Assembly (NCBI GenBank): GCA_002898375.1 | Contig: BEIN01000014.1 | Location: forward strand, 6,712 to 70,711 | DNA length: 64,000 nt | Origin: a bacterium HR37 | Lineage (GTDB): Bacteria; Desulfobacterota_D; UBA1144; Nemesobacterales; CSP1-2 | Direction of reading: 5' to 3' | In this document: piece after piece, positions 1 to 64,000 of the stretch | How the letters are laid out: every line of letters starts with the position of its first letter | Numbering within the stretch: position 1 is the first letter of the stretch | Position numbers and translations under genes: made by a program | Notes under the pieces: model-generated | Seen by the model: the letters and a program-made list of their open reading frames with translations, nothing else | Databases searched by the model: none | Told to the model about the DNA's origin: nothing

Positions 1-851
1 TAACGTACTCTATAACGGCATCAAGTTCAAGTGAACCGTTCTGAAGTTTTTCTAGAAGTTTTTGAAAATGCAGTTTCTCTCCGCGATTAATCTTATCTGA
101 AAAGTGGCCGTAAATATGCTGCAATACATTAATATGGGCTTTTATCGGTGGTTTCCTGTGGAACAAGTTCCTGAATAAAATTCCATACTCTTTGAGTGTT
201 TTCTCAAAGCCCTTGCTTTTCCAATTGGCTATAAGCTGACCGAGTGTCTTTGATCCCTTTTGATTATAAAGCATAAGTAAGTACTTATATCTCTGATGAA
301 AGAGAATAAGCTCTTTTATATTTCTTGTTTCTTTTAACATGAATCTTAAATCAGCAAACGCAAAGATCTTTGTAAGAAAGTTTCTTCTAATCCAGTAGTT
401 CTTAAGCCTCATCTCATCCTCAACTGGCAGACCGGGAAATAGGTCAATTACCCTTTGTGCAAATAGGCCACTTCCCTTACCTATGGGAATTCCGGTATCA
501 GGGGAGAATATCTTTGTGTTATGAACCCCACAACTTGGTGATTTGGCTTTTAATAGGAATCCATCCACCTCGGATATTGAGTTCAGATATTCCTCTGAAA
601 ATTTGTTCATTCTGTCTGTATGGTCTTTACCGGTTTTTGGTTCTACTATCCTTACAAGTTGATTTTTTGTCTTTATAAGAGTTACCGGCGGTCTTGGAAC
701 CCCCATACCAATAGCCATTTCAGGGCATACAGGAATGTAGTTTACAAATTTCCCAAGCCTTTCTACAAACTCATCTCTTATAATGCCCCCATTATATCTT
801 ACTGATTCCAGATTTATACACTTGCTCAAGACAATATTGGGTTTAACCATG
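1..851 (-). CDS. DUF523 (TudS-like)/DUF1722 (YbgA-like) fusion protein; C-terminal end runs off the window
   Basis: Hand translation of minus strand from ATG at ~849-851 gives MVKPNIVLSKCINLESVRYNGG...CPEMAIGMGVPRPP (DUF523-like Cys/CPE motifs) then a DUF1722-like helical C-terminal region. No stop before position 1, so it is absent from the ORF track. Sits upstream of a photolyase, as E. coli ybgA-phr. Confidence 0.55.
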
Positions 852-2231
852 TGCTTTCAGATTTGATATCCTTTCGAGATATTTTCTCATATAGAATTTC
901 CTTCTTAAACCTTTCTCGGACATGTATCTGATTTTTCCGAAGATCTTTCTCTCTTTAAATGGTCTGTCATGTAAACCAAAGCACCAGCAGATACCCGCAT
1001 AACTGTTTGGGTCTCTTCCATCTAGTGCATATTTGTTGTTTAAGTAAAGCAGTTTTTTATATGCTTCAGCGGTATCTTCTGACCACTCTATAACTTTTTT
1101 ACCCCAGTACATTCTCATATAGTTGTGGATTTTCCCTCTTCCTATGAGTTCTTCTTGGGCTGCATTCCAGTAAATATCATGAGTTTTTGCATTTTCTAAC
1201 TCACTTATGCTGTATGTATAATCCCTTTTATCTTTTTCGTGATTTTTAAGGCCTTCGGCTGCCCATTTGGGAAGAAAAGCAAGTAAATTCTCTAAATTCT
1301 TCACGTGGTAGGTGAAATTGTGTGCAAGTTCCCTGCGAATAACAAGCTGTTCAAGTAAAGTCTCAAAATTCTCTGGTTTGGTATCAACTTCTTTAGCAGA
1401 CTTTATTATATGAATAGGGCTTATATGGCCGAAGTGAAGATAAGGGCTTAAATTTGATTCTGCATCTACTGAGGGATTACTTCTATGTTCTGCAAAAACA
1501 TGATATGTGCTATCTAGAAACTTATTAAGAGCTTCTAGTGCTTCTTTACTGCCGCCTTTTAAACTGCACTCAGGAATGTACTCTGTTTTCTGGTCTTTAA
1601 ATATCACGGAGATGTTCTCTGGGTCTATATCATAAATACTTTCAAGTTTTTTCCCTTTATAGGTATACTGGGTAAAATCATTAAGAAACTTGTGGATTTG
1701 TTTCTTTATTTTTGGTCTTATGGTGTAAGCACCATACTCCATTTTATTGCTTGTATGTCTTACAGGTACAACCACGTTTGTATCTACTTCGAATACCGTG
1801 GTTTCAATCTCATGGTATATATCTCTTCTTACAAGATTCAGGTATGGTAGGTATGCTTGATCCGTAATAACTAAATGGGCCTTTTTAGCATAATTTAGTA
1901 AAGTTTCTTTAAAATGACCTTTCTTTATGTGAAGTGCAATGTTTCTGTCTTCAAGATCTTTTTTTACATCAGCTAACCCTTCAAGAAAGAATTTAAAACT
2001 TCTGTAATTTGCCTCCGGGTAGCTTAAATCCAGAACAGCTAGAACAATAAGTGGTAAATTTAGGGTATTGGAAGTGTAAATTGCATATTCAAGACTGTGG
2101 TTGTAATCAGCGCGAAAGGCTCCCTGCATCCAGTAAAGAACGTATTTGCCTTTCTTGGTGGATTGCTGTACCTGAAAAACTCGGCTTATAGCACTAAAGC
2201 TACTTAAAGATTGCTTAAAGCTGTAAAGCAT
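843..2231 (-). CDS. phr: deoxyribodipyrimidine photolyase, class II CPD photolyase-like
   Basis: 462 aa; N-terminal KGKYVLYWMQGAFRADYNHSLEYAI and overall length match class II photolyases; FAD-binding C-terminal W-rich region. Confidence 0.75.
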   Translation of the reverse strand: MLYSFKQSLSSFSAISRVFQVQQSTKKGKYVLYWMQGAFRADYNHSLEYAIYTSNTLNLPLIVLAVLDLSYPEANYRSFKFFLEGLADVKKDLEDRNIALHIKKGHFKETLLNYAKKAHLVITDQAYLPYLNLVRRDIYHEIETTVFEVDTNVVVPVRHTSNKMEYGAYTIRPKIKKQIHKFLNDFTQYTYKGKKLESIYDIDPENISVIFKDQKTEYIPECSLKGGSKEALEALNKFLDSTYHVFAEHRSNPSVDAESNLSPYLHFGHISPIHIIKSAKEVDTKPENFETLLEQLVIRRELAHNFTYHVKNLENLLAFLPKWAAEGLKNHEKDKRDYTYSISELENAKTHDIYWNAAQEELIGRGKIHNYMRMYWGKKVIEWSEDTAEAYKKLLYLNNKYALDGRDPNSYAGICWCFGLHDRPFKERKIFGKIRYMSEKGLRRKFYMRKYLERISNLKAHG

Positions 2232-2395
2232 TGCTTTTCTTGCAAACCATTATGAAACTCTATTATATAGCTTCTTTAATACTCTGGCAAATTACCTCGG
2301 GGATTAAAGTCCTTAACTTCTACGAAAATCCTTATCAGCAATCTGAGTTAAGGTGGATAAATTTAACTTCATCTTTTATATCCTTTCTGGTTAAA

Positions 2396-3199
2396 TTAGA
2401 TGATTCTTGATCTTACTATGGAACTTATTTGTTCAACTATAAACACCAGTAGGAAAATAGCCAGTATGATAGTTGATGCTTGCTGATACTGGAACATATC
2501 CATTGCAACCTTAAGCTCTATACCTATACCCCCTGCTCCAACAAGTCCTAGAATTACCGAGGATCTGGTTGATTTCTCAAGGCTGTAGAGAATAGTGTTT
2601 GTAAAAGAAGGTAATGCCATAGGCACTACTACACAGAATATTATATCGATTCTGCTTGCCCCTATTGCTTTTAACGCTTCCTGAGGTTCTTTATCTACTT
2701 CTTCCATTGCTTCTGCAAAGAAGCGCCCACAGAAACCTATTGTATCAACCATTATAGCAAGTGTACCGGCAAAGGGGCCAAGCCCAACCGATACCACAAA
2801 GATTAGAGCCCAAATTATATCTGGAACAGTTCGAAGAAAAGCTATAAGTACTCTTGCAGTATAGTACAGCAATTGATGAGGTGTATGAACTTTGCTAGCA
2901 AGAATTGAGAGTGGGAAGCTTATTGCTATGCCTATTAGTGTTCCAACTAAAGCCATTTGAAGTGTTTCAAACGTTGCGTTAATAACAGAATCTACTCTAT
3001 CGAAACTGGGTGGCAGCATCTCCCTTATAATTCTAACTATATGTGGTATACCGTGTGCCAGATCAACCGGTGACAGACTAACGTTTTTTACTGAGTTTAC
3101 AATTAACAGGATAAACGCTAGGTAAACAAAGAAATGTAGAGGATTTGGAAACCTTATGCGAGGAGGTGGTAATAGTAAGCTTTTGTATTTATCCATCAT
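2396..3199 (-). CDS. phnE: phosphonate/phosphite-type ABC transporter permease (PhnE family)
   Basis: 267 aa multi-TM protein; EAMEEVDKEPQEALKAIGASRIDIIFCVVVPMALP typical of PhnE; overlaps the upstream ATPase gene. Confidence 0.7.
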   Translation of the reverse strand: MMDKYKSLLLPPPRIRFPNPLHFFVYLAFILLIVNSVKNVSLSPVDLAHGIPHIVRIIREMLPPSFDRVDSVINATFETLQMALVGTLIGIAISFPLSILASKVHTPHQLLYYTARVLIAFLRTVPDIIWALIFVVSVGLGPFAGTLAIMVDTIGFCGRFFAEAMEEVDKEPQEALKAIGASRIDIIFCVVVPMALPSFTNTILYSLEKSTRSSVILGLVGAGGIGIELKVAMDMFQYQQASTIILAIFLLVFIVEQISSIVRSRII

Positions 3200-4007
3200 A
3201 TATTCTTTTTAAATCACTCAGGCAAAGATTAATTGTGGGTGAGTTTAAAGTTAAGCTCCCTTCCCGAAGCCCCAGTAAGTAATCAGAGTACTGTAGTGCG
3301 TGCTTTAGGTTATGAGATGAAAATAAAAGAGTAATACCTTCTTTTCTGGTAAGTTCAACAAACAAGTTCATAACTTCTTCCCCAGTTTTTGGATCAAGAC
3401 TTGCTGCCGGTTCATCTGCAATGATAAGTTCTGGTTCTTGCATAAGAGCCCTTGCAATTGCAACTCTTTGGGATTGCCCTACGGAGAGATTTTCCACACG
3501 GTGTTCTGCAAGGTGGGCCATTCCTACTATATTAAGGTAGTGCATTGCTTTTTCTCTTTCTGTATTAGGCGCTAGGCTGTGAAACCAGGCACGCGGTCCT
3601 CTCCTTTTAGATAAACTTCCTTGAATTACGTTCGAGATTACAGAGAGTTTTGGTATCAAGTTATGTTTTTGAAATACAAAACCTACACGTGTACGTATAT
3701 AATGGAGTTCTCTGTTGTTTGCTCTGGTAATTTCTTTCCCAAATAGGTTGATTTCTCCACTATCGGGTTCGATTAGACGGATACAACAGCGAAGGAGGGT
3801 TGATTTACCAGCACCATTGGGTCCAATCAACGCAAAGACTTTTTTACTAAGCACCGTGAAGCTAACTTTGTTAAGAATCTGTCTGTTGTTGAAGCTCTTG
3901 CTTAATCCTGTTACTGATAAAACAGGTCTTATCTCTTGGTCTATAGAAGTACGGGGTATTTCGTTATTAAGTGTTTTTTTCCTTTTTAGGTTAGCTGTAT
4001 TTGTCAT
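3189..4007 (-). CDS. phnC: phosphonate-type ABC transporter ATP-binding protein (PhnC family)
   Basis: Walker A GPNGAGKST, ABC signature LSVGQSQRVAIARAL, Walker B LIIADEP. Confidence 0.8.
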   Translation of the reverse strand: MTNTANLKRKKTLNNEIPRTSIDQEIRPVLSVTGLSKSFNNRQILNKVSFTVLSKKVFALIGPNGAGKSTLLRCCIRLIEPDSGEINLFGKEITRANNRELHYIRTRVGFVFQKHNLIPKLSVISNVIQGSLSKRRGPRAWFHSLAPNTEREKAMHYLNIVGMAHLAEHRVENLSVGQSQRVAIARALMQEPELIIADEPAASLDPKTGEEVMNLFVELTRKEGITLLFSSHNLKHALQYSDYLLGLREGSLTLNSPTINLCLSDLKRIYDG

Positions 4008-4792
4008 TTCTGTGCTCCAATGAAATCCGAATATTCCGGATATCCAATCGTAGCATACATTGATCTAATGTAGTTATAATCACTATCTTTAACGTTGGTT
4101 AGAAACTTTGTACCTCTATACTTTTGAGTATCCTCTCCTTTAAGAAGGGCTTGTATTAGTTCCTGAGAGTGGAGGTTAAAAGCTTCACGTATCTTATTTG
4201 CTGTATCTTTGCTTATGTGCTTTCCAGCAAGGAGAACATCGTTAGGGAGATCTGGACTGCGGGCAATTACCCTGAATGCACCGGGTTCGGTTTCCATGCT
4301 ACGTAATGCAAGAAACTTATCGTTGGTTGTTGCAAATGCGGAGATTTCTTCTTTTTTAAGTGCTTCCCAGCCAATCTTATAACTGACATGTATTGCTTTT
4401 ATGTCTTTTAGGGGATCTAATCCGTAATCTTTTAAGAGCTGCATTGGCGCCAGGTGTTTTGAAGTTGAGCCTATATCCCCAAAAGCCACCTTTTTCCCTT
4501 TTAGATCTTTTATTGAATTAATACCACTGTTAGCTAGTACTATTATGGAGGAAAAGTAATCCGGTCTTGAAAATGCTACGACTGGGTAGGCATCTGTACG
4601 TTTACGAAAAATTACGTACTCTGCTGGACCTGTCAGTGCAAAATCAAGTTTTCGTGATTTGAGCGCTTCTACAGCTGCAGTACGACTGCTTACTGGATAG
4701 AACTCAAAAGTAAATCCTGTAGCTCTGCTCAAAGCGTCTTTGAACTCACCGTATTCCCGTTGTAAGTTCTCTAAGCCCTCTATATCCGTCAC
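4004..4792 (-). CDS. phnD: PhnD-family periplasmic substrate-binding protein homolog lacking a signal peptide (probably 5'-truncated)
   Basis: 262 aa with PhnD-like fold motifs (LDFALTGPAEYV, KGKKVAFGDIGSTS). Starts at GTG. The reading frame stays open upstream to a stop at ~4889 but encodes no hydrophobic signal or start codon. Confidence 0.5.
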   Translation of the reverse strand: MTDIEGLENLQREYGEFKDALSRATGFTFEFYPVSSRTAAVEALKSRKLDFALTGPAEYVIFRKRTDAYPVVAFSRPDYFSSIIVLANSGINSIKDLKGKKVAFGDIGSTSKHLAPMQLLKDYGLDPLKDIKAIHVSYKIGWEALKKEEISAFATTNDKFLALRSMETEPGAFRVIARSPDLPNDVLLAGKHISKDTANKIREAFNLHSQELIQALLKGEDTQKYRGTKFLTNVKDSDYNYIRSMYATIGYPEYSDFIGAQK

Positions 4793-5612
4793 GGCAAAAC
4801 GAAATGTTTCTTCGGATCTGGTAGTTGAAAAGGAGATAAGTATACGAGGAGCCGAGATCTCTATTGCTGCAGAAGACCCTCCAGTTGATTATGTTAATCG
4901 CTTTGGAGCCCCTCCTGACATTTACAGCAAGGAGATCAACTTCTGGTTATGGAAAGTGGCCTTGGACATACTTAAATACAGGTCCGATATAAGGTTCTTA
5001 TATATACATACAACGGATTATCCCATGCATATGTGGTCTCCGGAGGAAAGGGAATCTATGGAGCACCTTGCTGTTCTTGATTCGCTTCTGGATGAGGCAA
5101 GGCATATAGCTAGGGATGCCGTATTTCTTATTACTGCTGATCATGGATTAAACTATAAGAAACGTTGTTGGGATTTAACCAAGGCTTGTAAGAAAAGGGG
5201 AGTGGAAATTAAATACTCTCTTTCGGTAGAGAAAGACAGGTATGTTAAACACCACAGAACCTTTGGTGGTACTGCTTGGGTGTGGTTAAAATCTCCCAAG
5301 GATGAATCTAGGGTGGCAAATATTATAGGAGAGCTGGAGGGAGTTGAGATTGTTATGACACGTAGGGAGGCAGCAAGACGATTTAATCTTATGGCAGAAA
5401 GAATAGGGGAACTTGTTGTTTTAGGAGATAGGGATACTGTTTTTGGGGAATTAAGCACTGATATGGAGATTCTTGAACACACTTATAGGTCTCATGGCTC
5501 CTTATACGAACTTGATGTACCGCTTATCATATATAATCACTCATGGGAGCTTCCTCCATCTGAGTTCTTTACAAACAATCTGCATTTGACCAGGTCCCTT
5601 TTTAATAGGTAG
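4740..5612 (+). pseudogene. alkaline-phosphatase superfamily (type I phosphodiesterase/phosphonoacetate-hydrolase-like) C-terminal fragment
   Basis: Contains mid and C-terminal motifs FLYIHTTDYPMHMWSPEE...VLDSLL...FLITADHGLNY but lacks the N-terminal catalytic Thr/metal-binding half. The ORF start overlaps the opposite-strand phnD-like gene. Confidence 0.45.
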
Positions 5613-5753
5613 TGGATTTTTTAACTTCTCTTGTAAAGTAGGGGAGGGGGAGATTAAAGTTGGACTTCGTTTTGGCTGCAATTCCCATTTCTCAAAAATT
5701 GCCTGTCTCTATAACGGTTCTTAGGGAACTTTGATCCATATCTTCCCTGATTA

Positions 5754-8700
5754 TCATCGGGTAAAAACCCTATATACCCTTCTCTGAAGGGAGTCCATGT
5801 ATGTGTAAACAACGGGTGTAAGATAGAGTGTTACGAGCTGTGAAAAAAGCAAACCTCCTGCTACCGAAAGCCCCAGAGAACGACGTACCTCTCCTCCTGC
5901 ACCAAAACCGATGGCAATAGGTAGTGCCCCAAAAAGAGCTGCCATGGTTGTCATCATAATGGGACGAAACCTTATAAGACATCCCTGGTATATTGCTTCT
6001 AGAGGGCTTTTACCTTCGTTTCTCTGTGCTTCCAGAGCAAAATCAATTTGCATTATTGCGTTTTTCTTAACGATTCCTATTAACATTATTAATCCTATGA
6101 ATCCGTATATGTTTAATTCAGATCTGAATAGGATCAGAGTAAGCAGGGCTCCGAATATAGCGGAGGGAAGACCGGATAAAATGGTTAGCGGATGTATAAA
6201 GCTTTCATAAAGAATGCCAAGGATCATATAGATTACCAAAACAGCAGAAACTAAAAGGAGTCCCTGGCCTCGTAAAGATGATTGGAATTCTTGTGCAGCG
6301 CCCTGAAAGCTGGTTCTTATGGTAGGTGGTAAAACCTTACGCGCAATCTCTGTTACCTTTGCGACAGCTTCACTAAGTGAGACTCCCGGTTTGAGGTTAA
6401 ACGAAATTGTAACACCGGGAAACTGTCCTATATGATTAATGGTTTGTGGCCCTGTATTCTCGTATATAGTTGCTACTGAATCCAGTGGAACAAGGTGGTT
6501 ATTTGATGAGTTTATATAAAGCATCGATAACAGTTGTGGGTTTATCTGATATTGTGGTTCCAGTTCCAGTATAACCTTATACTGGTTATTTGGAGCATAT
6601 ATGGTTGATACCCATCTATCTCCGTAAGCATCAAAAAGTGCATTTTCAATCTGGTGTGCTGTGATTCCGAGTGTAGATGCTCTATCCCTGTTTATTAAGA
6701 CGTTTATCTGGGGATTTTTAATCTGAAGATCACTTGTTACATCCTGTAGCTCTGGTACGCTTCGAAGTTTTTCTTCAAGAATTGGAGCATAGTGATAGAG
6801 CTCATCCGTATCAGGGCTCTGCAGAGTAAACTGGTAAAGACTCTTTGTAAGCTGTCCTCCTATACGGATTACGGGAGGGTTTTGCATAAAAACGCGTATT
6901 CCAGGAACCCTTGCCAGCTTTGGACGTAGCTCTTCTATTACCTGTTCTACGCTTAAATTACGTTCTGAGCGTGGTTTCAGGTGAAAAAACATTACCCCTT
7001 GATTGGAGCTTGTAGCAACGCTTGTACCTCCACCAACACTTGAGTAGAACTCTACCACGTTTGGGTCTTTACGAACGATCTCTGAAAGAGCCTTGTGTAG
7101 TTCCACCATTTTGTCAAAGGATGTTCCTTCCTGAGCTTCTGTCATAGCAAATATTATTCCCCTATCCTCATTTGGTATGAATCCTTTTGGGATCTTAAAG
7201 AATAGATATCCTGTGATAACCAAGATTGTGAGTGAGGTAATCATTGTAGCAGGGCGATGTCTTAGGACGAACTTAAGGCTTGATTCATAGGCCTTTAACA
7301 TTTGATCAAATATCTTTTCTGTAAAAAGATAGAGGCGATTGTGTTTTTGCTCCGATGGCGGGCGTAAAAAGCGGCTGCAGAGCATCGGTGTAAGGGTGAG
7401 GGAAACAAAGCCAGATATCAGGATTGCTACACATATTGTTACCGCAAATTCACGAAACAGCCTTCCGATAACACCACCCATAAAGAGTATCGGGATAAAG
7501 ACAGCTGCAAGGGAAAGAGTCATGGATAGTATGGTAAAGCTAATCTCTTTGGAGCCGTCCAGAGCTGCTTTAAGAGCTGTTTTCCCCATTTCCATATGCC
7601 GCACTATGTTCTCAAGCATCACTATAGCATCATCCACTACAAACCCTATTGCCAGAATCAGTGCCATAAGTGAGAGGTTATCCATGCTGTAACCAAGTAT
7701 GTACATAACTGAAAAGGTGCCTATTATGGATAGTGGTAGTGCAAGGCTCGGTATAACTGTAGCCGATACGTTTCGTAGGAAGATAAAGATAACCATAACA
7801 ACAAGTATTAGGGTTAAAACCATGGTAAACTGAACGTCTTTTATCGACTCAAGTATAAACTTGGAGCGATCGTAGAGTAGGTGTAGTTCAACTGAAGGAG
7901 GAATAAAAGCCCTCAGAGATGAAAGGAGTTCCTTAACTGAGCTTGCTACCTCAACGGTGTTTGTACCAGGCTGTCTCCTTACAGCCAGCACTATGGATCT
8001 TCGACTTCCCCTGTGATCCACAAACCATGCTGCAGCCTTATCTGCTTCCACACTGTCTATGACACGACCCAGTTCGCCAAGACGCACAGGGGAGCCGTTA
8101 CGGTATGCAACAATAACTGAACGATATGCATCTGCTTTAAAGAGCTGGCCGTTAGCAAGAACTGTGAATGCTTTATCAGGTCCGTAGAGGGTTCCGGTAG
8201 GAAGGTTTACATTGGCACTACGTATGGCACTTTCTACCTCATCTATTCCAATACCTCTGCTTGAAAGAGCCCGTGGGTCAAGCTGTACACGAACTGCGTA
8301 TTTCTGTGGTCCAAATATCTCTACTTGGGCTACGTCCTTAACCATGGAGATGCGTTGAGCAAGCATTGTATCGGCGTATTCGTGCAGTTCCCAGAGTGGA
8401 AGGGTAGTGGATGTTACAGCTATATAGAGAATTGGTTGATCAGCAGGATTTACCTTACGATAAGTGGGTGGCTCCGGCATATCCTGAGGTAGAAAGGGAC
8501 TGGCCTGGGCAATTGCTGTTTGAACATCCTGGGCTGCAGCATCAATGTTACGACTTAGGTCAAACTGGAGCGTAATTCTTGTAGAACCAAGTGAGTTAAC
8601 AGAAGTCATTGAAGTTAATCCCTCAATTGTTGAAAACTGTCTCTCAAGAGGAGTGGCAACAGAGGAAGCCATAGTTTCAGGGCTTGCTCCGGGCAGGCTA

Positions 8701-8846
8701 GCTGTTACCAAAAGAGTTGGAAAATCAACATTTGGAAGATCACTTACGGGAAGTAATCTATACCCCATAATACCAAAAAGAAGAATCCCCAACATAATAA
8801 GCGTTGTTGCAACAGGTCTACGAATGAATACTTCAGATATATTCAT
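5754..8846 (-). CDS. RND efflux transporter permease, HAE1/AcrB family
   Basis: 1030 aa, 12-TM AcrB-like N-terminus MNISEVFIRRPVATTLIMLGILLFG...PNVDFPTLLVTASLPGASPETM. Confidence 0.85.
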   Translation of the reverse strand: MNISEVFIRRPVATTLIMLGILLFGIMGYRLLPVSDLPNVDFPTLLVTASLPGASPETMASSVATPLERQFSTIEGLTSMTSVNSLGSTRITLQFDLSRNIDAAAQDVQTAIAQASPFLPQDMPEPPTYRKVNPADQPILYIAVTSTTLPLWELHEYADTMLAQRISMVKDVAQVEIFGPQKYAVRVQLDPRALSSRGIGIDEVESAIRSANVNLPTGTLYGPDKAFTVLANGQLFKADAYRSVIVAYRNGSPVRLGELGRVIDSVEADKAAAWFVDHRGSRRSIVLAVRRQPGTNTVEVASSVKELLSSLRAFIPPSVELHLLYDRSKFILESIKDVQFTMVLTLILVVMVIFIFLRNVSATVIPSLALPLSIIGTFSVMYILGYSMDNLSLMALILAIGFVVDDAIVMLENIVRHMEMGKTALKAALDGSKEISFTILSMTLSLAAVFIPILFMGGVIGRLFREFAVTICVAILISGFVSLTLTPMLCSRFLRPPSEQKHNRLYLFTEKIFDQMLKAYESSLKFVLRHRPATMITSLTILVITGYLFFKIPKGFIPNEDRGIIFAMTEAQEGTSFDKMVELHKALSEIVRKDPNVVEFYSSVGGGTSVATSSNQGVMFFHLKPRSERNLSVEQVIEELRPKLARVPGIRVFMQNPPVIRIGGQLTKSLYQFTLQSPDTDELYHYAPILEEKLRSVPELQDVTSDLQIKNPQINVLINRDRASTLGITAHQIENALFDAYGDRWVSTIYAPNNQYKVILELEPQYQINPQLLSMLYINSSNNHLVPLDSVATIYENTGPQTINHIGQFPGVTISFNLKPGVSLSEAVAKVTEIARKVLPPTIRTSFQGAAQEFQSSLRGQGLLLVSAVLVIYMILGILYESFIHPLTILSGLPSAIFGALLTLILFRSELNIYGFIGLIMLIGIVKKNAIMQIDFALEAQRNEGKSPLEAIYQGCLIRFRPIMMTTMAALFGALPIAIGFGAGGEVRRSLGLSVAGGLLFSQLVTLYLTPVVYTYMDSLQRRVYRVFTR

Positions 8847-8864
8847 AGGATATTTCCTTGGTTC

Positions 8865-10061
8865 TTAATGTGTATGTTCTTCTCTGTTGCCGGGGCTGTT
8901 ACTTCTACTCTGTATATCTCCTTCAGGACTGTTTGTAATCTCCACCTTGATACCAGGAGCAAGTTGAAGCTGTCCTTCAACAACCACTTTCTCCCCTGGG
9001 TGAATTCCCTTTACGATAACTGTTTCATTGTGGTTGGTGCTTGCACCTAAGACTACGGGACGGGGCTCTACGGTAAGGTCGGGTTTTACTATAAAAACGT
9101 GGTAACCTTCCTGGCCCGTTTGAATTGATTGTGATGGAACTACCACTGCATTGGGTTGCGTTGTAAGTGTCAGTGTTACGTCCACAAACTGTCCTGGCCA
9201 TAGGTATTCATCCTCATTGGGAAATACAGCTTTAAGCGTTATGGTTCCCGTTTCACTGTCTACCTCATTGTTTATAAAACTTAGATGACCAGTGGCCTTA
9301 TGTGATTCATCTGAGGGAACCCGGGCTTCTACCTTGAGATCTCCAATGGCCATGTATTTTCTGATACTTGGTAGCTCTTGCTCCGGTACTGAGAATTTTA
9401 CGTAGATAGGTTTGGTCTGATTTATTACAGCAAGTACTGTATCTTTGTCTTTAACCACGTTTCCCTGGTCAACCAGTAACTCTCCTATGCGTCCGGTTAT
9501 CGGAGAACGAATATAGCAGTACTCAAGCTGGAGCTTTGCATTCTCTACAGCAGCTCTGTCTGCTTTGACTGTTGACCTTAGAACCTCTAGGTTTGTAATA
9601 AACTGATCGTATTCCTGTTTGGAGACTATTCCTTTTTTTAATAAATCTGTATAACGTCTGGCATCAACTTCCGCTTTTTTCATCTGTGCGATGTCCCTTG
9701 CCAGGTTGGCTTCAGCTTGCTTTAAAGCAGCCTCAAATGGACGAGGGTCTATTACGAACATAAGTTCTCCATTTTTTACCATCTGTCCCTCTTTGAAGTA
9801 CACGTGTGCCAGCTCACCGGCAACCTGTGATTTTACTGATACGCTTGAGAAAGCCTCCACATGACCTATTGTGTTAATTTGAACAGGAACGTCTTTTTCA
9901 ATAGCAGTTGCCACCTTTACAGGTATCCTTTGTTCCTTTTGAGTTTGTTGTGTGTGACCGCTGGAGCATGCAAGAAGCAGTGTGGTTAAGATGGCAATTG
10001 AGGCTTTTAGCAATGTAAAAAGTGCTTTTCGGGATTTTTGAGTTTGATCCTGGTAGTTCAT
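8865..10061 (-). CDS. RND efflux periplasmic adaptor (membrane fusion protein, HlyD/AcrA family), lipoprotein
   Basis: 398 aa; lipobox LLACSSG, coiled-coil hairpin and beta-barrel regions; directly upstream of the RND permease. Confidence 0.8.
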   Translation of the reverse strand: MNYQDQTQKSRKALFTLLKASIAILTTLLLACSSGHTQQTQKEQRIPVKVATAIEKDVPVQINTIGHVEAFSSVSVKSQVAGELAHVYFKEGQMVKNGELMFVIDPRPFEAALKQAEANLARDIAQMKKAEVDARRYTDLLKKGIVSKQEYDQFITNLEVLRSTVKADRAAVENAKLQLEYCYIRSPITGRIGELLVDQGNVVKDKDTVLAVINQTKPIYVKFSVPEQELPSIRKYMAIGDLKVEARVPSDESHKATGHLSFINNEVDSETGTITLKAVFPNEDEYLWPGQFVDVTLTLTTQPNAVVVPSQSIQTGQEGYHVFIVKPDLTVEPRPVVLGASTNHNETVIVKGIHPGEKVVVEGQLQLAPGIKVEITNSPEGDIQSRSNSPGNREEHTH

Positions 10062-10079
10062 AGCTTGTATCCTGATTAA

Positions 10080-10101
10080 TAAGTAAGTAATTACTTACTT
10101 A
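10080..10101. promoter_or_regulatory. 22-bp perfect palindrome TAAGTAAGTAATTACTTACTTA, putative operator
   Basis: Read directly in the 197-bp divergent intergenic region between the efflux operon and the DUF123 gene. Confidence 0.4.
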
Positions 10102-10146
10102 AGTGATAAAAATTACCATTTGTTCTGATTTGTGTCAATAGGTACC

Positions 10147-10164
10147 CTTCCTTACTTAAGGAAG
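10147..10164. promoter_or_regulatory. second inverted repeat CTTCCTTA-CT-TAAGGAAG sharing the 10-mer CTTACTTAAG with the first palindrome
   Basis: Read directly; CTTACTTAAG occurs at ~10094 and ~10151. Confidence 0.35.
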
Positions 10165-10258
10165 ACGATTCTGCTATGTGACCTCTTTGAAATTAAATAA
10201 AGTATTGAAAGCTTGATACGGGTATGTTTATAGTGCGGGTCTCAAAAGGCAAGGTAAG

Positions 10259-10702
10259 ATGGATTTAAAAAAAGGAGTTTACCTTCTTATAACCGAACTT
10301 AGAGAATCAATGTATATAGAAGTGGGAAAGCTTGGGGTGTTTTTCTTTCCGGGTGGCTACTATGTTTATACGGGAAGTGCTATGAACGGAATTAGCCAAA
10401 GGGTAGGGAGGCATGTAAGTCAAAGGAAGAGATTAAGGTGGCATATAGACTACTTTTTAAGGTATGGAGTGGTTAAGGGGATAATTGTTTTAAGTAGTGA
10501 AGATAAGATTGAGTGTAGGGTGAATCAGATGGTTAAGACTCTATTTAAGGGACGGGTAATAGTTCCGGGTTTTGGCTCTAGTGACTGTAAGGAGAAGTGT
10601 GGAAGCCATCTGTTACTCATTGAGAAAGACGGATTTAATCAAGGTTTATTAGAAAAGCTTCTAAACCAAGCAAGGAAGAAATCTTTATTATCGTTTTCAT
10701 AA
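10259..10702 (+). CDS. DUF123 domain protein (GIY-YIG nuclease superfamily)
   Basis: 147 aa; GYYVYTGSA...RHVSQRKRLRWHIDYFL matches the DUF123 signature. Confidence 0.5.
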   Translation: MDLKKGVYLLITELRESMYIEVGKLGVFFFPGGYYVYTGSAMNGISQRVGRHVSQRKRLRWHIDYFLRYGVVKGIIVLSSEDKIECRVNQMVKTLFKGRVIVPGFGSSDCKEKCGSHLLLIEKDGFNQGLLEKLLNQARKKSLLSFS

Positions 10703-10725
10703 GTTACAGTTTATCTTTCAAAGGC

Positions 10726-11727
10726 TTACTTTAAGAAATCAAATAGGGATTGAGAAAGCAACTGAGCTGAGGTTTGTCTTAAAGCCTGGAGTGCAACTTC
10801 AGCTTTTGATAGCTCACTTAGAGCTTCTACTATGTTTGTATCTTCTACACCGGAAAGGAATGTTTTAAAATCTACACTTATATCCTCTAGCCTGCTTGCT
10901 TGTTTGTCCAGACGATTTAGCCTCGCACCAACATCAGAGCGTATATTTACAACTTGATTTATGGCCAGATCTATTGGTTTAAGTAACGATTTAACTTTTA
11001 ATATGTTGTTGTTCTCCAGGGCAGAAGCCAGATGATCCAGAAGCTCCATAAAGTTGGAGAAGCTAAAGGTTTCAATTAACGTAGTGTCTGACTCATGTAT
11101 TTCAACATCTATATCCGTTCCATTCTGCCTGTATACTATGTATCTGCCGTCTTCTAACGATACCGTATCATCTGCTGTCAGGGTATACCGGAAAACATCT
11201 ATTCCTGTAACGTTTACTGGTAAAAGGGTTGATTGATCTATCATTACGTTTATGATTCCGGAGTCACCTTGATATGTGAGTGTGGAGGAATCAAAGGCTT
11301 TTTTATCTGTTTTAAAACCTGAGAATATGTATCTATCCATTAGTTTGCTATTTGAAAGATCAAGCAAATGATCTCTTAAATTGGCGACTTCTTCTGCTAT
11401 AGATTTCCGTGACTCTGCATCAAGGGAACCTGTTGCGCTATTTAGCCCAAGTTCCTTTGCTCTTATTAGGGTATCCAGTATCGATGCAAGCACGTTCTCG
11501 GTAAAGTTTAAAAACGTTTGTGCTTCATCAATATTTTTCTTGAATTGCTCAGTTGAACTGATATTCAACCTGTAGTCCATTGCCTTTATCATACCCAATA
11601 CATCATCTGAGGGTTTCCCGATTCTTTTTCCACTCGATATCTGGTTGTTGTATTTTAGAATCCTCTCAATACTGCGTTCAACTGAGCTTTTTAGTTGTTC
11701 AAATATCATTAAAGATGAAACTCTCAT
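10726..11727 (-). CDS. flgL: flagellar hook-associated protein 3
   Basis: 333 aa with flagellin-like N- and C-terminal helical domains; follows flgK. Confidence 0.8.
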   Translation of the reverse strand: MRVSSLMIFEQLKSSVERSIERILKYNNQISSGKRIGKPSDDVLGMIKAMDYRLNISSTEQFKKNIDEAQTFLNFTENVLASILDTLIRAKELGLNSATGSLDAESRKSIAEEVANLRDHLLDLSNSKLMDRYIFSGFKTDKKAFDSSTLTYQGDSGIINVMIDQSTLLPVNVTGIDVFRYTLTADDTVSLEDGRYIVYRQNGTDIDVEIHESDTTLIETFSFSNFMELLDHLASALENNNILKVKSLLKPIDLAINQVVNIRSDVGARLNRLDKQASRLEDISVDFKTFLSGVEDTNIVEALSELSKAEVALQALRQTSAQLLSQSLFDFLK

Positions 11728-13340
11728 AGCTCTATTATGGTTTGTAAAAGTTCATCTGTTACCTTTATTATTCTTGCTCCAGCTTCAAAAGCCCTTTGAA
11801 ACCTTATTAAATTTATTGCTTCTTCATCTAGGGAAACACCGGATATAGACTCCCGCCTGTTCTTTACATCCTCCAGTAGGGTGTTATCAAATTTAAGATT
11901 ATCTGAAGCAGCTTTGCTAACCGTACCGGTATTGGATACAATCTCTCTTAGATAGTCTGTAAACGTTATATTCCCAAGGTTTGATAAAGGACTGTGAAAC
12001 AACTCTACAATCTGAAGGGCATTCTGATTATCACCTGGAAGTCCCGTATCGGAGGATGCAGAAGCTACCTTTCGAGGATCTGAAATTGCTACATCAAAAT
12101 TCTCTATAGCATCTTCCAGAGGACTTACAATAAATTCATCACTGGGGGTTACCGTTCCGGTAATAACCACTTCTATTCCATCAAATACAATAGGGTTTCC
12201 AGAGATATATGTACCTGATGTGATAAGGGTATCAGTTTGTCTGTTGTATACGTAGTAATCTGTACTATCAAAGGTTATGTAATATTCATCAAGGGTAATT
12301 GACGAGTGATCCAGGATGGTTGCAGTTATATCTGCTCCTGTAGAAAAATCCATTGTAGATAATTCAAGCTGGTTGAAGAAATCATTTTCCGTAGATGAGT
12401 CAAGCCCGTATCCCTGTCTGTGAAGCAGGTTTATCTCTTTAATCAGGGAGGCTACAAGCTTTCTGAGATCGTGCAGGGGGTGGGATTCTATGTAATCTCT
12501 AACTGAAAGCAGCCCACCTAATCTTCCCCTGAGAACATTTGGGGTTATGTTTAGCTTATCAATATATATTTCACGATTTCCGAATCTATTTTTTACGGTG
12601 TATATTGGATTTACGTTTTCTCCTGAAACCAGATTTCTCATTCCTACGGTAACGGTAACAGAGCCGTTTTTATCTTCATATACCGATATATTTACAAGCT
12701 TTGAGAGTTCTTCTAGGAGCCTATCCCTTTCATCTCTTAAATCCAGTGCTTTTTCCTGATTGAGACCTGCTTCTATTTGGACTATCTTATCGTTAAGTTC
12801 TGCTATATGTGAGGCAATGGTATTTATCTGTTTAACTGTGTTTTCTATATCTTCGTTAATGTGTTTTAACGTGGATATGATCCTTGATTCCATGTTTTTT
12901 GCTGTGTTTACGACGGAACGAGCTCTCTCAATTAGGACCTCTCGTTGCGGTATACTTTGGGGGTTTGTTGAAACATCATTCCATGCATTAAAGAACTCTG
13001 AAAGCATGGATTCAAGTCCTGTGTCCCCTGCTTCGTTAAATATCTGCTCGATCTGTTCTAGGATCTCCATCATAACAGCGGACCTTCCATGGTTCTGGTT
13101 CTGTGTAAGTAACTGAGATTGAATGAATCTGTTGTAAATCCTTCTTATATCTGAAACAACTACCCCTCTTCCGATAAATCCACCTCTTATGGCTACGGGA
13201 GTTGCTATACTGAGGATAACCTCTTTTCTATTGTATCCCGGTGTGTTTACGTTTGCTATGTTATTGCTTGTTACATTAAGGGCTGTCTGGCTTGTAAGTA
13301 TTGCTGATTTCCCTATCTCAAAAAGCCCAAAAATAGACAT
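11724..13340 (-). CDS. flgK: flagellar hook-associated protein 1
   Basis: 538 aa; N-terminal ALNVTSNNIANVNTPGYNRKEV rod/hook family motif; C-terminal conserved helix. Confidence 0.85.
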   Translation of the reverse strand: MSIFGLFEIGKSAILTSQTALNVTSNNIANVNTPGYNRKEVILSIATPVAIRGGFIGRGVVVSDIRRIYNRFIQSQLLTQNQNHGRSAVMMEILEQIEQIFNEAGDTGLESMLSEFFNAWNDVSTNPQSIPQREVLIERARSVVNTAKNMESRIISTLKHINEDIENTVKQINTIASHIAELNDKIVQIEAGLNQEKALDLRDERDRLLEELSKLVNISVYEDKNGSVTVTVGMRNLVSGENVNPIYTVKNRFGNREIYIDKLNITPNVLRGRLGGLLSVRDYIESHPLHDLRKLVASLIKEINLLHRQGYGLDSSTENDFFNQLELSTMDFSTGADITATILDHSSITLDEYYITFDSTDYYVYNRQTDTLITSGTYISGNPIVFDGIEVVITGTVTPSDEFIVSPLEDAIENFDVAISDPRKVASASSDTGLPGDNQNALQIVELFHSPLSNLGNITFTDYLREIVSNTGTVSKAASDNLKFDNTLLEDVKNRRESISGVSLDEEAINLIRFQRAFEAGARIIKVTDELLQTIIEL

Positions 13341-13789
13341 TAAGCTTTCCTCGAAAGCGTTGTTTCTCTAAACTTTGTCTCTATTCCAGATGCCTTTAGA
13401 AAAGCCAGGGAACTTTTTACAAAGCTCAGGGAGCGCTCTATAAGAATGCCATTAAATTCGTTTAGCTCCTCTATGCTCTGAAGCATGGAGATCAGCTTTA
13501 ATCTCATATCCTTTAGCGTTTCGTCTCCCGTTAACTCATAGAGTCTCTGTAGGGTTATCTCTTTTGCATCTTTGTCATCTTGTAGAAGCTCTCTAAGAAG
13601 GTTCATGCGTTCGTGCTCAAATAGCCTTAACTTGAGGATAAGAGTATCTTTTTCCTTTGATAGGTTTTCTATTCCGGTTATGTTTAGTTCTATAAGATAG
13701 TCTTTTTCCCTGCGGAGCAGCTCAATAAGCTCACCGTATCCCTTTATTTCTTCATTCAGAATGTTTTTAAGCTTTGTTATGTTGCTCAT
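13340..13789 (-). CDS. flgN: FlgN-like flagellar export chaperone
   Basis: 149 aa helical protein between flgM and flgK (conserved synteny); sequence similarity is weak. Confidence 0.45.
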   Translation of the reverse strand: MSNITKLKNILNEEIKGYGELIELLRREKDYLIELNITGIENLSKEKDTLILKLRLFEHERMNLLRELLQDDKDAKEITLQRLYELTGDETLKDMRLKLISMLQSIEELNEFNGILIERSLSFVKSSLAFLKASGIETKFRETTLSRKA

Positions 13790-14070
13790 ATCTCTCTAAG
13801 AATCTTTTCTGCAATTTTTAAAGAGTCTATTTTGTAATTGCCTGATTCTATTGACTTCTTAATCTCTTCAAGCTTTTCTTTTCTTACTTCCGGTATCTGG
13901 TTGATCAGCGCCATAAGTTCTTTCATCTTTCCTGAAATCTCAACCCTGTCTTTTGCTGCTGTTTCCTCAACATTGCCTGAGGATACCTTATTTTTGACAC
14001 CGGAGCTTTTTTGAACAGTTACCGAGCCGGGTTCATTTGGGGTTGGTGGTTTGTTCCCATATATTTTCAT
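13786..14070 (-). CDS. flgM: anti-sigma-28 factor FlgM
   Basis: 94 aa; DRVEISGKMKEL and C-terminal KIDSLKIAEKILREI match the FlgM family; upstream of flgN-flgK. Confidence 0.65.
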   Translation of the reverse strand: MKIYGNKPPTPNEPGSVTVQKSSGVKNKVSSGNVEETAAKDRVEISGKMKELMALINQIPEVRKEKLEEIKKSIESGNYKIDSLKIAEKILREI

Positions 14071-15020
14071 TATCCCCCCTCCCTAATGGAAGCAGTTATA
14101 CTCATCTTATCGGAAGATTCCTCAAATTCTTTAATAAGTTCTAAAGGATTTATACTCTTGCCATGGTATATTACTTCAAGGTGCAGGTGGGGTCCAGTGC
14201 TTGTTCCTGTATTGCCAAGTATTGCTATAGGGGTGTTAGAATCTACACTATCTCCTTCTTTAACAAGGTTTGCTTTGTTATGTGCGTACTTGCTTACCAG
14301 CCCATTTCCATGGTCTATGACTATAACATTACCGTATCCCGGCTTTTCCCCGCTAAAAATCACCTTACCTTCCTTTATCGGGCGTATTTCTGTGCCAATT
14401 GGAGCTGCTATATCAATACCCTTATGAAAATCCATATTCCCGTATACTGGATGGAAACGCATACCAAAGTGTGAGCTTATTCTACCGTTAACAGGTGGTG
14501 AGAAGGAACCACCATCGGGTTTTTTAATAGTTGAGTTTGTGTTTTTATATTGGTTTAACTTCTTATAAGCTAGTCTGGATTCACCGATAGGGGATGAGGA
14601 TAAGTTGTAATCCCTTTGTGCGCCTTTGGGTTTTATTCTCTCCCCGGAAATCTGCTTTGCGTCTAAAGGGGTATTTGTCTTTTCGTTATCCATATTACCA
14701 ATTCTTTTCTCCAACTCTCTAACCAGTATGTCCTGAAGGCCTATTCCTCTCTGGGAGAGGACCCTTGCAAGCTCTAGATCAAACATGCTTGTATTTACCT
14801 CTTTCCCAAAGTCACTTTTTGTTTCCACTGTGCTTCTCATTGCCTTTATCATCTCATATATAAAGAGTGATTCCATTTCCCTTGCAACGGATTTTATAAC
14901 CTGGGGGGAGATCTTTGACTTATCCTGTACCAAGCCCTTAAGCTCCTGCAGGTTTCTGTAGTAGGTAGCCGAAGTGTTTTGGTAAAGCTCTGACCTAAAA
15001 CCTGTTTTAACACTCATCAT
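14070..15020 (-). CDS. flgJ: FlgJ: N-terminal rod-binding domain fused to a C-terminal peptidase M23 (LytM) domain
   Basis: N-terminal REMESLFIYEMIKAMR (Rod_binding); C-terminal HKGIDIAAPIGTEI...GNVIVIDHGNG...GTSTGPHLHLEV (M23 zinc-binding HxxxD...HxH). Confidence 0.75.
   Translation of the reverse strand: MMSVKTGFRSELYQNTSATYYRNLQELKGLVQDKSKISPQVIKSVAREMESLFIYEMIKAMRSTVETKSDFGKEVNTSMFDLELARVLSQRGIGLQDILVRELEKRIGNMDNEKTNTPLDAKQISGERIKPKGAQRDYNLSSSPIGESRLAYKKLNQYKNTNSTIKKPDGGSFSPPVNGRISSHFGMRFHPVYGNMDFHKGIDIAAPIGTEIRPIKEGKVIFSGEKPGYGNVIVIDHGNGLVSKYAHNKANLVKEGDSVDSNTPIAILGNTGTSTGPHLHLEVIYHGKSINPLELIKEFEESSDKMSITASIREGG
14106..14133 (-). promoter_or_regulatory. sigma28-type promoter TAAAGAAT-N11-TCCGATAA upstream of flgM (inside the 3' end of flgJ)
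   Basis: Read from the reverse complement; ~30 nt upstream of the flgM start. Confidence 0.4.
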
Positions 15021-16150
15021 ATTATCTCAAGTTCTCCTCTTAGTGCTCCTGCTGCTTTTAGTGCCTGAAGTATGGATATAAGGTCTCTGGGGGTTACCCC
15101 AAGTGCGTTTAGTGCTTTAACAACCTCACCAAGAGTAGCTCCGGAGACCTCAACAAGTGATGCTTTTTTTTCCTCAACCCTTACTTCCCTCTGCGGAACG
15201 ATGACGGTTTCTGACCCTGGGGGAGCAAATGGTGGCGGTTGGGACACACCAAATTCGGTCTTTATCTCTATTGTCAGGTCCCCGTGGGCAATTGCAACTG
15301 GGTATACCTTTACTCTCTCTCCGATTATTACCGTTCCGGTTCTTTCGTTTATTATCACGCGTGCTGAGGTGTCAACAGGAACATCGAGTTTCTCTATATC
15401 TGTTACAAACCCTACGGTGTTTTCTCTATATTCCTCTGGTATTTTAACGGTTACTGTTGCAGGATCTACAGGTATTGCATACTCTGCATTATAGGTTGTA
15501 TTAATTTTTTTTGCTATCTCAGATGCCAGGGAAAAATCGGGTCTATCAAGTAGTATCCTTATTTCGTTAGTATTGCCCCATACGAATGGCAGTTCTCTTT
15601 CTATTATAACTCCTCCGGGGACCTTTCCGGTTGTCGGGAAGTTCTTCTGGGTTCGTGTTCCTCCCCTACCTCCTATAAATCCCCCTACAGAAACTGGCCC
15701 CTGGGCAAGTGCATATACTATACCGTCGGGTCCTTTAAGCGGGGTAAGAAGAAGGGTTCCTCCCTGAAGGCTTTTTGCATCACCAATTGTGGAGACCAGG
15801 GCATCAACCTTCATCCCCAATTTGGCAAATGGCGGAATTGTAGCGGTTACCATAACGGCAGCAACGTTTTTGGCCTTTATATCTTTGGGTCTAACGGTAA
15901 GGTTCATTCTCTGAAGCATGTTTGCAATGCTCTGCAGTGTGGCAATTCCTTTATCACCCGTACCATTAAGACCCACAACAAGACCATACCCTATAAGCTG
16001 GACTTCCCTTACACCCTCAATTGTTGCTATTTCCTTGATCTGTTCTGAACGCGCAACCTTACCTATTAAGAGGCACAGAACCACACAGTATGCGGTTGTG
16101 GCGATTTTTAGGGTATTTATTTTCTTCTTACAGGCTGTTAACACAAGCAA
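15017..16150 (-). CDS. flgI: flagellar P-ring protein
   Basis: 377 aa, signal peptide, LVVGLNGTGDKG family motif. Confidence 0.85.
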   Translation of the reverse strand: MLVLTACKKKINTLKIATTAYCVVLCLLIGKVARSEQIKEIATIEGVREVQLIGYGLVVGLNGTGDKGIATLQSIANMLQRMNLTVRPKDIKAKNVAAVMVTATIPPFAKLGMKVDALVSTIGDAKSLQGGTLLLTPLKGPDGIVYALAQGPVSVGGFIGGRGGTRTQKNFPTTGKVPGGVIIERELPFVWGNTNEIRILLDRPDFSLASEIAKKINTTYNAEYAIPVDPATVTVKIPEEYRENTVGFVTDIEKLDVPVDTSARVIINERTGTVIIGERVKVYPVAIAHGDLTIEIKTEFGVSQPPPFAPPGSETVIVPQREVRVEEKKASLVEVSGATLGEVVKALNALGVTPRDLISILQALKAAGALRGELEII

Positions 16151-16159
16151 CCTCCCTGT

Positions 16160-16891
16160 CTAAAAAGGCCATATCTTATCAAGTATTCTTATAACCCAGC
16201 CAGGTCTCTGCTTGTCCTGGATAACTCCTCTGCCTACCAGGTATATCTCAGCATCTGCAACCCTGCTACTTAGAACTGTGTTATCGGGTGCAATGTCTTC
16301 TGGTCTTATCATCCCTCTTAGGATGAAAATCTGTTTCTCGTTATTTATGGTAACTTCTTTTCTGGATTCTATAACAAAGTTTCCGTTTGGCATTACCTCT
16401 ACAACCCTTGCGGTTATGGTTCCTACGAGCCTGCTACCCCGTGTGGTTTTTCCCTTTCCCTTAAAGTCGTTCTGCATGGAACCTTTTACATTAGAGGAGG
16501 GGGAAAACACATTGTAGAAGTTTAGGTTTATATCTTCTATCCCGAAGAAGTTCTCTATACCGGCTTCAAGGCTGGAGTCTCTGCTTGTAGATGTATCTGC
16601 TGTACCAGAACCGGAGAAATTCTCAACAACCTTTATCGTTACTATATCGTTTAAACCTATAGCCTTTACATCACCGTAAAGATTTGATGTATTTTGTAGG
16701 AGTGTGTTCCCGGCAGGAGTCCTTATCCTCTCTTTTTCTGTAGAGTTTTCTCCCTTATAAACGTATTTTGGAGGAGGTGGTGGAAGCTTACCTCCACAGG
16801 CAAACGCAAAGAGTAAAGGGATGATAAGCCAGAAAAAGTTTTTAAGTTCTTTTCCGTACCCTCTAGTACTCAACTTCAACTGTATTTTCAT
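16160..16891 (-). CDS. flgH: flagellar L-ring lipoprotein
   Basis: 243 aa; lipobox FAFACGG; FlgH core NFSGSGTADTS...IVTIKVVE. Confidence 0.85.
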   Translation of the reverse strand: MKIQLKLSTRGYGKELKNFFWLIIPLLFAFACGGKLPPPPPKYVYKGENSTEKERIRTPAGNTLLQNTSNLYGDVKAIGLNDIVTIKVVENFSGSGTADTSTSRDSSLEAGIENFFGIEDINLNFYNVFSPSSNVKGSMQNDFKGKGKTTRGSRLVGTITARVVEVMPNGNFVIESRKEVTINNEKQIFILRGMIRPEDIAPDNTVLSSRVADAEIYLVGRGVIQDKQRPGWVIRILDKIWPF

Positions 16892-17504
16892 CTATTAAAA
16901 CACCTTGTATTATCTTTCTTGATGAAACATTAACTACCTTTACATAGTCCCCAACATAGCCGTCCTCTTTTAATTCCCCAACTGTAGAAGCCGTTATGTT
17001 TGGTGAGTTCACCACAATGGTTACCCTGTGCCCCCTTTTAATCTTTGTTCTGTTCTCTAGAATGTATTCCGATATCGGGGTATTTGCAACAATAGAACGT
17101 ACTAACCTTTTGCCTATTGCTTCTCTAAAGTCTCCTATTAGTGCACCTTTTGGTATTCTGTCAACCTCAACCGGTGTTAAGTAGAGATCTTCTCCTTCTA
17201 TAATGTGGCCCTTTCTAAGTGCTCTTCTACTCATTACAACTAGATCAAAGGCTCTCACCTGGGTGTATAAAGTTGCCCTTTCTCCGTTTTCAAACTCCAG
17301 CTTGAGTACGGTTTTACCAGGAGGTCCCTTTATCACCTTTATGCTCTTTGGCGGTGTGTCTGGAAGGCTATTGCTTGTTTCGATCTCACCTATTTCTATC
17401 CTTGCCCACGGATAGTTGTTCTTAATGTGTGTTGCTACGGTGCTTTTTATATCCCAGGATAGGTTCTGATTACATAGCAGCAGTATCATCAGGACCTTAA
17501 ACAT
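16863..17504 (-). CDS. flgA: flagellar basal-body P-ring formation chaperone FlgA
   Basis: 213 aa, signal peptide, SAF/FlgA C-terminal domain. Confidence 0.7.
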   Translation of the reverse strand: MFKVLMILLLCNQNLSWDIKSTVATHIKNNYPWARIEIGEIETSNSLPDTPPKSIKVIKGPPGKTVLKLEFENGERATLYTQVRAFDLVVMSRRALRKGHIIEGEDLYLTPVEVDRIPKGALIGDFREAIGKRLVRSIVANTPISEYILENRTKIKRGHRVTIVVNSPNITASTVGELKEDGYVGDYVKVVNVSSRKIIQGVLIDENTVEVEY

Positions 17505-17512
17505 ACTTGCTC

Positions 17513-18301
17513 TTACCTCTTCATATTATTTGCAGTCTGCATCATTTCATCTGATGCCTGAACCGCTTTTGAGTTCATCTCATAAGCCCTCTGGCTTATT
17601 ATCATGTTTATCATCTCCTCTACTATGTTTACGTTACTCAGCTCAATAAAACCTTGGGAGATTGTTCCAATCCCTTCATTCCCCGGAATATCAGTAATGG
17701 GATCACCTGATGAAGCCGTTGGTATAAAAAGGCCTCTGCCTATGGCTTTAAGCCCTGCAGGATTTATAAACCGGGCCAACTCTATTTGTCCTATCTCAGT
17801 GGGTTCGGTGCTTCCTGCTTCCACTACACTTATTATTCCATCCGAACCTATTGTTATGCTAAGTGTGTCAGGAGGAATAGCTATTTCGGGTTCAAGTGCA
17901 TAGCCATCTGAATTGACAATTCTTCCCTCACTGTCAAGCTTAAAGCTTCCACCCCTTGTGTATGCTATGGTTCCATCAGGCATAAGTATCTGAAAGAACC
18001 CATCTCCTTCTATGACAAGATCCAATGGGTTTCCCGTATGAATAAAGTCCCCCTGCTGAAAAACCTTCTGTATCGCAACCGGTCTAACTCCCAATCCCAG
18101 CTGTATGCCGGAAGGGATTTCTGAACCTTCGGTTGATAGAGCTCCAGGTGTTCTTAGGTCTTGGTATATTAACTCTTGAAAATCAGCTCTGCTTTTTTTG
18201 TAGCCTACCGTATTTGCATTGGCAAGGTTGTTGGCTACCACATCTATATTCAACTTCTGTGCTTGCATTCCCGTTGCGGCTATAAATAGAGACCTTATCA
18301 T
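17513..18301 (-). CDS. flgG: flagellar basal-body rod protein
   Basis: 262 aa; [15 protein letters not shown]...[13 protein letters not shown] and C-terminal rod-family helix. Confidence 0.9.
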
Positions 18302-18327
18302 ATTGGTACCCTCTTTATTTATTAGGT

Positions 18328-19053
18328 TTAAATACGAGCGATCTCATTATTTACCTTTGCAGATGCTTCATCAAACATCTGAATTGCCTTTTGATAGGTT
18401 TCAAATTCCCTAAGGGTTTCTATCATCTTAAACATTTCCATCACTATATCTACATTTGAGGTCTCCAGATATCCCTGCTTTACTAAAGCGTTTGCTTTTA
18501 CCGGGTTATCATTTGTTGAAAATGCCTCTTCTCCTATCTTGGTAAGGTTATCTTTTTTAGGAAAATCAACGACCTGTATGGAGTCTATCTCTACCCCATC
18601 CACAATCACTGTGCCAGCTTCGTCTATTCGTATATCTCTTCCACGGGGTAACTTTATCGGACCATTCCTTCCAAGAACCTTCTTACCATTGTAGTTTGTA
18701 AGAAACCCTTCTCTGTCTATTCTTAGATCCCCTCTTCTGGTGTATAAGTTACCTTCAAGAGCAATAAAGCCACTTCCCTCAAGTGCTATATCGAGTGGAT
18801 TACCTGTGTAGAAGTTGTTTCCATTTGAGAAGTCAATGCTGTAAGATGATATATGGCTCATAACCCTTCCATCTGCTTTATCGCCTTGGGCTGAAACTAG
18901 GTAGTCTTTAAAAGATATACTTGCTTTTCTGTATCCTGTTGTGTTTACATTAGCCAGGTTCTGGGTGATGATCTCCATCTGTTTTTGCTTTAATACAGCT
19001 CCTGAAAGCGCTATGTATATCCCTTTGTACATCTTACTCTGGGTGGTATGCAA
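18328..19053 (-). CDS. flgF: flagellar basal-body rod protein FlgF
   Basis: ORF-track start is TTG at 19053; the true start is probably ATG ~19032 ([12 protein letters not shown]...[13 protein letters not shown]). Confidence 0.85.
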
Positions 19054-19064
19054 AATAGGTGCCA
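19050..19064 (-). promoter_or_regulatory. sigma54 promoter TGGCAC-CTATT-TTGCA (minus strand) upstream of flgF-flgG-flgA-flgH-flgI-flgJ
   Basis: Forward strand reads GCAAAATAGGTGCCA; perfect -24/-12 consensus with N5 spacing. Confidence 0.6.
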
Positions 19065-19159
19065 GTTTAGATTGGCTGTGTATAGGCGTATGTTGGAGTA
19101 TTTATCTGGGGTAACAAAGGGAAAAAATTACTGTTTGAAGCAATTTTTGCCTGGTGCTC

Positions 19160-19528
19160 TTATCTATTAAGATTTAGGATCAGTTCAACCTCCCCTACAG
19201 TCATTCCAAGTTTATCTGCTATCTCCTGGGCATTTAACCCTTCTTCGGAGAGTAAGATAACCTCTTTTCTTCTATCTATTTCCTTTTTTAAACTGGATGT
19301 TACGGATTCAGCTTGATTTATTAACTCCCTTAATACCTCTATTTTCTCGTTTGCTGAGTCTTCCAGAGTCTTTAGGGTCTTAACCTTGTCCTCTATCTTT
19401 TTAAATATTATGTCCGCAATTTCTTTAACCTCTAATAGTTCGGTCTCAAGCAGTTTAATATCATCACTCCTTATGCCTTCTTTTGTTTCTTTTTCTTTGT
19501 TTCTCTTTATAAAGATCTTCTTTGACAT
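19160..19528 (-). CDS. coiled-coil protein with C-terminal HTH (sigma70 region-4-like), putative regulator
   Basis: 122 aa; Lys/Glu-rich helix then LSEEGLNAQEIADKLGMTVGEVELILNL; no family recognised. Confidence 0.3.
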   Translation of the reverse strand: MSKKIFIKRNKEKETKEGIRSDDIKLLETELLEVKEIADIIFKKIEDKVKTLKTLEDSANEKIEVLRELINQAESVTSSLKKEIDRRKEVILLSEEGLNAQEIADKLGMTVGEVELILNLNR

Positions 19529-19756
19529 CTTAGGCTTTAATATCTATCTTCTTTGTTTTTTTATTCTGGTTCCCTTTATCTTTCCTGTTCTTATCCTGTT
19601 TTCCCTGGTGTTCTTTTTCCCTCTGTGTCGGCCTGATAAAGGCTATCCTTTTTGTAGCTTCTACACTCATCTTACCCCAAATTATATCACAAACTCATAA
19701 TAAGCATAAATACTCCAGTTCTGGTTTGCATAGCAGGTTAAATTAAATAGCCATTA

Positions 19757-19772
19757 TGGCACATTTATTGCA
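19757..19772 (+). promoter_or_regulatory. sigma54 promoter TGGCAC-ATTTA-TTGCA upstream of fliK-flgD-flgE
   Basis: Perfect consensus read directly; ends 18 nt before the annotated fliK ATG. Confidence 0.6.
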
Positions 19773-19789
19773 AAAAAAATCTTATAAAT

Positions 19790-21097
19790 ATGCCTGTTAA
19801 TCCCTTTAACTTAATAGGGAAAACATTAGAAGGGCAGCTGGTTAAATTTGCCAGACCAGGTGAGGGTTTTCTAACCCATTATCTGGGAAAAAATGTAAAT
19901 CCAGCGGGAAATAATTTCCCTATGGTTCTAAGTCTGATACTGGGTTCAGAGGATGGCACTTTACCTTTTAAACCTCACTCCAGTGCAGTTGAGAGTGGGA
20001 ATTTGCTTTATGGTATAGAACCTCTATCTGATAGTGATACTGAACCAGGTAATGCAGACCTAAAGGTTGTTAGTGATAAAAACCTATATGATATGGTCGG
20101 TATTATTCTGGCAGTGGTAAAAGATTTGGCTAATTTAATACCGGAGTTTATTTCCGGGAAAGCAGAGAACGGGATTGGTCGGAGTACTGTTCTTAATGCA
20201 TCCTTCTCTAATTCTAAACCTGGTACTCAGGATTCTTTCTACAACCAATTGTATCTGCGTGATTCGGGATACGTGGCTTTTTTAGTAGATGGTAGATCCG
20301 GTGGTACACCAACTGCGGAAGAAAGCAGGGGAGGTGGATACGGTTTTTCTGCATATAAGGATGATTTGCTTCAAAGGATATCGAAAAAGGGTTTTTTCAA
20401 AACCGATCCTATCAGTTTTAATGAGAATCCAGATGATTTTAAAAGCTCCTTTTCTGTTACTGAAAGTGGAGAGGATGTTAAAAACAGAGTGTTTTCTGAG
20501 CCTCTATTAAGGGAGGTTAAGCACCCAGACGTTACCAAGGAAGATAGTTCAAAGCCCGGGCTGGATTACTTAAGAAATGAGCCTGTAGATAGGTTAACTT
20601 CTTTAGATTTTTCAGTTTCTAAGCTGACTTCTTCTGATAATGGTAAACAGGAACCCCTTTTACCCAGTGGGTTACACCATTTCTACTCTGGTTCAAATGG
20701 TAAGGTTGATCTTGGTGATGTTAAAAATTTCTTTTCCGTTGCTAAGAGCGGAAAGGAGTTTATTGTAACCCTCGAGCCCGAGGGGCTTGGAAAGCTAAAT
20801 ATACAACTCAGCATGGATCAAGGTTTTATAAATATAAAGATAAATGTATCAAACGGTGTTGTAAAAGCTTTCATTGAGAACAATATCCACAGCATGGTTG
20901 ATTTGCTTCTTAACGATGGAATAAACATCGGAGGTCTCTCAATTAATATTGGGAACGGTAAAAGGAACTGGGATGAGGGTTATGAGTATAGGGCTTTTAG
21001 AGGGAATATAACCATTCCCGGTGTGGAAAGAGTATATGCATCAGGGACCCAGGGTTTTTATCGTGGTTCCAGTGGGCTTGTAAGTATCTTTGTTTAA
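19790..21097 (+). CDS. fliK: flagellar hook-length control protein
   Basis: 435 aa; C-terminal Flg_hook/T3S4 domain LEPEGLGKLNIQLSMDQGFINIKINVSNGVVKAFIENN; upstream of flgD-flgE. Confidence 0.7.
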   Translation: MPVNPFNLIGKTLEGQLVKFARPGEGFLTHYLGKNVNPAGNNFPMVLSLILGSEDGTLPFKPHSSAVESGNLLYGIEPLSDSDTEPGNADLKVVSDKNLYDMVGIILAVVKDLANLIPEFISGKAENGIGRSTVLNASFSNSKPGTQDSFYNQLYLRDSGYVAFLVDGRSGGTPTAEESRGGGYGFSAYKDDLLQRISKKGFFKTDPISFNENPDDFKSSFSVTESGEDVKNRVFSEPLLREVKHPDVTKEDSSKPGLDYLRNEPVDRLTSLDFSVSKLTSSDNGKQEPLLPSGLHHFYSGSNGKVDLGDVKNFFSVAKSGKEFIVTLEPEGLGKLNIQLSMDQGFINIKINVSNGVVKAFIENNIHSMVDLLLNDGINIGGLSINIGNGKRNWDEGYEYRAFRGNITIPGVERVYASGTQGFYRGSSGLVSIFV

Positions 21098-21788
21098 AAG
21101 GAGGAGTCTTATGGAAATCCCAGGTGTAGATATTAATCCCTCTCAGGTACAGACAAACTCAAAAAAACTATCTCCTTCTGATATAAGCCAGGATGAGTTC
21201 CTAACGCTTCTGATAACCCAGCTTCGTTTTCAGGACCCTCTTAATCCCATAAACAATGCAGAATTTACCTCTCAGCTTGCACAGCTTAGTTCCCTGGAGA
21301 AGTTAAATAACATAGATTCTCAGCTAAGGGATTTACTTATTTACCAGAATTCCCTTCAAAATACGCTTGCTGTAAGCCTTATGGGTAGAGAGGTTGAGGC
21401 TCTGGGAGATGAGGTGTATTTAAAAGATCAAGCTGAGATAAACTACACCCTCTCTCAAAACGCCTCAGTTGTAAAGATTTCCATATACGATCTTAACGGA
21501 AAGCTTGTGAGAGAGGTTGAATTAAAGGGACAGCCCTCTGGAAGCAACACCTATGTGTGGGATGGGAAGAGCTCAACGGGAGAAAAACTTCCTGAGGGGA
21601 GGTATGTGTTTACCGTAAGTGCGTTTGATGCACAGGGGCAGGCTATTGATGTAACTACCACAATAAAAGGTGTTATAACGGGTATAACGTTTGAGGACAA
21701 CATAACTTATCTCATAATAGATGATGCTATAAAGGTTCAACTTGGAGATATAAAAACAATTAAAACAGTAAATGAGGGAGGTGTATAG
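21090..21788 (+). CDS. flgD: flagellar hook capping/assembly protein
   Basis: 232 aa; FLTLLITQLRFQDPLNP FlgD N-terminal motif plus Ig-like C-terminal domain. Confidence 0.85.
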   Translation: MFKRRSLMEIPGVDINPSQVQTNSKKLSPSDISQDEFLTLLITQLRFQDPLNPINNAEFTSQLAQLSSLEKLNNIDSQLRDLLIYQNSLQNTLAVSLMGREVEALGDEVYLKDQAEINYTLSQNASVVKISIYDLNGKLVREVELKGQPSGSNTYVWDGKSSTGEKLPEGRYVFTVSAFDAQGQAIDVTTTIKGVITGITFEDNITYLIIDDAIKVQLGDIKTIKTVNEGGV

Positions 21789-21791
21789 AAG

Positions 21792-23090
21792 ATGTTAACA
21801 TCACTTTACACTGCAGTAAGTGGGCTTAGTGCCAATGGGGTACTTCTGTCCGTTATAAGTGATGATATCGCAAATGTAAACACGGTGGGATTTAAAGGGA
21901 GCAGGGTCTATTTCGGCGATGTGTTAAGCCAGATATTAACCGGGATTGCCGGTTCCTCTCAAATAGGACGTGGGGTTCTGGTAAGCAGGGTATCTCCGTT
22001 GTTTACTCAGGGGTCTTTTGAGACCACAACAAGTGCCCTTGACCTTGCTATAGATGGGGATGGCTTCTTTATAGTTAAGTCAGGTGAAGCTGTGTATTAC
22101 ACACGGGCAGGACAGTTTACCCTGGATAAGGAGGGAAACATAGTAAATCCAGACGGTCTTATCCTTCAGGGGTTTCTTGTGGACTCTTCAGGAAAGATAA
22201 GCGGGGAACTTGGGGATCTAAAGATAGCAACCACTCAGAGTCCGGCTAAGATGACCACAATGGTGGATATAGCGGTAAACCTAAATGCGTCGGAAGAGGT
22301 TCTCTCTGATCCTTTTACACTGGATGGTAACGGAGATAGCGTAATGGATGACCCTGCTAACTATAACAGCTCTACGACTGTTACGGTTTACGATTCTCAG
22401 GGAGGTGCACACGAGATAACACTTTACTTCGTTAAAACAGGGGATAACACTTGGGAAGTTCACTATGTTTATGAAGACCCTGCTAATCCGGGACAGTTGA
22501 TTGAAGCCGGTGTTCAGAACTTGAGTTTTAATACAGATGGTTCTCTTAATGATGATGGTAGCAGCACCCCGATAAGTTTTAATTTCGGTACCGCTGTAAC
22601 CTCACCTCAGGATATAACTTTTAATTATGGAACCGGAACCGGTGAATCTCCTCCCGGTAATGGATTTGATGGTACCACTCAGTTTGCATCGGATTTTGCC
22701 GTTTTAAACCTCAGTCAGGACGGGTACGGAGCTGGCTCTCTAAAAAACATAACCATATCACAGGATGGGGTAATATCCGGGGTGTTTACAAATGGTCAAA
22801 CTAGGATCTTGGGACAGGTTGCCCTTGCAAAGTTTGTCTCTCCCTCAGGACTTTTAAAGATAGGAAGAAACCTCTATGCCGAGTCTTTTGACTCTGGACA
22901 ACCCATTGTAGGGGCTCCGGGTACATCTGGTCTTGGAAGGGTTCTTTCAAATACCCTGGAGCTAAGCAATGTTGATCTTGCAGAAGAGTTTGTAAGGATG
23001 ATCTCAGCACAGAGGGCTTTTCAGGCAAATGCAAGAACTATAACGGTTACCGATGAGCTAACTCAGGAACTGGTTAATTTAAGAAGGTAA
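21792..23090 (+). CDS. flgE: flagellar hook protein
   Basis: 432 aa; MLTSLYTAVSGLSANG...DIANVNTVGFKG and C-terminal SNVDLAEEFVRMISAQRAFQAN. Confidence 0.9.
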   Translation: MLTSLYTAVSGLSANGVLLSVISDDIANVNTVGFKGSRVYFGDVLSQILTGIAGSSQIGRGVLVSRVSPLFTQGSFETTTSALDLAIDGDGFFIVKSGEAVYYTRAGQFTLDKEGNIVNPDGLILQGFLVDSSGKISGELGDLKIATTQSPAKMTTMVDIAVNLNASEEVLSDPFTLDGNGDSVMDDPANYNSSTTVTVYDSQGGAHEITLYFVKTGDNTWEVHYVYEDPANPGQLIEAGVQNLSFNTDGSLNDDGSSTPISFNFGTAVTSPQDITFNYGTGTGESPPGNGFDGTTQFASDFAVLNLSQDGYGAGSLKNITISQDGVISGVFTNGQTRILGQVALAKFVSPSGLLKIGRNLYAESFDSGQPIVGAPGTSGLGRVLSNTLELSNVDLAEEFVRMISAQRAFQANARTITVTDELTQELVNLRR

Positions 23091-23100
23091 TAACCGAGAA

Positions 23101-23140
23101 GGGGTGATTCTTAAAGAGTCACCCCGTAGTTTCTTTGGGT
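23101..23140 (+). terminator. rho-independent terminator after flgE
   Basis: GGGGTGA-11 nt loop-TCACCCC followed by a T-rich tract GTAGTTTCTTTGGGTT. Confidence 0.5.
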
Positions 23141-23159
23141 TCATCCTGTAATTTAGGCC

Positions 23160-23186
23160 TAAAGTTTTTCTTTTAAGTTCCGATAA
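23160..23186 (+). promoter_or_regulatory. sigma28 promoter TAAAGTTT-N11-TCCGATAA
   Basis: Near-perfect FliA consensus read directly, ~50 nt upstream of the 23234 ORF heading the REC/HD-GYP/motAB gene string. Confidence 0.6.
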
Positions 23187-23233
23187 TAAAAGTAGCTATC
23201 CGTATGGTTCCTCTAAGGAGAGGTGTAGGGTAA

Positions 23234-23452
23234 ATGAGTGTGTTTTTCCCTCCTAAAATCAACGAACTTTCCAAGATATACAACAGGTACTCAAAGGTTA
23301 AATCATCTTTAGAGAGGCAATCTGTAGTTTCAGATAAGGGTCAGGGAGAATCCAGGGTGGATACTGTAGATATATCTTCGGAAGCTAGGAGAAAACTCGT
23401 TCGCAGTCAGATCAAAGGTGAGGTGCTCGATAGAATCCGAAAAGGAGGGTAG
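23234..23452 (+). CDS. small FlgM-like protein (second putative anti-sigma-28 family member)
   Basis: 72 aa; ESRVDTVDISSEARRKL resembles the FlgM core; immediately downstream of a sigma28 promoter. Confidence 0.3.
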   Translation: MSVFFPPKINELSKIYNRYSKVKSSLERQSVVSDKGQGESRVDTVDISSEARRKLVRSQIKGEVLDRIRKGG

Positions 23453-23453
23453 T

Positions 23454-24035
23454 ATGGAGAAAAAGGACTTTAAGATACTTGTTGTGGATGATGACGATAT
23501 GGTTAGAGAGTTTGTTTCCTCAGTCTTAATCAAGCAAGGATACAGTGTGATTTCGGCAAGGGATGGATTTGATGGGCTCAGAATGCTTCTTATGGTTGAG
23601 GATATAAAGCTGGTTATAACGGATCTCAAGATGCCTGGTGCCAGTGGTATGGATATACTTGAGTATACGCAAAAAAACAATCCTGATATTGCGGTCGTAA
23701 TACTTACAGGTTTTGGCACAATCGAGGATGCCCTTGAGGCTGTTACAAAGGGAGCCTTTGACTATCTAACAAAACCCTTTAAGGTTGAGGAAATTGTGTT
23801 TGTTGCTGAGAAGGCTTTTAAACGGGAAATAATAGTGTGTGAAAACAGAGAATTGAAAAGGATTCTAAGGGATACCTATCGTGATATAGGAACGGTAAGG
23901 GATATAATTAACAGCAACGATGCTGGTGTGGTATCCAGGTGGATGGACAGAATGAACAGGTTAAAGGCTATGAATGTTCTTACCGAATCAGAGATAAAGG
24001 TACTAAGGGAAAAGATTGTAAAGACCAATGCATAA
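23454..24035 (+). CDS. response-regulator receiver protein with ~70 aa C-terminal extension
   Basis: ORF track starts at 23418; likely start is ATG 23454 after SD AAGGAGGG (MEKKDFKILVVDDDD...VITDLKMPGASGMDI...LTKPF). Confidence 0.7.
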   Translation: MEKKDFKILVVDDDDMVREFVSSVLIKQGYSVISARDGFDGLRMLLMVEDIKLVITDLKMPGASGMDILEYTQKNNPDIAVVILTGFGTIEDALEAVTKGAFDYLTKPFKVEEIVFVAEKAFKREIIVCENRELKRILRDTYRDIGTVRDIINSNDAGVVSRWMDRMNRLKAMNVLTESEIKVLREKIVKTNA

Positions 24036-25533
24036 CGGAAAGATACTGATAGTGGATGATGATCCCTTTGTAAGGGAATTCCTCTCTGAGATCCTTTCTG
24101 ATAAAGGCAGTTATGAGGTAGATGTTGCAGTAGATGGATTGGAAGGTCTAGAGAAAATAGGCAGACAGGACTACGATGTTGTTTTTACTGATTTATGTAT
24201 GCCCAGGTTAAATGGTTTTGAGTTTTTAAGGGAGGTCAAAAGACTGGAGCCTGTGTTGCCTGTAGTTGTAATCACAGGGTTTTCAACCATAGAAAATGCG
24301 GTAAATGCCATGAGGGAGGGGGCAAGTGATTTTATAGAGAAACCGTTTCAGGTTGATAAGGTAGTTTCATTAGCGGAAAGATTGGTAAATCAGAAGAGAC
24401 TTTTAGGAGGGCTTACCTCAAAGAAAAGGTATCGTCTTTCCCTGGAGACGCTAAATGCCCAGTTATTTAAAACGCTTCAGGAGATCTCAACCCTGCATAC
24501 TGTAAGTACAGAGCTTGATAACCTATACGATAACTCTGATATATACCGCAGGGTTGTGGAGATGGCTTTAAAGTTACTTCCAGTGCGAGAGGCTTTATTT
24601 GGAATCATTGATGGAAATCGTTTGAAGATAAAGAGCTCCATAGGAGTACCCAATTTTAGGGATGAGATTGAGTTTAGGGGTTCGTACATTGAAAGAGTTG
24701 TTAAGAGCAGAACCCATCTTGTTGTAAAGCCAGGTGAGTTTAATCCTGTTGACAACTCCAGGATTACCTCACCCATCCTGTGTATTCCTATCAATATAAA
24801 TGGTGAGACAATCGGTATATTAAACCTTTCTAATAAACCCGATGGCTCATCCTTTACCGATGATGAGATCCACCTTGCTCTAAATTTTGTTCAAAAAGTT
24901 GGCCTTCGATTGGAAAACAACGCTTTATATGAAACCGTCTATAGCAATCTCATTAACACCTTAAAATCGCTTGTTGCTATAATCGAAGCACGAGATCCCT
25001 ATACCAAACAGCATTCGGAAAGAGTTACTCTCTATTCTTTGGAAATAGCCGAGATGATTGGATTAAGCAACGAAGAGAAAGAGGTCTTAAAATTTGGTGG
25101 TTACCTTCATGATATAGGAAAGATTGGGGTAAGAGACACAATACTTCTTAAACCCGGAAGACTAACACCTGAGGAGATGGCAGAGGTTAGGTTGCATCCG
25201 TTAATAGGTGATCGAATAGTACAACCTGTGCAATTTCTTGAGAAGGAAAGGGAATTGATTCTGTATCATCATGAAAGAATAGATGGAAGGGGTTATCCTT
25301 ACGGATTAAAGGGAGAGGAGATCCCGTTTGTGGTGCGCATACTAAGTGTTGCTGATGCATACGATGCCATGACCTCCTCTAGGGCTTATAGGCCTGCCAA
25401 ACCTCATGAGGTTGCAATTGAGGAGATAAAATACGGTGTAAATACGCAATTTGACAAAGAGGTTGTAAAGGCTTTCTTAAACACGGAGACAGGAAAAGGA
25501 AGAAAGAAAAAGAGAAAAATCTCTGTGGATTAA
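24028..25533 (+). CDS. REC-GAF-HD-GYP response regulator, predicted c-di-GMP phosphodiesterase
   Basis: N-terminal receiver (ILIVDDDPF...VFTDLCMPRLNG), central GAF-like region, HD-GYP motifs YLHDIGKIGV and HHERIDGRGYP. Confidence 0.8.
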   Translation: MHNGKILIVDDDPFVREFLSEILSDKGSYEVDVAVDGLEGLEKIGRQDYDVVFTDLCMPRLNGFEFLREVKRLEPVLPVVVITGFSTIENAVNAMREGASDFIEKPFQVDKVVSLAERLVNQKRLLGGLTSKKRYRLSLETLNAQLFKTLQEISTLHTVSTELDNLYDNSDIYRRVVEMALKLLPVREALFGIIDGNRLKIKSSIGVPNFRDEIEFRGSYIERVVKSRTHLVVKPGEFNPVDNSRITSPILCIPININGETIGILNLSNKPDGSSFTDDEIHLALNFVQKVGLRLENNALYETVYSNLINTLKSLVAIIEARDPYTKQHSERVTLYSLEIAEMIGLSNEEKEVLKFGGYLHDIGKIGVRDTILLKPGRLTPEEMAEVRLHPLIGDRIVQPVQFLEKERELILYHHERIDGRGYPYGLKGEEIPFVVRILSVADAYDAMTSSRAYRPAKPHEVAIEEIKYGVNTQFDKEVVKAFLNTETGKGRKKKRKISVD

Positions 25534-25548
25534 TAGGGAGAAGAAAGA

Positions 25549-26403
25549 ATGTTTACTCTGGTTGGAATAGGTGTCGTTGTGGTTTCTGTTGTGGGAGGTT
25601 ATATACTTGAGCATGGAAATCTAAGCTTGCTTTTCCAGCCGGCAGAGATCGTAATAATATTTGGTGCAGCTATTGGTTCTTTTCTTATCGCTTCACCACC
25701 AAGGGTGATTTCCCTGGTGGTTAAGAACATGATCTCAGTTATTAAGTTAAAGAGCTATACAAAGGAAAACTACCTTGAACTGCTTTCCCTCCTTTATGAG
25801 CTATTTACCAAGGTAAAGAAAGATGGGGTGATATCTATTGAATCTGATATAGAAGACCCAGAGAAAAGTCCTGTATTTACAAAATACAGTGGTATTGTGG
25901 GCAACCATCATGCAGTTGATTTTATATGTGATAACTTTAAGGTCATCATAACAACAAATGTTTCCCCACATGAGCTTGAAAGCCTTATGGACACAGAAAT
26001 AGAGGCCCACTACCATGAATCCATGTTGCCTGCTCGCAGTGTCTCAAAAGTAGCCGATGCTCTTCCGGGACTGGGTATAGTTGCAGCGGTTTTAGGGGTT
26101 ATACTTACAATGGGAAAGATAGACCAGCCCCCTGCTGTGATTGGGCACAGCATAGGAGCTGCACTTGTTGGAACGTTTCTTGGGGTTTTGATGAGCTATG
26201 GATTTGCTGCCCCACTTGCAACTAAGTTTGAGCATATGGCAGATGAGAATAGGGCTTACCTGGAGGTTATAAAGGGAGCATTCGTTGCTTTTGTGGGGGG
26301 AGCAGCGCCACAGATAGCTGTAGAATTCGGTAGAAGGGCTATTCCTGCTAAGGAAAGACCATCATTTAACGAACTGGAGAGGGTTTTAAGGGAAAGAAGA
26401 TGA
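25549..26403 (+). CDS. motA: flagellar motor stator protein MotA
   Basis: 284 aa, 4 TM; LPGLGIVAAVLGVILTMG...HSIGAALVGTFLGVLMSYGF. Confidence 0.85.
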   Translation: MFTLVGIGVVVVSVVGGYILEHGNLSLLFQPAEIVIIFGAAIGSFLIASPPRVISLVVKNMISVIKLKSYTKENYLELLSLLYELFTKVKKDGVISIESDIEDPEKSPVFTKYSGIVGNHHAVDFICDNFKVIITTNVSPHELESLMDTEIEAHYHESMLPARSVSKVADALPGLGIVAAVLGVILTMGKIDQPPAVIGHSIGAALVGTFLGVLMSYGFAAPLATKFEHMADENRAYLEVIKGAFVAFVGGAAPQIAVEFGRRAIPAKERPSFNELERVLRERR

Positions 26404-27314
26404 AAGACGAGAAGATAATCTTTAAAAAGGTAAAGAAGGGGGGGCACCATGGCGACCACGGTGGTAGCTGGAAGGTTGCGTATGCGGATTTTGTTACAGC
26501 CATGATGGCCCTTTTCCTTTGCCTTTGGCTTATAAATATGATAGCTCCTGAGAAAAGAGCAAGGGTAGCTCATTATTTCAGGCACTTTAGCATATTTGAT
26601 CATGGGGGGAAATCCCTAAAAGAAGAATCAAGCAAGATATTTAATGAATCAGGTGAATCCAAGAAAGGTTCTTTTTCTGACTTCGAGGGTATGCTTGAAT
26701 ATCCATATAATGGGAAGCAATCCGATATGGAAAATATGTATTCAAACCAGGGTGAATCTACTTCGAGAGCGGAAGAAATTAAGGAGAATATACGAAGAAC
26801 CATAGAAGCACGGTTTGGAGAGGTAAAGGATCAGGTGCTTATAGAGGTATTTGAAGGAGGGGTTAGAATTCAGCTCGTTGATAAAGAAGGACGACCCATG
26901 TTTGAGCTTGGTTCGTCTAGACCCACTCCGCTTGCGGTAAAGATTCTTGAAGCAATAGCTGAGAATATAAGGTCTCTTCCCTATCCCGTCTCTATTGAGG
27001 GTCATACGGATTCGCTTCCTTACAGATCCTCGACCTATTCGAACTGGGACCTTTCTACAGAAAGGGCCTTGGCTGCTAAAAGGGTCCTTGAGTCTTTTAA
27101 CTTAAATCCTGATCGGCTTGCAAAGATAGCAGGTTATGCTGATAAAATTCCTCTTATAAAAGACAATCCAAGGGATCCCCGAAACAGAAGAATAAGCATA
27201 CTGCTTCTTATACCAAAAGAGGCAGGACCGGGGGCTTTTGATACCATACAGAAAACCCTTACCAGGCCTTATGAAGGCTCTAAGATTAACAAAAAGAACG
27301 AAAACAGTATTTAA
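26400..27314 (+). CDS. motB: flagellar motor stator protein MotB (OmpA-like peptidoglycan-binding C-terminus)
   Basis: WKVAYADFVTAMMALFLCLWL plug/TM with the conserved Asp; C-terminal SIEGHTDSLPY...NWDLSTERA OmpA motif. Confidence 0.8.
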   Translation: MKDEKIIFKKVKKGGHHGDHGGSWKVAYADFVTAMMALFLCLWLINMIAPEKRARVAHYFRHFSIFDHGGKSLKEESSKIFNESGESKKGSFSDFEGMLEYPYNGKQSDMENMYSNQGESTSRAEEIKENIRRTIEARFGEVKDQVLIEVFEGGVRIQLVDKEGRPMFELGSSRPTPLAVKILEAIAENIRSLPYPVSIEGHTDSLPYRSSTYSNWDLSTERALAAKRVLESFNLNPDRLAKIAGYADKIPLIKDNPRDPRNRRISILLLIPKEAGPGAFDTIQKTLTRPYEGSKINKKNENSI

Positions 27315-27324
27315 TTTAAAGAAT

Positions 27325-27720
27325 TTATTGGTTGGATTTAAATTCTAACCTTATTTGAGTCCATGCCTCTTTTAATTCTTTAAGCAGGGTTGTTACATGT
27401 TCTACCTTTGCCGTATCATTCTTTATGTTTGCAGTTGTAAGTTCTTTTATCATATACAGATAGAGTTCTTGTAAGTTTAGTGCTATCTCACCCCCAACCT
27501 CAGTATTTAGGGAGCTTAGGAGTCCCTCTAAAATTGCAATGGCCTTATCTATATACCTTATCTTTCTTTGGATATCTTTTTCTCTTATGGCTTCAACGGC
27601 TTTTCCAAGTGCCTCTATTGAGCTTTCGTAAAGCATTATAATTGGATCCAAGGGGTGTTCTATTGAGCTTATCCTTGTCTGGGTATAAGCGTAAAGAGCC
27701 TGTTGTTTCGAGCAAAGCAT
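27325..27720 (-). CDS. fliS: flagellin-specific chaperone FliS
   Basis: 131 aa four-helix FliS family; downstream of fliD. Confidence 0.8.
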   Translation of the reverse strand: MLCSKQQALYAYTQTRISSIEHPLDPIIMLYESSIEALGKAVEAIREKDIQRKIRYIDKAIAILEGLLSSLNTEVGGEIALNLQELYLYMIKELTTANIKNDTAKVEHVTTLLKELKEAWTQIRLEFKSNQ

Positions 27721-29135
27721 TATTTCTTACCTCCAAGACTGCTTATTTTGTCCATCTGTTGTATCAATTGATTGCTCACTCCTTCGAGTTGGTTTAGGAG
27801 TTTATCAAGGTTTATGAATTTTTGTCTAAGAGCTATCTCGGTCAGTTCGAGTCTTCTTGATAGATCATCTTCTTTTTTCTGAATCCACTTTATACTTTGT
27901 TCCAATCCGTTCTTTCTTACCGGGATGGCTGTGTTTATGTAATCACTAATTACTGTTTCTAGTGAAGATGCCATCTGGTTTATGGTTGCAATAACATCAG
28001 TTTTGCTGTTATCAAGAGAGGTATCAAGCTTTGAGGTATCTAGATTCAGTACACCGTTTTTATCGTGTGTTAGCCCAAATAGATTTAGGGTTTTCCCACC
28101 GTAATTTGTAGTTGTTATGGAACGAAGGGAGTTTTCAAGACTCATAAGTACGGAGTCTCCGCTAAGTGCTCCTTTTTTTTGATTGCTACCTTTTAGGTCT
28201 TTTATCGTGCTTACTAGTTGATTGTATGCTGATACAAAGGAGTTTAGTTTTGTTTTTAGCTTCTCTGAATCTTCTGTAACCGTAAGTACTATTGTGGATG
28301 AGAAGCTATCTCCCTTTTTAATCTCCAAGTTAACCCCTGGAATCAAATCGTTAATCTCATTGCTCGGTCTTGTAACCTCAAGTCCATCTATCTTTAACAC
28401 TGCATCTACTGCTGCCTGCGATTGAGTCATATTTGATATACCACCTGTTACATTGCCATCGGAATCGTATGTGGGATTAAAGGCCAGTTTTGAAAGACCT
28501 GTTAAATCTGTTTCAGATGGTTCTTCGAATACGCCGTTATTATCTTCATCTACTTTAACCGTTATTCTGTTTGATGCGCCGGTTAGTTTGGAAGATAGAA
28601 CCAGCCTGTACCCGTTTCCATCGTTTATTACGGTTGCTCTAACGTCTGAATCTGCACTGTTTATAGCGTCTCTTATTCCTGAGAGTGTGTTGTTGGTAGA
28701 GTCCACCGTTACAGTAATTGGTGTGTTACTGCCAACCTGAATCTGAATCCTCTGTGAACTGAAGGTTGAAAGATCCGCTACCTCCTCCGTTTCGGAAGAA
28801 AATGCTACGGAATATATGCTCTGTGAGGTTGCTACGTTTTTTATCTGGATGTGGTAGGTTCCCTCCGATGCAGAATCAAGAGCCTCAGCACTGAGAAAAT
28901 CTGTGTTGGAGACCGATGCTTTCATCCCCATCAGGTTAGAGCTTTTAAGCTCAGACAGTGTGTTTTTAAGCTCGCTTAGCTTGCTTAAAAGTACACCATA
29001 GGCACTTATCTTTGCCTGATAACTAACCTCTTTCTGCTGGAGTCTGAGCAGGGGTTGCTTCTCTACCTGCATGAGTTTGTCTACTATTGAGTTGATGTCG
29101 ATGCTACCTGATATGTTTATTGGATTTACAGCCAT
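27720..29135 (-). CDS. fliD: flagellar filament cap protein
   Basis: 471 aa; N-terminal IVDKLMQVEKQPLLRLQQKEVSYQAKISAYG FliD motif. Confidence 0.85.
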   Translation of the reverse strand: MAVNPINISGSIDINSIVDKLMQVEKQPLLRLQQKEVSYQAKISAYGVLLSKLSELKNTLSELKSSNLMGMKASVSNTDFLSAEALDSASEGTYHIQIKNVATSQSIYSVAFSSETEEVADLSTFSSQRIQIQVGSNTPITVTVDSTNNTLSGIRDAINSADSDVRATVINDGNGYRLVLSSKLTGASNRITVKVDEDNNGVFEEPSETDLTGLSKLAFNPTYDSDGNVTGGISNMTQSQAAVDAVLKIDGLEVTRPSNEINDLIPGVNLEIKKGDSFSSTIVLTVTEDSEKLKTKLNSFVSAYNQLVSTIKDLKGSNQKKGALSGDSVLMSLENSLRSITTTNYGGKTLNLFGLTHDKNGVLNLDTSKLDTSLDNSKTDVIATINQMASSLETVISDYINTAIPVRKNGLEQSIKWIQKKEDDLSRRLELTEIALRQKFINLDKLLNQLEGVSNQLIQQMDKISSLGGKK

Positions 29136-29150
29136 TTTTGTCTCCTCTAA

Positions 29151-29474
29151 CTAGACCTTTTTACTAAATAGGTTTTCTGTTACCTCTTTTAGTTTTTTTA
29201 CCATCTTTAAGAATTCTTCAGGTGGGATCTGTCTTATAAGTTCTCCTTTCTCATCCAGAATCTTTATTACCACTTCGTTGTCTTCGTTTAAAGCAAAGAC
29301 AGCTCGAAAATCAAAAAGATTGTTCGCAGGAGATTTAAGGTTTTTTTCTTCCTTTTGCTCTTTTGCTCTTGTTTCGTTTACTTTGCCTTTATCCTGTTGA
29401 GCTGCAGTAGCTCTGTTTAGAAATCGATTTTTCTGAAAAATTACCAAATACTGTTTTATATTCTCTATTTTCAT
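29151..29474 (-). CDS. flaG: FlaG family protein
   Basis: 107 aa between fliC and fliD; C-terminal VVIKILDEKGELIRQIPPEEFLKM FlaG motif. Confidence 0.6.
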   Translation of the reverse strand: MKIENIKQYLVIFQKNRFLNRATAAQQDKGKVNETRAKEQKEEKNLKSPANNLFDFRAVFALNEDNEVVIKILDEKGELIRQIPPEEFLKMVKKLKEVTENLFSKKV

Positions 29475-29536
29475 CTTATTGTTACCTAAATCTAAAGGGA
29501 ACCAGGGATAACTTCCCCGGTTCCCTCTAGCTTAGA

Positions 29537-31030
29537 TTATCGGCCAAGTAACGCTAGAACCTGCTGGGGAACGGTATTGGCTTGGGCTAGAACCGATATT
29601 CCAGCCTGCTGCATGATCAGTCCCTTTGTAAGGTTTGCTGTTTCCTGTGCAAAATCGGCGTCCACTATCCTTGAACGGGCAGCCGTTATGTTCTCACGAA
29701 TGTTATCGAGGTTTCTTACAACGGATTCAAACCTGTTCTGTTTCGCTCCCAGTATGGATCTCTGACTGTTTATAGAATCCATTGCACTCTTAAAAACAAG
29801 CATGGCAAGATTGGCTGATGCTGCAGTGGTTACCGTTTGTGCATTCACTGTGGAATCAGAAAGTGTTGCAGTTGCACTCTTTACCCCAGTTATGGAGAAA
29901 CCGGTTGTATCAGCATCAAATGAGACGGTTGTATCACCAAGTGAATCGTTAAGAACAATGGCTCCGTTTGCACCTGCATCAACCGATGTTGTTCCTGCGC
30001 TAAAGAAGTTTGTAATGTCGGAGTCAACGGAATCGTTTGCTGTAACGGTTATGGCAGCTCCGGTCCTGTTAATAAGAACGATGGCCGAGTCATCGCTGGT
30101 GCCATCGCCATTTAGGTCATCTACCCTGACCGCGGTAACGCCGTGCTGGGCGGTTTTGGCATTTATAGCGTTGACAAGATTATTGGCCAAATCCCCAAGC
30201 GTGGCTCCTGCTGCTGCTGCATCTATTGAAATTCCGTTTATTACAAGAGCTCCTGCAGCTATATCGGCTGCGGATGCAGCAGAGGGGTCAAAGGAGACAC
30301 CAACCAGGCCGTTTCCGTAGCCAAATGCTGTAACACCTGTGCTACTGGTATAGGAATTTATGGTGTTAATCTTTTCTGAGGAAAGTGTGTTTGCGGCAAA
30401 TTGGCTTCCCAGGCTAACCCCTTCTAGGGTTGGGGTGGCAGAGGATGCGTTTGCATACGCTCTTGCTATTCTGGTGGCAAGGTCAGAATTGCTCAGGTTG
30501 TTTATGGTTGCATAGTTTGTAGCTATACCTAACGTGGCTGGAGAAACGTTGGAGATGGAGATATTTATGGTTTCATTTACCTCTAACCCGACCTGTATAT
30601 CTGCACTAAAGCCTCCTGCAAGAAGTTTCTCACCGTTAAATCTGGTCTGGTTAACGATTCTGCTTAGTTCATCTATAAGCTGAGAAACTTCTTGATTAAG
30701 AGAGTTCCTGTCCTGAGTTGTGTTATAGCTTGCCGCCTGTTCTGCCAATTCGTACATTCTCTGCAGGTTGTTTACCATCTCATCCATTGCCCCTTCTGCT
30801 GTTTGCAGTATAGATATACCATCGTTGGCGTTTCTTATCGCAACTGTAAGACCCCTTATTTGAGTTGTCATTCTGGTAGATATGGCAAGTCCAGCTGCGT
30901 CATCTTTAGCTGAGTTGATCCTTAACCCGGAAGAGAGCCTCTGCATGGCAGTTTGTATAATTGGCTCTGTTTTGCTAAGGTTTCTCTGTGCATTGACAGA
31001 GAGTAAGTTTGTGTTAATTACCAGTGGCAT
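29537..31030 (-). CDS. fliC: flagellin
   Basis: 497 aa; conserved D0/D1 N-terminus MPLVINTNLLSVNAQRNL...RINSAKDDAAGLAI and C-terminus QQAGISVLAQANTVPQQVLALLGR. The central ~300 aa is an Ala/Thr/Ser/Gly/Asn-rich variable domain. Confidence 0.9.
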   Translation of the reverse strand: MPLVINTNLLSVNAQRNLSKTEPIIQTAMQRLSSGLRINSAKDDAAGLAISTRMTTQIRGLTVAIRNANDGISILQTAEGAMDEMVNNLQRMYELAEQAASYNTTQDRNSLNQEVSQLIDELSRIVNQTRFNGEKLLAGGFSADIQVGLEVNETINISISNVSPATLGIATNYATINNLSNSDLATRIARAYANASSATPTLEGVSLGSQFAANTLSSEKINTINSYTSSTGVTAFGYGNGLVGVSFDPSAASAADIAAGALVINGISIDAAAAGATLGDLANNLVNAINAKTAQHGVTAVRVDDLNGDGTSDDSAIVLINRTGAAITVTANDSVDSDITNFFSAGTTSVDAGANGAIVLNDSLGDTTVSFDADTTGFSITGVKSATATLSDSTVNAQTVTTAASANLAMLVFKSAMDSINSQRSILGAKQNRFESVVRNLDNIRENITAARSRIVDADFAQETANLTKGLIMQQAGISVLAQANTVPQQVLALLGR

Positions 31031-31129
31031 TTGCTTTTACCTCCTTTTAATTTTGGTTTTTGCTCTCTTTAAAGAATTCCTTTAAAACTCTTTATCACCT
31101 CCCTTAGAGTTTTTTTGTTTCTAATTCTC

Positions 31130-31156
31130 TTATCGGTTTTTTTTTGATAAACTTTA
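31130..31156 (-). promoter_or_regulatory. sigma28 promoter TAAAGTTT-N11-ACCGATAA for fliC, with ~100-nt leader
   Basis: Read from the reverse complement. The leader carries AAGGGAGG and the SD AAGGAGG. Confidence 0.7.
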
Positions 31157-31163
31157 ATTACGA

Positions 31164-32417
31164 ATGGTAGATTTTAAGGCTACGGGTTTAAATACCAGCT
31201 TCCTCATAATAAAGAGTGCTTCTAAGAGGGGATTGGTTTTAAAACCGGGGGAGATTGTAAAAGGAAAAATTGTAGAGGTATCACCTCTGGGTGATGTGTT
31301 GTTAAAGATAAAGGGAACCCTTGTTAAAGCCAAAGCGAAGCTAAATTTAGAAAAGGGGTTAGAGGGTCTTTTTAAGGTTTTAGATACTGGGGTGGATAAC
31401 ACCACCCTAAAGCTTCAGTTTGTTGAGTATTCTGGGAAAAAGATATATCCGGATTACAGTAGTGAACTCAGAGGTGATCTGGAGAAGTTAGTTAAAAGCC
31501 TGGGTGTGGTTATTAAGAAAGAAGGGATCAGTGCTACAGAGGTAAGAGGAATCTATTTTGATTTATTAAAAGCCCTACATTCTAATGCTGATACCCTATC
31601 GGACCCACTCCGTTTTGATCTGATACATCTTCTCCGGAGTTTTTTGAAATCTGATGGGCAAGGTGTAAGTGAAAGGCTTGGGATTTTTAAAGACCGAATT
31701 CCGGCTCCTTTAAAAGAGTTTATCCCTTATGGAATCTTTATTGATGAGGTAATGGAGGGAGAAAGGGAAGAAGTTTTGGGACTAAGAAAGGCTCTGCAGA
31801 ATAGTGGTGTTGCTCTTGAAGCTAAGTTAAGGCTTTTCCTTAAGCAAATTGAGAAGAAAGAAAAACAGGATATCAGGGAACTGGAAAGTTCCCTTTTAAA
31901 GGAAGATATGAAACTTAGTCTGCTCAAGATAAAAGAGCTTTTGGAAGAGGGGGCGGGTGCAAGAGAAGGGATTAGAGATAAAGGGATTCTGGAGCAGGCT
32001 AATACCCTTCTTAAGGATATAGAGACCTATCAGATACTCTCAAAGGTTACAGATTCACTTTATACGTTCTTGCCTCTAACCTGGAGGGGATTTAAGGACG
32101 TCGATATAATGCTAAAAAAAACTGGGATTGGCTGTAAAGACCAGCTTTATGTCTGCAGAATCCAATTCGATACTGAGAGGTTGGGAAATCTAACAGCTAC
32201 GGTTCTTATGTATAGAGATGGTTTCTTTGTGGTGTTTAAAACAAAAAGCCCTTTATTCTTGAAGTTGCTGAATCTTTATGTAAATGAGTTGGAGGAAGCG
32301 TTTAGAAGTAAAGGGCTTAGCTTAAAAGTGGTAAGGATCTTGGATGCTGATGAAAGCAGCTCTGATGAGCTGGATTATTCCCTATCTTTTAGGAATATGG
32401 TGGATATCAAGGTATGA
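31164..32417 (+). CDS. FliK-like protein (C-terminal Flg_hook/T3S4-like domain), paralog of the hook-length control protein
   Basis: 417 aa; C-terminal [53 protein letters not shown] follows the FliK C-terminal domain pattern; translationally coupled to the downstream FlhB-C-like gene. Confidence 0.45.
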
Positions 32418-32683
32418 GCGGTAAGATAAAGAAGGCTGTAGCGTTAAGATATGACAAGGAGGCTGACTCTGCACCCAGGGTGGTGGCAAAGGGAAGGGGA
32501 AATGTTGCTGAAAAGATTTTACAGATTGCAAGGGAGTATAATATACCATTGAAAGAGGATCCAATTCTGGTAGATGCCCTCTCAACCCTTGATCTCTACC
32601 AGGAAATTCCTCCAGAGCTCTACAAGGCTGTTGCAGAGGTTCTTGCTTTTGTATACAGGCTAACCCAAAGGGAACTTAAATAG
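32414..32683 (+). CDS. FlhB C-terminal-domain-like protein (YlqH/EscU-YscU family stand-alone domain)
   Basis: 89 aa; [39 protein letters not shown]...[15 protein letters not shown] matches the FlhB cytoplasmic C-terminal domain. Confidence 0.7.
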
Positions 32684-32691
32684 GATTTTAA

Positions 32692-33231
32692 CTATGGGGT
32701 TGTCTCCTTTGCTTCTTTCGCATTTAGTATCCTTTTTGTTATAGTTGCAGCCTTCTGAGACTCTATAAGGGCAAGTATTGATCCTGCTTTTTTGCTTTTC
32801 ATATTTAGTATGATGGTTACTGCTGTTTCTTCATCCAGGGCTGATAGCTTAATGGCTGCTTCTTCTGGAGGCATGGATTCGTAGAGTTTTACCACATGAT
32901 TTAGCCTTTCTTCTTTAATTTTATCTAGTTCCTTTAGGGCTTTCTCAATCTGGGTTAGAATTTCTGTATATTTTTGAATCTTTTCTTCAAGATCTTTTCT
33001 TAAGATTTCAAGCCTCTCTTCTTCTTTTTTTAAAAGGGCTTCTTTGTTTTCAAGCTCTTTTTGTTTCTTCTCTATAGCCTGTATTATGTCGTTTTCAGGA
33101 TAAGCGGGAGTAAGGGATATGGATGCAAAAAAACAGGTCATTGCTATTACCTGAATTGCTAGTAACCCTTTTGTTAATCTCCTTAGCGCTATCTGTTTAC
33201 CTTCTTTAAAAGGGAAATAAAATCTATCCAT
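32692..33231 (-). CDS. flagellar MgtE-N-like domain protein (B. subtilis YlxF/FlbB-like)
   Basis: 179 aa; N-terminal TM, coiled coil, C-terminal MPPEEAAIKLSALDEETAVTIILNMKSKKAGSILALI; placed after fliJ as in the B. subtilis fla/che operon. Confidence 0.5.
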   Translation of the reverse strand: MDRFYFPFKEGKQIALRRLTKGLLAIQVIAMTCFFASISLTPAYPENDIIQAIEKKQKELENKEALLKKEEERLEILRKDLEEKIQKYTEILTQIEKALKELDKIKEERLNHVVKLYESMPPEEAAIKLSALDEETAVTIILNMKSKKAGSILALIESQKAATITKRILNAKEAKETTP

Positions 33232-33617
33232 TGTTGTTCTCTTATGGCCTTTTTCTTTTCTTCCTCAAACTGAATCTTCTTGCCCAGAAGTTCAATTAGC
33301 TTGCTTTCCCGGTATATACTTAAGACTTGATTTTTTTTCTCCTCAAATTCCTTCTCTTTTATCTCCAGGGTTCTTTTTCTCTCTTTTGTCTCCTTTGTTA
33401 GTGCTTCTATGTAGTTGTGGATAAGCTCCAGCTCCCCTATACTTACCTGATTATCATTGTAGAGATTAGATGATTCTTTTAATTTGTTCTTAAGATTCTC
33501 AAGCTTTTCTTCCTCTAGATGAAGCTCGTATCTGGTCTTTCTTAGATCAAGTTCGTATTTCTCCAGATTGTTTTTCTTTATCTCCAGAAGTTTTGACAGT
33601 ATCTTTAACCTGCTCAT
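33189..33617 (-). CDS. fliJ: flagellar export protein FliJ
   Basis: 142 aa coiled coil immediately downstream of fliI. Confidence 0.6.
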   Translation of the reverse strand: MSRLKILSKLLEIKKNNLEKYELDLRKTRYELHLEEEKLENLKNKLKESSNLYNDNQVSIGELELIHNYIEALTKETKERKRTLEIKEKEFEEKKNQVLSIYRESKLIELLGKKIQFEEEKKKAIREQQWIDFISLLKKVNR

Positions 33618-33619
33618 TT

Positions 33620-34936
33620 TTAGTTTTTATTGAATAAGATGTATAGCCTTTGAAGGCTATCGGCAAAGTCACTCCTTTCATCTGTTTTCTGTCTTAGGTA
33701 ACTTTTTAACTTCTCTATCATCTTAATAGCATAATCTACCTTGGGGTTGGTTCCCTCTCTGTAAGCTCCCAGGTTGATCATGTCCTCAGATTTCTTATAC
33801 ACAGCCATAAGTTCGATGAACTTGGAAGCGTATTCCCTGTGTTTTGAATCCACAATATCAGGCATGACCCTACTTATGCTTTGCAGGATATCTATTGCAG
33901 GATAATGGTTTTCCATGGCAAGTTCTCTGGACAGTACTATGTGACCATCAAGAATTGATCTTGTTGCATCCGCTATGGGATCGTTTAAATCGTCTCCTTC
34001 TACCAGAATCGTATAGATACCCGTTATACTGCCTTCACCTTCAGAAGTACCAACCCTCTCAAGTAGCTTTGGAAGCAGGGTAAAAACCGATGGGGTGTAT
34101 CCCTTTGTAGTTGGTGGTTCCCCTATTGCAAGGCCTATTTCACGTTGTGCTTGTGCAACACGGGTAAGCGAGTCCATAAGGAGAAGAACATTTTCTCCTT
34201 TATCCCTAAAGTACTCAGCTATTGCGGTTGCCATAAATGCAGCTCTTATTTTTAGAATAGGGGGCTCTTCTGCTGTGGAAACCACAACAACCGACTTGCT
34301 CAACCCCTTCTCCCCCAGTTGTTCTTCTATGAATTCCCTTACTTCTCTTCCCCTCTCTCCTATAAGCGCAATGACATTTATGGAGGCTTCTGTGTATCTC
34401 GATATCATGCCGAGAAGAACGCTTTTACCAACCCCTGAGCCTGCCATGAGCCCAATTCTCTGGCCCTGACCGCATGTGATGAGCCCGTTTATAGCTCTTA
34501 TACCTAGATCAATGGGTTTTGTGATCCTTTGTCTTTTAAGGGGATGGGGGCTCTTGGAAAACATTGGGTAATCAATACCGTGAATGGGGCCCTTATCGTC
34601 AAGTGCTTCACCTCTTGCGTTGATCGTTCTTCCCCTGAGGGCTTGGGAGACCAAAACGGTTGCTTTTTTATTAACCGGTAGTACTCTGGTGCCGGGTTTT
34701 ATTCCCTTCGTGTCTGATATTGCCATTAGCAGCGTGGTTCTTTCTTTAAAGCCAACGACTTCAGCTTCAATTATATGCCCGTTATCTGTAAAGATCTCAC
34801 AGTACTCTCCTATGCTTGTTTTAAGCCCGGTTGCTTTTATGATAGGGCCTGTAATCTCTACAACCTTCCCATAAACCTTTAGGGTGTCTATTTTATTAAC
34901 CCTGTTTTTATAATACGAAAGGTTAAAAGCTCTCAT
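33620..34936 (-). CDS. fliI: flagellum-specific ATPase
   Basis: 438 aa; Walker A GLMAGSGVGKS, F1-ATPase beta-like core. Confidence 0.9.
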   Translation of the reverse strand: MRAFNLSYYKNRVNKIDTLKVYGKVVEITGPIIKATGLKTSIGEYCEIFTDNGHIIEAEVVGFKERTTLLMAISDTKGIKPGTRVLPVNKKATVLVSQALRGRTINARGEALDDKGPIHGIDYPMFSKSPHPLKRQRITKPIDLGIRAINGLITCGQGQRIGLMAGSGVGKSVLLGMISRYTEASINVIALIGERGREVREFIEEQLGEKGLSKSVVVVSTAEEPPILKIRAAFMATAIAEYFRDKGENVLLLMDSLTRVAQAQREIGLAIGEPPTTKGYTPSVFTLLPKLLERVGTSEGEGSITGIYTILVEGDDLNDPIADATRSILDGHIVLSRELAMENHYPAIDILQSISRVMPDIVDSKHREYASKFIELMAVYKKSEDMINLGAYREGTNPKVDYAIKMIEKLKSYLRQKTDERSDFADSLQRLYILFNKN

Positions 34937-35606
34937 CTCGTCTGCTAATCATTTCCCTTACCAGGTTTCTTAGTTGTTCATCTATATCTATGATTATGTC
35001 TTCATAGGGACCGACTACGATTGAGCTAAAATCCGCAATTGTGTTATCTATATCGATTGTTACATCACTGTGTATGCTAAATATCTCTGGCCTGTGTTTC
35101 ATAAAGAGCTCGTAAAGAACAGGATTGACCTTTATAACAATCTGTCCACCTCTTTCTATCTTCTTAAGAGCGTTTTTGCATAACTCTACAATATGTTCAG
35201 GAGCAAGCTTTAGTTCTGCGTTTAGTATCTTTTTTGCTATGCTTATAGATAGCTCTAGAATCTCAGGCTCAAGCTCCTTTAAGGTTCTTTCCCTTAGGTT
35301 AGCGACTTCCTTTAGGGCTTTTTCCAGTTTCTCTATAAGAACTTTTGCCTTCTGCTCTCCTACTGCAAACCCGGCTTTTTCTCCTGCTTCAAAACCTCTT
35401 TGGTATGCATCTTTCTCGATGGATTCTAAGTTGTCTTTACTAAAGACAGTGTTTTGTTCCTCTGGATATTTGTCTTGTTCTTCCTCAAGTGAGGGCATCT
35501 TAAAACTGACTGCATTATCGTTATGTATAATTCGCTTTTTATACTGCAATTTTCTCTTCTCCCTTTGTAAGGACAAGCTTTCCTTCAGCCTCAAGTTTCC
35601 TGGCAA
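34923..35606 (-). CDS. fliH: flagellar assembly protein FliH
   Basis: Glu/Lys-rich FliH family between fliG and fliI. The ORF-track start overlaps fliG by 68 nt; the true start is likely the internal Met (MPSLEEEQ). Confidence 0.6.
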   Translation of the reverse strand: MPGNLRLKESLSLQREKRKLQYKKRIIHNDNAVSFKMPSLEEEQDKYPEEQNTVFSKDNLESIEKDAYQRGFEAGEKAGFAVGEQKAKVLIEKLEKALKEVANLRERTLKELEPEILELSISIAKKILNAELKLAPEHIVELCKNALKKIERGGQIVIKVNPVLYELFMKHRPEIFSIHSDVTIDIDNTIADFSSIVVGPYEDIIIDIDEQLRNLVREMISRRDESF

Positions 35607-36519
35607 TTTTAACTATGTTTTGCTGGGCTTTTTGTACCTCAGATACTCTAACCGGCCCCTTTAATTCCATCTCTTCCTTAAGGAGTTGCACTGCCCTCTG
35701 TGACATGTTCTTAAATATCTTTTCCTTAAGTGCTTCTGGCGCTGTCTTAAGTGCTATGGACAGTTCATCTGTGGTTACCTCTTTAAGTAACAACTGTATG
35801 CTTCTGTCATCAAGATTTACAAGGTCGTCAAAAAGGAACATGTTTTGCCTTATAGATTCTGCAAGGGTTTCATTTTGTTCTTCTATCTTTTTAAGAATGG
35901 CTTCTTCATTGTTTCTATCGCACTGGTTCAGTATTTCTGCAGCGGTTTTTATTCCCCCTATTTTCATTCCTTCTCCTTTTCCAAGTTTTACCAGGTGAAC
36001 ATTGAGAACTTCTTCAAGCTCTCTAATTGTGCTCTCAGATATTCTCTCAATTGATGCAATCCTCATGGTAACGTCTGCTCTTAACTTCTCAGGTAGGGAT
36101 ACCAAAACCTCAGCTGCCTGTGAGGGCTCAAGAAAGCACATAATTAATGCAATGGTTTGGGGATGCTCTGTAATCAGGAAGTTGGCCAGAACCCTTGGAT
36201 CAGTCCATCTTAGTGAGTCAATTGGGCTTACCTCTGATGCCATATCAAGTATTTTCTCTGCCTGGTCTTTCCCAAATCCCTTTAGAAGGGCCTTCTTTAT
36301 AAAGTCCTCTCCAAGGAGCATATTTCCTCTGGATATAACTTCGTTGACTTCTTTTAATACCTCATCTATTTTTACTTTATCTATTGTTTTTATCTGTCTT
36401 ATGTGTTTCGTGAGTTTTCCTATCTGTTTAACATCCAGGTTCTTTAGAATTTGAGCAGCAGCTTCTTCACCAACTATACTGAGGAATATAGCTGCCTTCT
36501 CATATCCACTAAGTGCCAT
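35539..36519 (-). CDS. fliG: flagellar motor switch protein
   Basis: 326 aa; MALSGYEKAAIFLSIVGEEAAAQILKNL N-terminus and C-terminal torque-helix domain. Confidence 0.85.
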   Translation of the reverse strand: MALSGYEKAAIFLSIVGEEAAAQILKNLDVKQIGKLTKHIRQIKTIDKVKIDEVLKEVNEVISRGNMLLGEDFIKKALLKGFGKDQAEKILDMASEVSPIDSLRWTDPRVLANFLITEHPQTIALIMCFLEPSQAAEVLVSLPEKLRADVTMRIASIERISESTIRELEEVLNVHLVKLGKGEGMKIGGIKTAAEILNQCDRNNEEAILKKIEEQNETLAESIRQNMFLFDDLVNLDDRSIQLLLKEVTTDELSIALKTAPEALKEKIFKNMSQRAVQLLKEEMELKGPVRVSEVQKAQQNIVKIARKLEAEGKLVLTKGEEKIAV

Positions 36520-38039
36520 TACTTCTCCTCCAGCCAGCTTTTTACAAGCTCTGTTGCCTCTTCAGGGTGCTTATTTACCCACTCTGTTATACGTTCTTTT
36601 AAGGGTTTATCTGTTTTTTCAATTGATTCGCTGGTTTCTGCTGTTAGGATCCTGATAGGGGGTTTTTCAATCTGTGGAGGTGGTATGGAAAGGGCTTTTA
36701 TCAACGGCCTTACCACAAAGATAAAAAGGAGTAAAAGTCCAAGGACAGGAACAATATACTTAACGTTCTTTAGAATTAGTGAGATGACTTCTTTCTTGGA
36801 ATCTGTGGGAATATTTTCTTCCGGTATGGAGGCCTCCTCAAACGGCATACTTAGGACTTTTACCTCATCTCCTCTTTCTGCTATGAAACCAACTGCTTTT
36901 TTTACCATCTCTTCTATCTGGGCTAATTGCTCTTCGCTAAAGGATTGGGGAGCTCCCCCGTTTGCTTTTTGTTTGGCAGAAGAATCTAAAAGAACCACAG
37001 CAGAAATCCTTTTGACTTCACCTGGGGCTATAATGATTCGGCTTACCACCCTGCTTACTTCGTAGTTTATGGTTTCTTCTTTTTTTTCAAATTGTGACTG
37101 AGGGTTTTCGGATTGAATATTTGACCTATCTGGAAGATTGGAAACAACTCCCGGTACTCCTCCCTTTATCCCGTTAACGTTCTTCTCGGTGTTTCTTTGC
37201 TCGCTTATTACTACCTGGCTGTCTGGGTCTATTCTCTCCTCAGTTTTTTCAATCTTGGTAAAGTCTATTTTGGCTGTTACTTTTGCCTCTACCTTTCCTT
37301 TGCCTACAATTGGTTCAAGAAGCTCTACTATCCTTCTTTCCATATCTTTTTCATAGCTTCGCTGAAGTTCCAGCTGGTTTTTTGTTATGCCCAGGTTATC
37401 CTCTGTTGGTGCGGTAAGTATTTCTCCGGTTTGATCAACTATGGTTACGTCTTTTGGGTTAAGCCCATCTACACTGCTTGAAACGAGGTGAACGATACCC
37501 TGTATCTGTTCCCGGGAGAGGTATCTGCCGGGTTTGAGCTTAACAAGTACTGATGCTTTGGGCCTTTCTTCTTCTTGAGCAAAAAGGGTTTTTTCAGGTA
37601 GGGAAAGATGCACCCTGCATTGTTCAATTGCTGTTATGGATTTAATGGTTCTTGCCAGTTCCCCCTGAAGGGCCCTTCTGTAATTAAGCTTTTGAACGAA
37701 ATCGGTCATTGAAAAGCTTGTTTTATCAAACAGTTCAAATCCGACATTGCCGCCTTGAGGTATCCCTTCACTTGCAAGTTGGAGTCTAAGCTCGTAAACC
37801 TTATCGGATGGTATAAGTATTAGGTTGCCAGAGACCTTGTAGGGAATCTTTTTTTCCTTTAGTTTCTGTATTATTAAACCTGCATCTTCCTGACTCAAAT
37901 TTGAATATAAGACCTGGTACTCTGGCCTTTGTATCCAGACAATTGAGAGGATCAGTGCTGAGATGCTTAGCACTATTGCCGAGAATAAGATTGCCTTTTT
38001 CCTTGCGGGCAGGTCTCTTATGCGCTCTACTATCTGCAT
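36519..38039 (-). CDS. fliF: flagellar M-ring protein
   Basis: 506 aa, two TM, YscJ/FliF domain (YSNLSQEDAGLIIQKLKE). Confidence 0.85.
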   Translation of the reverse strand: MQIVERIRDLPARKKAILFSAIVLSISALILSIVWIQRPEYQVLYSNLSQEDAGLIIQKLKEKKIPYKVSGNLILIPSDKVYELRLQLASEGIPQGGNVGFELFDKTSFSMTDFVQKLNYRRALQGELARTIKSITAIEQCRVHLSLPEKTLFAQEEERPKASVLVKLKPGRYLSREQIQGIVHLVSSSVDGLNPKDVTIVDQTGEILTAPTEDNLGITKNQLELQRSYEKDMERRIVELLEPIVGKGKVEAKVTAKIDFTKIEKTEERIDPDSQVVISEQRNTEKNVNGIKGGVPGVVSNLPDRSNIQSENPQSQFEKKEETINYEVSRVVSRIIIAPGEVKRISAVVLLDSSAKQKANGGAPQSFSEEQLAQIEEMVKKAVGFIAERGDEVKVLSMPFEEASIPEENIPTDSKKEVISLILKNVKYIVPVLGLLLLFIFVVRPLIKALSIPPPQIEKPPIRILTAETSESIEKTDKPLKERITEWVNKHPEEATELVKSWLEEK

Positions 38040-38332
38040 CAGATTTGCATCCTGGAGATTTCTTCATACGCACTTATAAGTTTGTTTCTTATCTCCACCA
38101 TAAGCTGGAAAGACATATCCGCTTTTTCCATTGCTATTATTGCTTCAACTATATCTCCCTTTGATGCAAGCTCGTTTACAGCTTTCTCAACTTCTTTCTC
38201 AACCTGTGAGATCTTACCAATTGCGTCTTTTAAAACTTCATCGAAGTTAGATTTAGAGCTTTTATTGTTTGGTTCTAATTGCTGTGGGAAATCCAGCGAG
38301 TTCTTAAATCCGGTTACCTTTATGTCAGTCAT
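38039..38332 (-). CDS. fliE: flagellar hook-basal body complex protein
   Basis: 97 aa; FDEVLKDAIGKISQVEKE...IIAMEKADMSFQLMVEIRNKL. Confidence 0.75.
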   Translation of the reverse strand: MTDIKVTGFKNSLDFPQQLEPNNKSSKSNFDEVLKDAIGKISQVEKEVEKAVNELASKGDIVEAIIAMEKADMSFQLMVEIRNKLISAYEEISRMQI

Positions 38333-38736
38333 TATACCCTCCCTATCTCAAGTGCTTTTACAAACATAGATTTTGATATGTTAAAAGCTGAAACTGAGGC
38401 CTCATATGCCCTAAATGCCATCATCATGTTGGTTATCTCTTCTATAATGTTTATGTTTGGCATTTTTACGTATCCCTGGGAATCTGCATCTGGATGTGAA
38501 GGGTCATAAACTAAATTAAATGGGGTTGGATCCTCTACAATCTCTGCTACCGTAACCCCATTTAGTGTGGAGTCTATTGGAAAAGCTGAAAAGACAACGT
38601 CTTTCCTTCTATACGGTTCTCCATTTTCGGTTCTTGTTGAGTGGACGTTTGCAAGATTTGATGCCATTACATTTAGCCTCTGTCTTTGAGCACTTATAGC
38701 CGAAGCGCTTACCTTCAATATATTAAAGGCATTCAT
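38332..38736 (-). CDS. flgC: flagellar basal-body rod protein
   Basis: 134 aa; ISASAISAQRQRLNVMASNLANVHSTRT. Confidence 0.85.
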   Translation of the reverse strand: MNAFNILKVSASAISAQRQRLNVMASNLANVHSTRTENGEPYRRKDVVFSAFPIDSTLNGVTVAEIVEDPTPFNLVYDPSHPDADSQGYVKMPNINIIEEITNMMMAFRAYEASVSAFNISKSMFVKALEIGRV

Positions 38737-38739
38737 GGT

Positions 38740-39105
38740 TTATCTCCTTAAAGCGTTTTTAAACATTCTTATCTTTATAGAGAGCATATTTATGCCTGCC
38801 TGAAAGAGCAGGGCATTTTCTACCAGCTTGGCCATCTCAAGATCAAGTTCAACGTTGTTTTTATCTAGCCATGGCTTTGTTGGTTCAAAAACTACCTGTC
38901 CGGAGGTTTCTAGGTGGTTTCCCCTGATGTGCTTAAAGTGGGTTATCTTAAGTTCCAGTGTGGCTTTTTTGAGTTCGTCTGCAAATTTTATATCTTTTGC
39001 CCTGTAGCCGGGTGTGTCTGAATTTGCTATATTCGATAGAATGATACCGTGTCTTATGCTAGCCTGCTTCACAATACCTTCTAGGATTTTAAAATGGTTA
39101 CCCAT
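38740..39105 (-). CDS. flgB: flagellar basal-body rod protein
   Basis: 121 aa; ILSNIANSDTPGYRAKD. Confidence 0.85.
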   Translation of the reverse strand: MGNHFKILEGIVKQASIRHGIILSNIANSDTPGYRAKDIKFADELKKATLELKITHFKHIRGNHLETSGQVVFEPTKPWLDKNNVELDLEMAKLVENALLFQAGINMLSIKIRMFKNALRR

Positions 39106-39120
39106 GTTACTTGGAAATTA

Positions 39121-39135
39121 TGCAATTTTCATGCC
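39121..39135 (-). promoter_or_regulatory. sigma54 promoter GGCATG-AAAA-TTGCA upstream of flgB-flgC-fliE-fliF-fliG-fliH-fliI-fliJ
   Basis: Forward strand reads TGCAATTTTCATGCC in the 47-nt gap between the response-regulator stop and the flgB start. Confidence 0.6.
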
Positions 39136-39152
39136 TGTTTTTTTACCCCTTC

Positions 39153-40550
39153 TTATACGTTACGTTCTACAATTTTTTCTTCTTCCGGAAAATTTTTCCC
39201 GTATTTTTTCAGCTTGTTTCTTATGGTTCTAACACTTATTCCAAGGATTCTTGCTGCTTTCGCTTTATTACCGCCTACCTCCTTGAGGGTTTTAAGTATT
39301 AACTCCCTTTCCATGCTCTCTATTTTTCCATTTGAAAAAAGGGTACTTTGTGTTTCATCCTCTAGCAGGAGTTCTTTTTCCGTTATTCTCTCACCTTTAC
39401 ATAAAAATACAGCTCTTTGTATAACGTTTTCAAGCTCTCTTACATTGCCTCTCCACTGCCTGTTTATAAGGGTTTGCATTGCCTCTTCCGAAAAGCCCTC
39501 TATTTTTTTCCCGGAGATGAGAGAGAATCTCTTCAGAAAGTGCATGGCAAGAACCGGAATATCCTCTTTCCTTTCTCTTAAAGGCGGTATCTTTAAAGGA
39601 AACACGCTCAATCTGTAGTAAAGGTCTTCTCTGAACTTTCCTTCCCTACATTCTTTATAGAGGTCTTTGTTTGTTGTGGCTATTATTCTTACATCTACCG
39701 GTATGGGTTCTCTTCCCCCTATGCGGTCTATCTCTTTTTCTTGAAGTGCTCTAAGAAGCTTTGCCTGTATGCTTGTTGGTATCTCCCCTATCTCGTCAAG
39801 AAGGAGTGTTCCCCCATTGGCAAGCTCAAATTTTCCCTTTTTCTTCTCTTGTGCTCCTGTGAAAGCTCCCTTCTCGTATCCAAAAAGTTCGGATTCAAGC
39901 AGGTTCTCAGGTATAGCAGCGCAGTTTATGGCTATAAACGCTTTATCTGACCTCTTGCTCATTCTGTGGATAAACCTTGCAAGAAGCTCTTTCCCGGTTC
40001 CACTTTCCCCATATATCAAAACTGTTATATCACTTAGGGCAAGTTCCCTGGCAAGGTTTATGATCTTTTTCATCTCGGCATTCTCTGTGATTATCTCTCT
40101 TTCCGTAATTATACGTTTCTGAAGTGAGTCTAGGGTCTTTGCAAGAGTTTCCAGTGAGAAGGGCTTTAGCAGGTACTCGGTGGCTCCCTGTTTTATCGAT
40201 TCAACCGCATTCTCAATTGTTCCAAAGGCGGTTATAACCAGTATTGGAATACCACCGAAATTCTGTCGTATCTCCTTAATAAGGGTAAGCCCATCCATAT
40301 GTGGCATTTTCATATCCGTTATAACTGCGGAAAAGCTTGTTTGCTTGAGCTTAGAAATAGCATCTTCACCCCCGGAGGAAACAATGGCTCTGTAGCCAAG
40401 CTTTTCTACTGCTTCTTTAAGCGCTAACCTCATTTGAAGTTCATCATCCACTATGAGAATCGGTTTGGTGTTTTTAAGTCTCATAAAGTCCCTCCGTGTG
40501 TTTGGAATTAGGGAAGTAGAGGCTGAACTGAGTGCCTTCCCCCTCTTCAC
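39153..40550 (-). CDS. sigma54-dependent response regulator (NtrC family; FlgR/FleR-like flagellar activator)
   Basis: REC (ILIVDDE...VITDMKMPHMDG) + AAA sigma54-activator domain (GESGTGKELLARFIH, GAFTGA) + C-terminal Fis-type HTH. The ORF-track start (GTG 40550) overlaps the kinase; ATG for MRLKNTKP ~40484 is the probable start. Confidence 0.8.
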   Translation of the reverse strand: MKRGKALSSASTSLIPNTRRDFMRLKNTKPILIVDDELQMRLALKEAVEKLGYRAIVSSGGEDAISKLKQTSFSAVITDMKMPHMDGLTLIKEIRQNFGGIPILVITAFGTIENAVESIKQGATEYLLKPFSLETLAKTLDSLQKRIITEREIITENAEMKKIINLARELALSDITVLIYGESGTGKELLARFIHRMSKRSDKAFIAINCAAIPENLLESELFGYEKGAFTGAQEKKKGKFELANGGTLLLDEIGEIPTSIQAKLLRALQEKEIDRIGGREPIPVDVRIIATTNKDLYKECREGKFREDLYYRLSVFPLKIPPLRERKEDIPVLAMHFLKRFSLISGKKIEGFSEEAMQTLINRQWRGNVRELENVIQRAVFLCKGERITEKELLLEDETQSTLFSNGKIESMERELILKTLKEVGGNKAKAARILGISVRTIRNKLKKYGKNFPEEEKIVERNV

Positions 40551-41643
40551 TCCATACCCTTACGTATCCATTGTGGTTTTGCATTATCTTTAACACTATT
40601 GTAAGTCCAAGCCCCGTTCCCGTTTCTTTCGTACTGAAGAAAGGATCGAAAATCCTTTCCATGTTTGCTTTCTTTATCCCGACACCATTGTCTTTTATAT
40701 CCACTATCGTAAAGTCCTCTTCCTCTCTCATGTTTATCTCTACCCTCCCGTTATCTGACTTTATGGCCTGAATGGAGTTTATAATTACATTCATAAAGGT
40801 CTGTTTTAAGAGCTCCCTATCACCGAGTATGGTGCTATCCGTTAGTGTTTTCTTAAGAGAAACTCTTCTTGTTTCGATCAATGGCATAAGCATCTCTAAA
40901 ACCTCTTCTATTACGTTTCGTAACTTAACGGTTTTTCTCTGCAATTTGTGGTCTCTTACAAAAGAGAGCATATTTGTTAAGGTATTGTTTAGATTGCTTA
41001 TACCAACTGATATCCCGATTGCAAACCTCTCTAGGTCCTTTCCTTCAAGTTCCTTCTCCAGGATGTTGGCAAACAACTCTATGCTGCAGAGGGAATTCCT
41101 TATTTCGTGTGCTATCTTTGTAATCATCTCTCCCATTGCTATAAATCTTTTGTTCCTTTCATGCTGAATCTCAATTTCCTTTAATCTGGTTATATCCTTG
41201 ATCAGGATTACGCTTCCACGGAGGTTTCCCTTTGAGTCAATAATTGGTGAACGTGAAAATATTATGTGGTAGCTCTTGTCCCTTACCTTTAAAAATGTAT
41301 CAGGTTCGTCCGTTATTATTGAGCACTCAAGGGAGCCAAAGTTTTTCCCTATAACCTCTTGAGCGTTTAATCCTAAAATTCTCTCTGCTGACCTGTTTAT
41401 TGTGGTTATCCTCTCTTCCTGATCCACAACGATTATAGCCTCTTCCAGGTTGTAGAGAACTGCATTTAGGTAATCCCTGCTTTTTTCCGCCTCACTTAGG
41501 GCAATTTCAAGTTGCTCATTTTTCCTTTTTAATTCCGTTGTCAGGTAGTTGACTTTTTCCTGAAGCTGTTTGTAGTATGATTCAAGGTTTTTAGAGGCCA
41601 CAACGAAGTTCTGAAATGCTTCATTTAGACGTTCTATGTTCAT
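40474..41643 (-). CDS. cytoplasmic PAS-domain sensor histidine kinase (FlgS/FleS-like)
   Basis: 389 aa with no TM; coiled coil, PAS, HisKA H-box (AHEIRNSL), HATPase N/G boxes. Confidence 0.8.
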   Translation of the reverse strand: MNIERLNEAFQNFVVASKNLESYYKQLQEKVNYLTTELKRKNEQLEIALSEAEKSRDYLNAVLYNLEEAIIVVDQEERITTINRSAERILGLNAQEVIGKNFGSLECSIITDEPDTFLKVRDKSYHIIFSRSPIIDSKGNLRGSVILIKDITRLKEIEIQHERNKRFIAMGEMITKIAHEIRNSLCSIELFANILEKELEGKDLERFAIGISVGISNLNNTLTNMLSFVRDHKLQRKTVKLRNVIEEVLEMLMPLIETRRVSLKKTLTDSTILGDRELLKQTFMNVIINSIQAIKSDNGRVEINMREEEDFTIVDIKDNGVGIKKANMERIFDPFFSTKETGTGLGLTIVLKIMQNHNGYVRVWSEEGEGTQFSLYFPNSKHTEGLYET

Positions 41644-43436
41644 TAAAGCTCTCCTTTAATCAGTTCTTCTATTTCCAGCTCTTTTAAGGTAACTTCCCTA
41701 ATCTGCTTCATTATGCCCTTTGTCTGCTCTATCCTTGAGATTGGTTCCTTCTCCCCTGTGAGTTTTGAGAGCATATAGTTTGCCCAGTCTCTATCATTTG
41801 CTACCCCACTGATTTTGCTCTCATTCTTTATAGATGATGCAATCCTGTAGTATCGAAGTGCATCTGTTGGCCTGTTGGTCTGATAGAGGGCATCAGCAAG
41901 TGTTATGTATTCGCCCTGAGATGCTTTTGTTTCTTTTAGGGATGCTTCGTAGAAATCCAAAACTTCCTTCTTATCTTTTAACCCGTTTAGCATGCTTGAT
42001 AGTAAGGCAAGGTCTTCTCTTTTTATATCACTTATGGACTGTATGGTTTTAAAGGCTTCATGGTATCTGTGATCAAGCTTTAAGATCCTTGCTTTAATAC
42101 GAAGCACTCTATCATCTTCTTCGTTTATGTACTCTGCTATGTATTTTAGTGCCTGTGTCTTATCCCCCATTTCTGTAAAGAATTCAGCCATATAGAGGCT
42201 GCCTTTACGTTTTGCTCCACCTCGGGTGTTTTCTGCAAGCCACTTTGATAGCTCTAAGAAAGGCATCCGGTTCTCTCTTAACCAATCCAAAATCTTTACG
42301 AGAAACTCCGAGTTTGAGGGTTTCATGAAAAACCTTTTACAGGTATTCCAGAGTTTTAGGAATCCTTCCGGGTCTTTCTCTTTTAAATCGGTAAGGATCA
42401 ACCTTATTTCCTCAAGGGCATCCGGATCCGGATTGGCTCTAAATACTAGCTCCTTAAGCAGTTTTATGGATTCCTCAAGTTTTCCAGCTTCTTTATAAAA
42501 AGTTGCAAGTGCTATGGTTGCCTTATCGTATTCTTCACTGTAGGGATATTCATTTCTTATCTGCAAGAGTATGGGGATTGAGTCTTGTGGTCTTTGCTGT
42601 TTCATGTACAAATCTGCAAGGTAAAGGAGGGCTTTACTTCGTGTTTTTCTCTGTAAAGCCTTTGAGGCTGAGGTAAAGAGCCTTATGGCCGATTCAAAAT
42701 TGTTTTCTTTGACTTCAATAAGCCCAAGGCTTATTTCAGCTCTAGAGGTTATATCAGGATCCCTGGATTCATTTATTATTGAGGCTAGATAGACTCTTGC
42801 ATCCTGAAGTTTGCCCATCTGACGAAGGTTTTCTGCAAGATTGTATCTCGTCTCTAAAGACGACCCTAGATATCCAACTTCCCTTGTTATAAGGGACATG
42901 TATAAATTATAAGCCTCTTTGGTTTTCCCCATAGCCTGAAGACAGTTGGCTTTTCCATATAAGGCTGCTACTGTGTTTCCCAGCTTCTCGTATTGTTCTA
43001 TTGCTTGATCATATAGACCAAGCTTGTACATGGAGTCGGCAAGGCCAAGCTGTGCTCTTTTGTAAAGAGGGGATTTGGGGAAGGTAAGGAGGAAAAGCCT
43101 GAAGCAAGCAGCGGCTTCTTCATAGAATCCGGATTCAAAATAGGCTCTGGCTCTCTGTAGCAGGGAGTGCTCTTTTATTTGCTGATCCGTGGATAGTATA
43201 TAGGCCAATCTAAAGCGGTTTATAGATTCATATGTTCTTCCTGTAAGGAAAAGGGCCTGTCCATAAAGAAAGTTGTATATTGGAAGCTCTCTATCCTCTG
43301 GAATATGTTTGGAGAGTATATTAAGAACCTCCTCAGTATTTCCTCTGTCAAGGAGTTCAACTACCTTTCTAAGGCTGGAATCAGGATAACCCTCTGCAAG
43401 GAAGGATAGAAGAACAAAGGCCATAAGCATCTTCAT
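41643..43436 (-). CDS. secreted tetratricopeptide-repeat protein
   Basis: 597 aa; N-terminal signal peptide MKMLMAFVLLSFLA; many TPR units (AxxxYxxAL... repeats). Confidence 0.7.
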   Translation of the reverse strand: MKMLMAFVLLSFLAEGYPDSSLRKVVELLDRGNTEEVLNILSKHIPEDRELPIYNFLYGQALFLTGRTYESINRFRLAYILSTDQQIKEHSLLQRARAYFESGFYEEAAACFRLFLLTFPKSPLYKRAQLGLADSMYKLGLYDQAIEQYEKLGNTVAALYGKANCLQAMGKTKEAYNLYMSLITREVGYLGSSLETRYNLAENLRQMGKLQDARVYLASIINESRDPDITSRAEISLGLIEVKENNFESAIRLFTSASKALQRKTRSKALLYLADLYMKQQRPQDSIPILLQIRNEYPYSEEYDKATIALATFYKEAGKLEESIKLLKELVFRANPDPDALEEIRLILTDLKEKDPEGFLKLWNTCKRFFMKPSNSEFLVKILDWLRENRMPFLELSKWLAENTRGGAKRKGSLYMAEFFTEMGDKTQALKYIAEYINEEDDRVLRIKARILKLDHRYHEAFKTIQSISDIKREDLALLSSMLNGLKDKKEVLDFYEASLKETKASQGEYITLADALYQTNRPTDALRYYRIASSIKNESKISGVANDRDWANYMLSKLTGEKEPISRIEQTKGIMKQIREVTLKELEIEELIKGEL

Positions 43437-43490
43437 GGTCAGTTATTATATAAAGCAACAAACATGCCAAATGGGTTTGCAGGAGGGAGC

Positions 43491-44912
43491 CTATTCGTTC
43501 TCGGTATTTTCCTGGTCTAATCCCATTCTCTTTAGTTTCTCTATAAGGGTTGTCCTTTTTATACCCAATAGCTTTGCAGCTTTACTTTTTGTTCCCTTTG
43601 CTTTTTTTAGGGCTCTTAGTATCAGGGCTTTCTCTATCCTGTAAAGGGTTTTCTCAAGATTGATTTCATCTTTACCCTGTAGAAGGTAGTGTTCGAACTC
43701 CTCTCTTTCCGTTATTCTAAGACTCTCAGGGGATTGGGATCTGGTAAGGAACCTCTCCGGTAGGTCGGAAACATTAACCCTATTTCCCCTTACAAGGATC
43801 ATAAGGCTTTCTACAAGGTTCCTCAGTTCCCTTACATTACCAGGCCAGCTATAGTTCATAAGATGTTCCATTGCTTCTGCTGTAAACTCAAAAGGGTTCC
43901 TTTTCATCTTTTTTGAGAACTCGTTTATATAGTAATCAAGAAGCAATGGAATGTCCTCTCGGCGTTCCCTTAGAGGGGGTATGTGGATCTGAACCACATT
44001 TAGCCTGTAAAATAGGTCATCTCTGAATTTCCCTATCCTTGTCAGTTCTTCGAGATCCCGGTTTGTTGCAGCTATTATTCTTACATCTACTTTTATCGTT
44101 TTAATCCCTCCAACCCTTTCAAATTCCTTTTCCTGAATTGCCCTTAACAGCTTTGCCTGAAGGGAAGGTTCTAGATCCCCTATCTCATCTAGAAACAGAG
44201 TTCCATGGTTGGCAAGTTCAAAACGACCTATACGTGTACTGAAGGCTCCTGTAAACGCTCCCTTTTCGTGTCCAAAGAGTTCTGACTCTAGGAGGCTGGC
44301 GGGGATTGCGGCACAGTTTACAGGTATAAAGGGTTTTTGTGCCCTTGGGCTATTAAAGTGTATGGTTCTTGCAATTAGCTCCTTTCCTGTTCCGCTCTCC
44401 CCAGTAATAAGCACAGTACAGTCAGTATCAGATATCTTCTCTATCAACTCGTATAGTTTTAACATCTTTGGAGAGATGCCTATAAGGCCTTTGAAGCTGT
44501 ATTTCTTCCTTAGTTCCTCTCTGAGTATGGCATTTTCCCTTTTAAGCCTGGAAACCTCTATTGCCCTGTTAATGGTTATTATAAGCTCATCCACGTTAAA
44601 AGGTTTGGTTACGTAATCAAAAGCCCCAAGCTTCATGGCCTCAACTGCGGTGTCTACACTGGCAAAGGCTGTAACCACTATGACGGGAACATCTATCTTT
44701 GATGCAGATATCTCTTTTAACACATCCAGACCGCTGATTCCACAGGGCATAACCAGGTCTGTTAACACAAGATGGAATTTCTCCTTCCTTAACAGCTCAA
44801 GGCCTTGGGCCCCACTGTAGGTTGCTGCAACTTCGAAACCACGCTCTTTTAAAACCAGTGAGATGTAATCTGCAAGGGTCTGGTCATCTTCGATAATCAG
44901 GATTCTTTGCAT
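43491..44912 (-). CDS. second sigma54-dependent response regulator (NtrC family; FleQ/FlrA-like position)
   Basis: REC with an intact phospho-Asp context (ILIIEDDQT...LVLTDLVMPCGISG...VTKPF) + GESGTGKELIARTIH/GAFTGA + C-terminal HTH. Confidence 0.8.
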   Translation of the reverse strand: MQRILIIEDDQTLADYISLVLKERGFEVAATYSGAQGLELLRKEKFHLVLTDLVMPCGISGLDVLKEISASKIDVPVIVVTAFASVDTAVEAMKLGAFDYVTKPFNVDELIITINRAIEVSRLKRENAILREELRKKYSFKGLIGISPKMLKLYELIEKISDTDCTVLITGESGTGKELIARTIHFNSPRAQKPFIPVNCAAIPASLLESELFGHEKGAFTGAFSTRIGRFELANHGTLFLDEIGDLEPSLQAKLLRAIQEKEFERVGGIKTIKVDVRIIAATNRDLEELTRIGKFRDDLFYRLNVVQIHIPPLRERREDIPLLLDYYINEFSKKMKRNPFEFTAEAMEHLMNYSWPGNVRELRNLVESLMILVRGNRVNVSDLPERFLTRSQSPESLRITEREEFEHYLLQGKDEINLEKTLYRIEKALILRALKKAKGTKSKAAKLLGIKRTTLIEKLKRMGLDQENTENE

Positions 44913-44989
44913 CTGGTAAAGGAATTTTAGGAATTCTGCCTAAATATGTCAAGGTTTTGAGCACGTTTTTTTCTTGTTATGCGTTATGT

Positions 44990-45009
44990 GGTGTCGGGTT
45001 TATGACACC
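44990..45009. promoter_or_regulatory. inverted repeat GGTGTC-N8-GACACC, possible activator (UAS) site ~65 bp upstream of the fliL sigma54 promoter
   Basis: Read directly in the divergent intergenic region. Confidence 0.25.
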
Positions 45010-45067
45010 CAATTTAAAAGTCTGTCAATATATTGACGTTTTCAGGCTGATTATAGTCCTTTTTTCA

Positions 45068-45082
45068 GGCATGATAAATGCA
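45068..45082 (+). promoter_or_regulatory. sigma54 promoter GGCATG-ATAAA-TGCA upstream of the fliL...flhG operon
   Basis: GG-N10-GC spacing with one mismatch in the -12 element; SD AGGAGA follows before the fliL GTG/ATG. Confidence 0.5.
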
Positions 45083-45123
45083 TAGTAGATGGGGTAGGTA
45101 TTCCTAAAGGAGACCAGGAGAAG

Positions 45124-45588
45124 GTGAAAATGGCAGATGAGATAAAGGAGCCCGAAAAGAATGAAAAGAAAGGTGGGAAGGGAAAGCTTCTTGTTATTGC
45201 CGTTGTACTTGTTGCAGCTGCAGCAGGAGGTTTTTTTGGTTACAAGAAGTTTTTAAAATCTCCTCATGCTAAAGAGGAGGATAAGCCTGTTAAAACCGTC
45301 CTTTTTGCCCTTGACCCGCTTATCCTAAACCTTAGGGAGCCAAATAGGTTTCTTAAGCTCAGTGCACAGTTTGAGCTTTCTGATCCCTCATATGAACCGC
45401 TTGTATCAAGCAAGGTTCCTCAACTAAGGGATATGATAATTACGTTTGTAAGCTCCAAGTCTGTAGAATCCATTTTGACCCCTGAGGGTAAGATCCAACT
45501 AAAGGATGAGATACTGCTTAGAGCAAATCAGGTTATTGGCAAAAACGTATTTAGCAATGTCTACTTTACGGAGTTTGTAACGCAATGA
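45124..45588 (+). CDS. fliL: flagellar basal body-associated protein FliL
   Basis: 154 aa, single TM, FliL core (LDPLILNL...). Confidence 0.75.
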   Translation: MKMADEIKEPEKNEKKGGKGKLLVIAVVLVAAAAGGFFGYKKFLKSPHAKEEDKPVKTVLFALDPLILNLREPNRFLKLSAQFELSDPSYEPLVSSKVPQLRDMIITFVSSKSVESILTPEGKIQLKDEILLRANQVIGKNVFSNVYFTEFVTQ

Positions 45589-46565
45589 AGGATATCCTAT
45601 CACAGGAAGAGGTAGACCTGCTTCTTCAGGCTCTGGAATCCGGAGAAATAGAAGCCGAGAGCAAACAGGAGACTGGTGGGGTCAGACCCTATGACCTTAC
45701 AAATCAGGAAAGAATAGTTCGTGGTAGGATGCCAGGCCTGGAGATAGCAAACGAGAGGTTTGCAAGGTTTTTTAGGAGTTCTCTATCTGAATTTATAATG
45801 AGGTTTGTTGAGGTTAGCGTAAGTGGGATGGAGCTTATGAAGTTTGGTGAGTTTTTAAAACTGGTTCCGTATCCCTCCAGCATAAATATCTTTAAGATGG
45901 ATAATGTCCTTAAGGGTTATGCTCTGTTGATATTTGAGGCCCCTCTTATTTTTACATTGCTTGAGCTGCTGTTTGGTGGGAAAAGTGTATCCTGGTATAG
46001 GGCTGAAGGTAGGTCTTTTACAAAGATAGAGCAACAGATAATTGTTAAGTTGGTCTCTTTGGTTTTAAGGGACCTTAACAATGCGTGGGAGCATATAGCT
46101 CCTCTTAACCCAGAGTACGTCTCTTCTGAAATGAACCCTCATTTTATAACTATTGTAACCCCTAGTGAGATCGTTATTAAAATAGAAATCCTGGTGGAGA
46201 TAGAGGATTTTAAGGGAAGGTTCTTTTTCTGTATTCCCTACGCCTTGATTGAGCCGGTCAGGGAAAGGATGTACTCAGGGATTCAGAGCGATATCCTAAC
46301 TGTGGATCGAAGATGGGTTGATAGATTAAAGGAGATATTGATGGATTCTTATTTTGAGTTGGTAGCTGAGTTGGGAAGTGTTGAGATTACACTAGAAGAA
46401 CTCTTAAACCTTGAGGTTGGTAGCATAATAAATCTGGGAAAGCCGGTAGATGAGGAAGTGGTTGTTAAGATAGAAGAGATTCCAAAGTTTATGGGAAGGC
46501 CTGGCTACAGTAGAGGTAGTCAAGCAGTAAAAATTACAAGGGTTTTGGAAACTGAGGAGGTTTAG
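45585..46565 (+). CDS. fliM: flagellar motor switch protein
   Basis: 326 aa; MKDILSQEEVDLLLQAL CheY-binding N-terminus, FliM middle domain, SpoA-like C-terminus. Confidence 0.9.
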   Translation: MKDILSQEEVDLLLQALESGEIEAESKQETGGVRPYDLTNQERIVRGRMPGLEIANERFARFFRSSLSEFIMRFVEVSVSGMELMKFGEFLKLVPYPSSINIFKMDNVLKGYALLIFEAPLIFTLLELLFGGKSVSWYRAEGRSFTKIEQQIIVKLVSLVLRDLNNAWEHIAPLNPEYVSSEMNPHFITIVTPSEIVIKIEILVEIEDFKGRFFFCIPYALIEPVRERMYSGIQSDILTVDRRWVDRLKEILMDSYFELVAELGSVEITLEELLNLEVGSIINLGKPVDEEVVVKIEEIPKFMGRPGYSRGSQAVKITRVLETEEV

Positions 46566-46566
46566 T

Positions 46567-46902
46567 ATGGATTCAAAAAATCAGCAGGTTGAGGAAGCAG
46601 GTTTTGAGGAACTCAAGCAGGAACCCAGAGATGAGCTAAATAAGAGAAGTATAGATTTCCTCTTGGATATTCCCTTAACTATCACGGTGGAATTGGGTAG
46701 AACAAAGATGCTTGTTAGGGATCTACTCCAGCTTGGTCAGGGATCGGTTATTGAGCTTGATAAGCTTGCTGGGGAACCTATGGAAATACTTGTAAACAAC
46801 AAACTCGTTGCAAGAGGCGAGGTTGTTGTGGTTAATGAAAAATTTGGTGTTAGGGTTACGGACATAATAACCCCTGCAGAGAGGATAAGGCAGCTTAAAT
46901 GA
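46567..46902 (+). CDS. fliN: flagellar motor switch protein FliN (SpoA domain)
   Basis: 111 aa; IPLTITVELGRTKMLVRDLLQLGQGSVIELD. Confidence 0.85.
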   Translation: MDSKNQQVEEAGFEELKQEPRDELNKRSIDFLLDIPLTITVELGRTKMLVRDLLQLGQGSVIELDKLAGEPMEILVNNKLVARGEVVVVNEKFGVRVTDIITPAERIRQLK

Positions 46903-47225
46903 CGGAAGCATACATTCAAACAGCTCTGGCTTTGGGTTTGGTAGTAGGTCTTATACTGGTTATGGGAGTTTTTATCGGGAAAAGACAGAAGAAAACGGAA
47001 GAGATTATAAAGATACTGGCATACAGATCCCTGGGGTTAAAAAAAGGCATTTCTGTTGTGAAGATTGGAAAGGAGATACTGGTTATCGGGGTTACTTCAA
47101 ATGACTTTAAGCTGTTAAAAACCATTGATGAGAATGAAATCGGATACGGTTTAACCAAAGAAATCGTGGATAGGATCAACAGGCTTAGAGAGATCAAGGA
47201 GGAGCTTCTAGGTGCAGATAAGTGA
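46899..47225 (+). CDS. fliO: flagellar biosynthesis protein FliO/FliZ
   Basis: 108 aa single-TM protein between fliN and fliP. Confidence 0.5.
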   Translation: MTEAYIQTALALGLVVGLILVMGVFIGKRQKKTEEIIKILAYRSLGLKKGISVVKIGKEILVIGVTSNDFKLLKTIDENEIGYGLTKEIVDRINRLREIKEELLGADK

Positions 47226-47844
47226 TCCTGTAATTGAGGTTTTCCTTATCGTAAGCCTTCTTTCCTTCCTGCCGGCCTTACTCATTATGTTTACATCGTT
47301 TACACGTCTGGTTGTTGTCTTCTCTCTTATGCGTCAGGCTATAAGCGGTCAGCAGATTCCTCCCAATCCTGTAATAATAGGACTTTCTCTTTTCTTAACC
47401 TTCTACATTATGTCCCCAACTATAGATACTGTGGTGAAAGAGGCTATAGAGCCTTACATGGATAAACAAATAGATATAAAAGAGGCTTTTAAAAGATCCG
47501 AGTATCCGCTTAAAAAGTTTATGCTCAGGCAGACCAGGGAAAAGGATATTGCCCTGTTTCTTAAGATGTCAGGAGAAAGGCCACCTTCAAAACCAGAAGA
47601 ACTTTCGCTTAAAGTCCTTGCTCCTGCTTTTGCTATAAGTGAGCTCAGAACTGCCTTTGAGATCGGGTTCCTCATCTTCTTGCCTTTCTTGATTATAGAC
47701 ATAGTTGTATCAAGTATACTGCTTTCACTTGGAATGATGATGCTACCTCCGGTTCTTATATCGCTTCCTTTTAAACTTCTCCTTTTTGTCCTTGCAGATG
47801 GATGGAATCTTGTTGTGGGATCAATGTTGAGGAGCTTTCAATGA
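47212..47844 (+). CDS. fliP: flagellar export apparatus protein
   Basis: 210 aa FliP family (RLVVVFSLMRQAIS...). Confidence 0.9.
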   Translation: MQISDPVIEVFLIVSLLSFLPALLIMFTSFTRLVVVFSLMRQAISGQQIPPNPVIIGLSLFLTFYIMSPTIDTVVKEAIEPYMDKQIDIKEAFKRSEYPLKKFMLRQTREKDIALFLKMSGERPPSKPEELSLKVLAPAFAISELRTAFEIGFLIFLPFLIIDIVVSSILLSLGMMMLPPVLISLPFKLLLFVLADGWNLVVGSMLRSFQ

Positions 47845-48110
47845 CGGTAGAGCTTGTAAGGGATATATCGCAGGAGGTTCTAAAAACAATCCTTCTGGTT
47901 TCCGGACCAGCCCTTCTTGTAAGTCTTCTGGTTGGTCTTTTTGTTGGTCTTTTTCAGGCTGTTACCCAGATACAGGAGTTTACGCTCACTTTTGTTCCAA
48001 AAATAATAGCTGTGTTTCTGTGTATTTTCCTTCTATTCCCGTGGTTGATACGGATTATGGTGTCTTTTACAGCAACGATAATCAATAACATCCCGATGTA
48101 TATAAAATGA
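47841..48110 (+). CDS. fliQ: flagellar export apparatus protein
   Basis: ORF track starts at 47802; the real start is the ATG at 47841 (MTVELVRDISQEVLKTILLVSGP...), overlapping the fliP stop as ATGA; 89 aa. Confidence 0.85.
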   Translation: MTVELVRDISQEVLKTILLVSGPALLVSLLVGLFVGLFQAVTQIQEFTLTFVPKIIAVFLCIFLLFPWLIRIMVSFTATIINNIPMYIK

Positions 48111-48868
48111 TAGAGGCAGGTTTTCTCTCCAAATATATATTTAGCTTTCTGCTTATCCTTTTGAGGGTAAGTATCTTTATAAGTATGCTTCCCTTTTTTG
48201 GAAGTAAGAGTTTTCCTGTCCAATTTAAAGTAGGTCTTGTTTTGGCCTTCTCTATACTCCTTACACCTGTTGTGGAACCAAGAGTTAAAGAGGCTTATAT
48301 GCCGGTGCTGGTTGCTCGTGAGATAGTTTTAGGAATAGCCCTTGGATTTATTGCCCGCTTTGTTTTCTTTGCAGTTGAAATTGCAGCTCAACTGGTAAGT
48401 ACCACAATGGGTCTTGGTATGGCTTCTGTTTTTGATCCCGAGTTTGGTCAATCAACAGAGGTAGCCAGATTATACGGGATCATAGCGATGTTAACTTTCC
48501 TTGCAATGGATGCCCATCATGATCTCATAAGAGTGTTTGTAAAGAGCTATGAGTGGATGCCTTATGGAAAAATGGATTTAAGTGTTTTAATGGGACAGAT
48601 ACTTTCAGTTGTTGTAAGGATGTTTGTCCTTGCTTTAAAACTAAGCGCTCCTGTCCTTATAATGATGCTTATAACAAATCTCGTTCTTGGTTTTGTGTAT
48701 AGAGCAACTCCGCAGATAAATGTCTTTTTTATCAGCTCTCCTGTGTTTATTCTGGTGGGTTTTTTGGTAATGCTGTTTGGCATATCAGTTTTTATATACG
48801 TTAGCGGGATATATATTGGCAGTATCAAAGACGAACTACTAAAGCTCATATATGCACTGGGGAATTAG
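48107..48868 (+). CDS. fliR: flagellar export apparatus protein
   Basis: 253 aa polytopic FliR family. Confidence 0.85.
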   Translation: MIEAGFLSKYIFSFLLILLRVSIFISMLPFFGSKSFPVQFKVGLVLAFSILLTPVVEPRVKEAYMPVLVAREIVLGIALGFIARFVFFAVEIAAQLVSTTMGLGMASVFDPEFGQSTEVARLYGIIAMLTFLAMDAHHDLIRVFVKSYEWMPYGKMDLSVLMGQILSVVVRMFVLALKLSAPVLIMMLITNLVLGFVYRATPQINVFFISSPVFILVGFLVMLFGISVFIYVSGIYIGSIKDELLKLIYALGN

Positions 48869-48873
48869 CTAAC

Positions 48874-49908
48874 ATGCCAGATTTTGAAGAAAGGACAGAA
48901 CAACCAACTCCTAGACGGCGTGAGAAGGCAAAGGAGAAGGGCTCGGTACCAAGGAGTAGGGAGCTTATATCCATGTTTGGTACTGCCGGGATATTTCTTT
49001 TTCTGTATCTTGCGGGAGACCATTCTATTGAAAACATCTTCTACCTGATTAAGTACGTTTTGGGCTCATTACACGAAAAGGACTTAATCTTTGTTGCCAA
49101 TTTTGCATTTCCCAAAATGGTATCTGTATTGATACCGTTTTTGATAATCCCATTTGTATTTGCAGTCTTTACCGGTGTGCTTCAGGGAGGTTTTGTGCTA
49201 AAACCTCTGGGGTTTGAAATTGAACGCTTAAACCCTTTAAACGGTTTAAACAGGATCTTTTCTCTGTCTGGCTTTTTTGAGCTTTTAAAGAGTGTATTTA
49301 AATTTGCAGTTGGTGGGGTTTTATTTTTCTACATAGTAAAAAAATCGCTTCATCTACTGCCTTCTGTACCTGTTATGAGTTTGCCAGAGATAGTGGCGTT
49401 TTCTCTAAAGTTTATAGCCAGGATGGTTCTAGTAGTCTTTATAGTGTTTCTTGCTCTTGCTTTAATCGATTATCTAATTGAAAGATGGCGTTTTGAACGT
49501 TCAATTAAGATGACAAGATACGAGCTCAAGGAGGAAATGAAAGAGCATGAAGGGGATCCACTGATTAAGTCAAGAATAAAAAGCATACAGAGAGAGTTGG
49601 CCAGAAAACGGATGATGCAGGAGGTTCCAAAGGCAACTGTTGTAATAACAAATCCAGCCCACCTGGCTGTTGCCTTAATGTATAGAAAAAATGAGACTCC
49701 AGCTCCCAAGGTTATTGCAAAGGGGGCTGGGTTGATAGCGGATAAGATTAAAGAGATTGCAAGGAAACACAGCATTCCCATTATCGAAGATAAACCACTT
49801 GCCCAGGCTCTATATAAGCTTGAAATCGGTTCAACTATTCCAGAGGAATTGTACAGGGCTGTAGCAAGGATACTTGCATATCTGTACAGGATTGGAAGGA
49901 TTGTATGA
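48874..49908 (+). CDS. flhB: flagellar export apparatus switch protein
   Basis: 344 aa; MPDFEERTEQPTPRRREKAKEKG N-terminus, 4 TM, autocleavage-site variant NPAHLAVAL. Confidence 0.9.
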   Translation: MPDFEERTEQPTPRRREKAKEKGSVPRSRELISMFGTAGIFLFLYLAGDHSIENIFYLIKYVLGSLHEKDLIFVANFAFPKMVSVLIPFLIIPFVFAVFTGVLQGGFVLKPLGFEIERLNPLNGLNRIFSLSGFFELLKSVFKFAVGGVLFFYIVKKSLHLLPSVPVMSLPEIVAFSLKFIARMVLVVFIVFLALALIDYLIERWRFERSIKMTRYELKEEMKEHEGDPLIKSRIKSIQRELARKRMMQEVPKATVVITNPAHLAVALMYRKNETPAPKVIAKGAGLIADKIKEIARKHSIPIIEDKPLAQALYKLEIGSTIPEELYRAVARILAYLYRIGRIV

Positions 49909-51932
49909 GGGAGATTAAGCTAAGGAAGGAAAACATTGTGGCTATAGGGGTTGTTATCATCCTGGGAATGATGATAATTCCTATCCCCCCCTTCCTGCTT
50001 GATATCCTATTTTCTCTCTCCATATCGCTTTCAATTGTTATCTTGGTAACAAGTATATACATAAAAAAACCTCTGGATTTCTCTGTTTTTCCTTCACTCC
50101 TTTTGATCGTCACGCTGTACAGGCTCTCATTAAACATTGCCTCAACTAGGTTGATACTTCTTAAGGGTAGCGAGGGTATAGATGCAGCAGGTCAGGTGAT
50201 AAAGTCTTTTGGTAGTTTTGTTGTGGGGGGAAACTATGTTGTTGGTTTTACGGTCTTTCTTATATTGATCGTAATAAACTTTGTCGTTATCACAAAAGGT
50301 GCGGGAAGGATAGCTGAGGTGGCTGCACGTTTTATACTGGATTCGATGCCGGGTAAGCAAATGGCAATAGATGCTGATCTTAATGCAGGTCTTATAAATG
50401 AAGAGGAGGCAAGAAGAAGAAGGGAACTTATCTCTCAGGAAGCCGATTTCTATGGGGCAATGGATGGGGCAAGTAAGTTTGTAAGAGGGGATGCAATAGC
50501 AGGGTTGATAATTACCGGAATAAACATAATTGTTGGCTTTATTATAGGAACGCTACAGCAGGGTATGCCCGTTTCGGAAGCAGCAAAGACATATACCATC
50601 CTAACTATAGGTGATAGCCTAATCTCACAGATACCGGCCCTACTTGTTTCAACCGCTGCAGGTATAGTTGTGAGCCGAGCCGGTGTTGAGACAGATTTTG
50701 GGGAAGAAATAACAAAACAGGTTTTGGTAAACCCAAAATCTCTGGTCACCGCTTCAGGGATAATACTTGTTCTTGGTCTTGTTCCAGGAATGCCGCTTCT
50801 GCCATTTTTTATATTTTCCCTTGCATCAGGGATTATAGCCTATATGGTTTCAAGGGTTCCCCTGGAGGAAAAGGAGGAAGAAGAAATTAAAGAGCCTCCT
50901 CAGGAGAGCCATATCGATACGCTTCTTGAGATAGAACCTCTTACGTTTGAAATCGGCTACGGGCTTATTCCTCTCGTAGAAAGTGAAACCTCTGGTCTTT
51001 TAAGCAAAATAAAGTCAATGAGAAGGCAGATAGCCTCTGAGCTGGGCTTTGTGGTGTCTCCTATACATATAAAAGACAATCTCCAGCTTAGACCCCATGA
51101 GTATGTTCTTCTTCTAAGGGGTATGGAAGTTGCTCGTGGGGAGGTAATGATGGGATACTGGCTTGCTGTACCTTCAGAGAAAGCTGAAAGAATAGATGGT
51201 ATACCAACAAAGGAGCCAGCCTTTGGACTTCCAGCTTTCTGGATAAGCGAGAAGGACGTTGAAAGTGCAAAGGATAAAGGATACATGGTGGTTGATACTG
51301 CTACGGTGATTATAACTCACCTTACGGAGGTAATAAAGAGCCATGCCTGGGAACTTTTAACAAGGACAGAGGTACAGAGTTTGCTGGATAATGTAGCTAA
51401 AAGATATCCAAAGCTGGTTGAGGAGCTAATACCAACACAGCTAACACTTGGAGGGGTTCAGAGGGTTCTGCAAAACCTTCTTAAGGAAAGGGTTCCCATA
51501 AAGGATATTGTCACTATTCTCGAAACCCTTCTTGACTATGCTCCTTCAACAAAGGATACAGAGTTGTTAACCGAGTATGTAAGACAGGCGCTATCAAGAG
51601 TCATTACAAAACAGTATTTATCCCCTGATGGGTTGCTTTATGTTATGACACTGGATCCTGCTTTTGAAAGCGCAATCCTTGATTCAATGGAGGATGGTGG
51701 AGCTTTGGATCCAGGTGTTGTAAACAGCCTGATTAAAGCTGTGGAGAAGGCCTTTAGCAGTGCAGATGCTGCTAAACTTCAGTATCCAATAGTTCTTTGT
51801 TCTTCTCGAGTAAGGAGGTTTCTTAGAAAGATTACGGAGCGTTTCCTGCCTTCAGTTATTGTGCTTTCAAGCGCTGAGATTCTACCCTCAGTAAAACCTT
51901 ATATAGTAGGGGTGATAAGGTATGAAAATTAG
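49905..51932 (+). CDS. flhA: flagellar export apparatus protein
   Basis: 675 aa FHIPEP family. Confidence 0.9.
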   Translation: MREIKLRKENIVAIGVVIILGMMIIPIPPFLLDILFSLSISLSIVILVTSIYIKKPLDFSVFPSLLLIVTLYRLSLNIASTRLILLKGSEGIDAAGQVIKSFGSFVVGGNYVVGFTVFLILIVINFVVITKGAGRIAEVAARFILDSMPGKQMAIDADLNAGLINEEEARRRRELISQEADFYGAMDGASKFVRGDAIAGLIITGINIIVGFIIGTLQQGMPVSEAAKTYTILTIGDSLISQIPALLVSTAAGIVVSRAGVETDFGEEITKQVLVNPKSLVTASGIILVLGLVPGMPLLPFFIFSLASGIIAYMVSRVPLEEKEEEEIKEPPQESHIDTLLEIEPLTFEIGYGLIPLVESETSGLLSKIKSMRRQIASELGFVVSPIHIKDNLQLRPHEYVLLLRGMEVARGEVMMGYWLAVPSEKAERIDGIPTKEPAFGLPAFWISEKDVESAKDKGYMVVDTATVIITHLTEVIKSHAWELLTRTEVQSLLDNVAKRYPKLVEELIPTQLTLGGVQRVLQNLLKERVPIKDIVTILETLLDYAPSTKDTELLTEYVRQALSRVITKQYLSPDGLLYVMTLDPAFESAILDSMEDGGALDPGVVNSLIKAVEKAFSSADAAKLQYPIVLCSSRVRRFLRKITERFLPSVIVLSSAEILPSVKPYIVGVIRYEN

Positions 51933-53004
51933 AAGATTTAAAGCAAAGACCTTTGCCGAAGCCCTAGAGCTTGTAAGAAGAGAGCTAAGTGAGGATGCAG
52001 TTATCCTCTCAACTGAAGAGAAGAAGGGGCTAAATTCATTTGTGGAGGTAACAGCTGCTGTGGATTACGATGTGGAAAGCAGGATTAGTATTGAGGAAAA
52101 AAACAGTAGGGAATTTGAGTCATCTTTGGTAAAGCAGTATGCAATGCTTGCTGAGGGGATAAAAGATGAGGTAAGGAAGATAAGAGATTTAATAAAAAGC
52201 ATGAAAAGCAGTGGTTTTGAAATATCCCTACCTGCCAAAAAAAGAGCCATATTGAGTTTTCTTAGGGAAAGGGCCATAAAAAAGGATTTTGCCTTGCGTA
52301 TCTGTGAGAACGTAGGGGATCTGGAGCAAATACCCCAATTAATTGCCAGTGATATAGAGGTAAGGACAAAGGTGTTTGACAAAAGGGCTATAATGCTTGT
52401 TGGTCCTACGGGTGTGGGTAAAACCACTACCGTTGCTAAACTCTGTGCACATGCAATCAGGGAGGGTAAAAGGGCTGCTATTATAAGCCTTGACACCTAT
52501 AGAATTGGTGCAACAGAGCAGATCAGGATATATGCAAGGATAATGGGAATACCCCTATCGATTGTATCAAATGTTAATGAGTTTATTGAGAGTCTTTGCA
52601 ATTTTATTCAGACAAGGGATGTTATCTTTATAGATACTACTGGAAGAAGTCCAAGCAATGAAGGCTACGTTAACGAACTTTACGAAGTCCTTGAGAGCGT
52701 AAACAGCGGAAAAAAAACAATTAGTCCTTTCTCCTTAGAGCTTCACTTACTGATAAGTGCAAACTACGATGACGAGTTTGTAATGGAGTCTTACAGGTTT
52801 TACAGAAAGCTACCTGTAGATTGTATAGCCTTTACGAAGGTGGATGAGGCTGTAAGGTTTGGATCTCTTTACAACCTCATTATGACTTACCGCAAGCCAG
52901 TTGCCTATATAACTACCGGACAGAATGTTCCCAGAGATATTGAGTTTCCTGCAAGAGATGATCTTGCAAATCTGATACTTAGAAAGGGGTTTGTCAAATG
53001 CTAA
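51922..53004 (+). CDS. flhF: flagellar biosynthesis SRP-type GTPase
   Basis: MLVGPTGVGKTTTVAKL; SRP54-type G domain. Confidence 0.85.
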   Translation: MKIRRFKAKTFAEALELVRRELSEDAVILSTEEKKGLNSFVEVTAAVDYDVESRISIEEKNSREFESSLVKQYAMLAEGIKDEVRKIRDLIKSMKSSGFEISLPAKKRAILSFLRERAIKKDFALRICENVGDLEQIPQLIASDIEVRTKVFDKRAIMLVGPTGVGKTTTVAKLCAHAIREGKRAAIISLDTYRIGATEQIRIYARIMGIPLSIVSNVNEFIESLCNFIQTRDVIFIDTTGRSPSNEGYVNELYEVLESVNSGKKTISPFSLELHLLISANYDDEFVMESYRFYRKLPVDCIAFTKVDEAVRFGSLYNLIMTYRKPVAYITTGQNVPRDIEFPARDDLANLILRKGFVKC

Positions 53005-53825
53005 AGGAGAGTTCTAAAGGCTTTATAAAGACAATTGCGGTGACAAGTGGAAAAGGTGGTGTGGGTAAGACCAATATAGTGGCCAACCTTGCTATTCCCC
53101 TGAGAAAGCTGGGTAAAGAGGTGCTTATACTCGATGCTGATCTGGGCTTGAGCAACATAGATATACTTTTTCAACTAACCCCCAGATACAATCTACAGCA
53201 CGTTATTAATGGGGAGAAAAGACTTGAGGATATAGTGGTTGAGGGACCCTATGGAATAAAGGTGATTCCTGCAAGTTCTGGGATACAGGAGCTAACAGCT
53301 CTAAGTGAGTTTCAGAGACTAAGGATACTTGAGGCATTTGAATCGTTTAGGCACAAGATAGATGTACTTTTAATTGATACCGCTGCCGGTATATCCGAGA
53401 ATGTGGCCTTCTTCTGTATAACTGCCCAGGAGATAATAGTGGTTGTATCACCTGAACCAACTTCAATTACAGATGCTTATGCCTTGATCAAGGTGCTTTT
53501 TACCAGGTATCAGGAAAAGGATTTCCATATCCTGGTAAACCTGGTCAAGAATTCAAGAGAGGCAATGGAGGTATTTAAGCGTCTCTCTCTTGTGGCTGAC
53601 CGCTTTCTTAACTTATCCCTGAATTATCTGGGCTACATTCCGGTGGATGAATCTATCCAAAAGGCTGTACGGGCACAGAGAGCTTTTGTAGAGATGTATC
53701 CTGAGTGTCCTGCTTCTAAAAAGCTCTATGAAATTGCCCCCAAGCTTTTGGAGCGGGAGAAAAAGATTAAGGGGGCCTTACAGTTTTTTATCAAGGATCT
53801 GTTATCCCTATCTACAGATACGTAA
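52998..53825 (+). CDS. flhG: MinD-like ATPase FlhG/FleN (flagellar number regulator)
   Basis: IAVTSGKGGVGKTNIVANLA deviant Walker A. Confidence 0.8.
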   Translation: MLKESSKGFIKTIAVTSGKGGVGKTNIVANLAIPLRKLGKEVLILDADLGLSNIDILFQLTPRYNLQHVINGEKRLEDIVVEGPYGIKVIPASSGIQELTALSEFQRLRILEAFESFRHKIDVLLIDTAAGISENVAFFCITAQEIIVVVSPEPTSITDAYALIKVLFTRYQEKDFHILVNLVKNSREAMEVFKRLSLVADRFLNLSLNYLGYIPVDESIQKAVRAQRAFVEMYPECPASKKLYEIAPKLLEREKKIKGALQFFIKDLLSLSTDT

Positions 53826-53915
53826 AGTCAGGTGGATACAAATTTTGTCACAATTAGAGCTTCTTGGAATTTGTTTTCTCTAATGAAAACAGTAGGTTAG
53901 ACGACACATTCGGTA

Positions 53916-53931
53916 TGGCATGATCCTTGCA
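53916..53931 (+). promoter_or_regulatory. sigma54 promoter TGGCAT-GATCC-TTGCA upstream of fliA and the che genes
   Basis: Perfect consensus read directly. The fliA ATG at 53952 is only ~20 nt away; GTG at ~53973 preceded by the SD-like GAGGGGAAAG is a plausible true start. Confidence 0.55.
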
Positions 53932-53951
53932 TATTCTAACTGCAAAAACCC

Positions 53952-54719
53952 ATGTTGAGGGGAAAGACAGATGTGAAGCCTTTAGCCAGTTTGGACCTAG
54001 GGTATAAGAGGGAATTGGGTGAGGAGGAGAAGGAAAAGATAATAAGGGATTTTCTCCCTTTTATAAAGTACACAGCCTATAGGCTTGCATGGAGACTCCC
54101 ACCCCAACTTTCGGTAGAGGATCTTATAAGTGCCGGGATTGTAGGGCTTTTGGAGGCTCTTCAAAGGTATAAAGAGGGAGTGGCAAGGCTCAGTACCTTT
54201 GTAGAATCAAGGATAAGGGGAGCAATGCTTGATGAGCTTAGGTCTCAGAGTTGGATACCAAAGTCTATGAAAGAAAAAATCAGTGCGGTTAAGAAAACCT
54301 ATCTGGAGCTTGAATCAAAACTTGGCCGTCCACCAGAAGCAGAAGAGGTTGCTAAAAAGCTTAATATTTCGGTTGATGAGTACTATAAGATACTTCAGAG
54401 TGCAAATATGGAAGTGGTACTGAATTTTGAAAGTTTTAAGGAAAAAAACAGAAACGAAGAAAGCGTGGATCTGCTTGAGTATATTTGCGATCCTGATGCT
54501 AAAACCCCTCTTTCCGTATTAGAGGAGAGTCAGGTTAGGGAGGCAATTGCAAAAGTTATAGAAGAACTTCCTGAAAAAGAGAAGCTTGTTCTTTCACTTT
54601 ACTACTGGGAAGAGATGACCATGAAGGAGATAGGGAAGATTTTAAATATTACGGAGAGCAGGGTTTCGCAGCTACACAATCAGGCACTTTTAAGACTTAA
54701 AGCAAAACTCAATTTGTAG
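53952..54719 (+). CDS. fliA: RNA polymerase sigma factor sigma28
   Basis: 255 aa; sigma70 region 2 and region 4 HTH (MTMKEIGKILNITESRVSQLHNQALLRLK). Confidence 0.85.
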   Translation: MLRGKTDVKPLASLDLGYKRELGEEEKEKIIRDFLPFIKYTAYRLAWRLPPQLSVEDLISAGIVGLLEALQRYKEGVARLSTFVESRIRGAMLDELRSQSWIPKSMKEKISAVKKTYLELESKLGRPPEAEEVAKKLNISVDEYYKILQSANMEVVLNFESFKEKNRNEESVDLLEYICDPDAKTPLSVLEESQVREAIAKVIEELPEKEKLVLSLYYWEEMTMKEIGKILNITESRVSQLHNQALLRLKAKLNL

Positions 54720-56149
54720 TGGGTTTACCGCTCATGCAATTAAGTAGGCTTTTAAAGTTAATTGAAGAACTTTCCCACCCGGATCCTTTAAAAAGATACC
54801 GGGCTGCGGAGGCACTGGGACACGGGGATGAAAGGGCAATTTATCCCTTGATAAAGGCGTTACGTGATAGAGATCGGGGTGTCCAGGATGCAGCTATGCG
54901 TTCCCTTATATCCATAGGTGGTGAGGTCACAGCGTATATGGTGTTGCCACTTTTAAGAGATGAGCCATCGTTAATAAGTATGGCTATCGTAATACTGAAG
55001 GGCATAGGAACTGTGTCACTGCCCCTACTTCGTTCTCTTTTAAAGGATAAAGATGACACTGTCCGTCAACTTGCACTTTATCTTATCTCCGAGATCAAAG
55101 TATGCGATTATCCAGAGGATATTGTAAGGATCCTTGAAACGGATCCCAGTCCGAATGTTAGGGCATCTGCTGCACGTGTTCTCGGTGTTATTAAGTATAA
55201 AGAGGCCCTGCCCCAATTGGTTAACGCTTTAAGCGATAGTGAGTGGGTTTGCTTCTCAGCTCTTGAATCCATTGCCTTAATGGGAGATGAATCCTCTGCT
55301 GGGTTTATTGTTCCCCTTCTAAACAGTAAATCAGAGGCTATAAGGTGTGCTGCTGTTGAGGTACTGAGCAGGATAGGGGGAAAGGTATCTGTTAATGCAC
55401 TATTAAAGCACCTATCAAAAGCAGAGGGATTTGAAAAGAAAAACGTTGTAAAAAGCATGATTAAGATGGGAATATGTCCTGCTGTACCAGGGGTCTCTGA
55501 TGTGCTTATTGATATGCTAAGAAGTGGTGATTGGGGGGAGAAGATAACAGCTATAGAGAAGCTAATTGATCTTGGAGAAAAAGATGCAGTTTATCATATT
55601 GTGGACCTGGCAGGTTCACTTGATCCATCTGAGCCGGGAAATGAGGAGAGGATCTCTACCATTAAGGATCTTCTTTGTCGTTTTGGCTGTATAAGTGTTT
55701 TTGTAGATATAATTGCGGACCCATCTTTTAAATTCAGAGGAAAAACAATTGCAATTGATGTTATCAGAAGGCTTAGGTGCAGGGAAGCTATTCCTTCTCT
55801 CATGCAACTACTGGATACGGATATAAGGGATATAAGGCGGGCAAGTATGGAGGCTTTAGGAGATATGGGTTGTTACGGAGCAAAATCAGCAATGATTAAG
55901 GCGCTGGAGGATTTTGATGGCGGTGTAAGAAGATCTGCAGTTTTGGCTTTAGGGAAGCTAAAGGATAAGGGGGCTTTCGAACCGATTCTTAATCTGTTGT
56001 CCAGGGAGAAGAATCCAGAGGTAGTTGAGGAGGCAATTAAATCTCTTCTTGCAATAGATTCAGAAAGGTTCTTATTCTGCCTAAGTAGGCTGGATCCTGT
56101 ACTCAGAGAAATCGTTACTCGTTACAAAGAGCAACTGGAATGGGTATAG
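54719..56149 (+). CDS. HEAT-repeat (PBS-lyase type) protein embedded in the fliA-che operon
   Basis: 476 aa of ~14 tandem HEAT_EZ-like repeats (xxVRxxAAxALGxIGx). GTG start overlaps the fliA stop; ATG at ~54734 is an alternative start. Confidence 0.6.
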   Translation: MGLPLMQLSRLLKLIEELSHPDPLKRYRAAEALGHGDERAIYPLIKALRDRDRGVQDAAMRSLISIGGEVTAYMVLPLLRDEPSLISMAIVILKGIGTVSLPLLRSLLKDKDDTVRQLALYLISEIKVCDYPEDIVRILETDPSPNVRASAARVLGVIKYKEALPQLVNALSDSEWVCFSALESIALMGDESSAGFIVPLLNSKSEAIRCAAVEVLSRIGGKVSVNALLKHLSKAEGFEKKNVVKSMIKMGICPAVPGVSDVLIDMLRSGDWGEKITAIEKLIDLGEKDAVYHIVDLAGSLDPSEPGNEERISTIKDLLCRFGCISVFVDIIADPSFKFRGKTIAIDVIRRLRCREAIPSLMQLLDTDIRDIRRASMEALGDMGCYGAKSAMIKALEDFDGGVRRSAVLALGKLKDKGAFEPILNLLSREKNPEVVEEAIKSLLAIDSERFLFCLSRLDPVLREIVTRYKEQLEWV

Positions 56150-56946
56150 TACTTCGGGATTCTACATTTAAGCAGTTAAGGGATTTTGTATACGAAAAAA
56201 CCGGTATCTATATACCTGATTCAAAGAAGTACCTTGTTGAAAGCAGGCTGACCAAAAGGGTTTTGGAAAGAAACCTAAATACGTTTGAAGAGTATCTGTA
56301 CCTGATACAGTCAAACACAGATTTTAACGAACTTCTAAAGCTATATGATGCCATAACAACAAACGAAACATCTTTTTTTAGGGAGCCTAGGCAGTTTGAT
56401 GTGCTAGTTAAGCACATAGTGCCAAGTATTATACAAAAGCAAAAGACCGTAAAGATATGGTCTGCTGCATGTTCAACCGGTGAAGAACCGTATACGATTC
56501 GGATGCTTCTTATTGAGAATATGTTTGATACAGTTGAGGTAATTGCTTCAGATATAAGCGAAAGCGCTTTGGAGTCTGCAAGAAAGGGGGTCTACGGTTC
56601 GTATTCTGTAAGAAACGTTCCGGAGTTCTATCTTAGGAAGTACTTTAAAAACAGCGGCCAGAGCTATGAACTGGATGAGGTGGTAAAGAAAGGGGTTAGG
56701 TTTGTTAATGTTAATCTCGTGGATGAGAAGAGGATGAGGTTTATGCACGATATGGATGTCATATTCTGTCGCAATGTGCTTATCTACTTCGGTGAGGGTG
56801 CAAAGCAGAAGGCCCTATCACTGTTGTATGGATGTTTAAAGCCCGGAGGTTTTCTGTTTATAGGTTCCTCTGAGAGCCTTCATAATGTAACCCGTGCATT
56901 TAAACCCGTTATCATCGATGGGGTTATTGTGTATCAGAAGGAATAA
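56140..56946 (+). CDS. cheR: chemotaxis protein methyltransferase
   Basis: 268 aa; TNETSFFREP...IWSAACSTGEEPY SAM-binding CheR motifs. Confidence 0.85.
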   Translation: MGIVLRDSTFKQLRDFVYEKTGIYIPDSKKYLVESRLTKRVLERNLNTFEEYLYLIQSNTDFNELLKLYDAITTNETSFFREPRQFDVLVKHIVPSIIQKQKTVKIWSAACSTGEEPYTIRMLLIENMFDTVEVIASDISESALESARKGVYGSYSVRNVPEFYLRKYFKNSGQSYELDEVVKKGVRFVNVNLVDEKRMRFMHDMDVIFCRNVLIYFGEGAKQKALSLLYGCLKPGGFLFIGSSESLHNVTRAFKPVIIDGVIVYQKE

Positions 56947-56959
56947 AGGAGGTAATTCC

Positions 56960-57331
56960 ATGAGGGCACTTATAGTAGATGGTTGTAAAACCACCAGAAG
57001 GCTTCTAGGTATGTACCTTAAATCAATGGGTTTTGAGGTTGTTTTTGCTGAAAACGGACTGGATGCTTTAGAAAAGCTTGTAGATGCCGATATTAATCTT
57101 ATATTGGTTGAGCTCTATTTGCCTTATATGGATGGCATCGAGTTTGTAAAGACGGTTAAAACCAACCCTCTGAGTGTGGATATACCGGTTCTTATGGTAA
57201 CTACAGAGAGTGATAGGGAGAAAAAGGAGATGGCAATAAGAGCCGGGGTGGATGGCTACATTGTAAAACCTGTAACTGCTGATCTCTTATTGCGTCATAT
57301 TGAGGATGTGTTAAAAATCAAACCTATTTAA
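56960..57331 (+). CDS. CheY-like receiver with substituted phospho-acceptor (D-to-E) and DD-to-DG metal site
   Basis: ORF track starts at 56894; the likely start is ATG 56960 after GGAGG. Aligned with the adjacent canonical CheY: LIVDG (not VVDD), [13 protein letters not shown] (Asp57 position is Glu); Thr (LMVTTE) and Lys (YIVKP) are retained. Confidence 0.65.
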
Positions 57332-57341
57332 GGAGGTTTCT

Positions 57342-57740
57342 ATGTTTAATCCCAAGATGAAAATACTTGTTGTAGATGACTTTCCAACGATGAGACGCAT
57401 TATAAAAAACCTTCTTAAACAGCTGGGCTATGAGAACATAGAGGAAGCTGAGGATGGTATACAGGCGTATTCAAAACTGAAAAACAACGGATTTGAGTTC
57501 ATTGTATCTGACTGGAATATGCCCAATATGGATGGGTTTGAGCTTCTTAAAAAGGTTAGAAGTGATCCTCAGCTAAAGGATATTCCCTTTCTTATGGTTA
57601 CGGCCGAGGCTGAAAAGGATAAGGTGATAGAAGCTATAAAGGCGGGTGTGAGCAACTACATTGTAAAACCTTTTACGGCTGAGGTTCTTAGGGAAAAAAT
57701 GGACAGGATTATGGAAAAGCTCAAAAAACAGGAGCGGTAA
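57342..57740 (+). CDS. cheY: chemotaxis response regulator
   Basis: 132 aa; [13 protein letters not shown]...[12 protein letters not shown]...LMVTAEA...YIVKPF; all five conserved CheY residues present. Confidence 0.9.
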
Positions 57741-57745
57741 AGGAT

Positions 57746-59413
57746 ATGTCCGGTGAGATGGAGGAAGTGGTAACAGAGTTTATACTGGAGTCAAAAGAAT
57801 CGTTAGATAAGCTGGACTCTCTCTTTGTTGAATTTGAGGAGAAGGGATACGATAAAGCTATAGTCAATGAGATTTTCAGGATAGTCCATACTATTAAGGG
57901 TGCAGCTGGTTTTCTTGGATTTAAATCCATAGTGGATATATCTCACGGGGCAGAAAATATCTTAAAAAAGCTAAGGGATGGTGAGATCCCGCCTACAGAT
58001 AGGCTGATTGATGTACTCCTTAAAAGCACCGATAAACTTAGGGTTCTTATTAACCACATTGAAACAGGGAATAGTTTTAACGAGGATGTTGGTGAGTTGG
58101 TAAAAGAGCTTGAGGATTCCCTTAAGGAAGCACAATCAAAAGGGCAGAAGATGGTTCGGTCAGAATCTGCTCTGGAAGCCGAAAATCAGGTGCCGATAGA
58201 TTATGAGAAAGCGGTTTTTGAGAGAAGAGAGAGAGTCCAGACACTAAGGGTTGATGTGGAGAGGCTAAATGAGGTAATGGATCTTACGGGGGAGGCAGTT
58301 TTAATAAGAAACAGGCTTTTAAATATTGCAGGTTACTTTGAGAGAAAGTTTGCAGACGATCCGTATGTAAAGGGTTTCCTTGAAGCGGTCTCATCTCTTA
58401 ACCTTGTAACCTCTGATATGCAGATTGCTGTTATGAAAATGAGGATGCAGCCAATAAGCAGGGTTTTTAACAAATTCCCCCGCCTTGTAAGGGATATATC
58501 TAAATCACTCGGGAAAGAGGTTGAACTTAGGATTTCAGGAGAAAACACAGAAGTTGATAAATCGGTTATTGAGGAGATAGATGACCCCCTTGTTCATCTT
58601 ATGCGAAACGCAATAGACCATGGCATAGAAACCCCTGAGGAAAGAAGGGCAAAGGGTAAACATGAAAAAGGTATTATTTCCATAAATGCCTTTCAAAGGG
58701 GAAAACAGATTATTATAGAGATCTCGGATGATGGTAGAGGACTGGATGTGGAGAGGATAAAGGGAAAGGCAATCGAAAAGGGAATTATAACCGAGGATGA
58801 GGCACAAAGGATGTCGGAGGATCTGGCTATAAACCTTATCTTTACGCCAGGCTTTTCTACGGTTGATGTTTCTACCGAGTTTAGCGGACGTGGTGTTGGA
58901 ATGGATGTTGTTAAAACAGCCGTCTCTAAGCTAAATGGGTATATAGAGGTTTTTTCGAGAAAGGATAAGGGGACAACATTTAGAATAAGCATTCCCCTTA
59001 CCCTTGCAATAATTCAGGCCATAATAGTGCGGTCTATGGGGGTTCAGTATGCTATTCCTCTAAGCTCGGTTGAGGGGCTCTTAAAGTTGGGTTCCAGCGA
59101 TGTAAGAAAAGTATCAGGAAAGAGAATGCTTTGCGTACGTGAGAAAACCCTTCCGCTTTTTGACCTCTCAGCTCTACTGGGTTTTGGGTGTGGTGAGGGA
59201 ATACAATGTGAATACGGTGTTGTTATCGCGGTAGGGGAAAGACGGTTTTGTATTTCTGTGGATGAGCTCCTTGGACTTGAGGAGATTGTGGTTAAACCAA
59301 TTACTGGCTTGGATGTATCATCTTCCTACGTTGTCGGAGCAACAATAACTGGAGATGGAAGTGTTGTGCTTATTCTTGACCCATCGGGAATTGCAAGGGG
59401 TATTTTTGGATGA
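57746..59413 (+). CDS. cheA: chemotaxis histidine kinase
   Basis: 555 aa; Hpt (HTIKGAAGFLGF), dimerisation and HATPase domains (N box DHGIE, G1 DDGRGLD, G2 GRGVGMD), C-terminal CheW-like domain. Confidence 0.9.
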   Translation: MSGEMEEVVTEFILESKESLDKLDSLFVEFEEKGYDKAIVNEIFRIVHTIKGAAGFLGFKSIVDISHGAENILKKLRDGEIPPTDRLIDVLLKSTDKLRVLINHIETGNSFNEDVGELVKELEDSLKEAQSKGQKMVRSESALEAENQVPIDYEKAVFERRERVQTLRVDVERLNEVMDLTGEAVLIRNRLLNIAGYFERKFADDPYVKGFLEAVSSLNLVTSDMQIAVMKMRMQPISRVFNKFPRLVRDISKSLGKEVELRISGENTEVDKSVIEEIDDPLVHLMRNAIDHGIETPEERRAKGKHEKGIISINAFQRGKQIIIEISDDGRGLDVERIKGKAIEKGIITEDEAQRMSEDLAINLIFTPGFSTVDVSTEFSGRGVGMDVVKTAVSKLNGYIEVFSRKDKGTTFRISIPLTLAIIQAIIVRSMGVQYAIPLSSVEGLLKLGSSDVRKVSGKRMLCVREKTLPLFDLSALLGFGCGEGIQCEYGVVIAVGERRFCISVDELLGLEEIVVKPITGLDVSSSYVVGATITGDGSVVLILDPSGIARGIFG

Positions 59414-60648
59414 GTGCAATATCAAAGGAGGAAATCATGGAGCAGTATATTGGATTTTATCTCGACCAAAATGAGTATATGATTCCTGTATTAAATGTAC
59501 GGGAGATTATAAATATGCCCCCTATAACAAGGATTCCCCTGGCTCCTGCCTATATCGAAGGGGTTACAAACTTGAGAGGAGTTGTGGTTCCTTTGGTTAA
59601 TCTCAAAAAGCTTATGGGATTGAAGGGGATGGAAAAGAATGAGGCGGTAGGTTATGAATTGGGTAATAAGGTTATCATAATAACTCATGGAGGCATGCTT
59701 TTTGGTGTGGTTGTAGATAAGGTAAGCGGTATAATAAGTGTGGAGGAATCAAGTATTGAAGCAACAGAGAGTGTTTTCCACAGCTCTTTAGAGCAAGCTG
59801 AGGGTATAGTTAAACTTAAAGACCGGGTTGCTGTTTTGCTTGATACAAAGAGGTTGCTTCCCGAAGGAGAGCTGGAGGTGTTTGAGGATCTTCTGGTTTC
59901 TTTTAAGGAAAGAGAAGATGGGAAGGTTGAGTTAACCAAAAAAGTTCAGACGATGGGTGGAGAAATTACGGTTAAGGAGCTTAAGGATGCAAGGGATTTC
60001 TTTGAAAAAAGGAAAGCGGACTCTGGTGATCCAAGATATATGGTTCTTGATGATATAGTGGATTTTATAAATGCCCTTGCTGAATGTGACTATGATAGAG
60101 CGGATAGGGTTATTCAGAACATGATAAAGAAGGGACAGGATGAACTTTTTAGTGAGATAGGGAAAATAACAAGGAAACTTCATGATACTATTAAGAGCTT
60201 TAAACAGGCTATTGATCCAAAGATAAAGGAAGTGGCGATGAGAGAGATACCTAGTACAATCGAGTCACTTGAGTTTGTTATTGAGAAATCAGAAGAAGCT
60301 GCAAATAAAACAATGAGCATAGTTGAGAAGTATATACTGGGTATGGATGATCTTGATACCCATATAAAGAGGCTTAGCGGACCGGAAGTATCGGTAGAGT
60401 ACCTAAAGAACTTTAAAAATAACCTGGAGGATGACCTGATTGAAGTGCTTACAACTCAGTCCTTTCAGGATATAACGGGACAGCTTATAAAGAAGGTAAT
60501 AAAGCTTATAGGGGATATAGAAGAGGAACTTGTAAGGCTTATAAAGAACTTTGGTGAAAGGGTGGAGGTGGGCTATAGAACTGAGGCAACTTCCCAGAAG
60601 ATAACCCAGGCCGATGTTGATGAGCTTTTAAGAGAGTTTGGGTTCTAA
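59410..60648 (+). CDS. CheW-like domain fused to a CheZ-like CheY-P phosphatase domain
   Basis: N-terminal ~150 aa CheW fold (YIGFYLDQNEYMIPVLNVREII...GVTNLRGVVVPLVNL). C-terminal region has the CheZ catalytic motif TQSFQDITGQLIKKVIKLI and a CheZ-like C-terminal CheY-docking helix ADVDELLREFGF. Probable start at the internal ATG ~59437 after AGGAGG. Confidence 0.7.
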   Translation: MSAISKEEIMEQYIGFYLDQNEYMIPVLNVREIINMPPITRIPLAPAYIEGVTNLRGVVVPLVNLKKLMGLKGMEKNEAVGYELGNKVIIITHGGMLFGVVVDKVSGIISVEESSIEATESVFHSSLEQAEGIVKLKDRVAVLLDTKRLLPEGELEVFEDLLVSFKEREDGKVELTKKVQTMGGEITVKELKDARDFFEKRKADSGDPRYMVLDDIVDFINALAECDYDRADRVIQNMIKKGQDELFSEIGKITRKLHDTIKSFKQAIDPKIKEVAMREIPSTIESLEFVIEKSEEAANKTMSIVEKYILGMDDLDTHIKRLSGPEVSVEYLKNFKNNLEDDLIEVLTTQSFQDITGQLIKKVIKLIGDIEEELVRLIKNFGERVEVGYRTEATSQKITQADVDELLREFGF

Positions 60649-60653
60649 AGAAG

Positions 60654-61688
60654 ATGATAAGGGTTCTTATAGTTGATGACTCAGCATTTATGAGAAATGC
60701 CCTAAAGACCATGCTTTCTTCCGATCCCGAGATCGAGATTGTAGGTGTTGCACGGGATGGAGTAGAAGCAATAGAGAAGGTTATGAGTTTAAACCCTGAT
60801 ATAGTGACAATGGATGTAGAAATGCCCAGAATGGATGGTCTTACAGCACTAAAACGTATTATGGAGATAAAACCCGTTCCGGTAATTATCGTAAGTTCTC
60901 TGACGTCTGAGGGAGCAAAGGTTACACTTGATGCCCTTGATATCGGTGCTGTGGATTTCATCCCCAAAAACCTATCCGAGCTTTCAGTAGATATTGTGAA
61001 GTTAAAAGAATTGCTTATTGAGAAGGTGAAAAAAGTTGCCGGGAGAAAAAATATAAGAAAAAGGGTAAGTCCCTTTCCTTATAAATCAAACGAGGTTAAC
61101 AGGGCTCACCTAACCTCAAGTAGAAAAATAGGGGTCGTTGCTATAGGAACCTCAACAGGAGGTCCAAGGGCACTTCAGGAGATCATCCCAAAACTGCCAA
61201 AGAACTTTCCGGTTCCAATTGTAATTGCCCAGCATATGCCTGCAACCTTTACCGGACCCTTTGCCGAAAGACTAAACCAGATAAGTCAGATTACAGTTAA
61301 AGAAGCTGAGGATGGAGAGGTCTTGAAACAAGGGGTTGCTTTTATCGCACCGGGAAGGGGGCATATGAGACTGCGAAAAAGGGGTATAGAAACCGTTATC
61401 TCCATAACAAGTGATGATGAGTATATATACCGCCCATCGGTTGATCTTCTTATGACCTCAGTTGCAGAGTGTTTTCCGGGAAAGGCCCTTGGTGTGATAC
61501 TTACCGGTATGGGAAATGACGGTCTTAAGGGTATTTCTGCCTTAAGAGAAAGTGGGGGAAAGGTGATTGCACAGAATGAGGAGACGTGTGTGGTATATGG
61601 AATGCCAAAGGCAGTGGTTGAGGCAGGATTGGCGGATAAGGTTTTACCTCTGGAAGATATAGCTGGTGAGATAGTGAGTTCTCTCTAA
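60654..61688 (+). CDS. cheB: chemotaxis methylesterase/deamidase
   Basis: REC (ILIVDDSAFMR...VTMDVEMPRMDG) + CheB catalytic domain (VAIGTSTGGPRAL...). Confidence 0.9.
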   Translation: MIRVLIVDDSAFMRNALKTMLSSDPEIEIVGVARDGVEAIEKVMSLNPDIVTMDVEMPRMDGLTALKRIMEIKPVPVIIVSSLTSEGAKVTLDALDIGAVDFIPKNLSELSVDIVKLKELLIEKVKKVAGRKNIRKRVSPFPYKSNEVNRAHLTSSRKIGVVAIGTSTGGPRALQEIIPKLPKNFPVPIVIAQHMPATFTGPFAERLNQISQITVKEAEDGEVLKQGVAFIAPGRGHMRLRKRGIETVISITSDDEYIYRPSVDLLMTSVAECFPGKALGVILTGMGNDGLKGISALRESGGKVIAQNEETCVVYGMPKAVVEAGLADKVLPLEDIAGEIVSSL

Positions 61689-61694
61689 TTACCC

Positions 61695-61721
61695 TAAAGT
61701 TTCCCGTTATAAAACCGATAA
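61695..61721 (+). promoter_or_regulatory. sigma28 promoter TAAAGTTT-N11-ACCGATAA downstream of cheB
   Basis: Read directly: CCTAAAGTTTCCCGTTATAAAACCGATAAT. Confidence 0.5.
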
Positions 61722-61856
61722 TATAAAGGGAAAACCTTATGGATATGGTGTGTACTCTGATGGTTTCCTCGATCTCAAGCAGGAAAAAAATGCCTTATCT
61801 GTTAAGGTTTTTCCTTCTTCATCCCCAGATTTATGCGTTTTTGATACCAGTTAATG

Positions 61857-61872
61857 TGGCACCGTTTTTGCA
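61857..61872 (+). promoter_or_regulatory. sigma54 promoter TGGCAC-CGTTT-TTGCA upstream of the MCP gene
   Basis: Perfect consensus; followed by SD GGAGG and the ATG at 61909. Confidence 0.6.
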
Positions 61873-61908
61873 TAAAAAACCAGATGTACCCCTTGGAGGT
61901 TTTGGGAT

Positions 61909-63537
61909 ATGGACTTCTTTAGGAATGTAAATACTCGATCGAAACTCATTATGTGTTTTGCTGTTTTGATGGTGGTTATTTTAATTCCGGGTGCAATGAA
62001 TCTATATCAACTTATGTCTATGAAAGAATCAATACAGATGATATATAAAGACCGGTTAATACCACTTGTTGATCTTGGTGAAATAAGTTATGAACTTTCA
62101 AATCTAAGAATAGGAGCTCTACAGATTGTAGGTGAGCCTGATGAATCTAAAAGAAGGGCTATATTTGAGAGGGCTAAAAACAGTGTAGTAAAAATTGAAA
62201 AGCTTATTGAGAAGATCAGCAGAACAAACCTTGTACCCGAGGAGAAAAAGGTATTAGATGAGCTTATTGTGGCATGGAACAGCTACAATATATCAAGACA
62301 GAATACCTACAATTTGGCAATTGAAGGAAAGCTTGAAGAGGCAAGACAAAATGCCCAGACGGATGCAGCAGTTAAGTTCAAAAGCGTTGCAGAGAAGATT
62401 CAAAGATTGATTCAGATACAAGATGAGGTTACCAAATCTGTATATGAGGAAGCCTCTAAGAGCTATGTGTCTTCAAGAAATACAATAATAGGGCTAGGTA
62501 CTTTTGCAGTTGTAATAGCATCTGCCTTTGTGCTGGTTCTTACAAAACTCATAGCAAATCCCCTTGCTGATTTTACCAATATAGCTAACAGAATAGCAAA
62601 TGGTGAGCTTGATGTAACGATTGAATCAAGAGGAAGAGATGAGATAGGACAGTTATCCGGTGCCATGAAAAAGATGTTAGAGAATCTAAAGGAGATTATA
62701 GGAGGTATAAAGTCGTCTGCTGACAACCTTGCTTCTGCAAGTCAGCAACTTTCGGCAAGTTCAGAGCAGATGTCAAAGGGAATTGCACAGCAGGTGAGCA
62801 AAGCATCTCAGATTGCAACATCCTCAACTGAGATGTCTCAGAGCATAGTTGATATAGCAAAGAATGCTTCAGATATGGCTTCATTTGCTACTGAGGCTGT
62901 AAGGGTAGCACGTGAAGGGGAGAGAGAAGTTAGTAAATCCATAGAGGAGGTTAATGCAATAGCAAGTGTGGTGAACGAATCTTCGGGTCTTATAGTATCT
63001 CTTGGTAGCCGTTCAAGGCAGATAAGTGAAATAGTAACCGTAATAAAAGACATTGCTGATCAGACAAATCTTCTTGCTCTAAACGCTGCGATTGAGGCTG
63101 CAAGGGCTGGAGAGCAGGGAAGGGGGTTTGCCGTGGTTGCAGATGAGGTACGAAAACTTGCTGAGAGAACCACAAAGGCAACACAGGAAATAGAGGGGAT
63201 GATAAAGACCATTCAGGGTGATGTGGACAGAGCCGTTTCATCCATGGAGGGTGCAACAAAGAAGGTTGAAAAGGGGGTTGAGCTTTCAAAAAAAGCAGGC
63301 AAAGCCCTACAAGATATAGTAAACAGCGTTACCAATCTTCAGTCAATGGTTCAGCAGATAGCTTCTGCAACTGAGGAGATGTCAGCTGTATCCGAGCAGA
63401 TAACTCAGGATATAGAAATGATTGCCGGTGTTACAAATGAAACATCTTCAAATGCTACCCAGATATCTCAGGCATCGGCTGATTTGGCAAGGCTTGCAGC
63501 TAGCCTTGAGGGTATGGTTTCACAGTTTAGGATTTAG
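61909..63537 (+). CDS. methyl-accepting chemotaxis protein with periplasmic sensor region, HAMP and MCP signalling domain
   Basis: 542 aa; TM1 near residue 15, TM2 near residue 200, HAMP, highly conserved hairpin tip [35 protein letters not shown]. Confidence 0.9.
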
Positions 63538-63558
63538 GAAGGTAACAGGAGGGGTGGA

Positions 63559-64000
63559 ATGAGGTTGAATTCGGATGTACTACAGCTTGTAACGTTTAGA
63601 CTCGGGGAAGAAGAATATGCTATAGATATTCTAAAGGTTCAGGAAATTATAAGAATGGTTGAAGTAACACCAATTCCAAATGCTCCATATGTTGTTGAGG
63701 GTGTTATTAACCTTAGGGGAAGAGTTATACCCGTAGTAAACTTAAGAAAAAAGTTTGGAGTACAGGGGGATTGCAGTACCGCTCAGTCAAAGATTATAGT
63801 GGTAGATATAGGTATAATCTGTGGTCTCATCGTTGATACTGTTTCAGAGGTGTTAAGACTTCCTCTAGATAGCGTAGAACCCCCTCCTTCTTTTGCAAAT
63901 AATGCTGGTTCTAGGGCTATAAAAGGGATTGGAAAATTAGACGACAGGCTCCTAATACTCCTTGAGGTATCCAGGCTTTTTGAGAACTCTGAGTTGAACA
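63559..64000 (+). CDS. cheW: chemotaxis coupling protein CheW (3' end beyond the window)
   Basis: Hand translation from ATG 63559 after GGAGGGG: MRLNSDVLQLVTFRLGEEEYAIDILKVQEIIRMVEVTPIPNAPYVVEGVINLRGRVIPVVNLRKKFG... No stop before the window end, so it is absent from the ORF track. Confidence 0.8.
   Translation, partial: MRLNSDVLQLVTFRLGEEEYAIDILKVQEIIRMVEVTPIPNAPYVVEGVINLRGRVIPVVNLRKKFGVQGDCSTAQSKIIVVDIGIICGLIVDTVSEVLRLPLDSVEPPPSFANNAGSRAIKGIGKLDDRLLILLEVSRLFENSELN

Follow-up and report, generated by a model that had tools for sequence, protein, structure and literature searches.

Gene content and promoters of the flagellar region

The window, that is, the whole stretch of 64,000 nucleotides that was analysed, contains a flagellar and chemotaxis gene cluster whose regulatory genes and putative promoters are listed in Table 1. 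The host of this cluster is a Thermodesulfovibrionales-like member of the Nitrospirota. The two NtrC-family activators and the PAS kinase named in the first-pass annotation are present; a domain search found Sigma54_activat domains in both activators, and both carry GAFTGA and Walker A. Sigma-28-type sequences (TAAAG-N15-CCGATAA) occur as five exact matches against 0.45 expected.

Table 1. Regulatory genes, first genes of operons and putative promoters (window positions; spacers are counted between the −12 GC and the start codon)
Feature	Position	Strand	Remarks
flgM, anti-sigma-28	13786..14070	-	
Sigma-28-type promoter (TAAAG-N15-CCGATAA)	14107..14133	-	before flgM-flgN-flgK-flgL
flgF	18328..19032	-	ATG 19032 confirmed; NCBIfam FlgF profile matched from residue 1 onward; orthologue N-termini agree
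Sigma-54 promoter, flgF-flgG-flgA-flgH-flgI-flgJ	19050..19064	-	TGGCACCTATTTTGC; 17 nt to ATG 19032; no SD
Sigma-54 promoter, fliK-flgD-flgE	19757..19771	+	TGGCACATTTATTGC; 18 nt to ATG 19790; no SD
fliK, hook-length control	19790..21097	+	Flg_hook domain; start inferred only
Sigma-28-type promoter	23160..23186	+	before small FlgM-like ORF, response regulator, REC-GAF-HD-GYP, motAB
Sigma-28-type promoter	31130..31156	-	before flagellin-flaG-fliD-fliS
flgB	38740..39105	-	ATG 39105 confirmed; TIGR01396, residues 3-120 on profile positions 3-131; orthologue N-termini agree
Sigma-54 promoter, flgB-flgC-fliE-fliF-fliG-fliH-fliI-fliJ	39122..39136	-	AGGCATGAAAATTGC; 16 nt to ATG 39105; no SD
Second sigma-54 activator, FlrC/FleR/FlgR/FlbD-like	39153..40484	-	REC-AAA+-HTH; GAFTGA
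Cytoplasmic PAS histidine kinase, FlrB/FleS-like	40474..41643	-	
TPR protein, first gene of kinase/activator operon	41643..43436	-	597 aa; signal-peptide-like N-terminus
Sigma-54 promoter (seventh), TPR–PAS-kinase–activator operon	43455..43469	-	TGGCATGTTTGTTGC; 18 nt to ATG 43436; no SD
First sigma-54 activator, candidate master regulator	43491..44912	-	REC-AAA+-HTH; GAFTGA at residue 218
Sigma-70-type promoter of first activator	44924..44952	-	TTGACA-17-TAAAAT; −10 ends 11 nt before ATG; no SD
Sigma-54 promoter, fliL-fliM-fliN-fliO-fliP-fliQ-fliR-flhB-flhA-flhF-flhG	45067..45081	+	AGGCATGATAAATGC; ordinary 48-nt spacer with SD; ATG 45130
flhF and flhG, polar placement/flagellar number	51922..53825	+	
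Sigma-54 promoter, fliA-che operon	53916..53930	+	TGGCATGATCCTTGC; 42 nt to probable start GTG 53973; SD GAGGGG
fliA (sigma-28)	53973..54719	+	start reassigned to GTG 53973
Sigma-28-type promoter	61695..61721	+	136 nt upstream of MCP sigma-54 promoter
Sigma-54 promoter, MCP gene	61857..61871	+	TGGCACCGTTTTTGC; 37-nt spacer; GGAGG SD; ATG 61909

Sigma-54 promoter sequences

Six GG-N10-GC elements matching TGGCAC-N5-TTGCA had been described before. All six are real, with coordinates differing by ≤1 nt from the earlier ones, and the site upstream of the TPR gene, which had been overlooked, raises their number to seven. The enrichment is carried only by the extended consensus: TGGCAC-N5-TTGC has three exact matches in the window (0.04 expected; three were reached in 0/100 shuffles) and GGCAY-N6-TGC has seven (1.73 expected; seven in 0/100 shuffles), whereas the bare GG-N10-GC is not enriched there (254 seen, 270 expected). 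Every one of the seven GGCAY-N6-TGC sites is intergenic, has the orientation of a flagellar or chemotaxis operon and lies directly 5′ of its first gene. The suggested position-weight-matrix scan was run on the window and gave scores of 22.5–26.1 for the seven sites and 13.5 for the next best match, the matrix being derived from these sites and hence circular for their own scores. A match with one mismatch within flgF (18602–18616, minus strand), which reads TTGT at −12, was treated as chance.

Enrichment, position and orientation, together with a −24/−12 block kept at orthologous places in other Nitrospirota, sustain the view that sigma-54 promoters head the flagellar operons, and the seven sites are very probably functional sigma-54 promoters of the flagellar hierarchy. 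Their dependence on sigma-54 is presumed from these features; rpoN is not within the window. A search for activator binding sites found none, so that the promoters cannot be divided into class II and class III, and activators can be paired with promoters by analogy only.

Start codons, spacers and conservation in relatives

The claim that several promoters leave almost no leader is true for flgF, fliK and flgB, and the TPR gene joins them (16–18 nt, SD-less ATG). Spacers of 16–18 nt had been given for flgF and fliK and were measured as 17 and 18 nt from the −12 GC; for flgB, the distance is 16 nt and not 13 nt. Duplex energies calculated with the anti-SD sequence lie between −2.4 and +1.4 kcal/mol for these four genes; fliL, flagellin and the MCP gene reach −8.5 to −11.4 kcal/mol, and most internal genes −5 to −14 kcal/mol.

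The sigma-54 site of fliA is located 21 nt upstream of ATG 53952 and 42 nt upstream of GTG 53973. The latter, with its SD, had been proposed as the better start, and the closest relative (L094) agrees: its orthologue uses the homologous GTG, which lies 43 nt from the sigma-54 site of that lineage and has an AAGGAG SD; upstream, the frame is closed by a stop codon. Judged by these sequences, fliA probably falls outside the short-leader class and ATG 53952 is probably not its start. The fliK gene probably belongs to this class, too; its start rests on the ORF structure only, because the N-terminus is not conserved. In all relatives, the assigned codons are where the FlgF N-termini, the MG-x-x-FKILE motif and the signal peptides of the TPR proteins begin.

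In seven lineages, the flgF promoter is separated from the ATG by 17 (window), 15, 14, 14, 14, 16 and 12 nt (relatives L090–L093, L097 and L098; FlgF identity to the window protein 56–68%), and when the regions upstream of flgF from eight lineages were aligned with MAFFT, the −24/−12 element was the sole conserved non-coding block. The spacer of the TPR gene (protein identity 42–59%) measures 18 nt in the window, 14 nt in each of L085, L087 and L089, and (12) nt in L001. For fliK, the spacer is 22 nt in L090 and 12 nt in L001; for flgB, it is 18 nt in L087, 14 nt in L001 and 26 nt, with an SD, in L089. The fliL orthologue in L087 and L096 has a 55-nt spacer, and the sigma-54 site upstream of fliA is kept in L094, L095 and L096. 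When all loci are taken together, spacer lengths have a bimodal distribution: spacers of 12–22 nt are mostly devoid of an SD, whereas those of 26–72 nt contain one; 18 of the 19 short-spacer cases start with ATG. The short leader is not universal, as flgF of L084 (FlgF identity 51%) is preceded by a leader of approximately 58 nt containing an SD.

Proposed hierarchy and translation of the first cistrons

In the proposed hierarchy, the sigma-70 promoter would drive the response-regulator-type sigma-54 activator (43491–44912). The seven sigma-54 promoters would then drive the TPR–PAS-kinase–second activator operon, fliL...flhA-flhF-flhG, fliA-che, flgB...fliJ, flgF...flgJ, fliK-flgD-flgE and the MCP gene, and FliA, held by FlgM, would drive flagellin, flgMNKL and motAB and, once again, the MCP gene. 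RNA polymerase with sigma-54 starts roughly 11–16 nt after the GC; with spacers of 16–18 nt, the transcripts of the window organism would therefore begin 1–7 nt before the start codon, and those of relatives with a 12–14-nt spacer 0–3 nt before it. In dRNA-seq data from Campylobacter jejuni, the sigma-54 motif ends 8–13 nt upstream of the TSS (PMC3847290). The first cistrons flgF, fliK, flgB and the TPR gene would thus be leaderless or near-leaderless and loaded directly by AUG-dependent ribosome binding, not by SD pairing, whereas the downstream cistrons of their operons would use ordinary SDs and fliL, fliA (from GTG 53973) and the MCP gene would have ordinary SD-containing leaders of about 25–40 nt. 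Since the short-spacer layout is kept in relatives, the mRNAs from which the genes concerned are translated are probably leaderless or nearly so. The term leaderless is usually applied to ≤5 nt, and extra 5′ nucleotides lower leaderless translation in E. coli. Against this label, the window leaders, predicted at 3–7 nt if the TSS is canonical, would extend beyond that usage. Taken as a whole, a flagellar and chemotaxis hierarchy running from sigma-70 via sigma-54 to sigma-28, with near-leaderless first cistrons, is considered likely.

The short spacers had previously been attributed to leaderless translation or mis-set starts. If all starts were mis-set, the true ones would lie downstream behind normal leaders and translation would be ordinary. 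This holds for fliA and might hold for fliK, whose start is unproven, but it is very unlikely as a general explanation: FlgF, FlgB and the TPR protein align with family profiles and orthologues from residues 1–3, the profiles for FlgF and FlgB being curated ones, and orthologues share the start codon and conserved N-terminal residues in up to seven lineages. The next in-frame Met of FlgF (residue 19) would remove the conserved GIYIALSGA segment, and the signal peptides of the TPR proteins would be lost. Very short leaders consequently stand for flgF, flgB and the TPR gene, and mis-setting for fliA. The sites might also be real while the first cistrons are mainly translated from read-through or upstream-promoter transcripts, the short-leader RNA chiefly expressing the downstream SD-bearing cistrons. 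The flgB gene follows the activator gene upstream of it by approximately 50 nt and the TPR gene the first activator gene by approximately 55 nt, so that read-through is physically easy. SD-like sequences are present within the short spacers of flgB in L087 (AAGGAG) and L001 (AGGAGG) and of flgF in L097 (GGGAG); therefore, read-through transcripts may also contribute there. However, an SD is absent altogether from the spacers of the window and from those of most relatives, and lengthening the transcript would thus not aid translation. Upstream of flgF lies an unconserved intergenic region of at least 127 nt with no other conserved element, and the tight, conserved spacing of 12–18 nt is unexplained by read-through alone. 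We regard this explanation as rather unlikely.

It is most improbable that the motifs are chance matches or promoter-inactive sigma-54 binding sites, or that transcription really starts from leaderless promoters formed by AT-rich sigma-70 −10-like hexamers just downstream of them. E. coli does have intragenic sigma-54 sites that are non-productive, and the TPR ATG is preceded at 8 nt by a perfect TATAAT, the flgB ATG at 11 nt by CATAAT. Yet the hexamers have no −35 partner and are not conserved in relatives, in contrast to the −24/−12 block; chance is ruled out by the motif statistics, and two dedicated activators are encoded beside the sites.

Comparison with known systems

In Vibrio cholerae and Pseudomonas aeruginosa, polar flagella are governed by a four-tier hierarchy (FlrA/FleQ, sigma-54 with FlrBC/FleSR, FliA/FlgM) with FlhF/FlhG (PMC7064773, PMC6504787). 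The cascade, suggested earlier to be Vibrio/Campylobacter-like, forms a Vibrio/Pseudomonas-like hierarchy with two GAFTGA activators (one paired with a cytoplasmic PAS kinase), FlhF/FlhG, FliA, FlgM, a sigma-70 promoter and four sigma-28 sites. Shared features are the gene order flhA-flhF-flhG-fliA-che, sigma-28 promoters preceding flagellin, flgMN and motAB, and sigma-54 promoters that head the operons for kinase/activator, export apparatus, rod and hook. Unlike FlrA/FleQ, the master activator of the window carries a genuine receiver domain, acceptor Asp included, and not one of FleQ type. Further differences are the secreted TPR protein opening the kinase/activator operon, the separate sigma-54 promoter of fliA, the single flagellin with a sigma-28 site only, four promoters abutting SD-less start codons and a host outside the Gammaproteobacteria. 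The FlgSR–sigma-54 system of Campylobacter and Helicobacter is likewise similar: it combines a sigma-54-dependent rod and hook regulon, controlled by a cytoplasmic kinase with an NtrC-type regulator, with FlhF/FlhG and FliA/FlgM, and the second activator of the window scores 385 bits with the FlgR model, under the 750-bit cut-off. The kinase of the window differs in having a PAS domain, and Campylobacter is not known to have a master activator.

Leaderless mRNAs (5′ UTR of 0–5 nt, AUG-dependent initiation) occur in Actinobacteria, Deinococcus and archaea and sporadically in C. jejuni and Helicobacter pylori. No (near-)leaderless mRNAs driven by sigma-54 were found in the literature searched, which describes only sigma-70-type or archaeal ones; in C. 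jejuni, all are sigma-70-driven and the mapped sigma-54 transcripts are not among them (PMC3847290). The window genes differ in their −24/−12 promoters and in predicted leaders longer than 0 nt; they resemble such mRNAs in lacking an SD, in starting with ATG and in the short, fixed spacing between promoter element and start codon. The same lineage also has −10 hexamers 6–7 nt before the ATG of the master-activator gene (TTGACA-17-TATAGA-6-ATG in L087, TTGACA-17-TATAGT-6-ATG in L089 and TTGACT-17-TACAAT-7-ATG in L001), by sequence the classic layout of a leaderless sigma-70 promoter.

Sigma-54 promoters of the flagellar gene cluster

A search of both strands of the window found the motif TGGCAC-N5-TTGC three times, compared with 0.04 matches expected from dinucleotide-preserving shuffles, and the core GGCAY-N6-TGC occurs seven times in the window (1.73 expected), a number reached in none of 100 shuffles. 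Since bare GG-N10-GC is not enriched in the window (254 observed vs. 270 expected), the signal sits in the extended consensus. The core and the GG and GC doublets 10 nt apart are kept in all seven sites; relative to TGGCAC-N5-TTGCW, three are exact, two have one mismatch, and two have two mismatches. Every site is intergenic and has, directly downstream and in the same orientation, the first gene of a flagellar or chemotaxis unit (flgF, fliK, flgB, a TPR protein gene, fliL, fliA, and the MCP gene). The six sites named in the first-pass annotation were all recovered with coordinates within 1 nt, but its list lacked the seventh, a GGCAY-N6-TGC match upstream of the TPR-gene operon. Scored with a PWM derived from them, the seven sites reached 22.5–26.1, which is circular for the source sites but informative for the gap to the best other window position (score 13.5; 61831–61852, minus strand), which was rejected.

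The sigma-54 site is kept at orthologous positions for flgF in seven lineages, for the TPR gene in five, and for fliA and flgB in four each. In an alignment of the flgF upstream regions of eight lineages, the −24/−12 block is the sole conserved non-coding element. Of the relatives' loci, L094, L095, and L096 keep the sigma-54 site upstream of fliA, and L093 lacks it.

A further site with one mismatch (18602–18616, minus strand) is intragenic, carries TTGT at −12, and was taken as a chance match. A division into GGCATG (early operons) and TGGCAC (flgF, fliK, MCP gene) as a marker of promoter class was dropped because relatives do not keep it, and sigma-70 −10-like hexamers in the spacers, considered as promoters, are not conserved among relatives either. 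An Rfam search of the window gave no match, and rpoN was not found within the 64 kb.

Coordinates of promoter sites, transcriptional units, and single genes in the window and in loci of relatives (L numbers)
Feature	Locus	Position	Strand	Remark
Sigma-54 site, flgF	Window	19050–19064	−	Exact TGGCAC-N5-TTGC
Sigma-54 site, fliK	Window	19757–19771	+	Exact TGGCAC-N5-TTGC
Sigma-54 site, MCP gene	Window	61857–61871	+	Exact TGGCAC-N5-TTGC
Sigma-54 site, TPR-gene operon	Window	43455–43469	−	TGGCATGTTTGTTGC
flgF-G-A-H-I-J, then flgM-N-K-L	Window	19032 down to 10726	−	
fliK-flgD-flgE	Window	19790–23090	+	
Response regulator, REC-GAF-HD-GYP protein, motAB	Window			
Flagellin-flaG-fliD-fliS	Window			
flgB-C-fliE-F-G-H-I-J	Window	39105 down to about 33189	−	
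TPR protein, PAS histidine kinase, sigma-54 activator	Window	43436 down to 39153	−	
TPR protein gene	Window	41643–43436	−	
PAS kinase gene	Window	40474–41643		
Second activator gene	Window	39153–40484	−	
Master activator gene	Window	44912 down to 43491	−	
Sigma-70 promoter, master activator gene	Window	44924–44952	−	
fliL-M-N-O-P-Q-R-flhB-flhA-flhF-flhG	Window	45130–53825		
fliA, HEAT-repeat protein, cheR, cheY, cheA, cheW-like, cheB	Window			Followed by MCP gene
Sigma-28-type site, MCP gene	Window	61695–61721	+	
Sigma-28-type motif inside fliO	Window	47083–47109	−	TAAAGTCATTTGAAGTAACCCCGATAA
Sigma-28 site before 72-aa ORF	Window	23160–23186		
72-aa ORF	Window	23234–23452	+	
REC-GAF-HD-GYP gene	Window	24028–25533	+	
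FliK-like and FlhB-like pair	Window	31164–32683	+	
FliK-like and FlhB-like pair	L087; L092	20808–21812; 1577–2685		
Gene between cheA and cheB	Window	59410–60648	+	
Gene between cheA and cheB	L095; L096; L098	14719–15945; 15479–16696; 5311–6501		
DUF6115/DUF2802 gene	Window	19160–19528	−	
DUF6115/DUF2802 gene	L090; L091; L092	9293–9643; 9213–9569; 9349–9711		
DUF6115/DUF2802 gene	L097; L098	9445–9825; 9156–9512		
Public call of FlgF (P0070)	L090	9791–10573		
Public call of TPR protein (P0003)	L087	10001–11812		
SD-like AAGGAG in flgB spacer	L087	14362–14379		
SD-like AGGAGG in flgB spacer	L001	~9619–9632		
SD-like GGGAG in flgF spacer	L097	9985–10000		

Start codons behind short spacers

The spacer between the −12 GC doublet and the start codon measures 17 nt for flgF, 18 nt for fliK, 16 nt for flgB, and 18 nt for the TPR gene; those of fliL and the MCP gene are 48 and 37 nt long. 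The distances of 16–18 nt proposed earlier for flgF and fliK are thus borne out, while the 13 nt given for flgB becomes 16 nt. All four short-spacer genes start with ATG (18 of 19 across the loci compared). Their anti-SD duplex energies range from −2.4 to +1.4 kcal/mol, whereas most internal genes as well as fliL, the flagellin gene, and the MCP gene reach −5 to −14 kcal/mol.

The first-pass annotation had offered leaderless translation or mis-set starts as the two explanations of this proximity. Mis-set starts are contradicted for flgF, flgB, and the TPR gene by profiles and orthologues: FlgF aligns with the NCBIfam FlgF models from residue 1 and FlgB with TIGR01396 from residue 3, and the relatives' FlgF, FlgB (MG-x-x-FKILE), and TPR protein (hydrophobic signal peptide) open at the same codons. 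Judged by these alignments and N-termini, the annotated starts of flgF, flgB, and the TPR gene are correct, and that of fliK probably is as well; the near absence of anti-SD complementarity marks all four as SD-less. FliK proteins share no conserved N-terminus, which leaves the start of fliK the least certain of the four.

For fliA, in contrast, the start was most likely mis-set. The ATG at 53952 is located 21 nt after the GC doublet and lacks an SD, whereas the GTG at 53973, favored before, is preceded by GAGGGG. In L094, the closest relative with DNA (79% FliA identity), a spacer of 43 nt separates the sigma-54 site TGGCACAGCTTTTGC from a GTG that opens the sequence VKPLARPD, homologous to VKPLASLD of the window. 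This GTG is preceded by an AAGGAG SD and, five codons upstream, by an in-frame TAA. FliA homologues are mostly about 245 aa long. Taken together, these points make GTG 53973, at 42 nt from the GC doublet, the most likely start of FliA in the window, and fliA would have an ordinary leader.

Several public gene calls run the open reading frame through the sigma-54 promoter. FlgF of L090 is called with 260 instead of 235 aa and the TPR protein of L087 with 603 instead of 593 aa; reading FliA of the window from 53952 gives 255 instead of 248 aa. The pattern suggests that start calling errs systematically at SD-less first genes in Nitrospirota, and the promoter-to-AUG layout bears on how gene starts are called in this phylum.

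Conservation of the spacer length in relatives

Loci of relatives were collected by a genome scan, a metagenome scan, and exact-protein look-ups of graded TPR, FlgF, and FliA homologues. Hits of FlgC in the genome contigs came mostly from Firmicutes and other phyla, and L001 was the only useful locus among them; in the metagenomes, FlgF matched three near-identical strains and a single relative with 51% identity. Homologues bear the names of Nitrospirota, Nitrospiraceae, or Thermodesulfovibrionales MAGs, by which the window is assigned to the phylum Nitrospirota.

The flgF spacer of 17 nt in the window compares with 15 nt in L090 (68% FlgF identity), 14 nt in L091, L092 (a 3.58-Mb genome), and L093, 16 nt in L097 (a 3.25-Mb genome), and 12 nt in L098–L100. 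The sole exception is flgF of L084 (51% identity), which has an SD-containing leader of ~58 nt and a GTG start. For the TPR gene, the 18 nt of the window are matched by 14 nt in L085, L087, and L089 and by 12 nt in L001, unless a downstream ATG is used there. The spacers of flgB (16, 18, 14, and 26 nt) and fliK (18, 22, and 12 nt) in the window and relatives, and of an SLT (lytic transglycosylase) gene of L090 (17 nt), were also determined. Over all loci, the distribution is bimodal, with spacers of 12–22 nt, mostly SD-less and followed by ATG, versus spacers of 26–72 nt with SD. Outside the phylum, sigma-54-like flgB promoters of Calditrichia, Deferribacteres, and Desulfosarcina have leaders of about 30–45 nt.

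A near-perfect sigma-70 promoter (TTGACA-17-TAAAAT, 11 of 12 positions) stands upstream of the master activator gene. Its counterparts in L087 (TTGACA-17-TATAGA-6-ATG), L089 (TTGACA-17-TATAGT-6-ATG), and L001 (TTGACT-17-TACAAT-7-ATG) match the textbook layout for leaderless sigma-70 transcripts. The distance from the −10 box to ATG is 11 nt in the window, versus 6–7 nt in these relatives. Promoter-to-ATG distances in the window are systematically ~3–4 nt longer than in relatives (16–18 vs. 12–14 nt for sigma-54).

Directly upstream of flgF in the window and in L090, L091, L092, L097, and L098 lies a conserved flagellar-cluster gene for an uncharacterised DUF6115/DUF2802 protein (116–126 aa, C-terminus resembling HTH/sigma-70 region 4); the gene lacks an SD. 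In L093, a 327-aa DUF6115/SH3_3 protein takes this position.

Predicted near-leaderless transcripts from sigma-54 promoters

Sigma-54 promoters are classically linked with long, regulated leaders. At nifH-type promoters, transcription starts 12–14 nt after the GC doublet, and the TSS of sigma-54 promoters is expected about 11–16 nt downstream of it. In C. jejuni, dRNA-seq placed the end of the sigma-54 motif 8–13 nt upstream of the TSS (PMC3847290). With the 12–14-nt spacers of relatives, these distances would therefore put +1 on the A of the ATG or no more than 3 nt from it. Short spacers of relatives are 12–16 nt long, and the 16–18 nt of the window would leave leaders of about 3–7 nt; a 5′ UTR of 5 nt or fewer is commonly called leaderless (PMC12754779).

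Given the layout of the master activator genes, we infer that the lineage makes established use of leaderless or near-leaderless initiation, which may also be why the sigma-54 promoters have moved up so close to the start codons. Transcripts of another origin may contribute in three relatives, since SD-like sequences lie within the 14–18-nt spacers of flgB in L087 and L001 and of flgF in L097. These would precede a sigma-54 transcript or lie right at its 5′ end, and read-through transcripts may also be used there. In its general form, the proposal is that the sigma-54 holoenzyme of this lineage routinely begins transcription on the start codons of flagellar regulatory, rod, and hook genes or only a few nucleotides away from them; we consider the chances evenly balanced. 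If this is true, enhancer-dependent leaderless mRNAs exist, Nitrospirota use leaderless (70S-type, SD-independent) initiation as a standard mode of expression, and in each sigma-54 operon the first cistron takes another route of translation than the others, a difference that could set stoichiometry or timing in the flagellar hierarchy.

In the literature searched on sigma-54/RpoN and leaderless mRNAs, such transcripts are not described; the leaderless transcripts reported there are sigma-70-driven, and conserved −24/−12 promoters adjoining SD-less AUGs have no counterpart. To our knowledge, taxa with abundant leaderless mRNAs (Actinobacteria, Deinococcus-Thermus) have been reported to lack sigma-54. 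The apparent novelty is thus this conserved adjacency, the type of cascade being already known. A conserved −24/−12 element 12–18 nt from SD-less AUGs would offer a natural system for studying the start position of the sigma-54 polymerase and would suit the question of how very short leaders are translated.

Regulatory hierarchy of the flagellar genes

According to the ORF listing and Pfam/NCBIfam scans, the flagellar and chemotaxis cluster in the window is complete. The two NtrC-family activators and the single PAS kinase described before were found: both activators have the Walker A motif GESGTGKE and a sigma-54-contacting GAFTGA loop, at residue 218 in one and 228 in the other, and the kinase and second activator genes lie together behind the sigma-54 site of the TPR-gene operon. 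A third regulator considered as a sigma-54 activator was rejected, being a REC-GAF-HD-GYP protein by Pfam/NCBIfam. At its N-terminus, the master activator has a canonical Response_reg domain (E = 1e-29) with the sequence LVLTDLVMP; the protein is not of the FleQ/FlrA type, and its best NCBIfam matches, AtoC and NtrC, are both below cut-off.

For the sigma-28-type motif TAAAG-N15-CCGATAA, five exact matches were found in the window (0.45 expected), four of which precede flgM, the motAB operon, the flagellin gene, and the MCP gene. The remaining match lies within fliO in antisense orientation and could be an antisense promoter or the chance match expected (0.45 in total). FliA, FlgM, and FlhF/FlhG are all present, and late genes have sigma-28-type promoters. 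From the sigma-70 promoter, the sigma-54 sites, and the sigma-28 motifs, the predicted design is a sigma-70 → sigma-54 (two activators, one under the PAS kinase) → sigma-28/FlgM cascade with FlhF/FlhG. The earlier designation as class II/III operons is supported in the predicted sigma-54 dependence; no inverted-repeat activator site was common to at least three of the seven promoter regions (−260 to +120 searched), leaving no shared dyad by which to sort promoters by activator.

Master activators of the FleQ/FlrA type have an N-terminal FleQ domain without phospho-acceptor. The cascade resembles the "polar flagellar programme" of Vibrio, Pseudomonas, and Campylobacter (PMC7064773, PMC6504787), shares with FlrBC/FleSR systems a cytoplasmic PAS kinase at the sigma-54 tier, and extends this FlhF/FlhG, two-component, and sigma-54 programme to Nitrospirota. 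Unlike FlrA/FleQ systems, the window has a master activator with a true receiver domain, a kinase/activator operon led by a secreted TPR protein, and a sigma-28-only flagellin; the Nitrospirota version thus combines a phosphorylatable master activator with a conserved secreted TPR partner. In this lineage (the window, L085, L087, L089, and L001), the TPR protein (~600 aa, signal peptide) is always encoded first in the PAS-kinase/activator operon. It may serve the flagellar two-component system as a partner on the envelope side or as a checkpoint sensor.

Two promoters in tandem, one of sigma-28 type and one for sigma-54, lie 136 nt from each other before the MCP gene, which suggests dual-tier control of a single chemoreceptor. 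Directly after a sigma-28 site, a 72-aa ORF without NCBIfam match carries a C-terminal segment (VDTVDISSEARRKL) that recalls FlgM, and may encode a second anti-sigma-like protein heading the response regulator/HD-GYP/motAB operon. In this sigma-28 operon, the REC-GAF-HD-GYP protein, a predicted c-di-GMP phosphodiesterase, is encoded between the response regulator and motAB, a placement that links c-di-GMP turnover to the motor genes. A second FliK-like protein (417 aa, Flg_hook), whose gene lacks an SD, is followed by an 89-aa protein similar to the FlhB C-terminal domain, and the pair is kept in relatives. The ~400-aa protein encoded between cheA and cheB appears to be a CheW-CheZ fusion, as its counterparts in relatives contain both of these Pfam domains.

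Follow-up and report, generated by a model that had tools for sequence, protein, structure and literature searches.

The window, a stretch of 64,000 nucleotides from the genome of bacterium HR37, carries a further case of fliK2–flhX, a widespread flagellar module that is built of both parts of the export specificity switch. The upstream gene (31164–32417, plus strand) encodes a 417-aa FliK-like protein, here called FliK2, which is recognized by its open reading frame, a Flg_hook match, a family profile and an AlphaFold model. The downstream gene (32414–32683, plus strand) encodes an 89-aa FlhX-like protein, which is recognized by its matches to Bac_export_2, to TIGR00789 and to chain B of structures in the PDB. 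The association of the two genes is already known and named, and the pair in the window is an additional example of it, not a discovery. The best explanation of the conserved operon, to which a probability of about 50% is given, is that FliK2 would engage FlhX as a soluble, pre-cleaved FlhB-CCD and would control its docking on the export gate.

Sequence features of FlhX and FliK2

The match of the small protein to the Bac_export_2 profile is limited to the final 74 profile positions (262–335 of 335, 82.6 bits), which bears out the sequence-only reading that it represents the C-terminal domain of FlhB and nothing else. It also aligns end-to-end with TIGR00789, 'FlhB-like' (profile positions 1–81 of 84, E = 5.6e-34), with a score of 116.2 bits that is 1.15 bits short of the curated cut-off of 117.35 bits. 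For close homologues NCBI uses the name 'FlhB-like flagellar biosynthesis protein', and a protein record of 'bacterium HR37' is 100% identical. The best PDB matches are 3b1s_B, which we take to be Aquifex FlhB-C, and 3b0z_B from Salmonella. Both are post-autocleavage chain-B fragments of FlhB-C crystal structures, and both matches start at residue 5 of the post-cleavage chain.

FlhX co-occurs in the window with a full-length flhB (48874–49908, plus strand), as the sequence-only reading had noted. This resident FlhB has 344 residues, matches Bac_export_2 completely (positions 1–335, 390.6 bits) and contains an NPAH autocleavage site, the surroundings of which read VVITNPAHLAVALMY. The C-terminus of the resident protein is 46% identical to FlhX, which starts two residues ahead of the equivalent of the cleavage site and has G-K-I-K aligned with N-P-A-H, so that the autocleavage context is missing from the small protein, as had been claimed. 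FlhX has neither an NPxH autocleavage site nor a transmembrane domain and, to judge from its sequence, amounts to an FlhB-CC that is already cleaved at the genetic level. The pocket for early substrates in Salmonella FlhB is formed by A286, P287, A341 and L344 (PMC9307174). The corresponding residues of FlhX are A20, P21, A74 and L77, which are conserved in 75, 81, 80 and 81 of 81 FlhX proteins, respectively.

The C-terminus of the large protein had been read as FliK-type, and this assignment holds. The Pfam family Flg_hook (PF02120) matches residues 329–397 with 30.8 bits (E = 2.6e-7), which is borderline against the gathering cut-off of 29.8 bits. The assignment is accepted because Flg_hook is matched by 66 of 71 FliK2 family members (best E = 7e-14), because the family profile matches Salmonella FliK-C (PDB 2rrl, E = 3.4e-5), and because hhalign finds similarity between the 417-aa protein and the resident FliK (E = 5.4e-5), confined to about 82 residues of the T3S4 core. 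The best structural match of the AlphaFold model is the switch domain of PscP. The T3S4/Flg_hook substrate-switch domain comprises residues ~310–394 (32091–32345, plus strand) and the protein ends with the pentapeptide V-D-I-K-V (32400–32414, plus strand). The tails of 74 ORFs upstream of flhX follow the pattern [VLI][DSN][IVL][KR][AIV]-COOH, and the tail of the resident FliK, V-S-I-F-V, is similar.

Over the N-terminal part, no Pfam or NCBIfam model matched the 417-aa protein and no Pfam model matched the family. AlphaFold strands and the family profile delimit a predicted β-barrel domain at residues ~13–89 (31200–31430, plus strand), with strands at residues 13–16, 31–39, 44–49, 52–58, 67–75 and 82–89 and pLDDT values mostly between 62 and 82. 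The profile positions of this region (~12–90) are matched in most homologues, and the predicted barrel, which is conserved throughout the FliK2 family, is absent from canonical FliK. The first 11 residues are predicted to be disordered, and the middle of the protein, which carries an invariant SG-x-x-LE-x-KL motif, is modelled as helical with low confidence. The mean pLDDT of the monomer is 61.9, which is moderate only. Among the most conserved elements of the family is a motif at residues 296–307 (32049–32084, plus strand) with the consensus xDxFYTFLPxxW, in which P304 is near-invariant. The segment is unstructured in the AlphaFold monomer, with pLDDT below 50 for residues 298–306, and since it is conserved yet predicted to be unstructured, it is a candidate partner-binding peptide. 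No FxxxΦ gate-recognition motif is evident by reading of the first ~25 residues, a stretch that is poorly conserved, and according to the predictions FliK2 lacks the kind of N-terminus that is characteristic of FliK, a ruler that is extended or disordered and bears an export signal.

The family is variable at its N-terminal end. The β-barrel region appears twofold in some members (L038/L039, 2295–3998; L056, 2205–3998), and much longer members exist, such as P0246 with 1109 aa and P0185 with 812 aa. This suggests that the N-terminal part expands in a modular way with the T3S4 end kept fixed.

Gene layout and expression signals

The two genes share four nucleotides. The sequence at 32411–32417 is GGTATGA, in which the ATG of flhX occupies 32414–32416 and the TGA of fliK2 occupies 32415–32417, so that the ATGA stop/start overlap described in the sequence-only reading lies at 32414–32417 of the plus strand. 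The start codon of fliK2 at 31164 is backed by conservation of the N-terminus among homologues. The pair lies between a flagellin gene (29537–31030, minus strand), which is divergent from fliK2 and 133 bp upstream of it, and the end of the fliF–fliG–fliH–fliI–fliJ operon, the last gene of which (32692–33231, minus strand) is convergent with the pair. The product of this last gene, encoded after fliJ, is a 179-aa coiled-coil protein with a weakly MgtE_N- or FliG_M-like C-terminus. Its slot presumably corresponds to the position of ylxF in Bacillus, directly ahead of fliK. The fliF–fliJ operon of the window stops at this gene, and fliK is located elsewhere together with flgD and flgE.

The canonical fliK, which encodes the resident hook-length ruler (19790–21097, plus strand), was also found as had been claimed, with a Flg_hook score of 47.5 bits. 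It is followed by flgD and flgE, recognized by their FlgD and FlgE domains, and the synteny with these genes belongs to it and not to fliK2. Divergent from the canonical fliK is a gene (19160–19528, minus strand) for a 122-aa DUF6115/DUF2802 protein with a helix-turn-helix-like C-terminus, which may be a flagellar regulator.

Three near-consensus σ28 promoters of the form TAAAGTTT-N11-12-CCGATA are present in the window, at 31131–31156 (minus strand), 23160–23185 (plus strand) and 61695–61720 (plus strand). The first of these faces the flagellin gene, for which it implies a 5′ untranslated region of ~90 nt. The end of its −35 box lies 8 nt upstream of the start codon of fliK2, which is on the opposite strand, so that the flagellin promoter and the beginning of fliK2 interleave. 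A search of the plus strand upstream of 31164 for the σ28 motif TAAA-N14-17-CGATA gave no match, and a slightly stricter form of the motif was found upstream of fliK2 in none of 70 related loci. A σ70 scan for the pair yielded nothing exceeding the shuffled expectation, and neither a Shine-Dalgarno sequence nor a promoter for fliK2 is recognizable in the 133-bp intergenic region (31031–31163).

Distribution, conservation and origin of the pair

Scanning one genome per species with an alignment of FlhX yielded 80 loci. Most belong to Nitrospirota, Thermodesulfovibrionales, Dissulfurispiraceae and Desulfobacterales, and the remainder includes Persephonella, Spirochaetia and Hydrogenedentes. An upstream ORF is present in 78 of the 80, and in 75 of these 78 the same-strand ORF directly upstream of flhX matches the profile of the 417-aa family. 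Two of the three non-matching ORFs, ~390–400 aa in length, resemble divergent members and were both included in the alignment of the second profile. The phylogenetic distribution of the gene pair, which the sequence-only reading had put forward as a check, thus extends over several phyla, the linkage being found in Nitrospirota, Thermodesulfovibrionales, Desulfobacterales and Persephonella and in single loci labelled Spirochaetia and Hyphomicrobiales. The upstream ORFs end near the start of flhX and range from 66 to 625 aa, the shortest being truncated by contig ends, and the length of FliK2 across the family is about 340–625 aa. The 4-nt overlap recurs in 19 of 70 related pairs, and in ~50 of the 70 the two genes are no more than 4 nt apart. 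The intact pair lies outside the flagellar clusters in Persephonella, Thermodesulfovibrio and one more genome of the Nitrospirota, where it is found among housekeeping genes, beside def, smc or serS (L082, 4940–6267; L083, 4752–6267; L084, 4265–6273). Across phyla, the survey finds that fliK2 and flhX travel jointly, in a flagellar cluster or not. The upstream protein in Persephonella has no Pfam match on record, yet it is a member of the FliK2 family.

HMMER, run exhaustively against 1.84 billion cluster representatives, found 1575 that belong to the FliK2 family at E ≤ 1e-3. This search was taken as the measure of family size, since a word-indexed search returned only 5 homologues; an exact-sequence look-up of the 417-aa protein gave no match. 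FlhX homologues number more than 1700 matches. No natural fusion of FliK2 and FlhX was found among 244 family proteins. The public records on the FliK2 family bear the labels 'hypothetical' or 'FliK'. A large Desulfobacterales subgroup of ~390 aa (P0274–P0365) was reached only via the family profile; a precomputed Flg_hook match exists for 2 of its ~90 proteins, and some JGI records in it are mislabelled as 'UDP-N-acetylglucosamine transferase subunit ALG13'. By its sequence record, fliK2–flhX is a conserved module of long standing.

The sequence-only reading had described the two genes as a duplicated, minimalised pair, and this description is misleading. BLASTP detects no similarity between the 417-aa protein and the resident FliK, and FlhX, which is 46% identical to the resident FlhB, is nearer to stand-alone homologues from Nitrospirota, Aquificota and Desulfobacterota; its identity to the stand-alone homologues of other phyla is 57–74% in the 80 loci. 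A recent or local duplication of the resident fliK and flhB was considered and rejected on these sequence distances, that is, 46% identity for FlhB and, for FliK, a similarity that is null in BLASTP and visible only with profiles. The restriction of FliK similarity to the T3S4 core, the separate N-terminal barrel and middle region of FliK2, and the closer relation of FlhX to its stand-alone homologues mark fliK2–flhX as an ancient two-gene module that evolves separately and not a recent copy. FliK2 is a distinct and ancient paralogue of FliK. Both genes are under purifying selection, with dN/dS of 0.23 for FliK2 and 0.10 for FlhX in comparison with a 97%-identical relative. The 417-aa protein is 96% identical to a hypothetical protein from a hot-spring metagenome-assembled genome (KatS3mg078) labelled Deltaproteobacteria.

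Possible mechanisms and known systems

In Salmonella, cleaved FlhB-CCD holds the export gate in the early mode and bears a docking site for early substrates. At hook completion it is ejected by FliK, for which the folded T3S4 region and the last five residues of FliK are needed, and these last five residues have been proposed to engage FlhB-CCD (Chevance et al. 2026, PMC13344023). FlhX is not mentioned in this paper on the ejection model. In the best explanation of the pair, FlhX would be a soluble, genetically pre-cleaved FlhB-CC/CCD that keeps the pocket in which rod- and hook-type substrates dock, and FliK2 would keep both elements that FliK uses on FlhB-CCD, the T3S4 fold and the C-terminal pentapeptide, with a β-barrel and a helical middle in place of the FliK-type N-terminal region. 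Made together from overlapping genes, the two proteins would most likely form a complex in which the switch domain of FliK2 holds or releases FlhX. Released FlhX would then be able to dock at the gate on FlhB-CN, the resident full-length FlhB being the presumed partner, and to supply or replace the function of the CCD. We infer that FliK2 contacts FlhX, that FlhX docks on the gate, and in which direction switching is affected; with the pocket retained, the T3S4 fold and tail retained and the two proteins co-translated, the simplest reading is that the contact between FliK-C and FlhB-CCD is reproduced in trans.

Several points count against this explanation. None of the 244 family proteins is a fusion, the monomer model of FliK2 has a mean pLDDT of only 61.9, and FlhX is 1.15 bits short of the TIGR00789 cut-off. 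There is no σ28 motif for the pair in the window, as opposed to the FliA-dependent operon of Pseudomonas putida, and a CCD that is re-loaded once the switch has occurred should block late export. The proposal in the sequence-only reading of an extra or regulatory switching module, for example a decoy or a second checkpoint, is plausible and agrees with present knowledge about FliK-C and FlhB-C.

Of the alternatives, a cytoplasmic sink or decoy is possible but on balance unlikely. Away from the gate, the pocket of FlhX would capture subunits of the rod or hook type, or else the C-terminal end of the canonical FliK, so that the switch is tuned or delayed or early substrates left over after the switch are mopped up; FliK2 would be an antagonist of FlhX or a partner-switch, and FlhX would never dock on the gate. 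The near-invariance of the pocket residues in a protein without a membrane anchor would suit such a role, as would the late, FliA-dependent expression of the pair in P. putida. The influence of the T3S4 protein HpaC on substrate choice through HrcU-C (PMC3040844) points the same way. However, H. pylori FlhX supports export upon deletion of FlhB-CC, so far as this is conveyed by the title of the report and a later summary, which implies productive docking on the gate and not pure sequestration. In addition, a sink has no obvious need for stoichiometric coupling with FliK2.

It is decidedly unlikely, though worth stating, that fliK2–flhX serves to re-arm or buffer the specificity switch of the flagellum. 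FliK2 would then deliver FlhX to, or withhold it from, an export gate whose CCD is gone, and the gate would be returned to rod and hook export for repair or premature switching would be prevented. If this were true, a step that is held to be irreversible in Salmonella would become reversible or tunable.

A second secreted ruler is quite improbable. FliK2 would be a type III substrate that measures another structure, be it the rod or, under other conditions, the hook, with FlhX as its dedicated cytoplasmic partner for docking or as a chaperone. FliK2 does retain the T3S4 domain and terminal pentapeptide of a secreted ruler, its length varies as widely as ruler lengths do, and its first 11 residues are predicted to be disordered. 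Nevertheless, the conserved N-terminus is predicted to be a folded β-barrel that is not FliK-type, the poorly conserved first ~25 residues contain no evident FxxxΦ motif, and the role of ruler is already filled by the resident fliK with flgD and flgE. Finally, the view that the genes are non-functional remnants of duplicated fliK and flhB, to which the borderline Flg_hook score of the window protein and the public labels could be taken to point, is effectively refuted by the conservation data, since both ORFs are intact with the dN/dS values given above, FliK2 has more than 1500 cluster representatives and FlhX more than 1700 matches, adjacency is kept across phyla and neither gene is closely similar to its resident counterpart; decay of the pair was rejected on the same dN/dS and conservation.

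The proteins of the window can be compared with several known systems. The name FlhX goes back to Pallen et al. (2005), according to a P. putida preprint (Leal-Morales et al., bioRxiv 10.1101/2021.08.29.457346), which also summarizes H. pylori FlhX (HP1575) as partially substituting for FlhB function. The title of Wand et al. 2006 calls HP1575 a 'spare part' that permits flagellar export with the FlhB-CC domain deleted, and this is the only role given for H. pylori FlhX in these accounts. Flagellar gene surveys query FlhX routinely. The window protein resembles the members of TIGR00789 (HP1575, C. jejuni Cj0848c and P. putida PP_4329) in being small (80–93 aa) and cytoplasmic, in having homology only to the post-cleavage part of FlhB, in having no transmembrane region or NPxH, and in occurring alongside a full-length FlhB, although its score (116.2 against 117.35 bits) is below the family cut-off.

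PP_4328/PP_4329 of P. putida is described in the same preprint as an uncharacterised FliA-dependent fliK2–flhX operon. As far as the published description allows comparison, the gene order is the same, with flhX directly preceded by a like-oriented ORF for a FliK C-terminal domain. The P. putida operon differs in its dependence on FliA, whereas the sole intergenic σ28 motif of the window faces flagellin on the other strand. A study of Campylobacterota reports 'flhX-fliK' in Nitratiruptor. In B. subtilis, ylqG is described as poorly studied and ylqH is listed as a type III export gene. We assume that the ylqG–ylqH pair is possibly the same module.

HpaC–HrcU-C and YscP/PscP–YscU/PscU likewise pair a T3S4 protein with a C-terminal domain of the FlhB/YscU family; these proteins, however, act on a membrane-anchored partner, and a stand-alone U-C subunit is not known from either. 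HpaC acts intracellularly and is not known to be secreted. In Xanthomonas this protein, which has a T3S4 domain, governs the choice of substrates via HrcU-C (PMC3040844).

With Salmonella FliK and FlhB-C the pair shares the T3S4 domain and the conserved tail in FliK2, and the FlhB-CC fold with the A286/P287/A341/L344 pocket in FlhX. It differs from canonical FliK in that the similarity of FliK2 is undetectable beyond the T3S4 core and its N-terminal domain is predicted to be folded. It differs from FlhB-C in that FlhX has no tether to the gate and can do without autocleavage. Unlike FliK and FlhB, FliK2 and FlhX form one coupled unit that is often distant from other flagellar genes. The current view of FlhB-CCD in Salmonella is that of a lock which can be ejected, and a separately encoded CCD that comes with a T3S4 partner therefore offers a handle on the lock model in other bacteria.

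What the first reader, a model, noticed from the sequence alone, without database searches (positions are those of the whole stretch)
54719..56149. HEAT-repeat (PBS-lyase type) protein encoded between fliA and cheR
A 476-aa all-HEAT-repeat protein is inserted in the sigma factor/chemotaxis operon, overlapping the fliA stop and cheR start, so it is co-transcribed with fliA, cheR, the pseudo-CheY, cheY, cheA and the cheW-cheZ fusion. HEAT_PBS proteins have been linked to chemotaxis proteins (CheY/CheD/CheC) in haloarchaea. No role is assigned in bacterial pathways. It may be a novel scaffold linking sigma28/FlgM or the motor to the Che proteins.
Basis: partly seen in the sequence, partly recalled or inferred. 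Interest (0 to 1): 0.5.

Follow-up and report, generated by a model that had tools for sequence, protein, structure and literature searches.

The report
CheR-coupled HEAT-repeat chemotaxis accessory protein
The gene is real and encodes an all-HEAT-repeat scaffold protein whose relatives almost always sit directly in front of the chemotaxis methyltransferase gene cheR, so it is probably an unstudied helper of chemotaxis adaptation, not a link to the flagellar sigma factor.

Summary
The ORF at 54719..56149 (+) exists. It encodes a 476-aa protein, or more likely 471 aa from the ATG at 54734. It scores HEAT_2 E=2.5e-54, and AlphaFold models it at pLDDT 93 as 28 helices, about 14 HEAT repeats.

It belongs to a well conserved family, with more than 120 full-length homologues at 46-58% identity. 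Most are from Nitrospirota/Thermodesulfovibrionia and hot-spring Thermodesulfobacteriota-like MAGs.

- **Link to cheR:** in 80/80 genomic loci the gene is followed by cheR, then cheY, cheY and cheA. In 65/80 its stop codon overlaps the cheR start.
- **Link to fliA:** fliA lies upstream in only 48/80 loci. Where it is absent, a consensus sigma-28 promoter usually precedes the HEAT gene (21/28).
- **Distant relatives:** nine of eleven sampled, from Desulfonatronum, Acidobacteriota and others, also sit immediately upstream of cheR in otherwise different che clusters. One carries an N-terminal receiver domain and others a PAS domain.

The best reading is a non-enzymatic scaffold that works with CheR, probably under CheY-type control. 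This is inferred, not shown. No HEAT-CheR fusion was found.

The sigma-28/FlgM scaffold idea is not supported. Interest is moderate.

The parts
54719..56149 (+). HEAT-repeat protein gene. It is 476 aa from the GTG at 54719; the likely true start is the ATG at 54734, giving 471 aa.
   Evidence: ORF; junction sequences; Pfam HEAT_2 2.5e-54; AF2 pLDDT 93 with 28 helices; start register
54785..55108 (+). Most conserved N-terminal repeats (aa 23-130). This is the candidate partner-binding module.
   Evidence: Per-helix conservation of 0.70-0.88 across 77 orthologues
54878..54904 (+). Family signature GVQDAAMRS (aa 54-62)
   Evidence: Invariant columns in alignment A1. Used as the scan pattern that retrieved 144 relatives. 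Retained as GVQ[EQ]A in distant che-linked relatives.
55241..55258 (+). Family signature EWVCFS (aa 175-180)
   Evidence: Invariant in A1. Appears as (D/E)EWVxFS in P0277, P0308 and P0325, and as EQWVAFS in P0296.
56140..56946 (+). cheR (methyltransferase). Its start overlaps the HEAT stop by 10 nt.
   Evidence: Pfam CheR_N + CheR; overlap; the same coupling in 65/80 loci
53952..54719 (+). fliA (sigma-28), immediately upstream
   Evidence: TIGR02479 FliA_WhiG 1.5e-74; upstream of the HEAT gene in 48/80 loci
56960..57331 (+). CheY paralogue 'CheYa', a degenerate receiver here (D13G, D57E, N59Y). It is a candidate regulator of the HEAT protein.
   Evidence: Response_reg 3.4e-22; residue mapping. 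A GGAGG-type ribosome-binding site lies before the ATG at 56960 (back-translated from the ORF translation, not read from the DNA).
57342..57740 (+). Canonical CheY (CheYb), with all phospho-site residues present
57746..59413 (+). cheA (Hpt, dimerisation, HATPase and CheW domains)
59410..60648 (+). cheW-cheZ fusion gene
   Evidence: Pfam CheW 2.7e-34 + CheZ 5.2e-32; full-length matches in most of the 80 loci
60654..61688 (+). cheB
61695..61720 (+). Sigma-28-type promoter (TAAAG-N15-CCGATA) ahead of the MCP gene at 61909-63537. It shows that the consensus is in use in this genome. None lies before the HEAT gene here.
   Evidence: 6 sites against 0.12 expected; the flagellin gene also carries one

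Best explanation
The gene encodes a non-enzymatic alpha-solenoid of about 14 HEAT repeats, a PP2A-PR65-like scaffold shape. It is a dedicated accessory protein of the chemosensory pathway and is made in a fixed ratio with the receptor methyltransferase CheR.

**Proposed mechanism (inferred).** The HEAT protein binds CheR and acts as its targeting or regulatory subunit at the receptor array. Its activity is set by a CheY-type receiver. In this operon that would act in trans, through one of the two CheYs encoded right after cheR. In some relatives it acts in cis, through a fused REC or PAS domain. This would give the kinase output a route back to receptor methylation.

**What is shown.** The HEAT fold, the conserved family, the invariant and mostly overlapping HEAT-cheR gene pair, sigma-28 promoters in front of the pair in relatives, and REC/PAS fusions in the same gene slot.

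**What is inferred.** Physical binding to CheR, control by CheY, and any effect on methylation.
For: - **Fold:** HEAT_2 E=2.5e-54. The AF2 model has pLDDT 93 and 28 helices. The best global structural matches are the PP2A A-subunit and CAND1 scaffolds, TMq about 0.54. No catalytic family is matched above threshold.
- **Orthologous family:** more than 120 full-length homologues at 46-58% identity, with family-specific invariant motifs.
- **Synteny:** 80/80 genome loci have HEAT, cheR, cheY, (cheY, cheA) on one strand.
- **Translational coupling:** the HEAT stop overlaps the cheR start by 1-10 nt in 65/80 loci and lies within 30 nt in 74/80. In the window the overlap is 10 nt.
- **The pair survives operon reshuffling.** The layouts seen are:
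  - HEAT-CheR-PilZ-ParA-CheW-CheY-CheA in two Desulfonatronum genomes;
  - HTH-HEAT-CheR-REC-REC-CheZ in two lineages;
  - MCP-CheW-HEAT-CheR-CheB-GAF-REC;
  - REC-CheA-CheW-MCP-HEAT-CheR-CheB.
  
  That is 9 of 11 distant relatives sampled.
- **Signal input to the HEAT module:** a Zn-ribbon-REC-HEAT fusion (P0368) and PAS-HEAT fusions (P0376 by Pfam scan; P0313 by alignment of its N-terminus to P0376) occupy the same slot before cheR.
- **Published precedent:** Cpc7 binds CheY7.
- **Co-regulation with late flagellar and chemotaxis genes:** a sigma-28 consensus lies 33-145 nt upstream of the HEAT start in 21/28 loci that lack fliA, and in the fliA-HEAT spacer in about 18/49 others. The background rate is 0.024 per 300 nt.
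- **Analogy:** alpha-solenoid (TPR) domains are fused to CheR in many pathways (PMC3447774).
Against: - There is no direct evidence of HEAT-CheR contact.
- No HEAT-CheR fusion was seen among 120 CheR homologues, the listed HEAT homologues or the full-length family members among 150 representatives.
- Gene adjacency could partly reflect shared ancestry of the operons.
- The only experimentally studied relatives of this kind bind CheY/CheD/CheF, not CheR.
- Two of the 11 distant relatives have no che genes nearby.
- In the window itself no sigma-28 site precedes the gene.
- The CheYa receiver proposed as regulator is degenerate in this genome.
Confidence: 0.5

Rival explanations
1. It is a CheY~P-binding output or adaptor protein, like Myxococcus Cpc7 or haloarchaeal OE2401F. 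It would relay the phosphorylation signal to the motor or to another target, and its position next to cheR would be incidental.
For: Cpc7 binds CheY7 in a phosphorylation-sensitive way (the binding is cited in PMC11514114 and PMC9040617; the phospho-dependence is recalled from the Darnell 2014 abstract, which is not held). OE2401F interacts with CheD and CheF, and its deletion abolishes switching. Two CheY genes always follow cheR in this family. A REC-HEAT fusion exists.
Against: The bacterial flagellar switch (FliM/FliN, present in the window) already binds CheY directly. The neighbour kept through four different operon layouts is CheR, not a particular CheY or output gene. The Desulfonatronum layout places PilZ, ParA and CheW between the HEAT-CheR pair and CheY.
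Confidence: 0.2
2. It is an assembly or positioning factor that recruits or stabilises the chemoreceptor array, for example at the flagellated pole, without regulating CheR activity.
For: The large PR65-like scaffold shape. Co-expression with flagellar genes through sigma-28. Co-occurrence with ParA-like and CheW genes in Desulfonatronum. The D. vulgaris cheA3 operon, which contains a parA homologue, is the one needed for motility (PMC3944678).
Against: ParA-like partners are absent from most layouts. The idea does not explain the specific overlap with cheR or the REC/PAS fusions.
Confidence: 0.12
3. One reading: a scaffold linking sigma-28/FlgM or the flagellar motor to the Che proteins.
For: It is immediately downstream of fliA in the window and in 48/80 loci.
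Against: 32/80 loci lack fliA upstream, and about 24 of these have at least 2 kb of flank. The upstream genes there are GGDEF and a divergent fliL-fliP operon. The fliA-HEAT spacing is variable, 3-470 nt. In those loci the gene is a target of sigma-28, not a linked partner. Distant relatives sit in che clusters with no flagellar genes nearby.
Confidence: 0.05
4. It is a bilin-lyase-type enzyme, or an unrelated HEAT protein that merely hitch-hikes in the operon.
For: The best named sequence relatives are NblB, CpcE and CpcF and PDB CpcE 5n3u at 8e-12.
Against: All of these scores are far below the family cut-offs: 81 against 300, 63 against 330, and 50 against 220 bits. The similarity is generic repeat similarity; 129,988 proteins match the profile. 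Strict synteny at only 45-58% identity argues against hitch-hiking.
Confidence: 0.03

Closest known systems
Cpc7 of the Myxococcus xanthus Che7 system (Darnell et al. 2014, J Bacteriol 196:3160)
   Same: A HEAT-repeat-only protein of about 27 helices, encoded in a bacterial che gene cluster, that binds a single-domain CheY. The che7 locus-tag order is CheY7-CheA7-CheW7-Mcp7-[MXAN_6961]-CheR7-CheB7 (PMC3945109). This matches the REC-CheA-CheW-MCP-HEAT-CheR-CheB layout seen here for distant relatives.
   Different: Che7 controls development, not flagellar motility. Sequence orthology with the window protein could not be tested because the Cpc7 sequence and the primary paper are not held. Whether Cpc7 is MXAN_6961 is my inference. 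No link to CheR has been reported, as far as the held papers show.
OE2401F, the HEAT_PBS protein of Halobacterium salinarum (Schlesner et al. 2009, PMC2666748)
   Same: A HEAT_PBS-only protein encoded in the che/motility region. It interacts with Che proteins, and its deletion abolishes switching.
   Different: It is archaeal. It is always adjacent to CheF (DUF439) and acts towards the archaellum. No DUF439 gene is present here, and the motor here is a bacterial flagellum with FliM/FliN.
CheR-TPR fusion proteins (FrzF, WspC; Munoz-Martinez et al. 2012, PMC3447774)
   Same: An alpha-helical repeat module is associated one-to-one with the CheR methyltransferase.
   Different: There the repeats are TPR, short (often 2 repeats) and fused to the C-terminus of CheR. 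Here a separate protein of about 14 HEAT repeats is encoded upstream. No fusions were found.
PP2A A-subunit (PR65) / CAND1-type HEAT scaffolds
   Same: They are the best global structural matches to the model, with TMq 0.52-0.54, and they act as scaffolds that hold an enzyme and its regulatory subunit.
   Different: They are eukaryotic, with 15-17% identity. This is an analogy of shape only.
CpcE/CpcF/NblB bilin lyase family and alphaRep / MTH187 / YibA HEAT_PBS proteins
   Same: The same repeat type. These are the top sequence matches in PDB and NCBIfam.
   Different: Scores are far below the family cut-offs. The context has no phycobiliproteins.

Membership tests
Pfam HEAT_2 / HEAT_PBS repeat proteins (alpha-solenoid) | Tandem helix-turn-helix repeats of about 30 residues that match the profiles above the gathering score | tested here: met
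   HEAT_2 182 bits (cut-off 27.7), HEAT_PBS 87 bits (cut-off 20.9). The AF2 model has 28 helices at pLDDT 93.
Phycobilin lyase / NblB family (CpcE, CpcF, CpeY, NblB) | A score above the NCBIfam equivalog cut-off | tested here: not met
   NblB 81 against 300, CpcE 63 against 330, CpcF 50 against 220, CpeY 33.5 against 600 bits
Phycobilin lyase / NblB family (CpcE, CpcF, CpeY, NblB) | Genomic association with phycobiliprotein genes | tested here: not met
   The neighbours are flagellar and che genes in the window and in 80/80 loci
Cpc7-type HEAT protein of chemosensory systems (Myxococcus Che7) | A HEAT-only protein encoded inside a che gene cluster | tested here: met
Cpc7-type HEAT protein of chemosensory systems (Myxococcus Che7) | Sequence orthology to Cpc7 | not testable with these tools
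   The Cpc7 sequence is not obtainable here and the primary paper is not held. Only the gene-order analogy is available.
Cpc7-type HEAT protein of chemosensory systems (Myxococcus Che7) | Direct, phosphorylation-sensitive binding to a single-domain CheY | not testable with these tools
   This needs a binding assay or complex prediction. The REC-HEAT fusion P0368 is indirect support.
Haloarchaeal OE2401F-type HEAT_PBS taxis protein | Adjacency to a CheF (DUF439) gene and an archaellum context | tested here: not met
   No DUF439 among the neighbours scanned. Bacterial fliM/fliN/flhA are present.
CheR-TPR type (repeat module physically joined to CheR) | Repeat domain and CheR domain in one polypeptide | tested here: not met
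   They are separate ORFs in different frames. All 120 closest CheR homologues are 266-292 aa with no HEAT domain.
Sigma-28 (FliA) regulon member | A TAAA-N15-GCCGATAA-type promoter directly upstream | tested here: inconclusive
   None lies before the gene in the window, which has no spacer. One is present before the orthologue in 21/28 fliA-unlinked loci and about 18/49 fliA-linked loci.
NCBIfam DVU0298 family / TIGR02270 HEAT proteins | A score above the curated cut-off | tested here: not met
   32 against 75 bits, and 37 against 207 bits

The most novel reading that the evidence does not exclude
HEAT-CheR is a two-protein adaptation module found in at least three bacterial phyla. The HEAT solenoid would be a regulatory subunit that places the methyltransferase CheR under control of a receiver (CheY~P in trans, or a fused REC) or of a PAS sensor. 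That would be a phospho- or signal-dependent feedback on methylation, parallel to the known CheB~P feedback and so far overlooked.
Probability: 0.25. Interest if true: 0.7.

Novelty: new variant of a known kind. Interest (0 to 1): 0.42.

Why it matters
CheR is usually treated as an unregulated enzyme, with CheB alone carrying the feedback. A conserved partner protein produced stoichiometrically with CheR, and in some lineages fused to REC or PAS input domains, would mean that methylation is itself regulated in many non-model bacteria. It would give a function to a large set of genes annotated only as 'HEAT repeat protein'. It would also link the isolated observations on Cpc7 and the haloarchaeal HEAT_PBS protein into one class. 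The hypothesis can be tested directly in Desulfovibrio, whose relatives carry the same gene pair, or with purified thermophile proteins.

Tried and rejected
- **Sigma-70 promoter and terminator scan of 49.5-64 kb:** fewer promoter-like sites than in shuffles, and no convincing + strand terminator within the operon. Uninformative.
- **Foldseek against PDB:** only generic solenoids (alphaRep, PP2A-A, CAND1, beta-catenin). No functional lead.
- **PDB sequence search:** designed alphaRep proteins, CpcE/F, MTH187 and YibA only. The entry 10lk 'HEAT repeat domain-containing protein' was not followed up.
- **AFDB50 fold search:** the library was unavailable.
- **Exhaustive profile search:** 129,988 hits, dominated by giant multi-HEAT proteins. 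The E-value alone does not delimit the family. Only single-stretch, full-length hits of 460-660 aa are orthologue-like.
- **Rosetta-stone search for HEAT-CheR fusions:** none among the HEAT homologues, the family-sized hits among the representatives or the 120 closest CheR homologues.
- **Literature:**
  - The primary Cpc7 paper and the myxobacterial chemosensory comparative paper are not held.
  - The Geobacter che paper and the D. vulgaris CheA3 paper do not mention HEAT proteins in their text.
  - No paper was found describing a HEAT-CheR pair or the Nitrospirota family.
- **A conserved 'pseudo-CheY' partner:** rejected. The D57E/D13G receiver is specific to the window.
- **A FliM-like CheY-binding peptide in the HEAT protein:** none seen by eye at either terminus.
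Full report
**Observation.** The ORF 54719..56149 on the + strand is present exactly as reported, at 476 aa from a GTG. The GTG shares its first base with the last base of the fliA TAG. The TAG stop at 56147-56149 lies 10 nt inside cheR, whose ATG is at 56140.

Homologues align from the internal ATG at 54734, and 471-aa versions occur in the same 90% identity cluster. The real start is therefore probably 54734, 14 nt after fliA. This does not change the picture of a tightly packed operon.

Pfam gives HEAT_2 E=2.5e-54 in five stretches, HEAT_PBS 1.3e-25 and HEAT 5e-25. An AlphaFold2 model built on 21 homologues has mean pLDDT 93 and consists of 28 helices, about 14 HEAT repeats, with no other domain.

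- upstream: flhA, flhF, flhG and fliA;
- downstream: cheR, a receiver with D13G/D57E/N59Y, a canonical cheY, cheA, a cheW-cheZ fusion, cheB and an MCP.

The array starts further upstream with fliL-fliM-fliN-fliO-fliP...flhB.

**A real family.** More than 120 full-length homologues have E<1e-134 at 46-58% identity. They come in two length classes, about 470 aa and about 615-635 aa, the longer with extra C-terminal repeats. Those that carry a source name are labelled Nitrospirota or Nitrospirae MAGs.

Members of the window protein's own 90% cluster are labelled 'bacterium HR37' and a hot-spring 'Deltaproteobacteria' MAG. The next cluster is labelled Thermodesulfobacteriota.

The alignment shows motifs that are not part of the generic HEAT consensus: GVQDAAMRSL, D-E-EWVCFSALE and AGSLDPSEP. 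Conservation is highest in the N-terminal repeats, aa 23-130.

No curated family model is reached. NblB, CpcE, CpcF, TIGR02270 and DVU0298 all score far below their cut-offs. An exhaustive profile search returns about 130,000 HEAT proteins, so generic similarity says nothing about function.

**Genomic context.** A scan of one genome per species found 144 relatives, of which 80 loci were kept.

- In 80/80 loci the HEAT gene is followed on the same strand by cheR and a cheY, and normally by a second cheY, cheA, cheW-cheZ and cheB.
- The HEAT stop overlaps the cheR start by 1, 4, 7 or 10 nt in 65/80 loci, and lies within 30 nt in 74/80. This is the classic arrangement for translational coupling.
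- fliA lies upstream in only 48/80 loci, with a spacer of 3-470 nt.
- In the remaining loci the upstream genes are a GGDEF gene and a divergently transcribed fliL-fliM-fliN-fliO-fliP operon.
- In 21 of 28 such loci a textbook sigma-28 promoter (TAAAGTAAT-N-TCCGATA) lies 33-145 nt before the HEAT start. About 18 of 49 fliA-linked loci have one in the fliA-HEAT spacer. The background rate is 0.024 per 300 nt.

The same consensus is clearly used in the window genome. It occurs at six sites against 0.12 expected, including in front of the flagellin, flgK-region and MCP genes. None precedes the HEAT gene here, because there is no spacer.

The HEAT gene is thus the first gene of a sigma-28-dependent che operon. 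In some lineages, including this one, that operon has become fused to the end of the fliA operon. The conserved partner is cheR, not fliA.

**Beyond the close family.** More distant full-length relatives were found through the representative search and a second homology search. They keep GVQ[EQ]A and [EQ]WVxFS motifs.

Eleven contexts were read, and nine have cheR immediately downstream in otherwise different clusters:
- HTH-HEAT-CheR-REC-REC-CheZ-(MotAB)-CheA;
- HEAT-CheR-PilZ-ParA-CheW-CheY-CheA in two cultured Desulfonatronum species. This layout recalls the parA-containing cheA3 motility operon of D. vulgaris;
- MCP-CheW-HEAT-CheR-CheB-GAF-REC;
- REC-CheA-CheW-MCP-HEAT-CheR-CheB-REC in Acidobacteriota and a soil lineage.

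Two relatives, of 794 and 1081 aa, are not che-linked.

In the same slot before cheR, one protein carries an N-terminal Zn-ribbon and receiver domain (P0368). Others carry an N-terminal PAS domain (P0376 by Pfam scan; P0313 by alignment to P0376).

**Interpretation.** A repeat-only solenoid has no catalytic site, so its output must be protein binding. The best global structural analogues are enzyme-organising scaffolds, the PP2A A-subunit and CAND1.

Only cheR is retained next to it through at least four operon architectures and at least three phyla, and the two genes are usually translationally coupled. I therefore think the protein most likely binds CheR and targets or regulates it at the receptor array.

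The REC and PAS fusions show that the HEAT module receives signals. Combined with the published Cpc7-CheY7 interaction in Myxococcus, this suggests that one of the two CheYs encoded after cheR controls it in trans.

All of these steps are inference from context. No HEAT-CheR fusion was found among 120 CheR homologues or among the HEAT homologues inspected. The only experimental data for this kind of protein concern CheY/CheD/CheF binding.

The main rival is a Cpc7- or OE2401F-like CheY-binding adaptor with no role for CheR. Array positioning is a further possibility.

**Comparison with what is known.** HEAT_PBS proteins in taxis gene regions are documented in haloarchaea. OE2401F is essential for switching and sits next to CheF.

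In bacteria the documented case is Cpc7 of the Myxococcus Che7 system. The statement that no bacterial role is assigned is therefore not accurate.

The che7 locus tags place an unnamed gene, MXAN_6961, between mcp7 and cheR7. This is the same order as the MCP-HEAT-CheR-CheB clusters seen here. Cpc7 may therefore itself be a CheR-adjacent HEAT protein, but I could not verify this.

CheR-TPR fusions are a functional analogy: a repeat module attached to CheR.

I found no paper describing a general HEAT-cheR gene pair, its presence in sigma-28-controlled flagellar che operons, or this Nitrospirota/Thermodesulfobacteriota family.

**Verdict.** It is a new variant of a known kind, HEAT-repeat accessory proteins of chemosensory pathways, and is of moderate interest. 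The hypothesis that CheR has a signal-responsive partner is concrete and testable.

Noticed in passing
window 56960-57331 (+): The first CheY after cheR is a degenerate receiver (D13G, D57E, N59Y; T87 and K109 are kept). Orthologues in almost all of the other 79 loci keep D57; the only other real exception is L004, with D57A. The Glu at the phospho-site could be a constitutive mimic.
   Followed up: partly
window 59410-60648 (+): A CheW-CheZ fusion protein (CheW aa 12-151, CheZ from about aa 245). Full-length matches occur in most of the 80 related loci, whereas distant clusters (L081, L085) have a separate CheZ.
   Followed up: partly
window 14108-14133(-), 23160-23185(+), 31131-31156(-), 47084-47109(-), 60389-60415(-), 61695-61720(+): Six exact sigma-28-type promoter matches (TAAAG-N15-17-CCGATA), against 0.12 expected. 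Four lie before sensible targets: flagellin at 29537-31030, the flgK region, a REC plus REC-GAF-HD-GYP pair at 23418-25533, and the MCP at 61909. Two are antisense inside fliO (47109) and inside cheW-cheZ (60415), and are unexplained.
   Followed up: partly
L089 974-3979 (protein P0368); L088 6001-8673 (P0376); L091 5001-7730 (P0313): Zn-ribbon-REC-HEAT and PAS-HEAT fusion proteins occupy the same position, immediately upstream of cheR-cheB, as the plain HEAT gene.
   Followed up: partly
L031 6407-7729 and L012 6517-7809: In the loci where fliA is not upstream, a GGDEF diguanylate cyclase gene directly precedes the sigma-28 promoter and the HEAT-che operon. Next to it is a divergent fliL-fliM-fliN-fliO-fliP operon.
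   Followed up: no
L083 and L084 (Desulfonatronum thiodismutans and D. lacustre): The HEAT-CheR pair is followed by PilZ, a ParA-like ATPase, CheW, CheY and CheA. This resembles the parA-containing cheA3 motility operon described for Desulfovibrio vulgaris.
   Followed up: no
alignment A1, C-terminus: Many short-form family members end in a conserved C-terminal Cys (…TC, …SC, …RC). The window protein ends in …EWV and lacks it.
   Followed up: no
L018 and L069 (both from MAG SURF_45): Two separate HEAT-cheR-cheY-cheY-cheA loci come from the same metagenome-assembled genome. This is either a true duplication of the whole operon or a mixed bin.
   Followed up: no
PDB entry 10lk chain d2: A recently deposited 291-aa 'HEAT repeat domain-containing protein', a chain of a large complex, matches the family profile weakly (E=8e-6). 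The nature of the complex was not checked.
   Followed up: no

Follow-up and report, generated by a model that had tools for sequence, protein, structure and literature searches.

An aspartate-less receiver, most probably a recent derivative of a canonical second CheY, in a flagellar-chemotaxis operon

The stretch of 64,000 nucleotides analysed here as a whole (from here on the window) contains a flagellar-chemotaxis operon in which a CheY paralogue, Y1, has lost the phosphorylatable aspartate. By position as well as by sequence Y1 is orthologous to a second CheY that is conserved in Nitrospirota/Thermodesulfovibrionales operons and is canonical there as a rule; its state as a pseudo-receiver is therefore derived and lineage-specific. 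That the protein is a lineage-specific aspartate-less receiver (ALR) derived from canonical Y1 we hold with high confidence. The more complete explanation that we favour, to which we give about an even chance of being right in all its parts, is that window Y1 is a folded, expressed and non-phosphorylatable receiver, recently derived from canonical Y1 and kept for phosphorylation-independent binding, most likely at CheA P1 or the array.

The Y1 gene (Table 1) begins with an ATG located 13 nt past the stop codon of cheR (56944-56946). A GTG at 56894, which would yield a protein of 145 amino acids, was rejected as start codon since it overlaps cheR and has no ribosome-binding site and since the N-termini of the orthologs match the equivalent of the ATG. 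The product is recognised by the Pfam profile PF00072 with 79.9 bits (cutoff 30.2) over positions 2-110 of 111 and shares 40% identity with Y2, the CheY next to it (BLASTP). In an AF2 model made from a 42-sequence alignment (pLDDT 93.2) five strands and five helices follow one another in the order of a predicted (beta-alpha)5 fold, and Foldseek superimposes the model on E. coli CheY with a TM score of 0.94 and an rmsd of 0.9-1.0 A.

An initial annotation had described a CheY-like receiver in which Glu stands at the site of Asp57 and the acidic pair DD is changed to DG, the equivalents of Thr87 and Lys109 being retained. Three independent alignments (BLASTP to the neighbour, phmmer to the E. 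coli and Salmonella CheY structures, and MAFFT with 123 sequences) agree with this description. All three place Glu51 opposite CheY Asp57 and Gly8, the second residue of the pair D7-G8, opposite CheY Asp13; none places an Asp at the acceptor position. In the numbering of E. coli CheY window Y1 reads D12=D, D13=G, D57=E, N59=Y, T87=T (T81), A88=T, Y106=Y and K109=K (K103). Of the features of a canonical receiver it has thus the Thr and the Lys and lacks the acceptor Asp and the DD pair. The beta3-alpha3 loop is changed also around the acceptor: Tyr53 is found at D+2 (CheY N59) and Leu54 at D+3 (CheY M60), and at position 56, directly before the acceptor, the T/S of the Y1 family is replaced by Val; behind the conserved threonine (T+1) A88 is replaced by Thr. 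In the family, Asp is found at the acceptor position in 99%, Asn at D+2 in 100% and Met at D+3 in 100% of the members. The same G/E/Y residues are present in four other independent assemblies (L001, L002, L016 and L017), and for this reason are not sequencing errors.

Table 1. Features of the window discussed in the text
Feature	Position	Strand	Remarks
Probable fliM	45585..46565	+	assigned only from the N-terminus of the translation, MKDILSQEEVDLLLQ
HEAT-repeat protein	54719..56149	+	conserved operon member between fliA and cheR
cheR	56140..56946	+	PF01739 and PF03705
Shine-Dalgarno AGGAGG	56947..56952	+	7 nt 5' of the Y1 ATG, right behind the cheR stop; read from the sequence
Y1 gene (CheY paralogue)	56960..57331	+	123-aa single-domain aspartate-less pseudo-receiver
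Gly8, codon GGT	56981..56983	+	CheY Asp13 site (second of the acidic pair, binds Mg2+); 119 of 119 family members have Asp
beta3-alpha3 loop V-E-L-Y-L	57107..57121	+	Y1 family consensus T/S-D-L-N-M
Glu51, codon GAG	57110..57112	+	phospho-acceptor position (CheY D57)
Thr81	57200..57202	+	CheY Thr87 equivalent, kept
Tyr100 ... Lys103	57257..57268	+	CheY Tyr106 and Lys109 equivalents, kept
Y2, canonical CheY	57342..57740	+	quintet DD/D/T/K complete; identity 58% to E. coli CheY and 77-83% to Y2 of relatives
cheA	57746..59413	+	Hpt (7-98), dimerisation (165-232), HATPase and CheW-like domains
cheW::cheZ fusion	59410..60648	+	PF01584 118 bits, PF04344 112 bits
cheB	60654..61688	+	from domain search

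Pseudo-receivers, which account for several percent of all receiver domains and whose mechanisms in bacteria are largely unknown, are defined as PF00072 domains in which at least one quintet residue is missing; those without D form the ALR subset (PMC12632262). Window Y1, which matches PF00072 and is without D and without the second acidic residue of the DD pair, falls under both definitions. It is encoded together with cheA, cheW, cheR and cheB, as is expected of CheY; with the CheY equivalog profile of NCBIfam (NF007901, cutoff 189) it scores 86.1 bits versus 187.2 bits for Y2. Judged from this score and from its FliM-contact residues (Table 2), it is not CheY sensu stricto.

The genes in the window are arranged in the order flhA-flhF-flhG-fliA-HEAT-cheR-Y1-Y2-cheA-cheW::cheZ-cheB, and the gene directly downstream of Y1 is indeed that of a canonical CheY, as had been noted at the outset. 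A domain search of window CheA, including the linker of about 65 residues, detected no P2 (CheY-binding) domain, and CheY and CheB would therefore have to dock straight on P1. The CheZ part of the CheW::CheZ fusion has kept the QDITGQ motif and the C-terminal peptide ...DVDELLREFGF, whose roles would be those of the corresponding parts of E. coli CheZ. By the fusion the CheY-P phosphatase would be brought inside the receptor array. A full-text literature search for a paper on a CheW-CheZ fusion found none. The fusion (PF01584 plus PF04344) is also encoded in L004 (9925-11175), L005 (9510-10700) and L007 (9565-10761). A special link between Y1 and the fusion, which had been considered at first, is not borne out: since the fusion is conserved beside canonical Y1 in relatives, it is not specifically tied to the pseudo-receiver state. 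In this operon a HEAT/PBS-lyase-type repeat protein of 355-634 amino acids is always encoded between fliA and cheR, in the relatives as in the window (L001 7775-9190, L004 4009-5913, L005 5044-6111, L007 4272-6143).

The order of the operon in the window is shared with L001/L002 and with L004, L005 and L007. The neighbourhoods of the homologous proteins P0001, P0002, P0007 and P0077 are colinear with it (flhA-flhF-flhG-fliA-HEAT repeat-cheR-REC-REC-cheA-cheW::cheZ-cheB). Five further Nitrospirae metagenome-assembled genomes (MAGs), reached via CheA, have two tandem receivers upstream of cheA, Y1 and Y2 both being canonical; in a search of 185,579 species genomes the CheA closest to that of the window came from Nitrospirae MAGs (58% identity). 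Y1 is canonical in all eight syntenic relatives examined. Across all loci the downstream receiver, Y2, shows 77-83% identity, and its identity to E. coli CheY is 58-64%. For Y1, the upstream receiver, the value among the relatives is 58-93%, and window Y1 is 56-61% identical to these. Any Y1 is only 36-45% identical to any Y2 (window Y1 36-40%), and the two are clearly separate sequence groups. By its position between cheR and cheY and by its best reciprocal similarity, which is to Y1 and not to Y2, window Y1 belongs to the Y1 family, with which it shares also signature residues including C9. Of the invariants of the family it lacks D13, D57, N59 and M60, which are G, E, Y and L, and the F-x-x-G-G tail; the canonical pattern D-D/D/N/T/K plus tail has thus become D-G/E/Y/T/K without tail. 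The tail of canonical Y1 is a short conserved extension after alpha5 (...ILK-x-x-F-x-x-G-G-..., for example in L004 7001-7390), which is absent also from E. coli CheY and from Y2.

How rare the G/E/Y state is became evident from searches for homologs. Among 5.8 billion proteins there is one cluster at 95% identity (P0001), and the next match is at only 61%. The canonical quintet DD/D/(T or S)/K is present in 117 of the best 120 homologs, and in two others the DD pair reads E-D; within the aligned best 120 matches the G/E/Y combination is confined to the query and P0001. The protein is thus not a distinct type of pseudo-CheY, as might have been concluded from the initial annotation. It is rather a lineage-specific derivative of Y1. 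P0043, encoded on a single metagenome contig of 1,260 bp, has Ala at the acceptor position (T-A-L-N-M-PYMDG) and is otherwise canonical, which is either a second independent loss (D57A) or a sequencing error. A scan of 241 million metagenome records for DNA encoding E-x-Y-x-PYMDG retrieved two more contigs, both with a third allele of the same clade, besides one unrelated dehydrogenase-like ORF; deeper-branching Glu-type relatives of Y1 were not among the matches to this pattern. The known members of the G/E/Y clade are three alleles, at least 95% identical, from five metagenome samples. An exhaustive search of representatives yielded nothing new. Its best 150 matches were dominated by hybrid proteins with several receivers, the domain scores of which add up, and the single-domain matches among these 150 were only Y1-type proteins (54-55% identical).

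The changes by which window Y1 departs from its family are concentrated in the two phosphorylation loops. In the Y1 family 46 positions are at least 90% conserved, of which 39 are kept in the window. The seven changed ones are I3A, D13G, D57E, N59Y, M60L, E94K and I123V (E. coli numbering except for I3). Four of the seven conserved positions in the beta1-alpha1 and beta3-alpha3 loops, which are the sites binding Mg2+ and the phosphoryl group, are changed versus three of 39 elsewhere (Fisher p = 0.006 for this grouping, which was made post hoc; p = 0.087 for the same contrast with an a priori set of 13 active-site positions). Had the positions outside the loops drifted at the rate of the loops, three or fewer changes in 39 would be expected with p ~ 1e-10. 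The identity to the family consensus is 0.62 in the beta3-alpha3 loop of window Y1 versus a family mean of 0.99, and 0.77 versus 0.82 in alpha1 and 0.80 versus 0.83 in alpha2. Alpha1, beta2, alpha2, beta4, the beta4-alpha4 loop and the K-P-V-T loop are typical of the family; low outliers are the beta3-alpha3 loop, beta1, the alpha4-beta5 loop, alpha5 and the C-terminus, and with respect to identity to the consensus alpha5 and beta1 are the family minimum.

From the Glu at the acceptor site and the broken acidic pair it had been anticipated that Y1 is unlikely to be phosphorylated by CheA. D13G, D57E and N59Y, read from the sequence, support this. Phosphate transfer from CheA-P would be very unlikely because the exchange of Asp for Glu moves the nucleophile by one methylene group, D13G removes one Mg2+ ligand and a bulky Tyr stands at D+2. 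One could nevertheless imagine that signalling continues with a glutamyl phosphate on Glu51 or with phosphorylation of a nearby residue, the equivalents of D12, T87 and K109 being present; in the D57N variant of E. coli CheY, Ser56 can take up the phosphate. In window Y1 there is no Ser or Thr left at position 56, and with three simultaneous changes in the catalytic geometry efficient phosphotransfer appears so improbable that we consider a remaining acceptor function far-fetched. Receivers in which one or more of the quintet residues are missing have been classed as pseudo-receivers on just such grounds (PMC12632262).

Improbable as well, although less so, is that window Y1 acts as a constitutive phosphomimetic CheY, which would bind FliM and/or the C-terminal peptide of CheZ and thus bias the motor or titrate CheZ off CheY-P. 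In its favour it can be said that Glu at D partly activates some response regulators (PMC12632262, PMC4395418), that the equivalents of T87, Y106 and K109 are in place, and that K+2 is Val, which belongs to the class of residues shifting CheY to active conformations (PMC12632262). The AF2 model fits BeF3-activated CheY (rmsd 0.9) slightly better than apo CheY 3chy (rmsd 1.6), which is weak support, because an alignment of canonical sequences drives the model. The Val at K+2, however, is a trait of the whole family rather than of the pseudo-receiver, and by itself the exchange of D for E fails to activate E. coli CheY, as summarised in PMC4395418. Above all, the binding face argues against it. 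The residues of E. coli CheY that contact the N-terminus of FliM include K91, K92, I95, Y106, V108, K119 and K122 (PMC3774744, Table 3), and the sequences were compared at the positions given there (Table 2). Window Y1 has D91, R92, K95, H119 and D122, the rest of the Y1 family being likewise unlike CheY, whereas Y2 keeps K92, V95, K119 and R122. V. cholerae CheY4, which is without the K119-type contact, fails to bind FliM (PMC3774744).

Table 2. Residues of Y1 and Y2 at FliM-contact positions of E. coli CheY
Position	E. coli CheY	Y2	Window Y1	Y1 family
90	A	A	S	A/N
91	K	E	D	D (119/119)
92	K	K	R	P/E
95	I	V	K	K/R
99	A	I	I	F/L
106	Y	Y	Y	Y
108	V	V	V	V/I
119	K	K	H	N/H
122	K	R	D	N/D

The peptides to be bound point in the same direction. 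Both the N-terminal FliM peptide of the window and the C-terminal peptide of CheZ are acidic. The FliM peptide matches the CheY-binding motif of E. coli FliM. In Y1 the two acidic peptides would have to face D91 and D122, which singles out Y2 as the putative motor- and CheZ-binding CheY. The Y1 family, whether canonical or not, is probably not the motor/CheZ-binding CheY, and the role of a CheY mimic at the motor or at CheZ, which had been suggested for the pseudo-receiver, is disfavoured.

More serious is the objection that window Y1 could be a young relic, the function of which was lost with the mutation of the phosphorylation site and which is drifting to a pseudogene without having acquired a stop codon or a frameshift so far. 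Within the clade dN and omega are higher for Y1 than for any other of 10 operon genes (omega 0.34 versus 0-0.23), the difference not being significant (Fisher p = 0.088), and Y2 has zero replacements. The tail conserved in the family is gone, the clade is so narrow that there was only a short time under selection, and P0043 with its D57A (on one short contig) suggests that sporadic loss does happen. Divergence from the relatives, divided by the divergence among the relatives, is also somewhat raised: the ratio is 1.40 for Y1, 1.33 for cheA, 1.26 for cheW::cheZ and 1.07-1.09 for cheR, cheB and Y2 (the ratios of flhG and fliA are unreliable because some of the loci are truncated). We do not claim a strong acceleration in the lineage of Y1, since 1.40 is only modestly above the value of cheA. 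Against a relic speaks that the ORF is intact and free of indels in all three alleles from five samples, that a strong ribosome-binding site and the tight operon spacing are kept, and that outside the phosphorylation loops so few conserved positions are changed; the confident prediction of the fold (pLDDT 93) also favours a retained function. The replacements within the clade are all conservative (R/K, M/I twice, V/L, V/I, S/G and I/T), and dN/dS is about 0.33 (three alleles, about 7N:6S; one-sided p = 0.049 versus neutrality); owing to the youth of the clade purifying selection is thereby only weakly demonstrated. We consider it unlikely that Y1 is a relic. Most likely window Y1 is an aspartate-less receiver that functions although it is not phosphorylatable, rather than a gene in decay, and it is rather probable that a function has been retained under a constraint that would be relaxed but real.

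How such a receiver could have come about may be pictured as follows. Some non-motor CheYs in other systems with multiple CheYs, for example in alpha-proteobacteria, serve as phosphate sinks. By analogy canonical Y1 would most simply be a second substrate of CheA, acting as phosphate sink, modulator or competitor for CheA-P. In one narrow lineage this normally canonical second CheY of the flagellar-chemotaxis operon would recently have become aspartate-less. With this its phosphorylation-dependent role would have been lost in the lineage of the window, and all of the flux from CheA would then go to Y2 (CheY) and CheB. Window Y1 would have been kept because binding to a partner persists without phosphorylation.

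As to the partner, alpha1 is the face with which receivers dock on a kinase or an Hpt domain. In window Y1 alpha1 and alpha2 are best kept, the alpha4-beta5-alpha5 face is unlike the FliM/CheZ-peptide face of CheY, and no P2 was detected in CheA; on these grounds CheA P1 or the array, and not the motor, would be the likeliest partner. Our proposal, deduced from the sequences, that Y1 binds there as a signal-independent decoy or as a constitutive subunit is tentative. Somewhat more speculative is the idea that a phosphorylatable auxiliary CheY has turned into a constitutive component of the array or of CheA, either as a non-accepting decoy of P1 or as a ligand of the Y1 partner that is always 'on', by which gain or adaptation would be reset. 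Should this be true, the canonical orthologs (56-61% identical) would provide a natural before/after pair for a phosphorylation-independent activity.

The case is a clean one, with a single domain, a well-understood pathway, canonical immediate orthologs and few changes, which are concentrated in two phosphorylation loops. The natural pair could be of use for finding out what receivers retain after the loss of phosphorylation and what the role of the second CheY in Nitrospirota che operons is. A new kind of system it is not: ALRs are common and have many independent origins, and what is unusual here is the youth of the ALR and that its canonical orthologs are known.

In a survey of ALRs Maule et al. 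(2015) found Glu at D in 26% of the proteins and an acidic residue at triad-2 in only 29% (PMC4395418). Window Y1, which has Glu at D, has lost triad-2 and retains triad-1, the Lys and the Y/T pair, matches the commonest pattern of this survey. Like other ALRs and pseudo-receivers (PMC4395418, PMC12632262) it is recognised by PF00072 and is without the phosphorylatable Asp, and its phylogenetic position among canonical receivers fits the view that ALRs arose many times independently. Most of the characterised ALRs form the N-terminal domain of a transcription factor (ChxR, HP1043, RitR and others) or of FrzS; unlike these, window Y1 stands alone in a flagellar che operon, is very young and has known canonical orthologs. 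The receiver of FrzS from Myxococcus xanthus (PMC1974792) is likewise atypical, without the phosphorylatable Asp, and part of a motility pathway, but its residue at D is Ala, a long coiled coil is fused to it, and it functions in type IV pilus motility.

V. cholerae CheY4 (PMC3774744) and other non-motor CheYs are encoded, as is window Y1, in addition to a true CheY and are without the FliM-contact residues on alpha4-beta5-alpha5; they differ in that they keep the phosphorylatable Asp and take phosphate from CheA, of which window Y1 is predicted to be incapable. The Cle proteins of Caulobacter (PMC5677366) are CheY-like proteins that are active without phosphorylation, binding to the motor when activated by c-di-GMP; they keep the Asp and need an Arg-rich C-terminal extension (ARR) that binds c-di-GMP. 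A Cle-type identity was ruled out for window Y1, which ends with ...VLKIKPI at residue 123 and has no ARR. Likewise ruled out was CheV, the protein being a single domain of 123 amino acids that is not fused to CheW.

Some other genes of the window may be mentioned. In the flagellar region a protein with REC, GAF and HD (HD_5) domains is encoded at 24028-25533 (+), which from its set of domains we would guess to be an HD-GYP-like response regulator with c-di-GMP phosphodiesterase activity. In the same region the FliK-type hook-length-control domain (PF02120) is found in two separate ORFs, 19790-21097 (+) and 31164-32417 (+). At the left end of the window, at 843-2231 (-) and 5754-10061 (-), there are non-flagellar genes for a photolyase-domain protein and for an AcrB-type RND pump with an HlyD-type adaptor.
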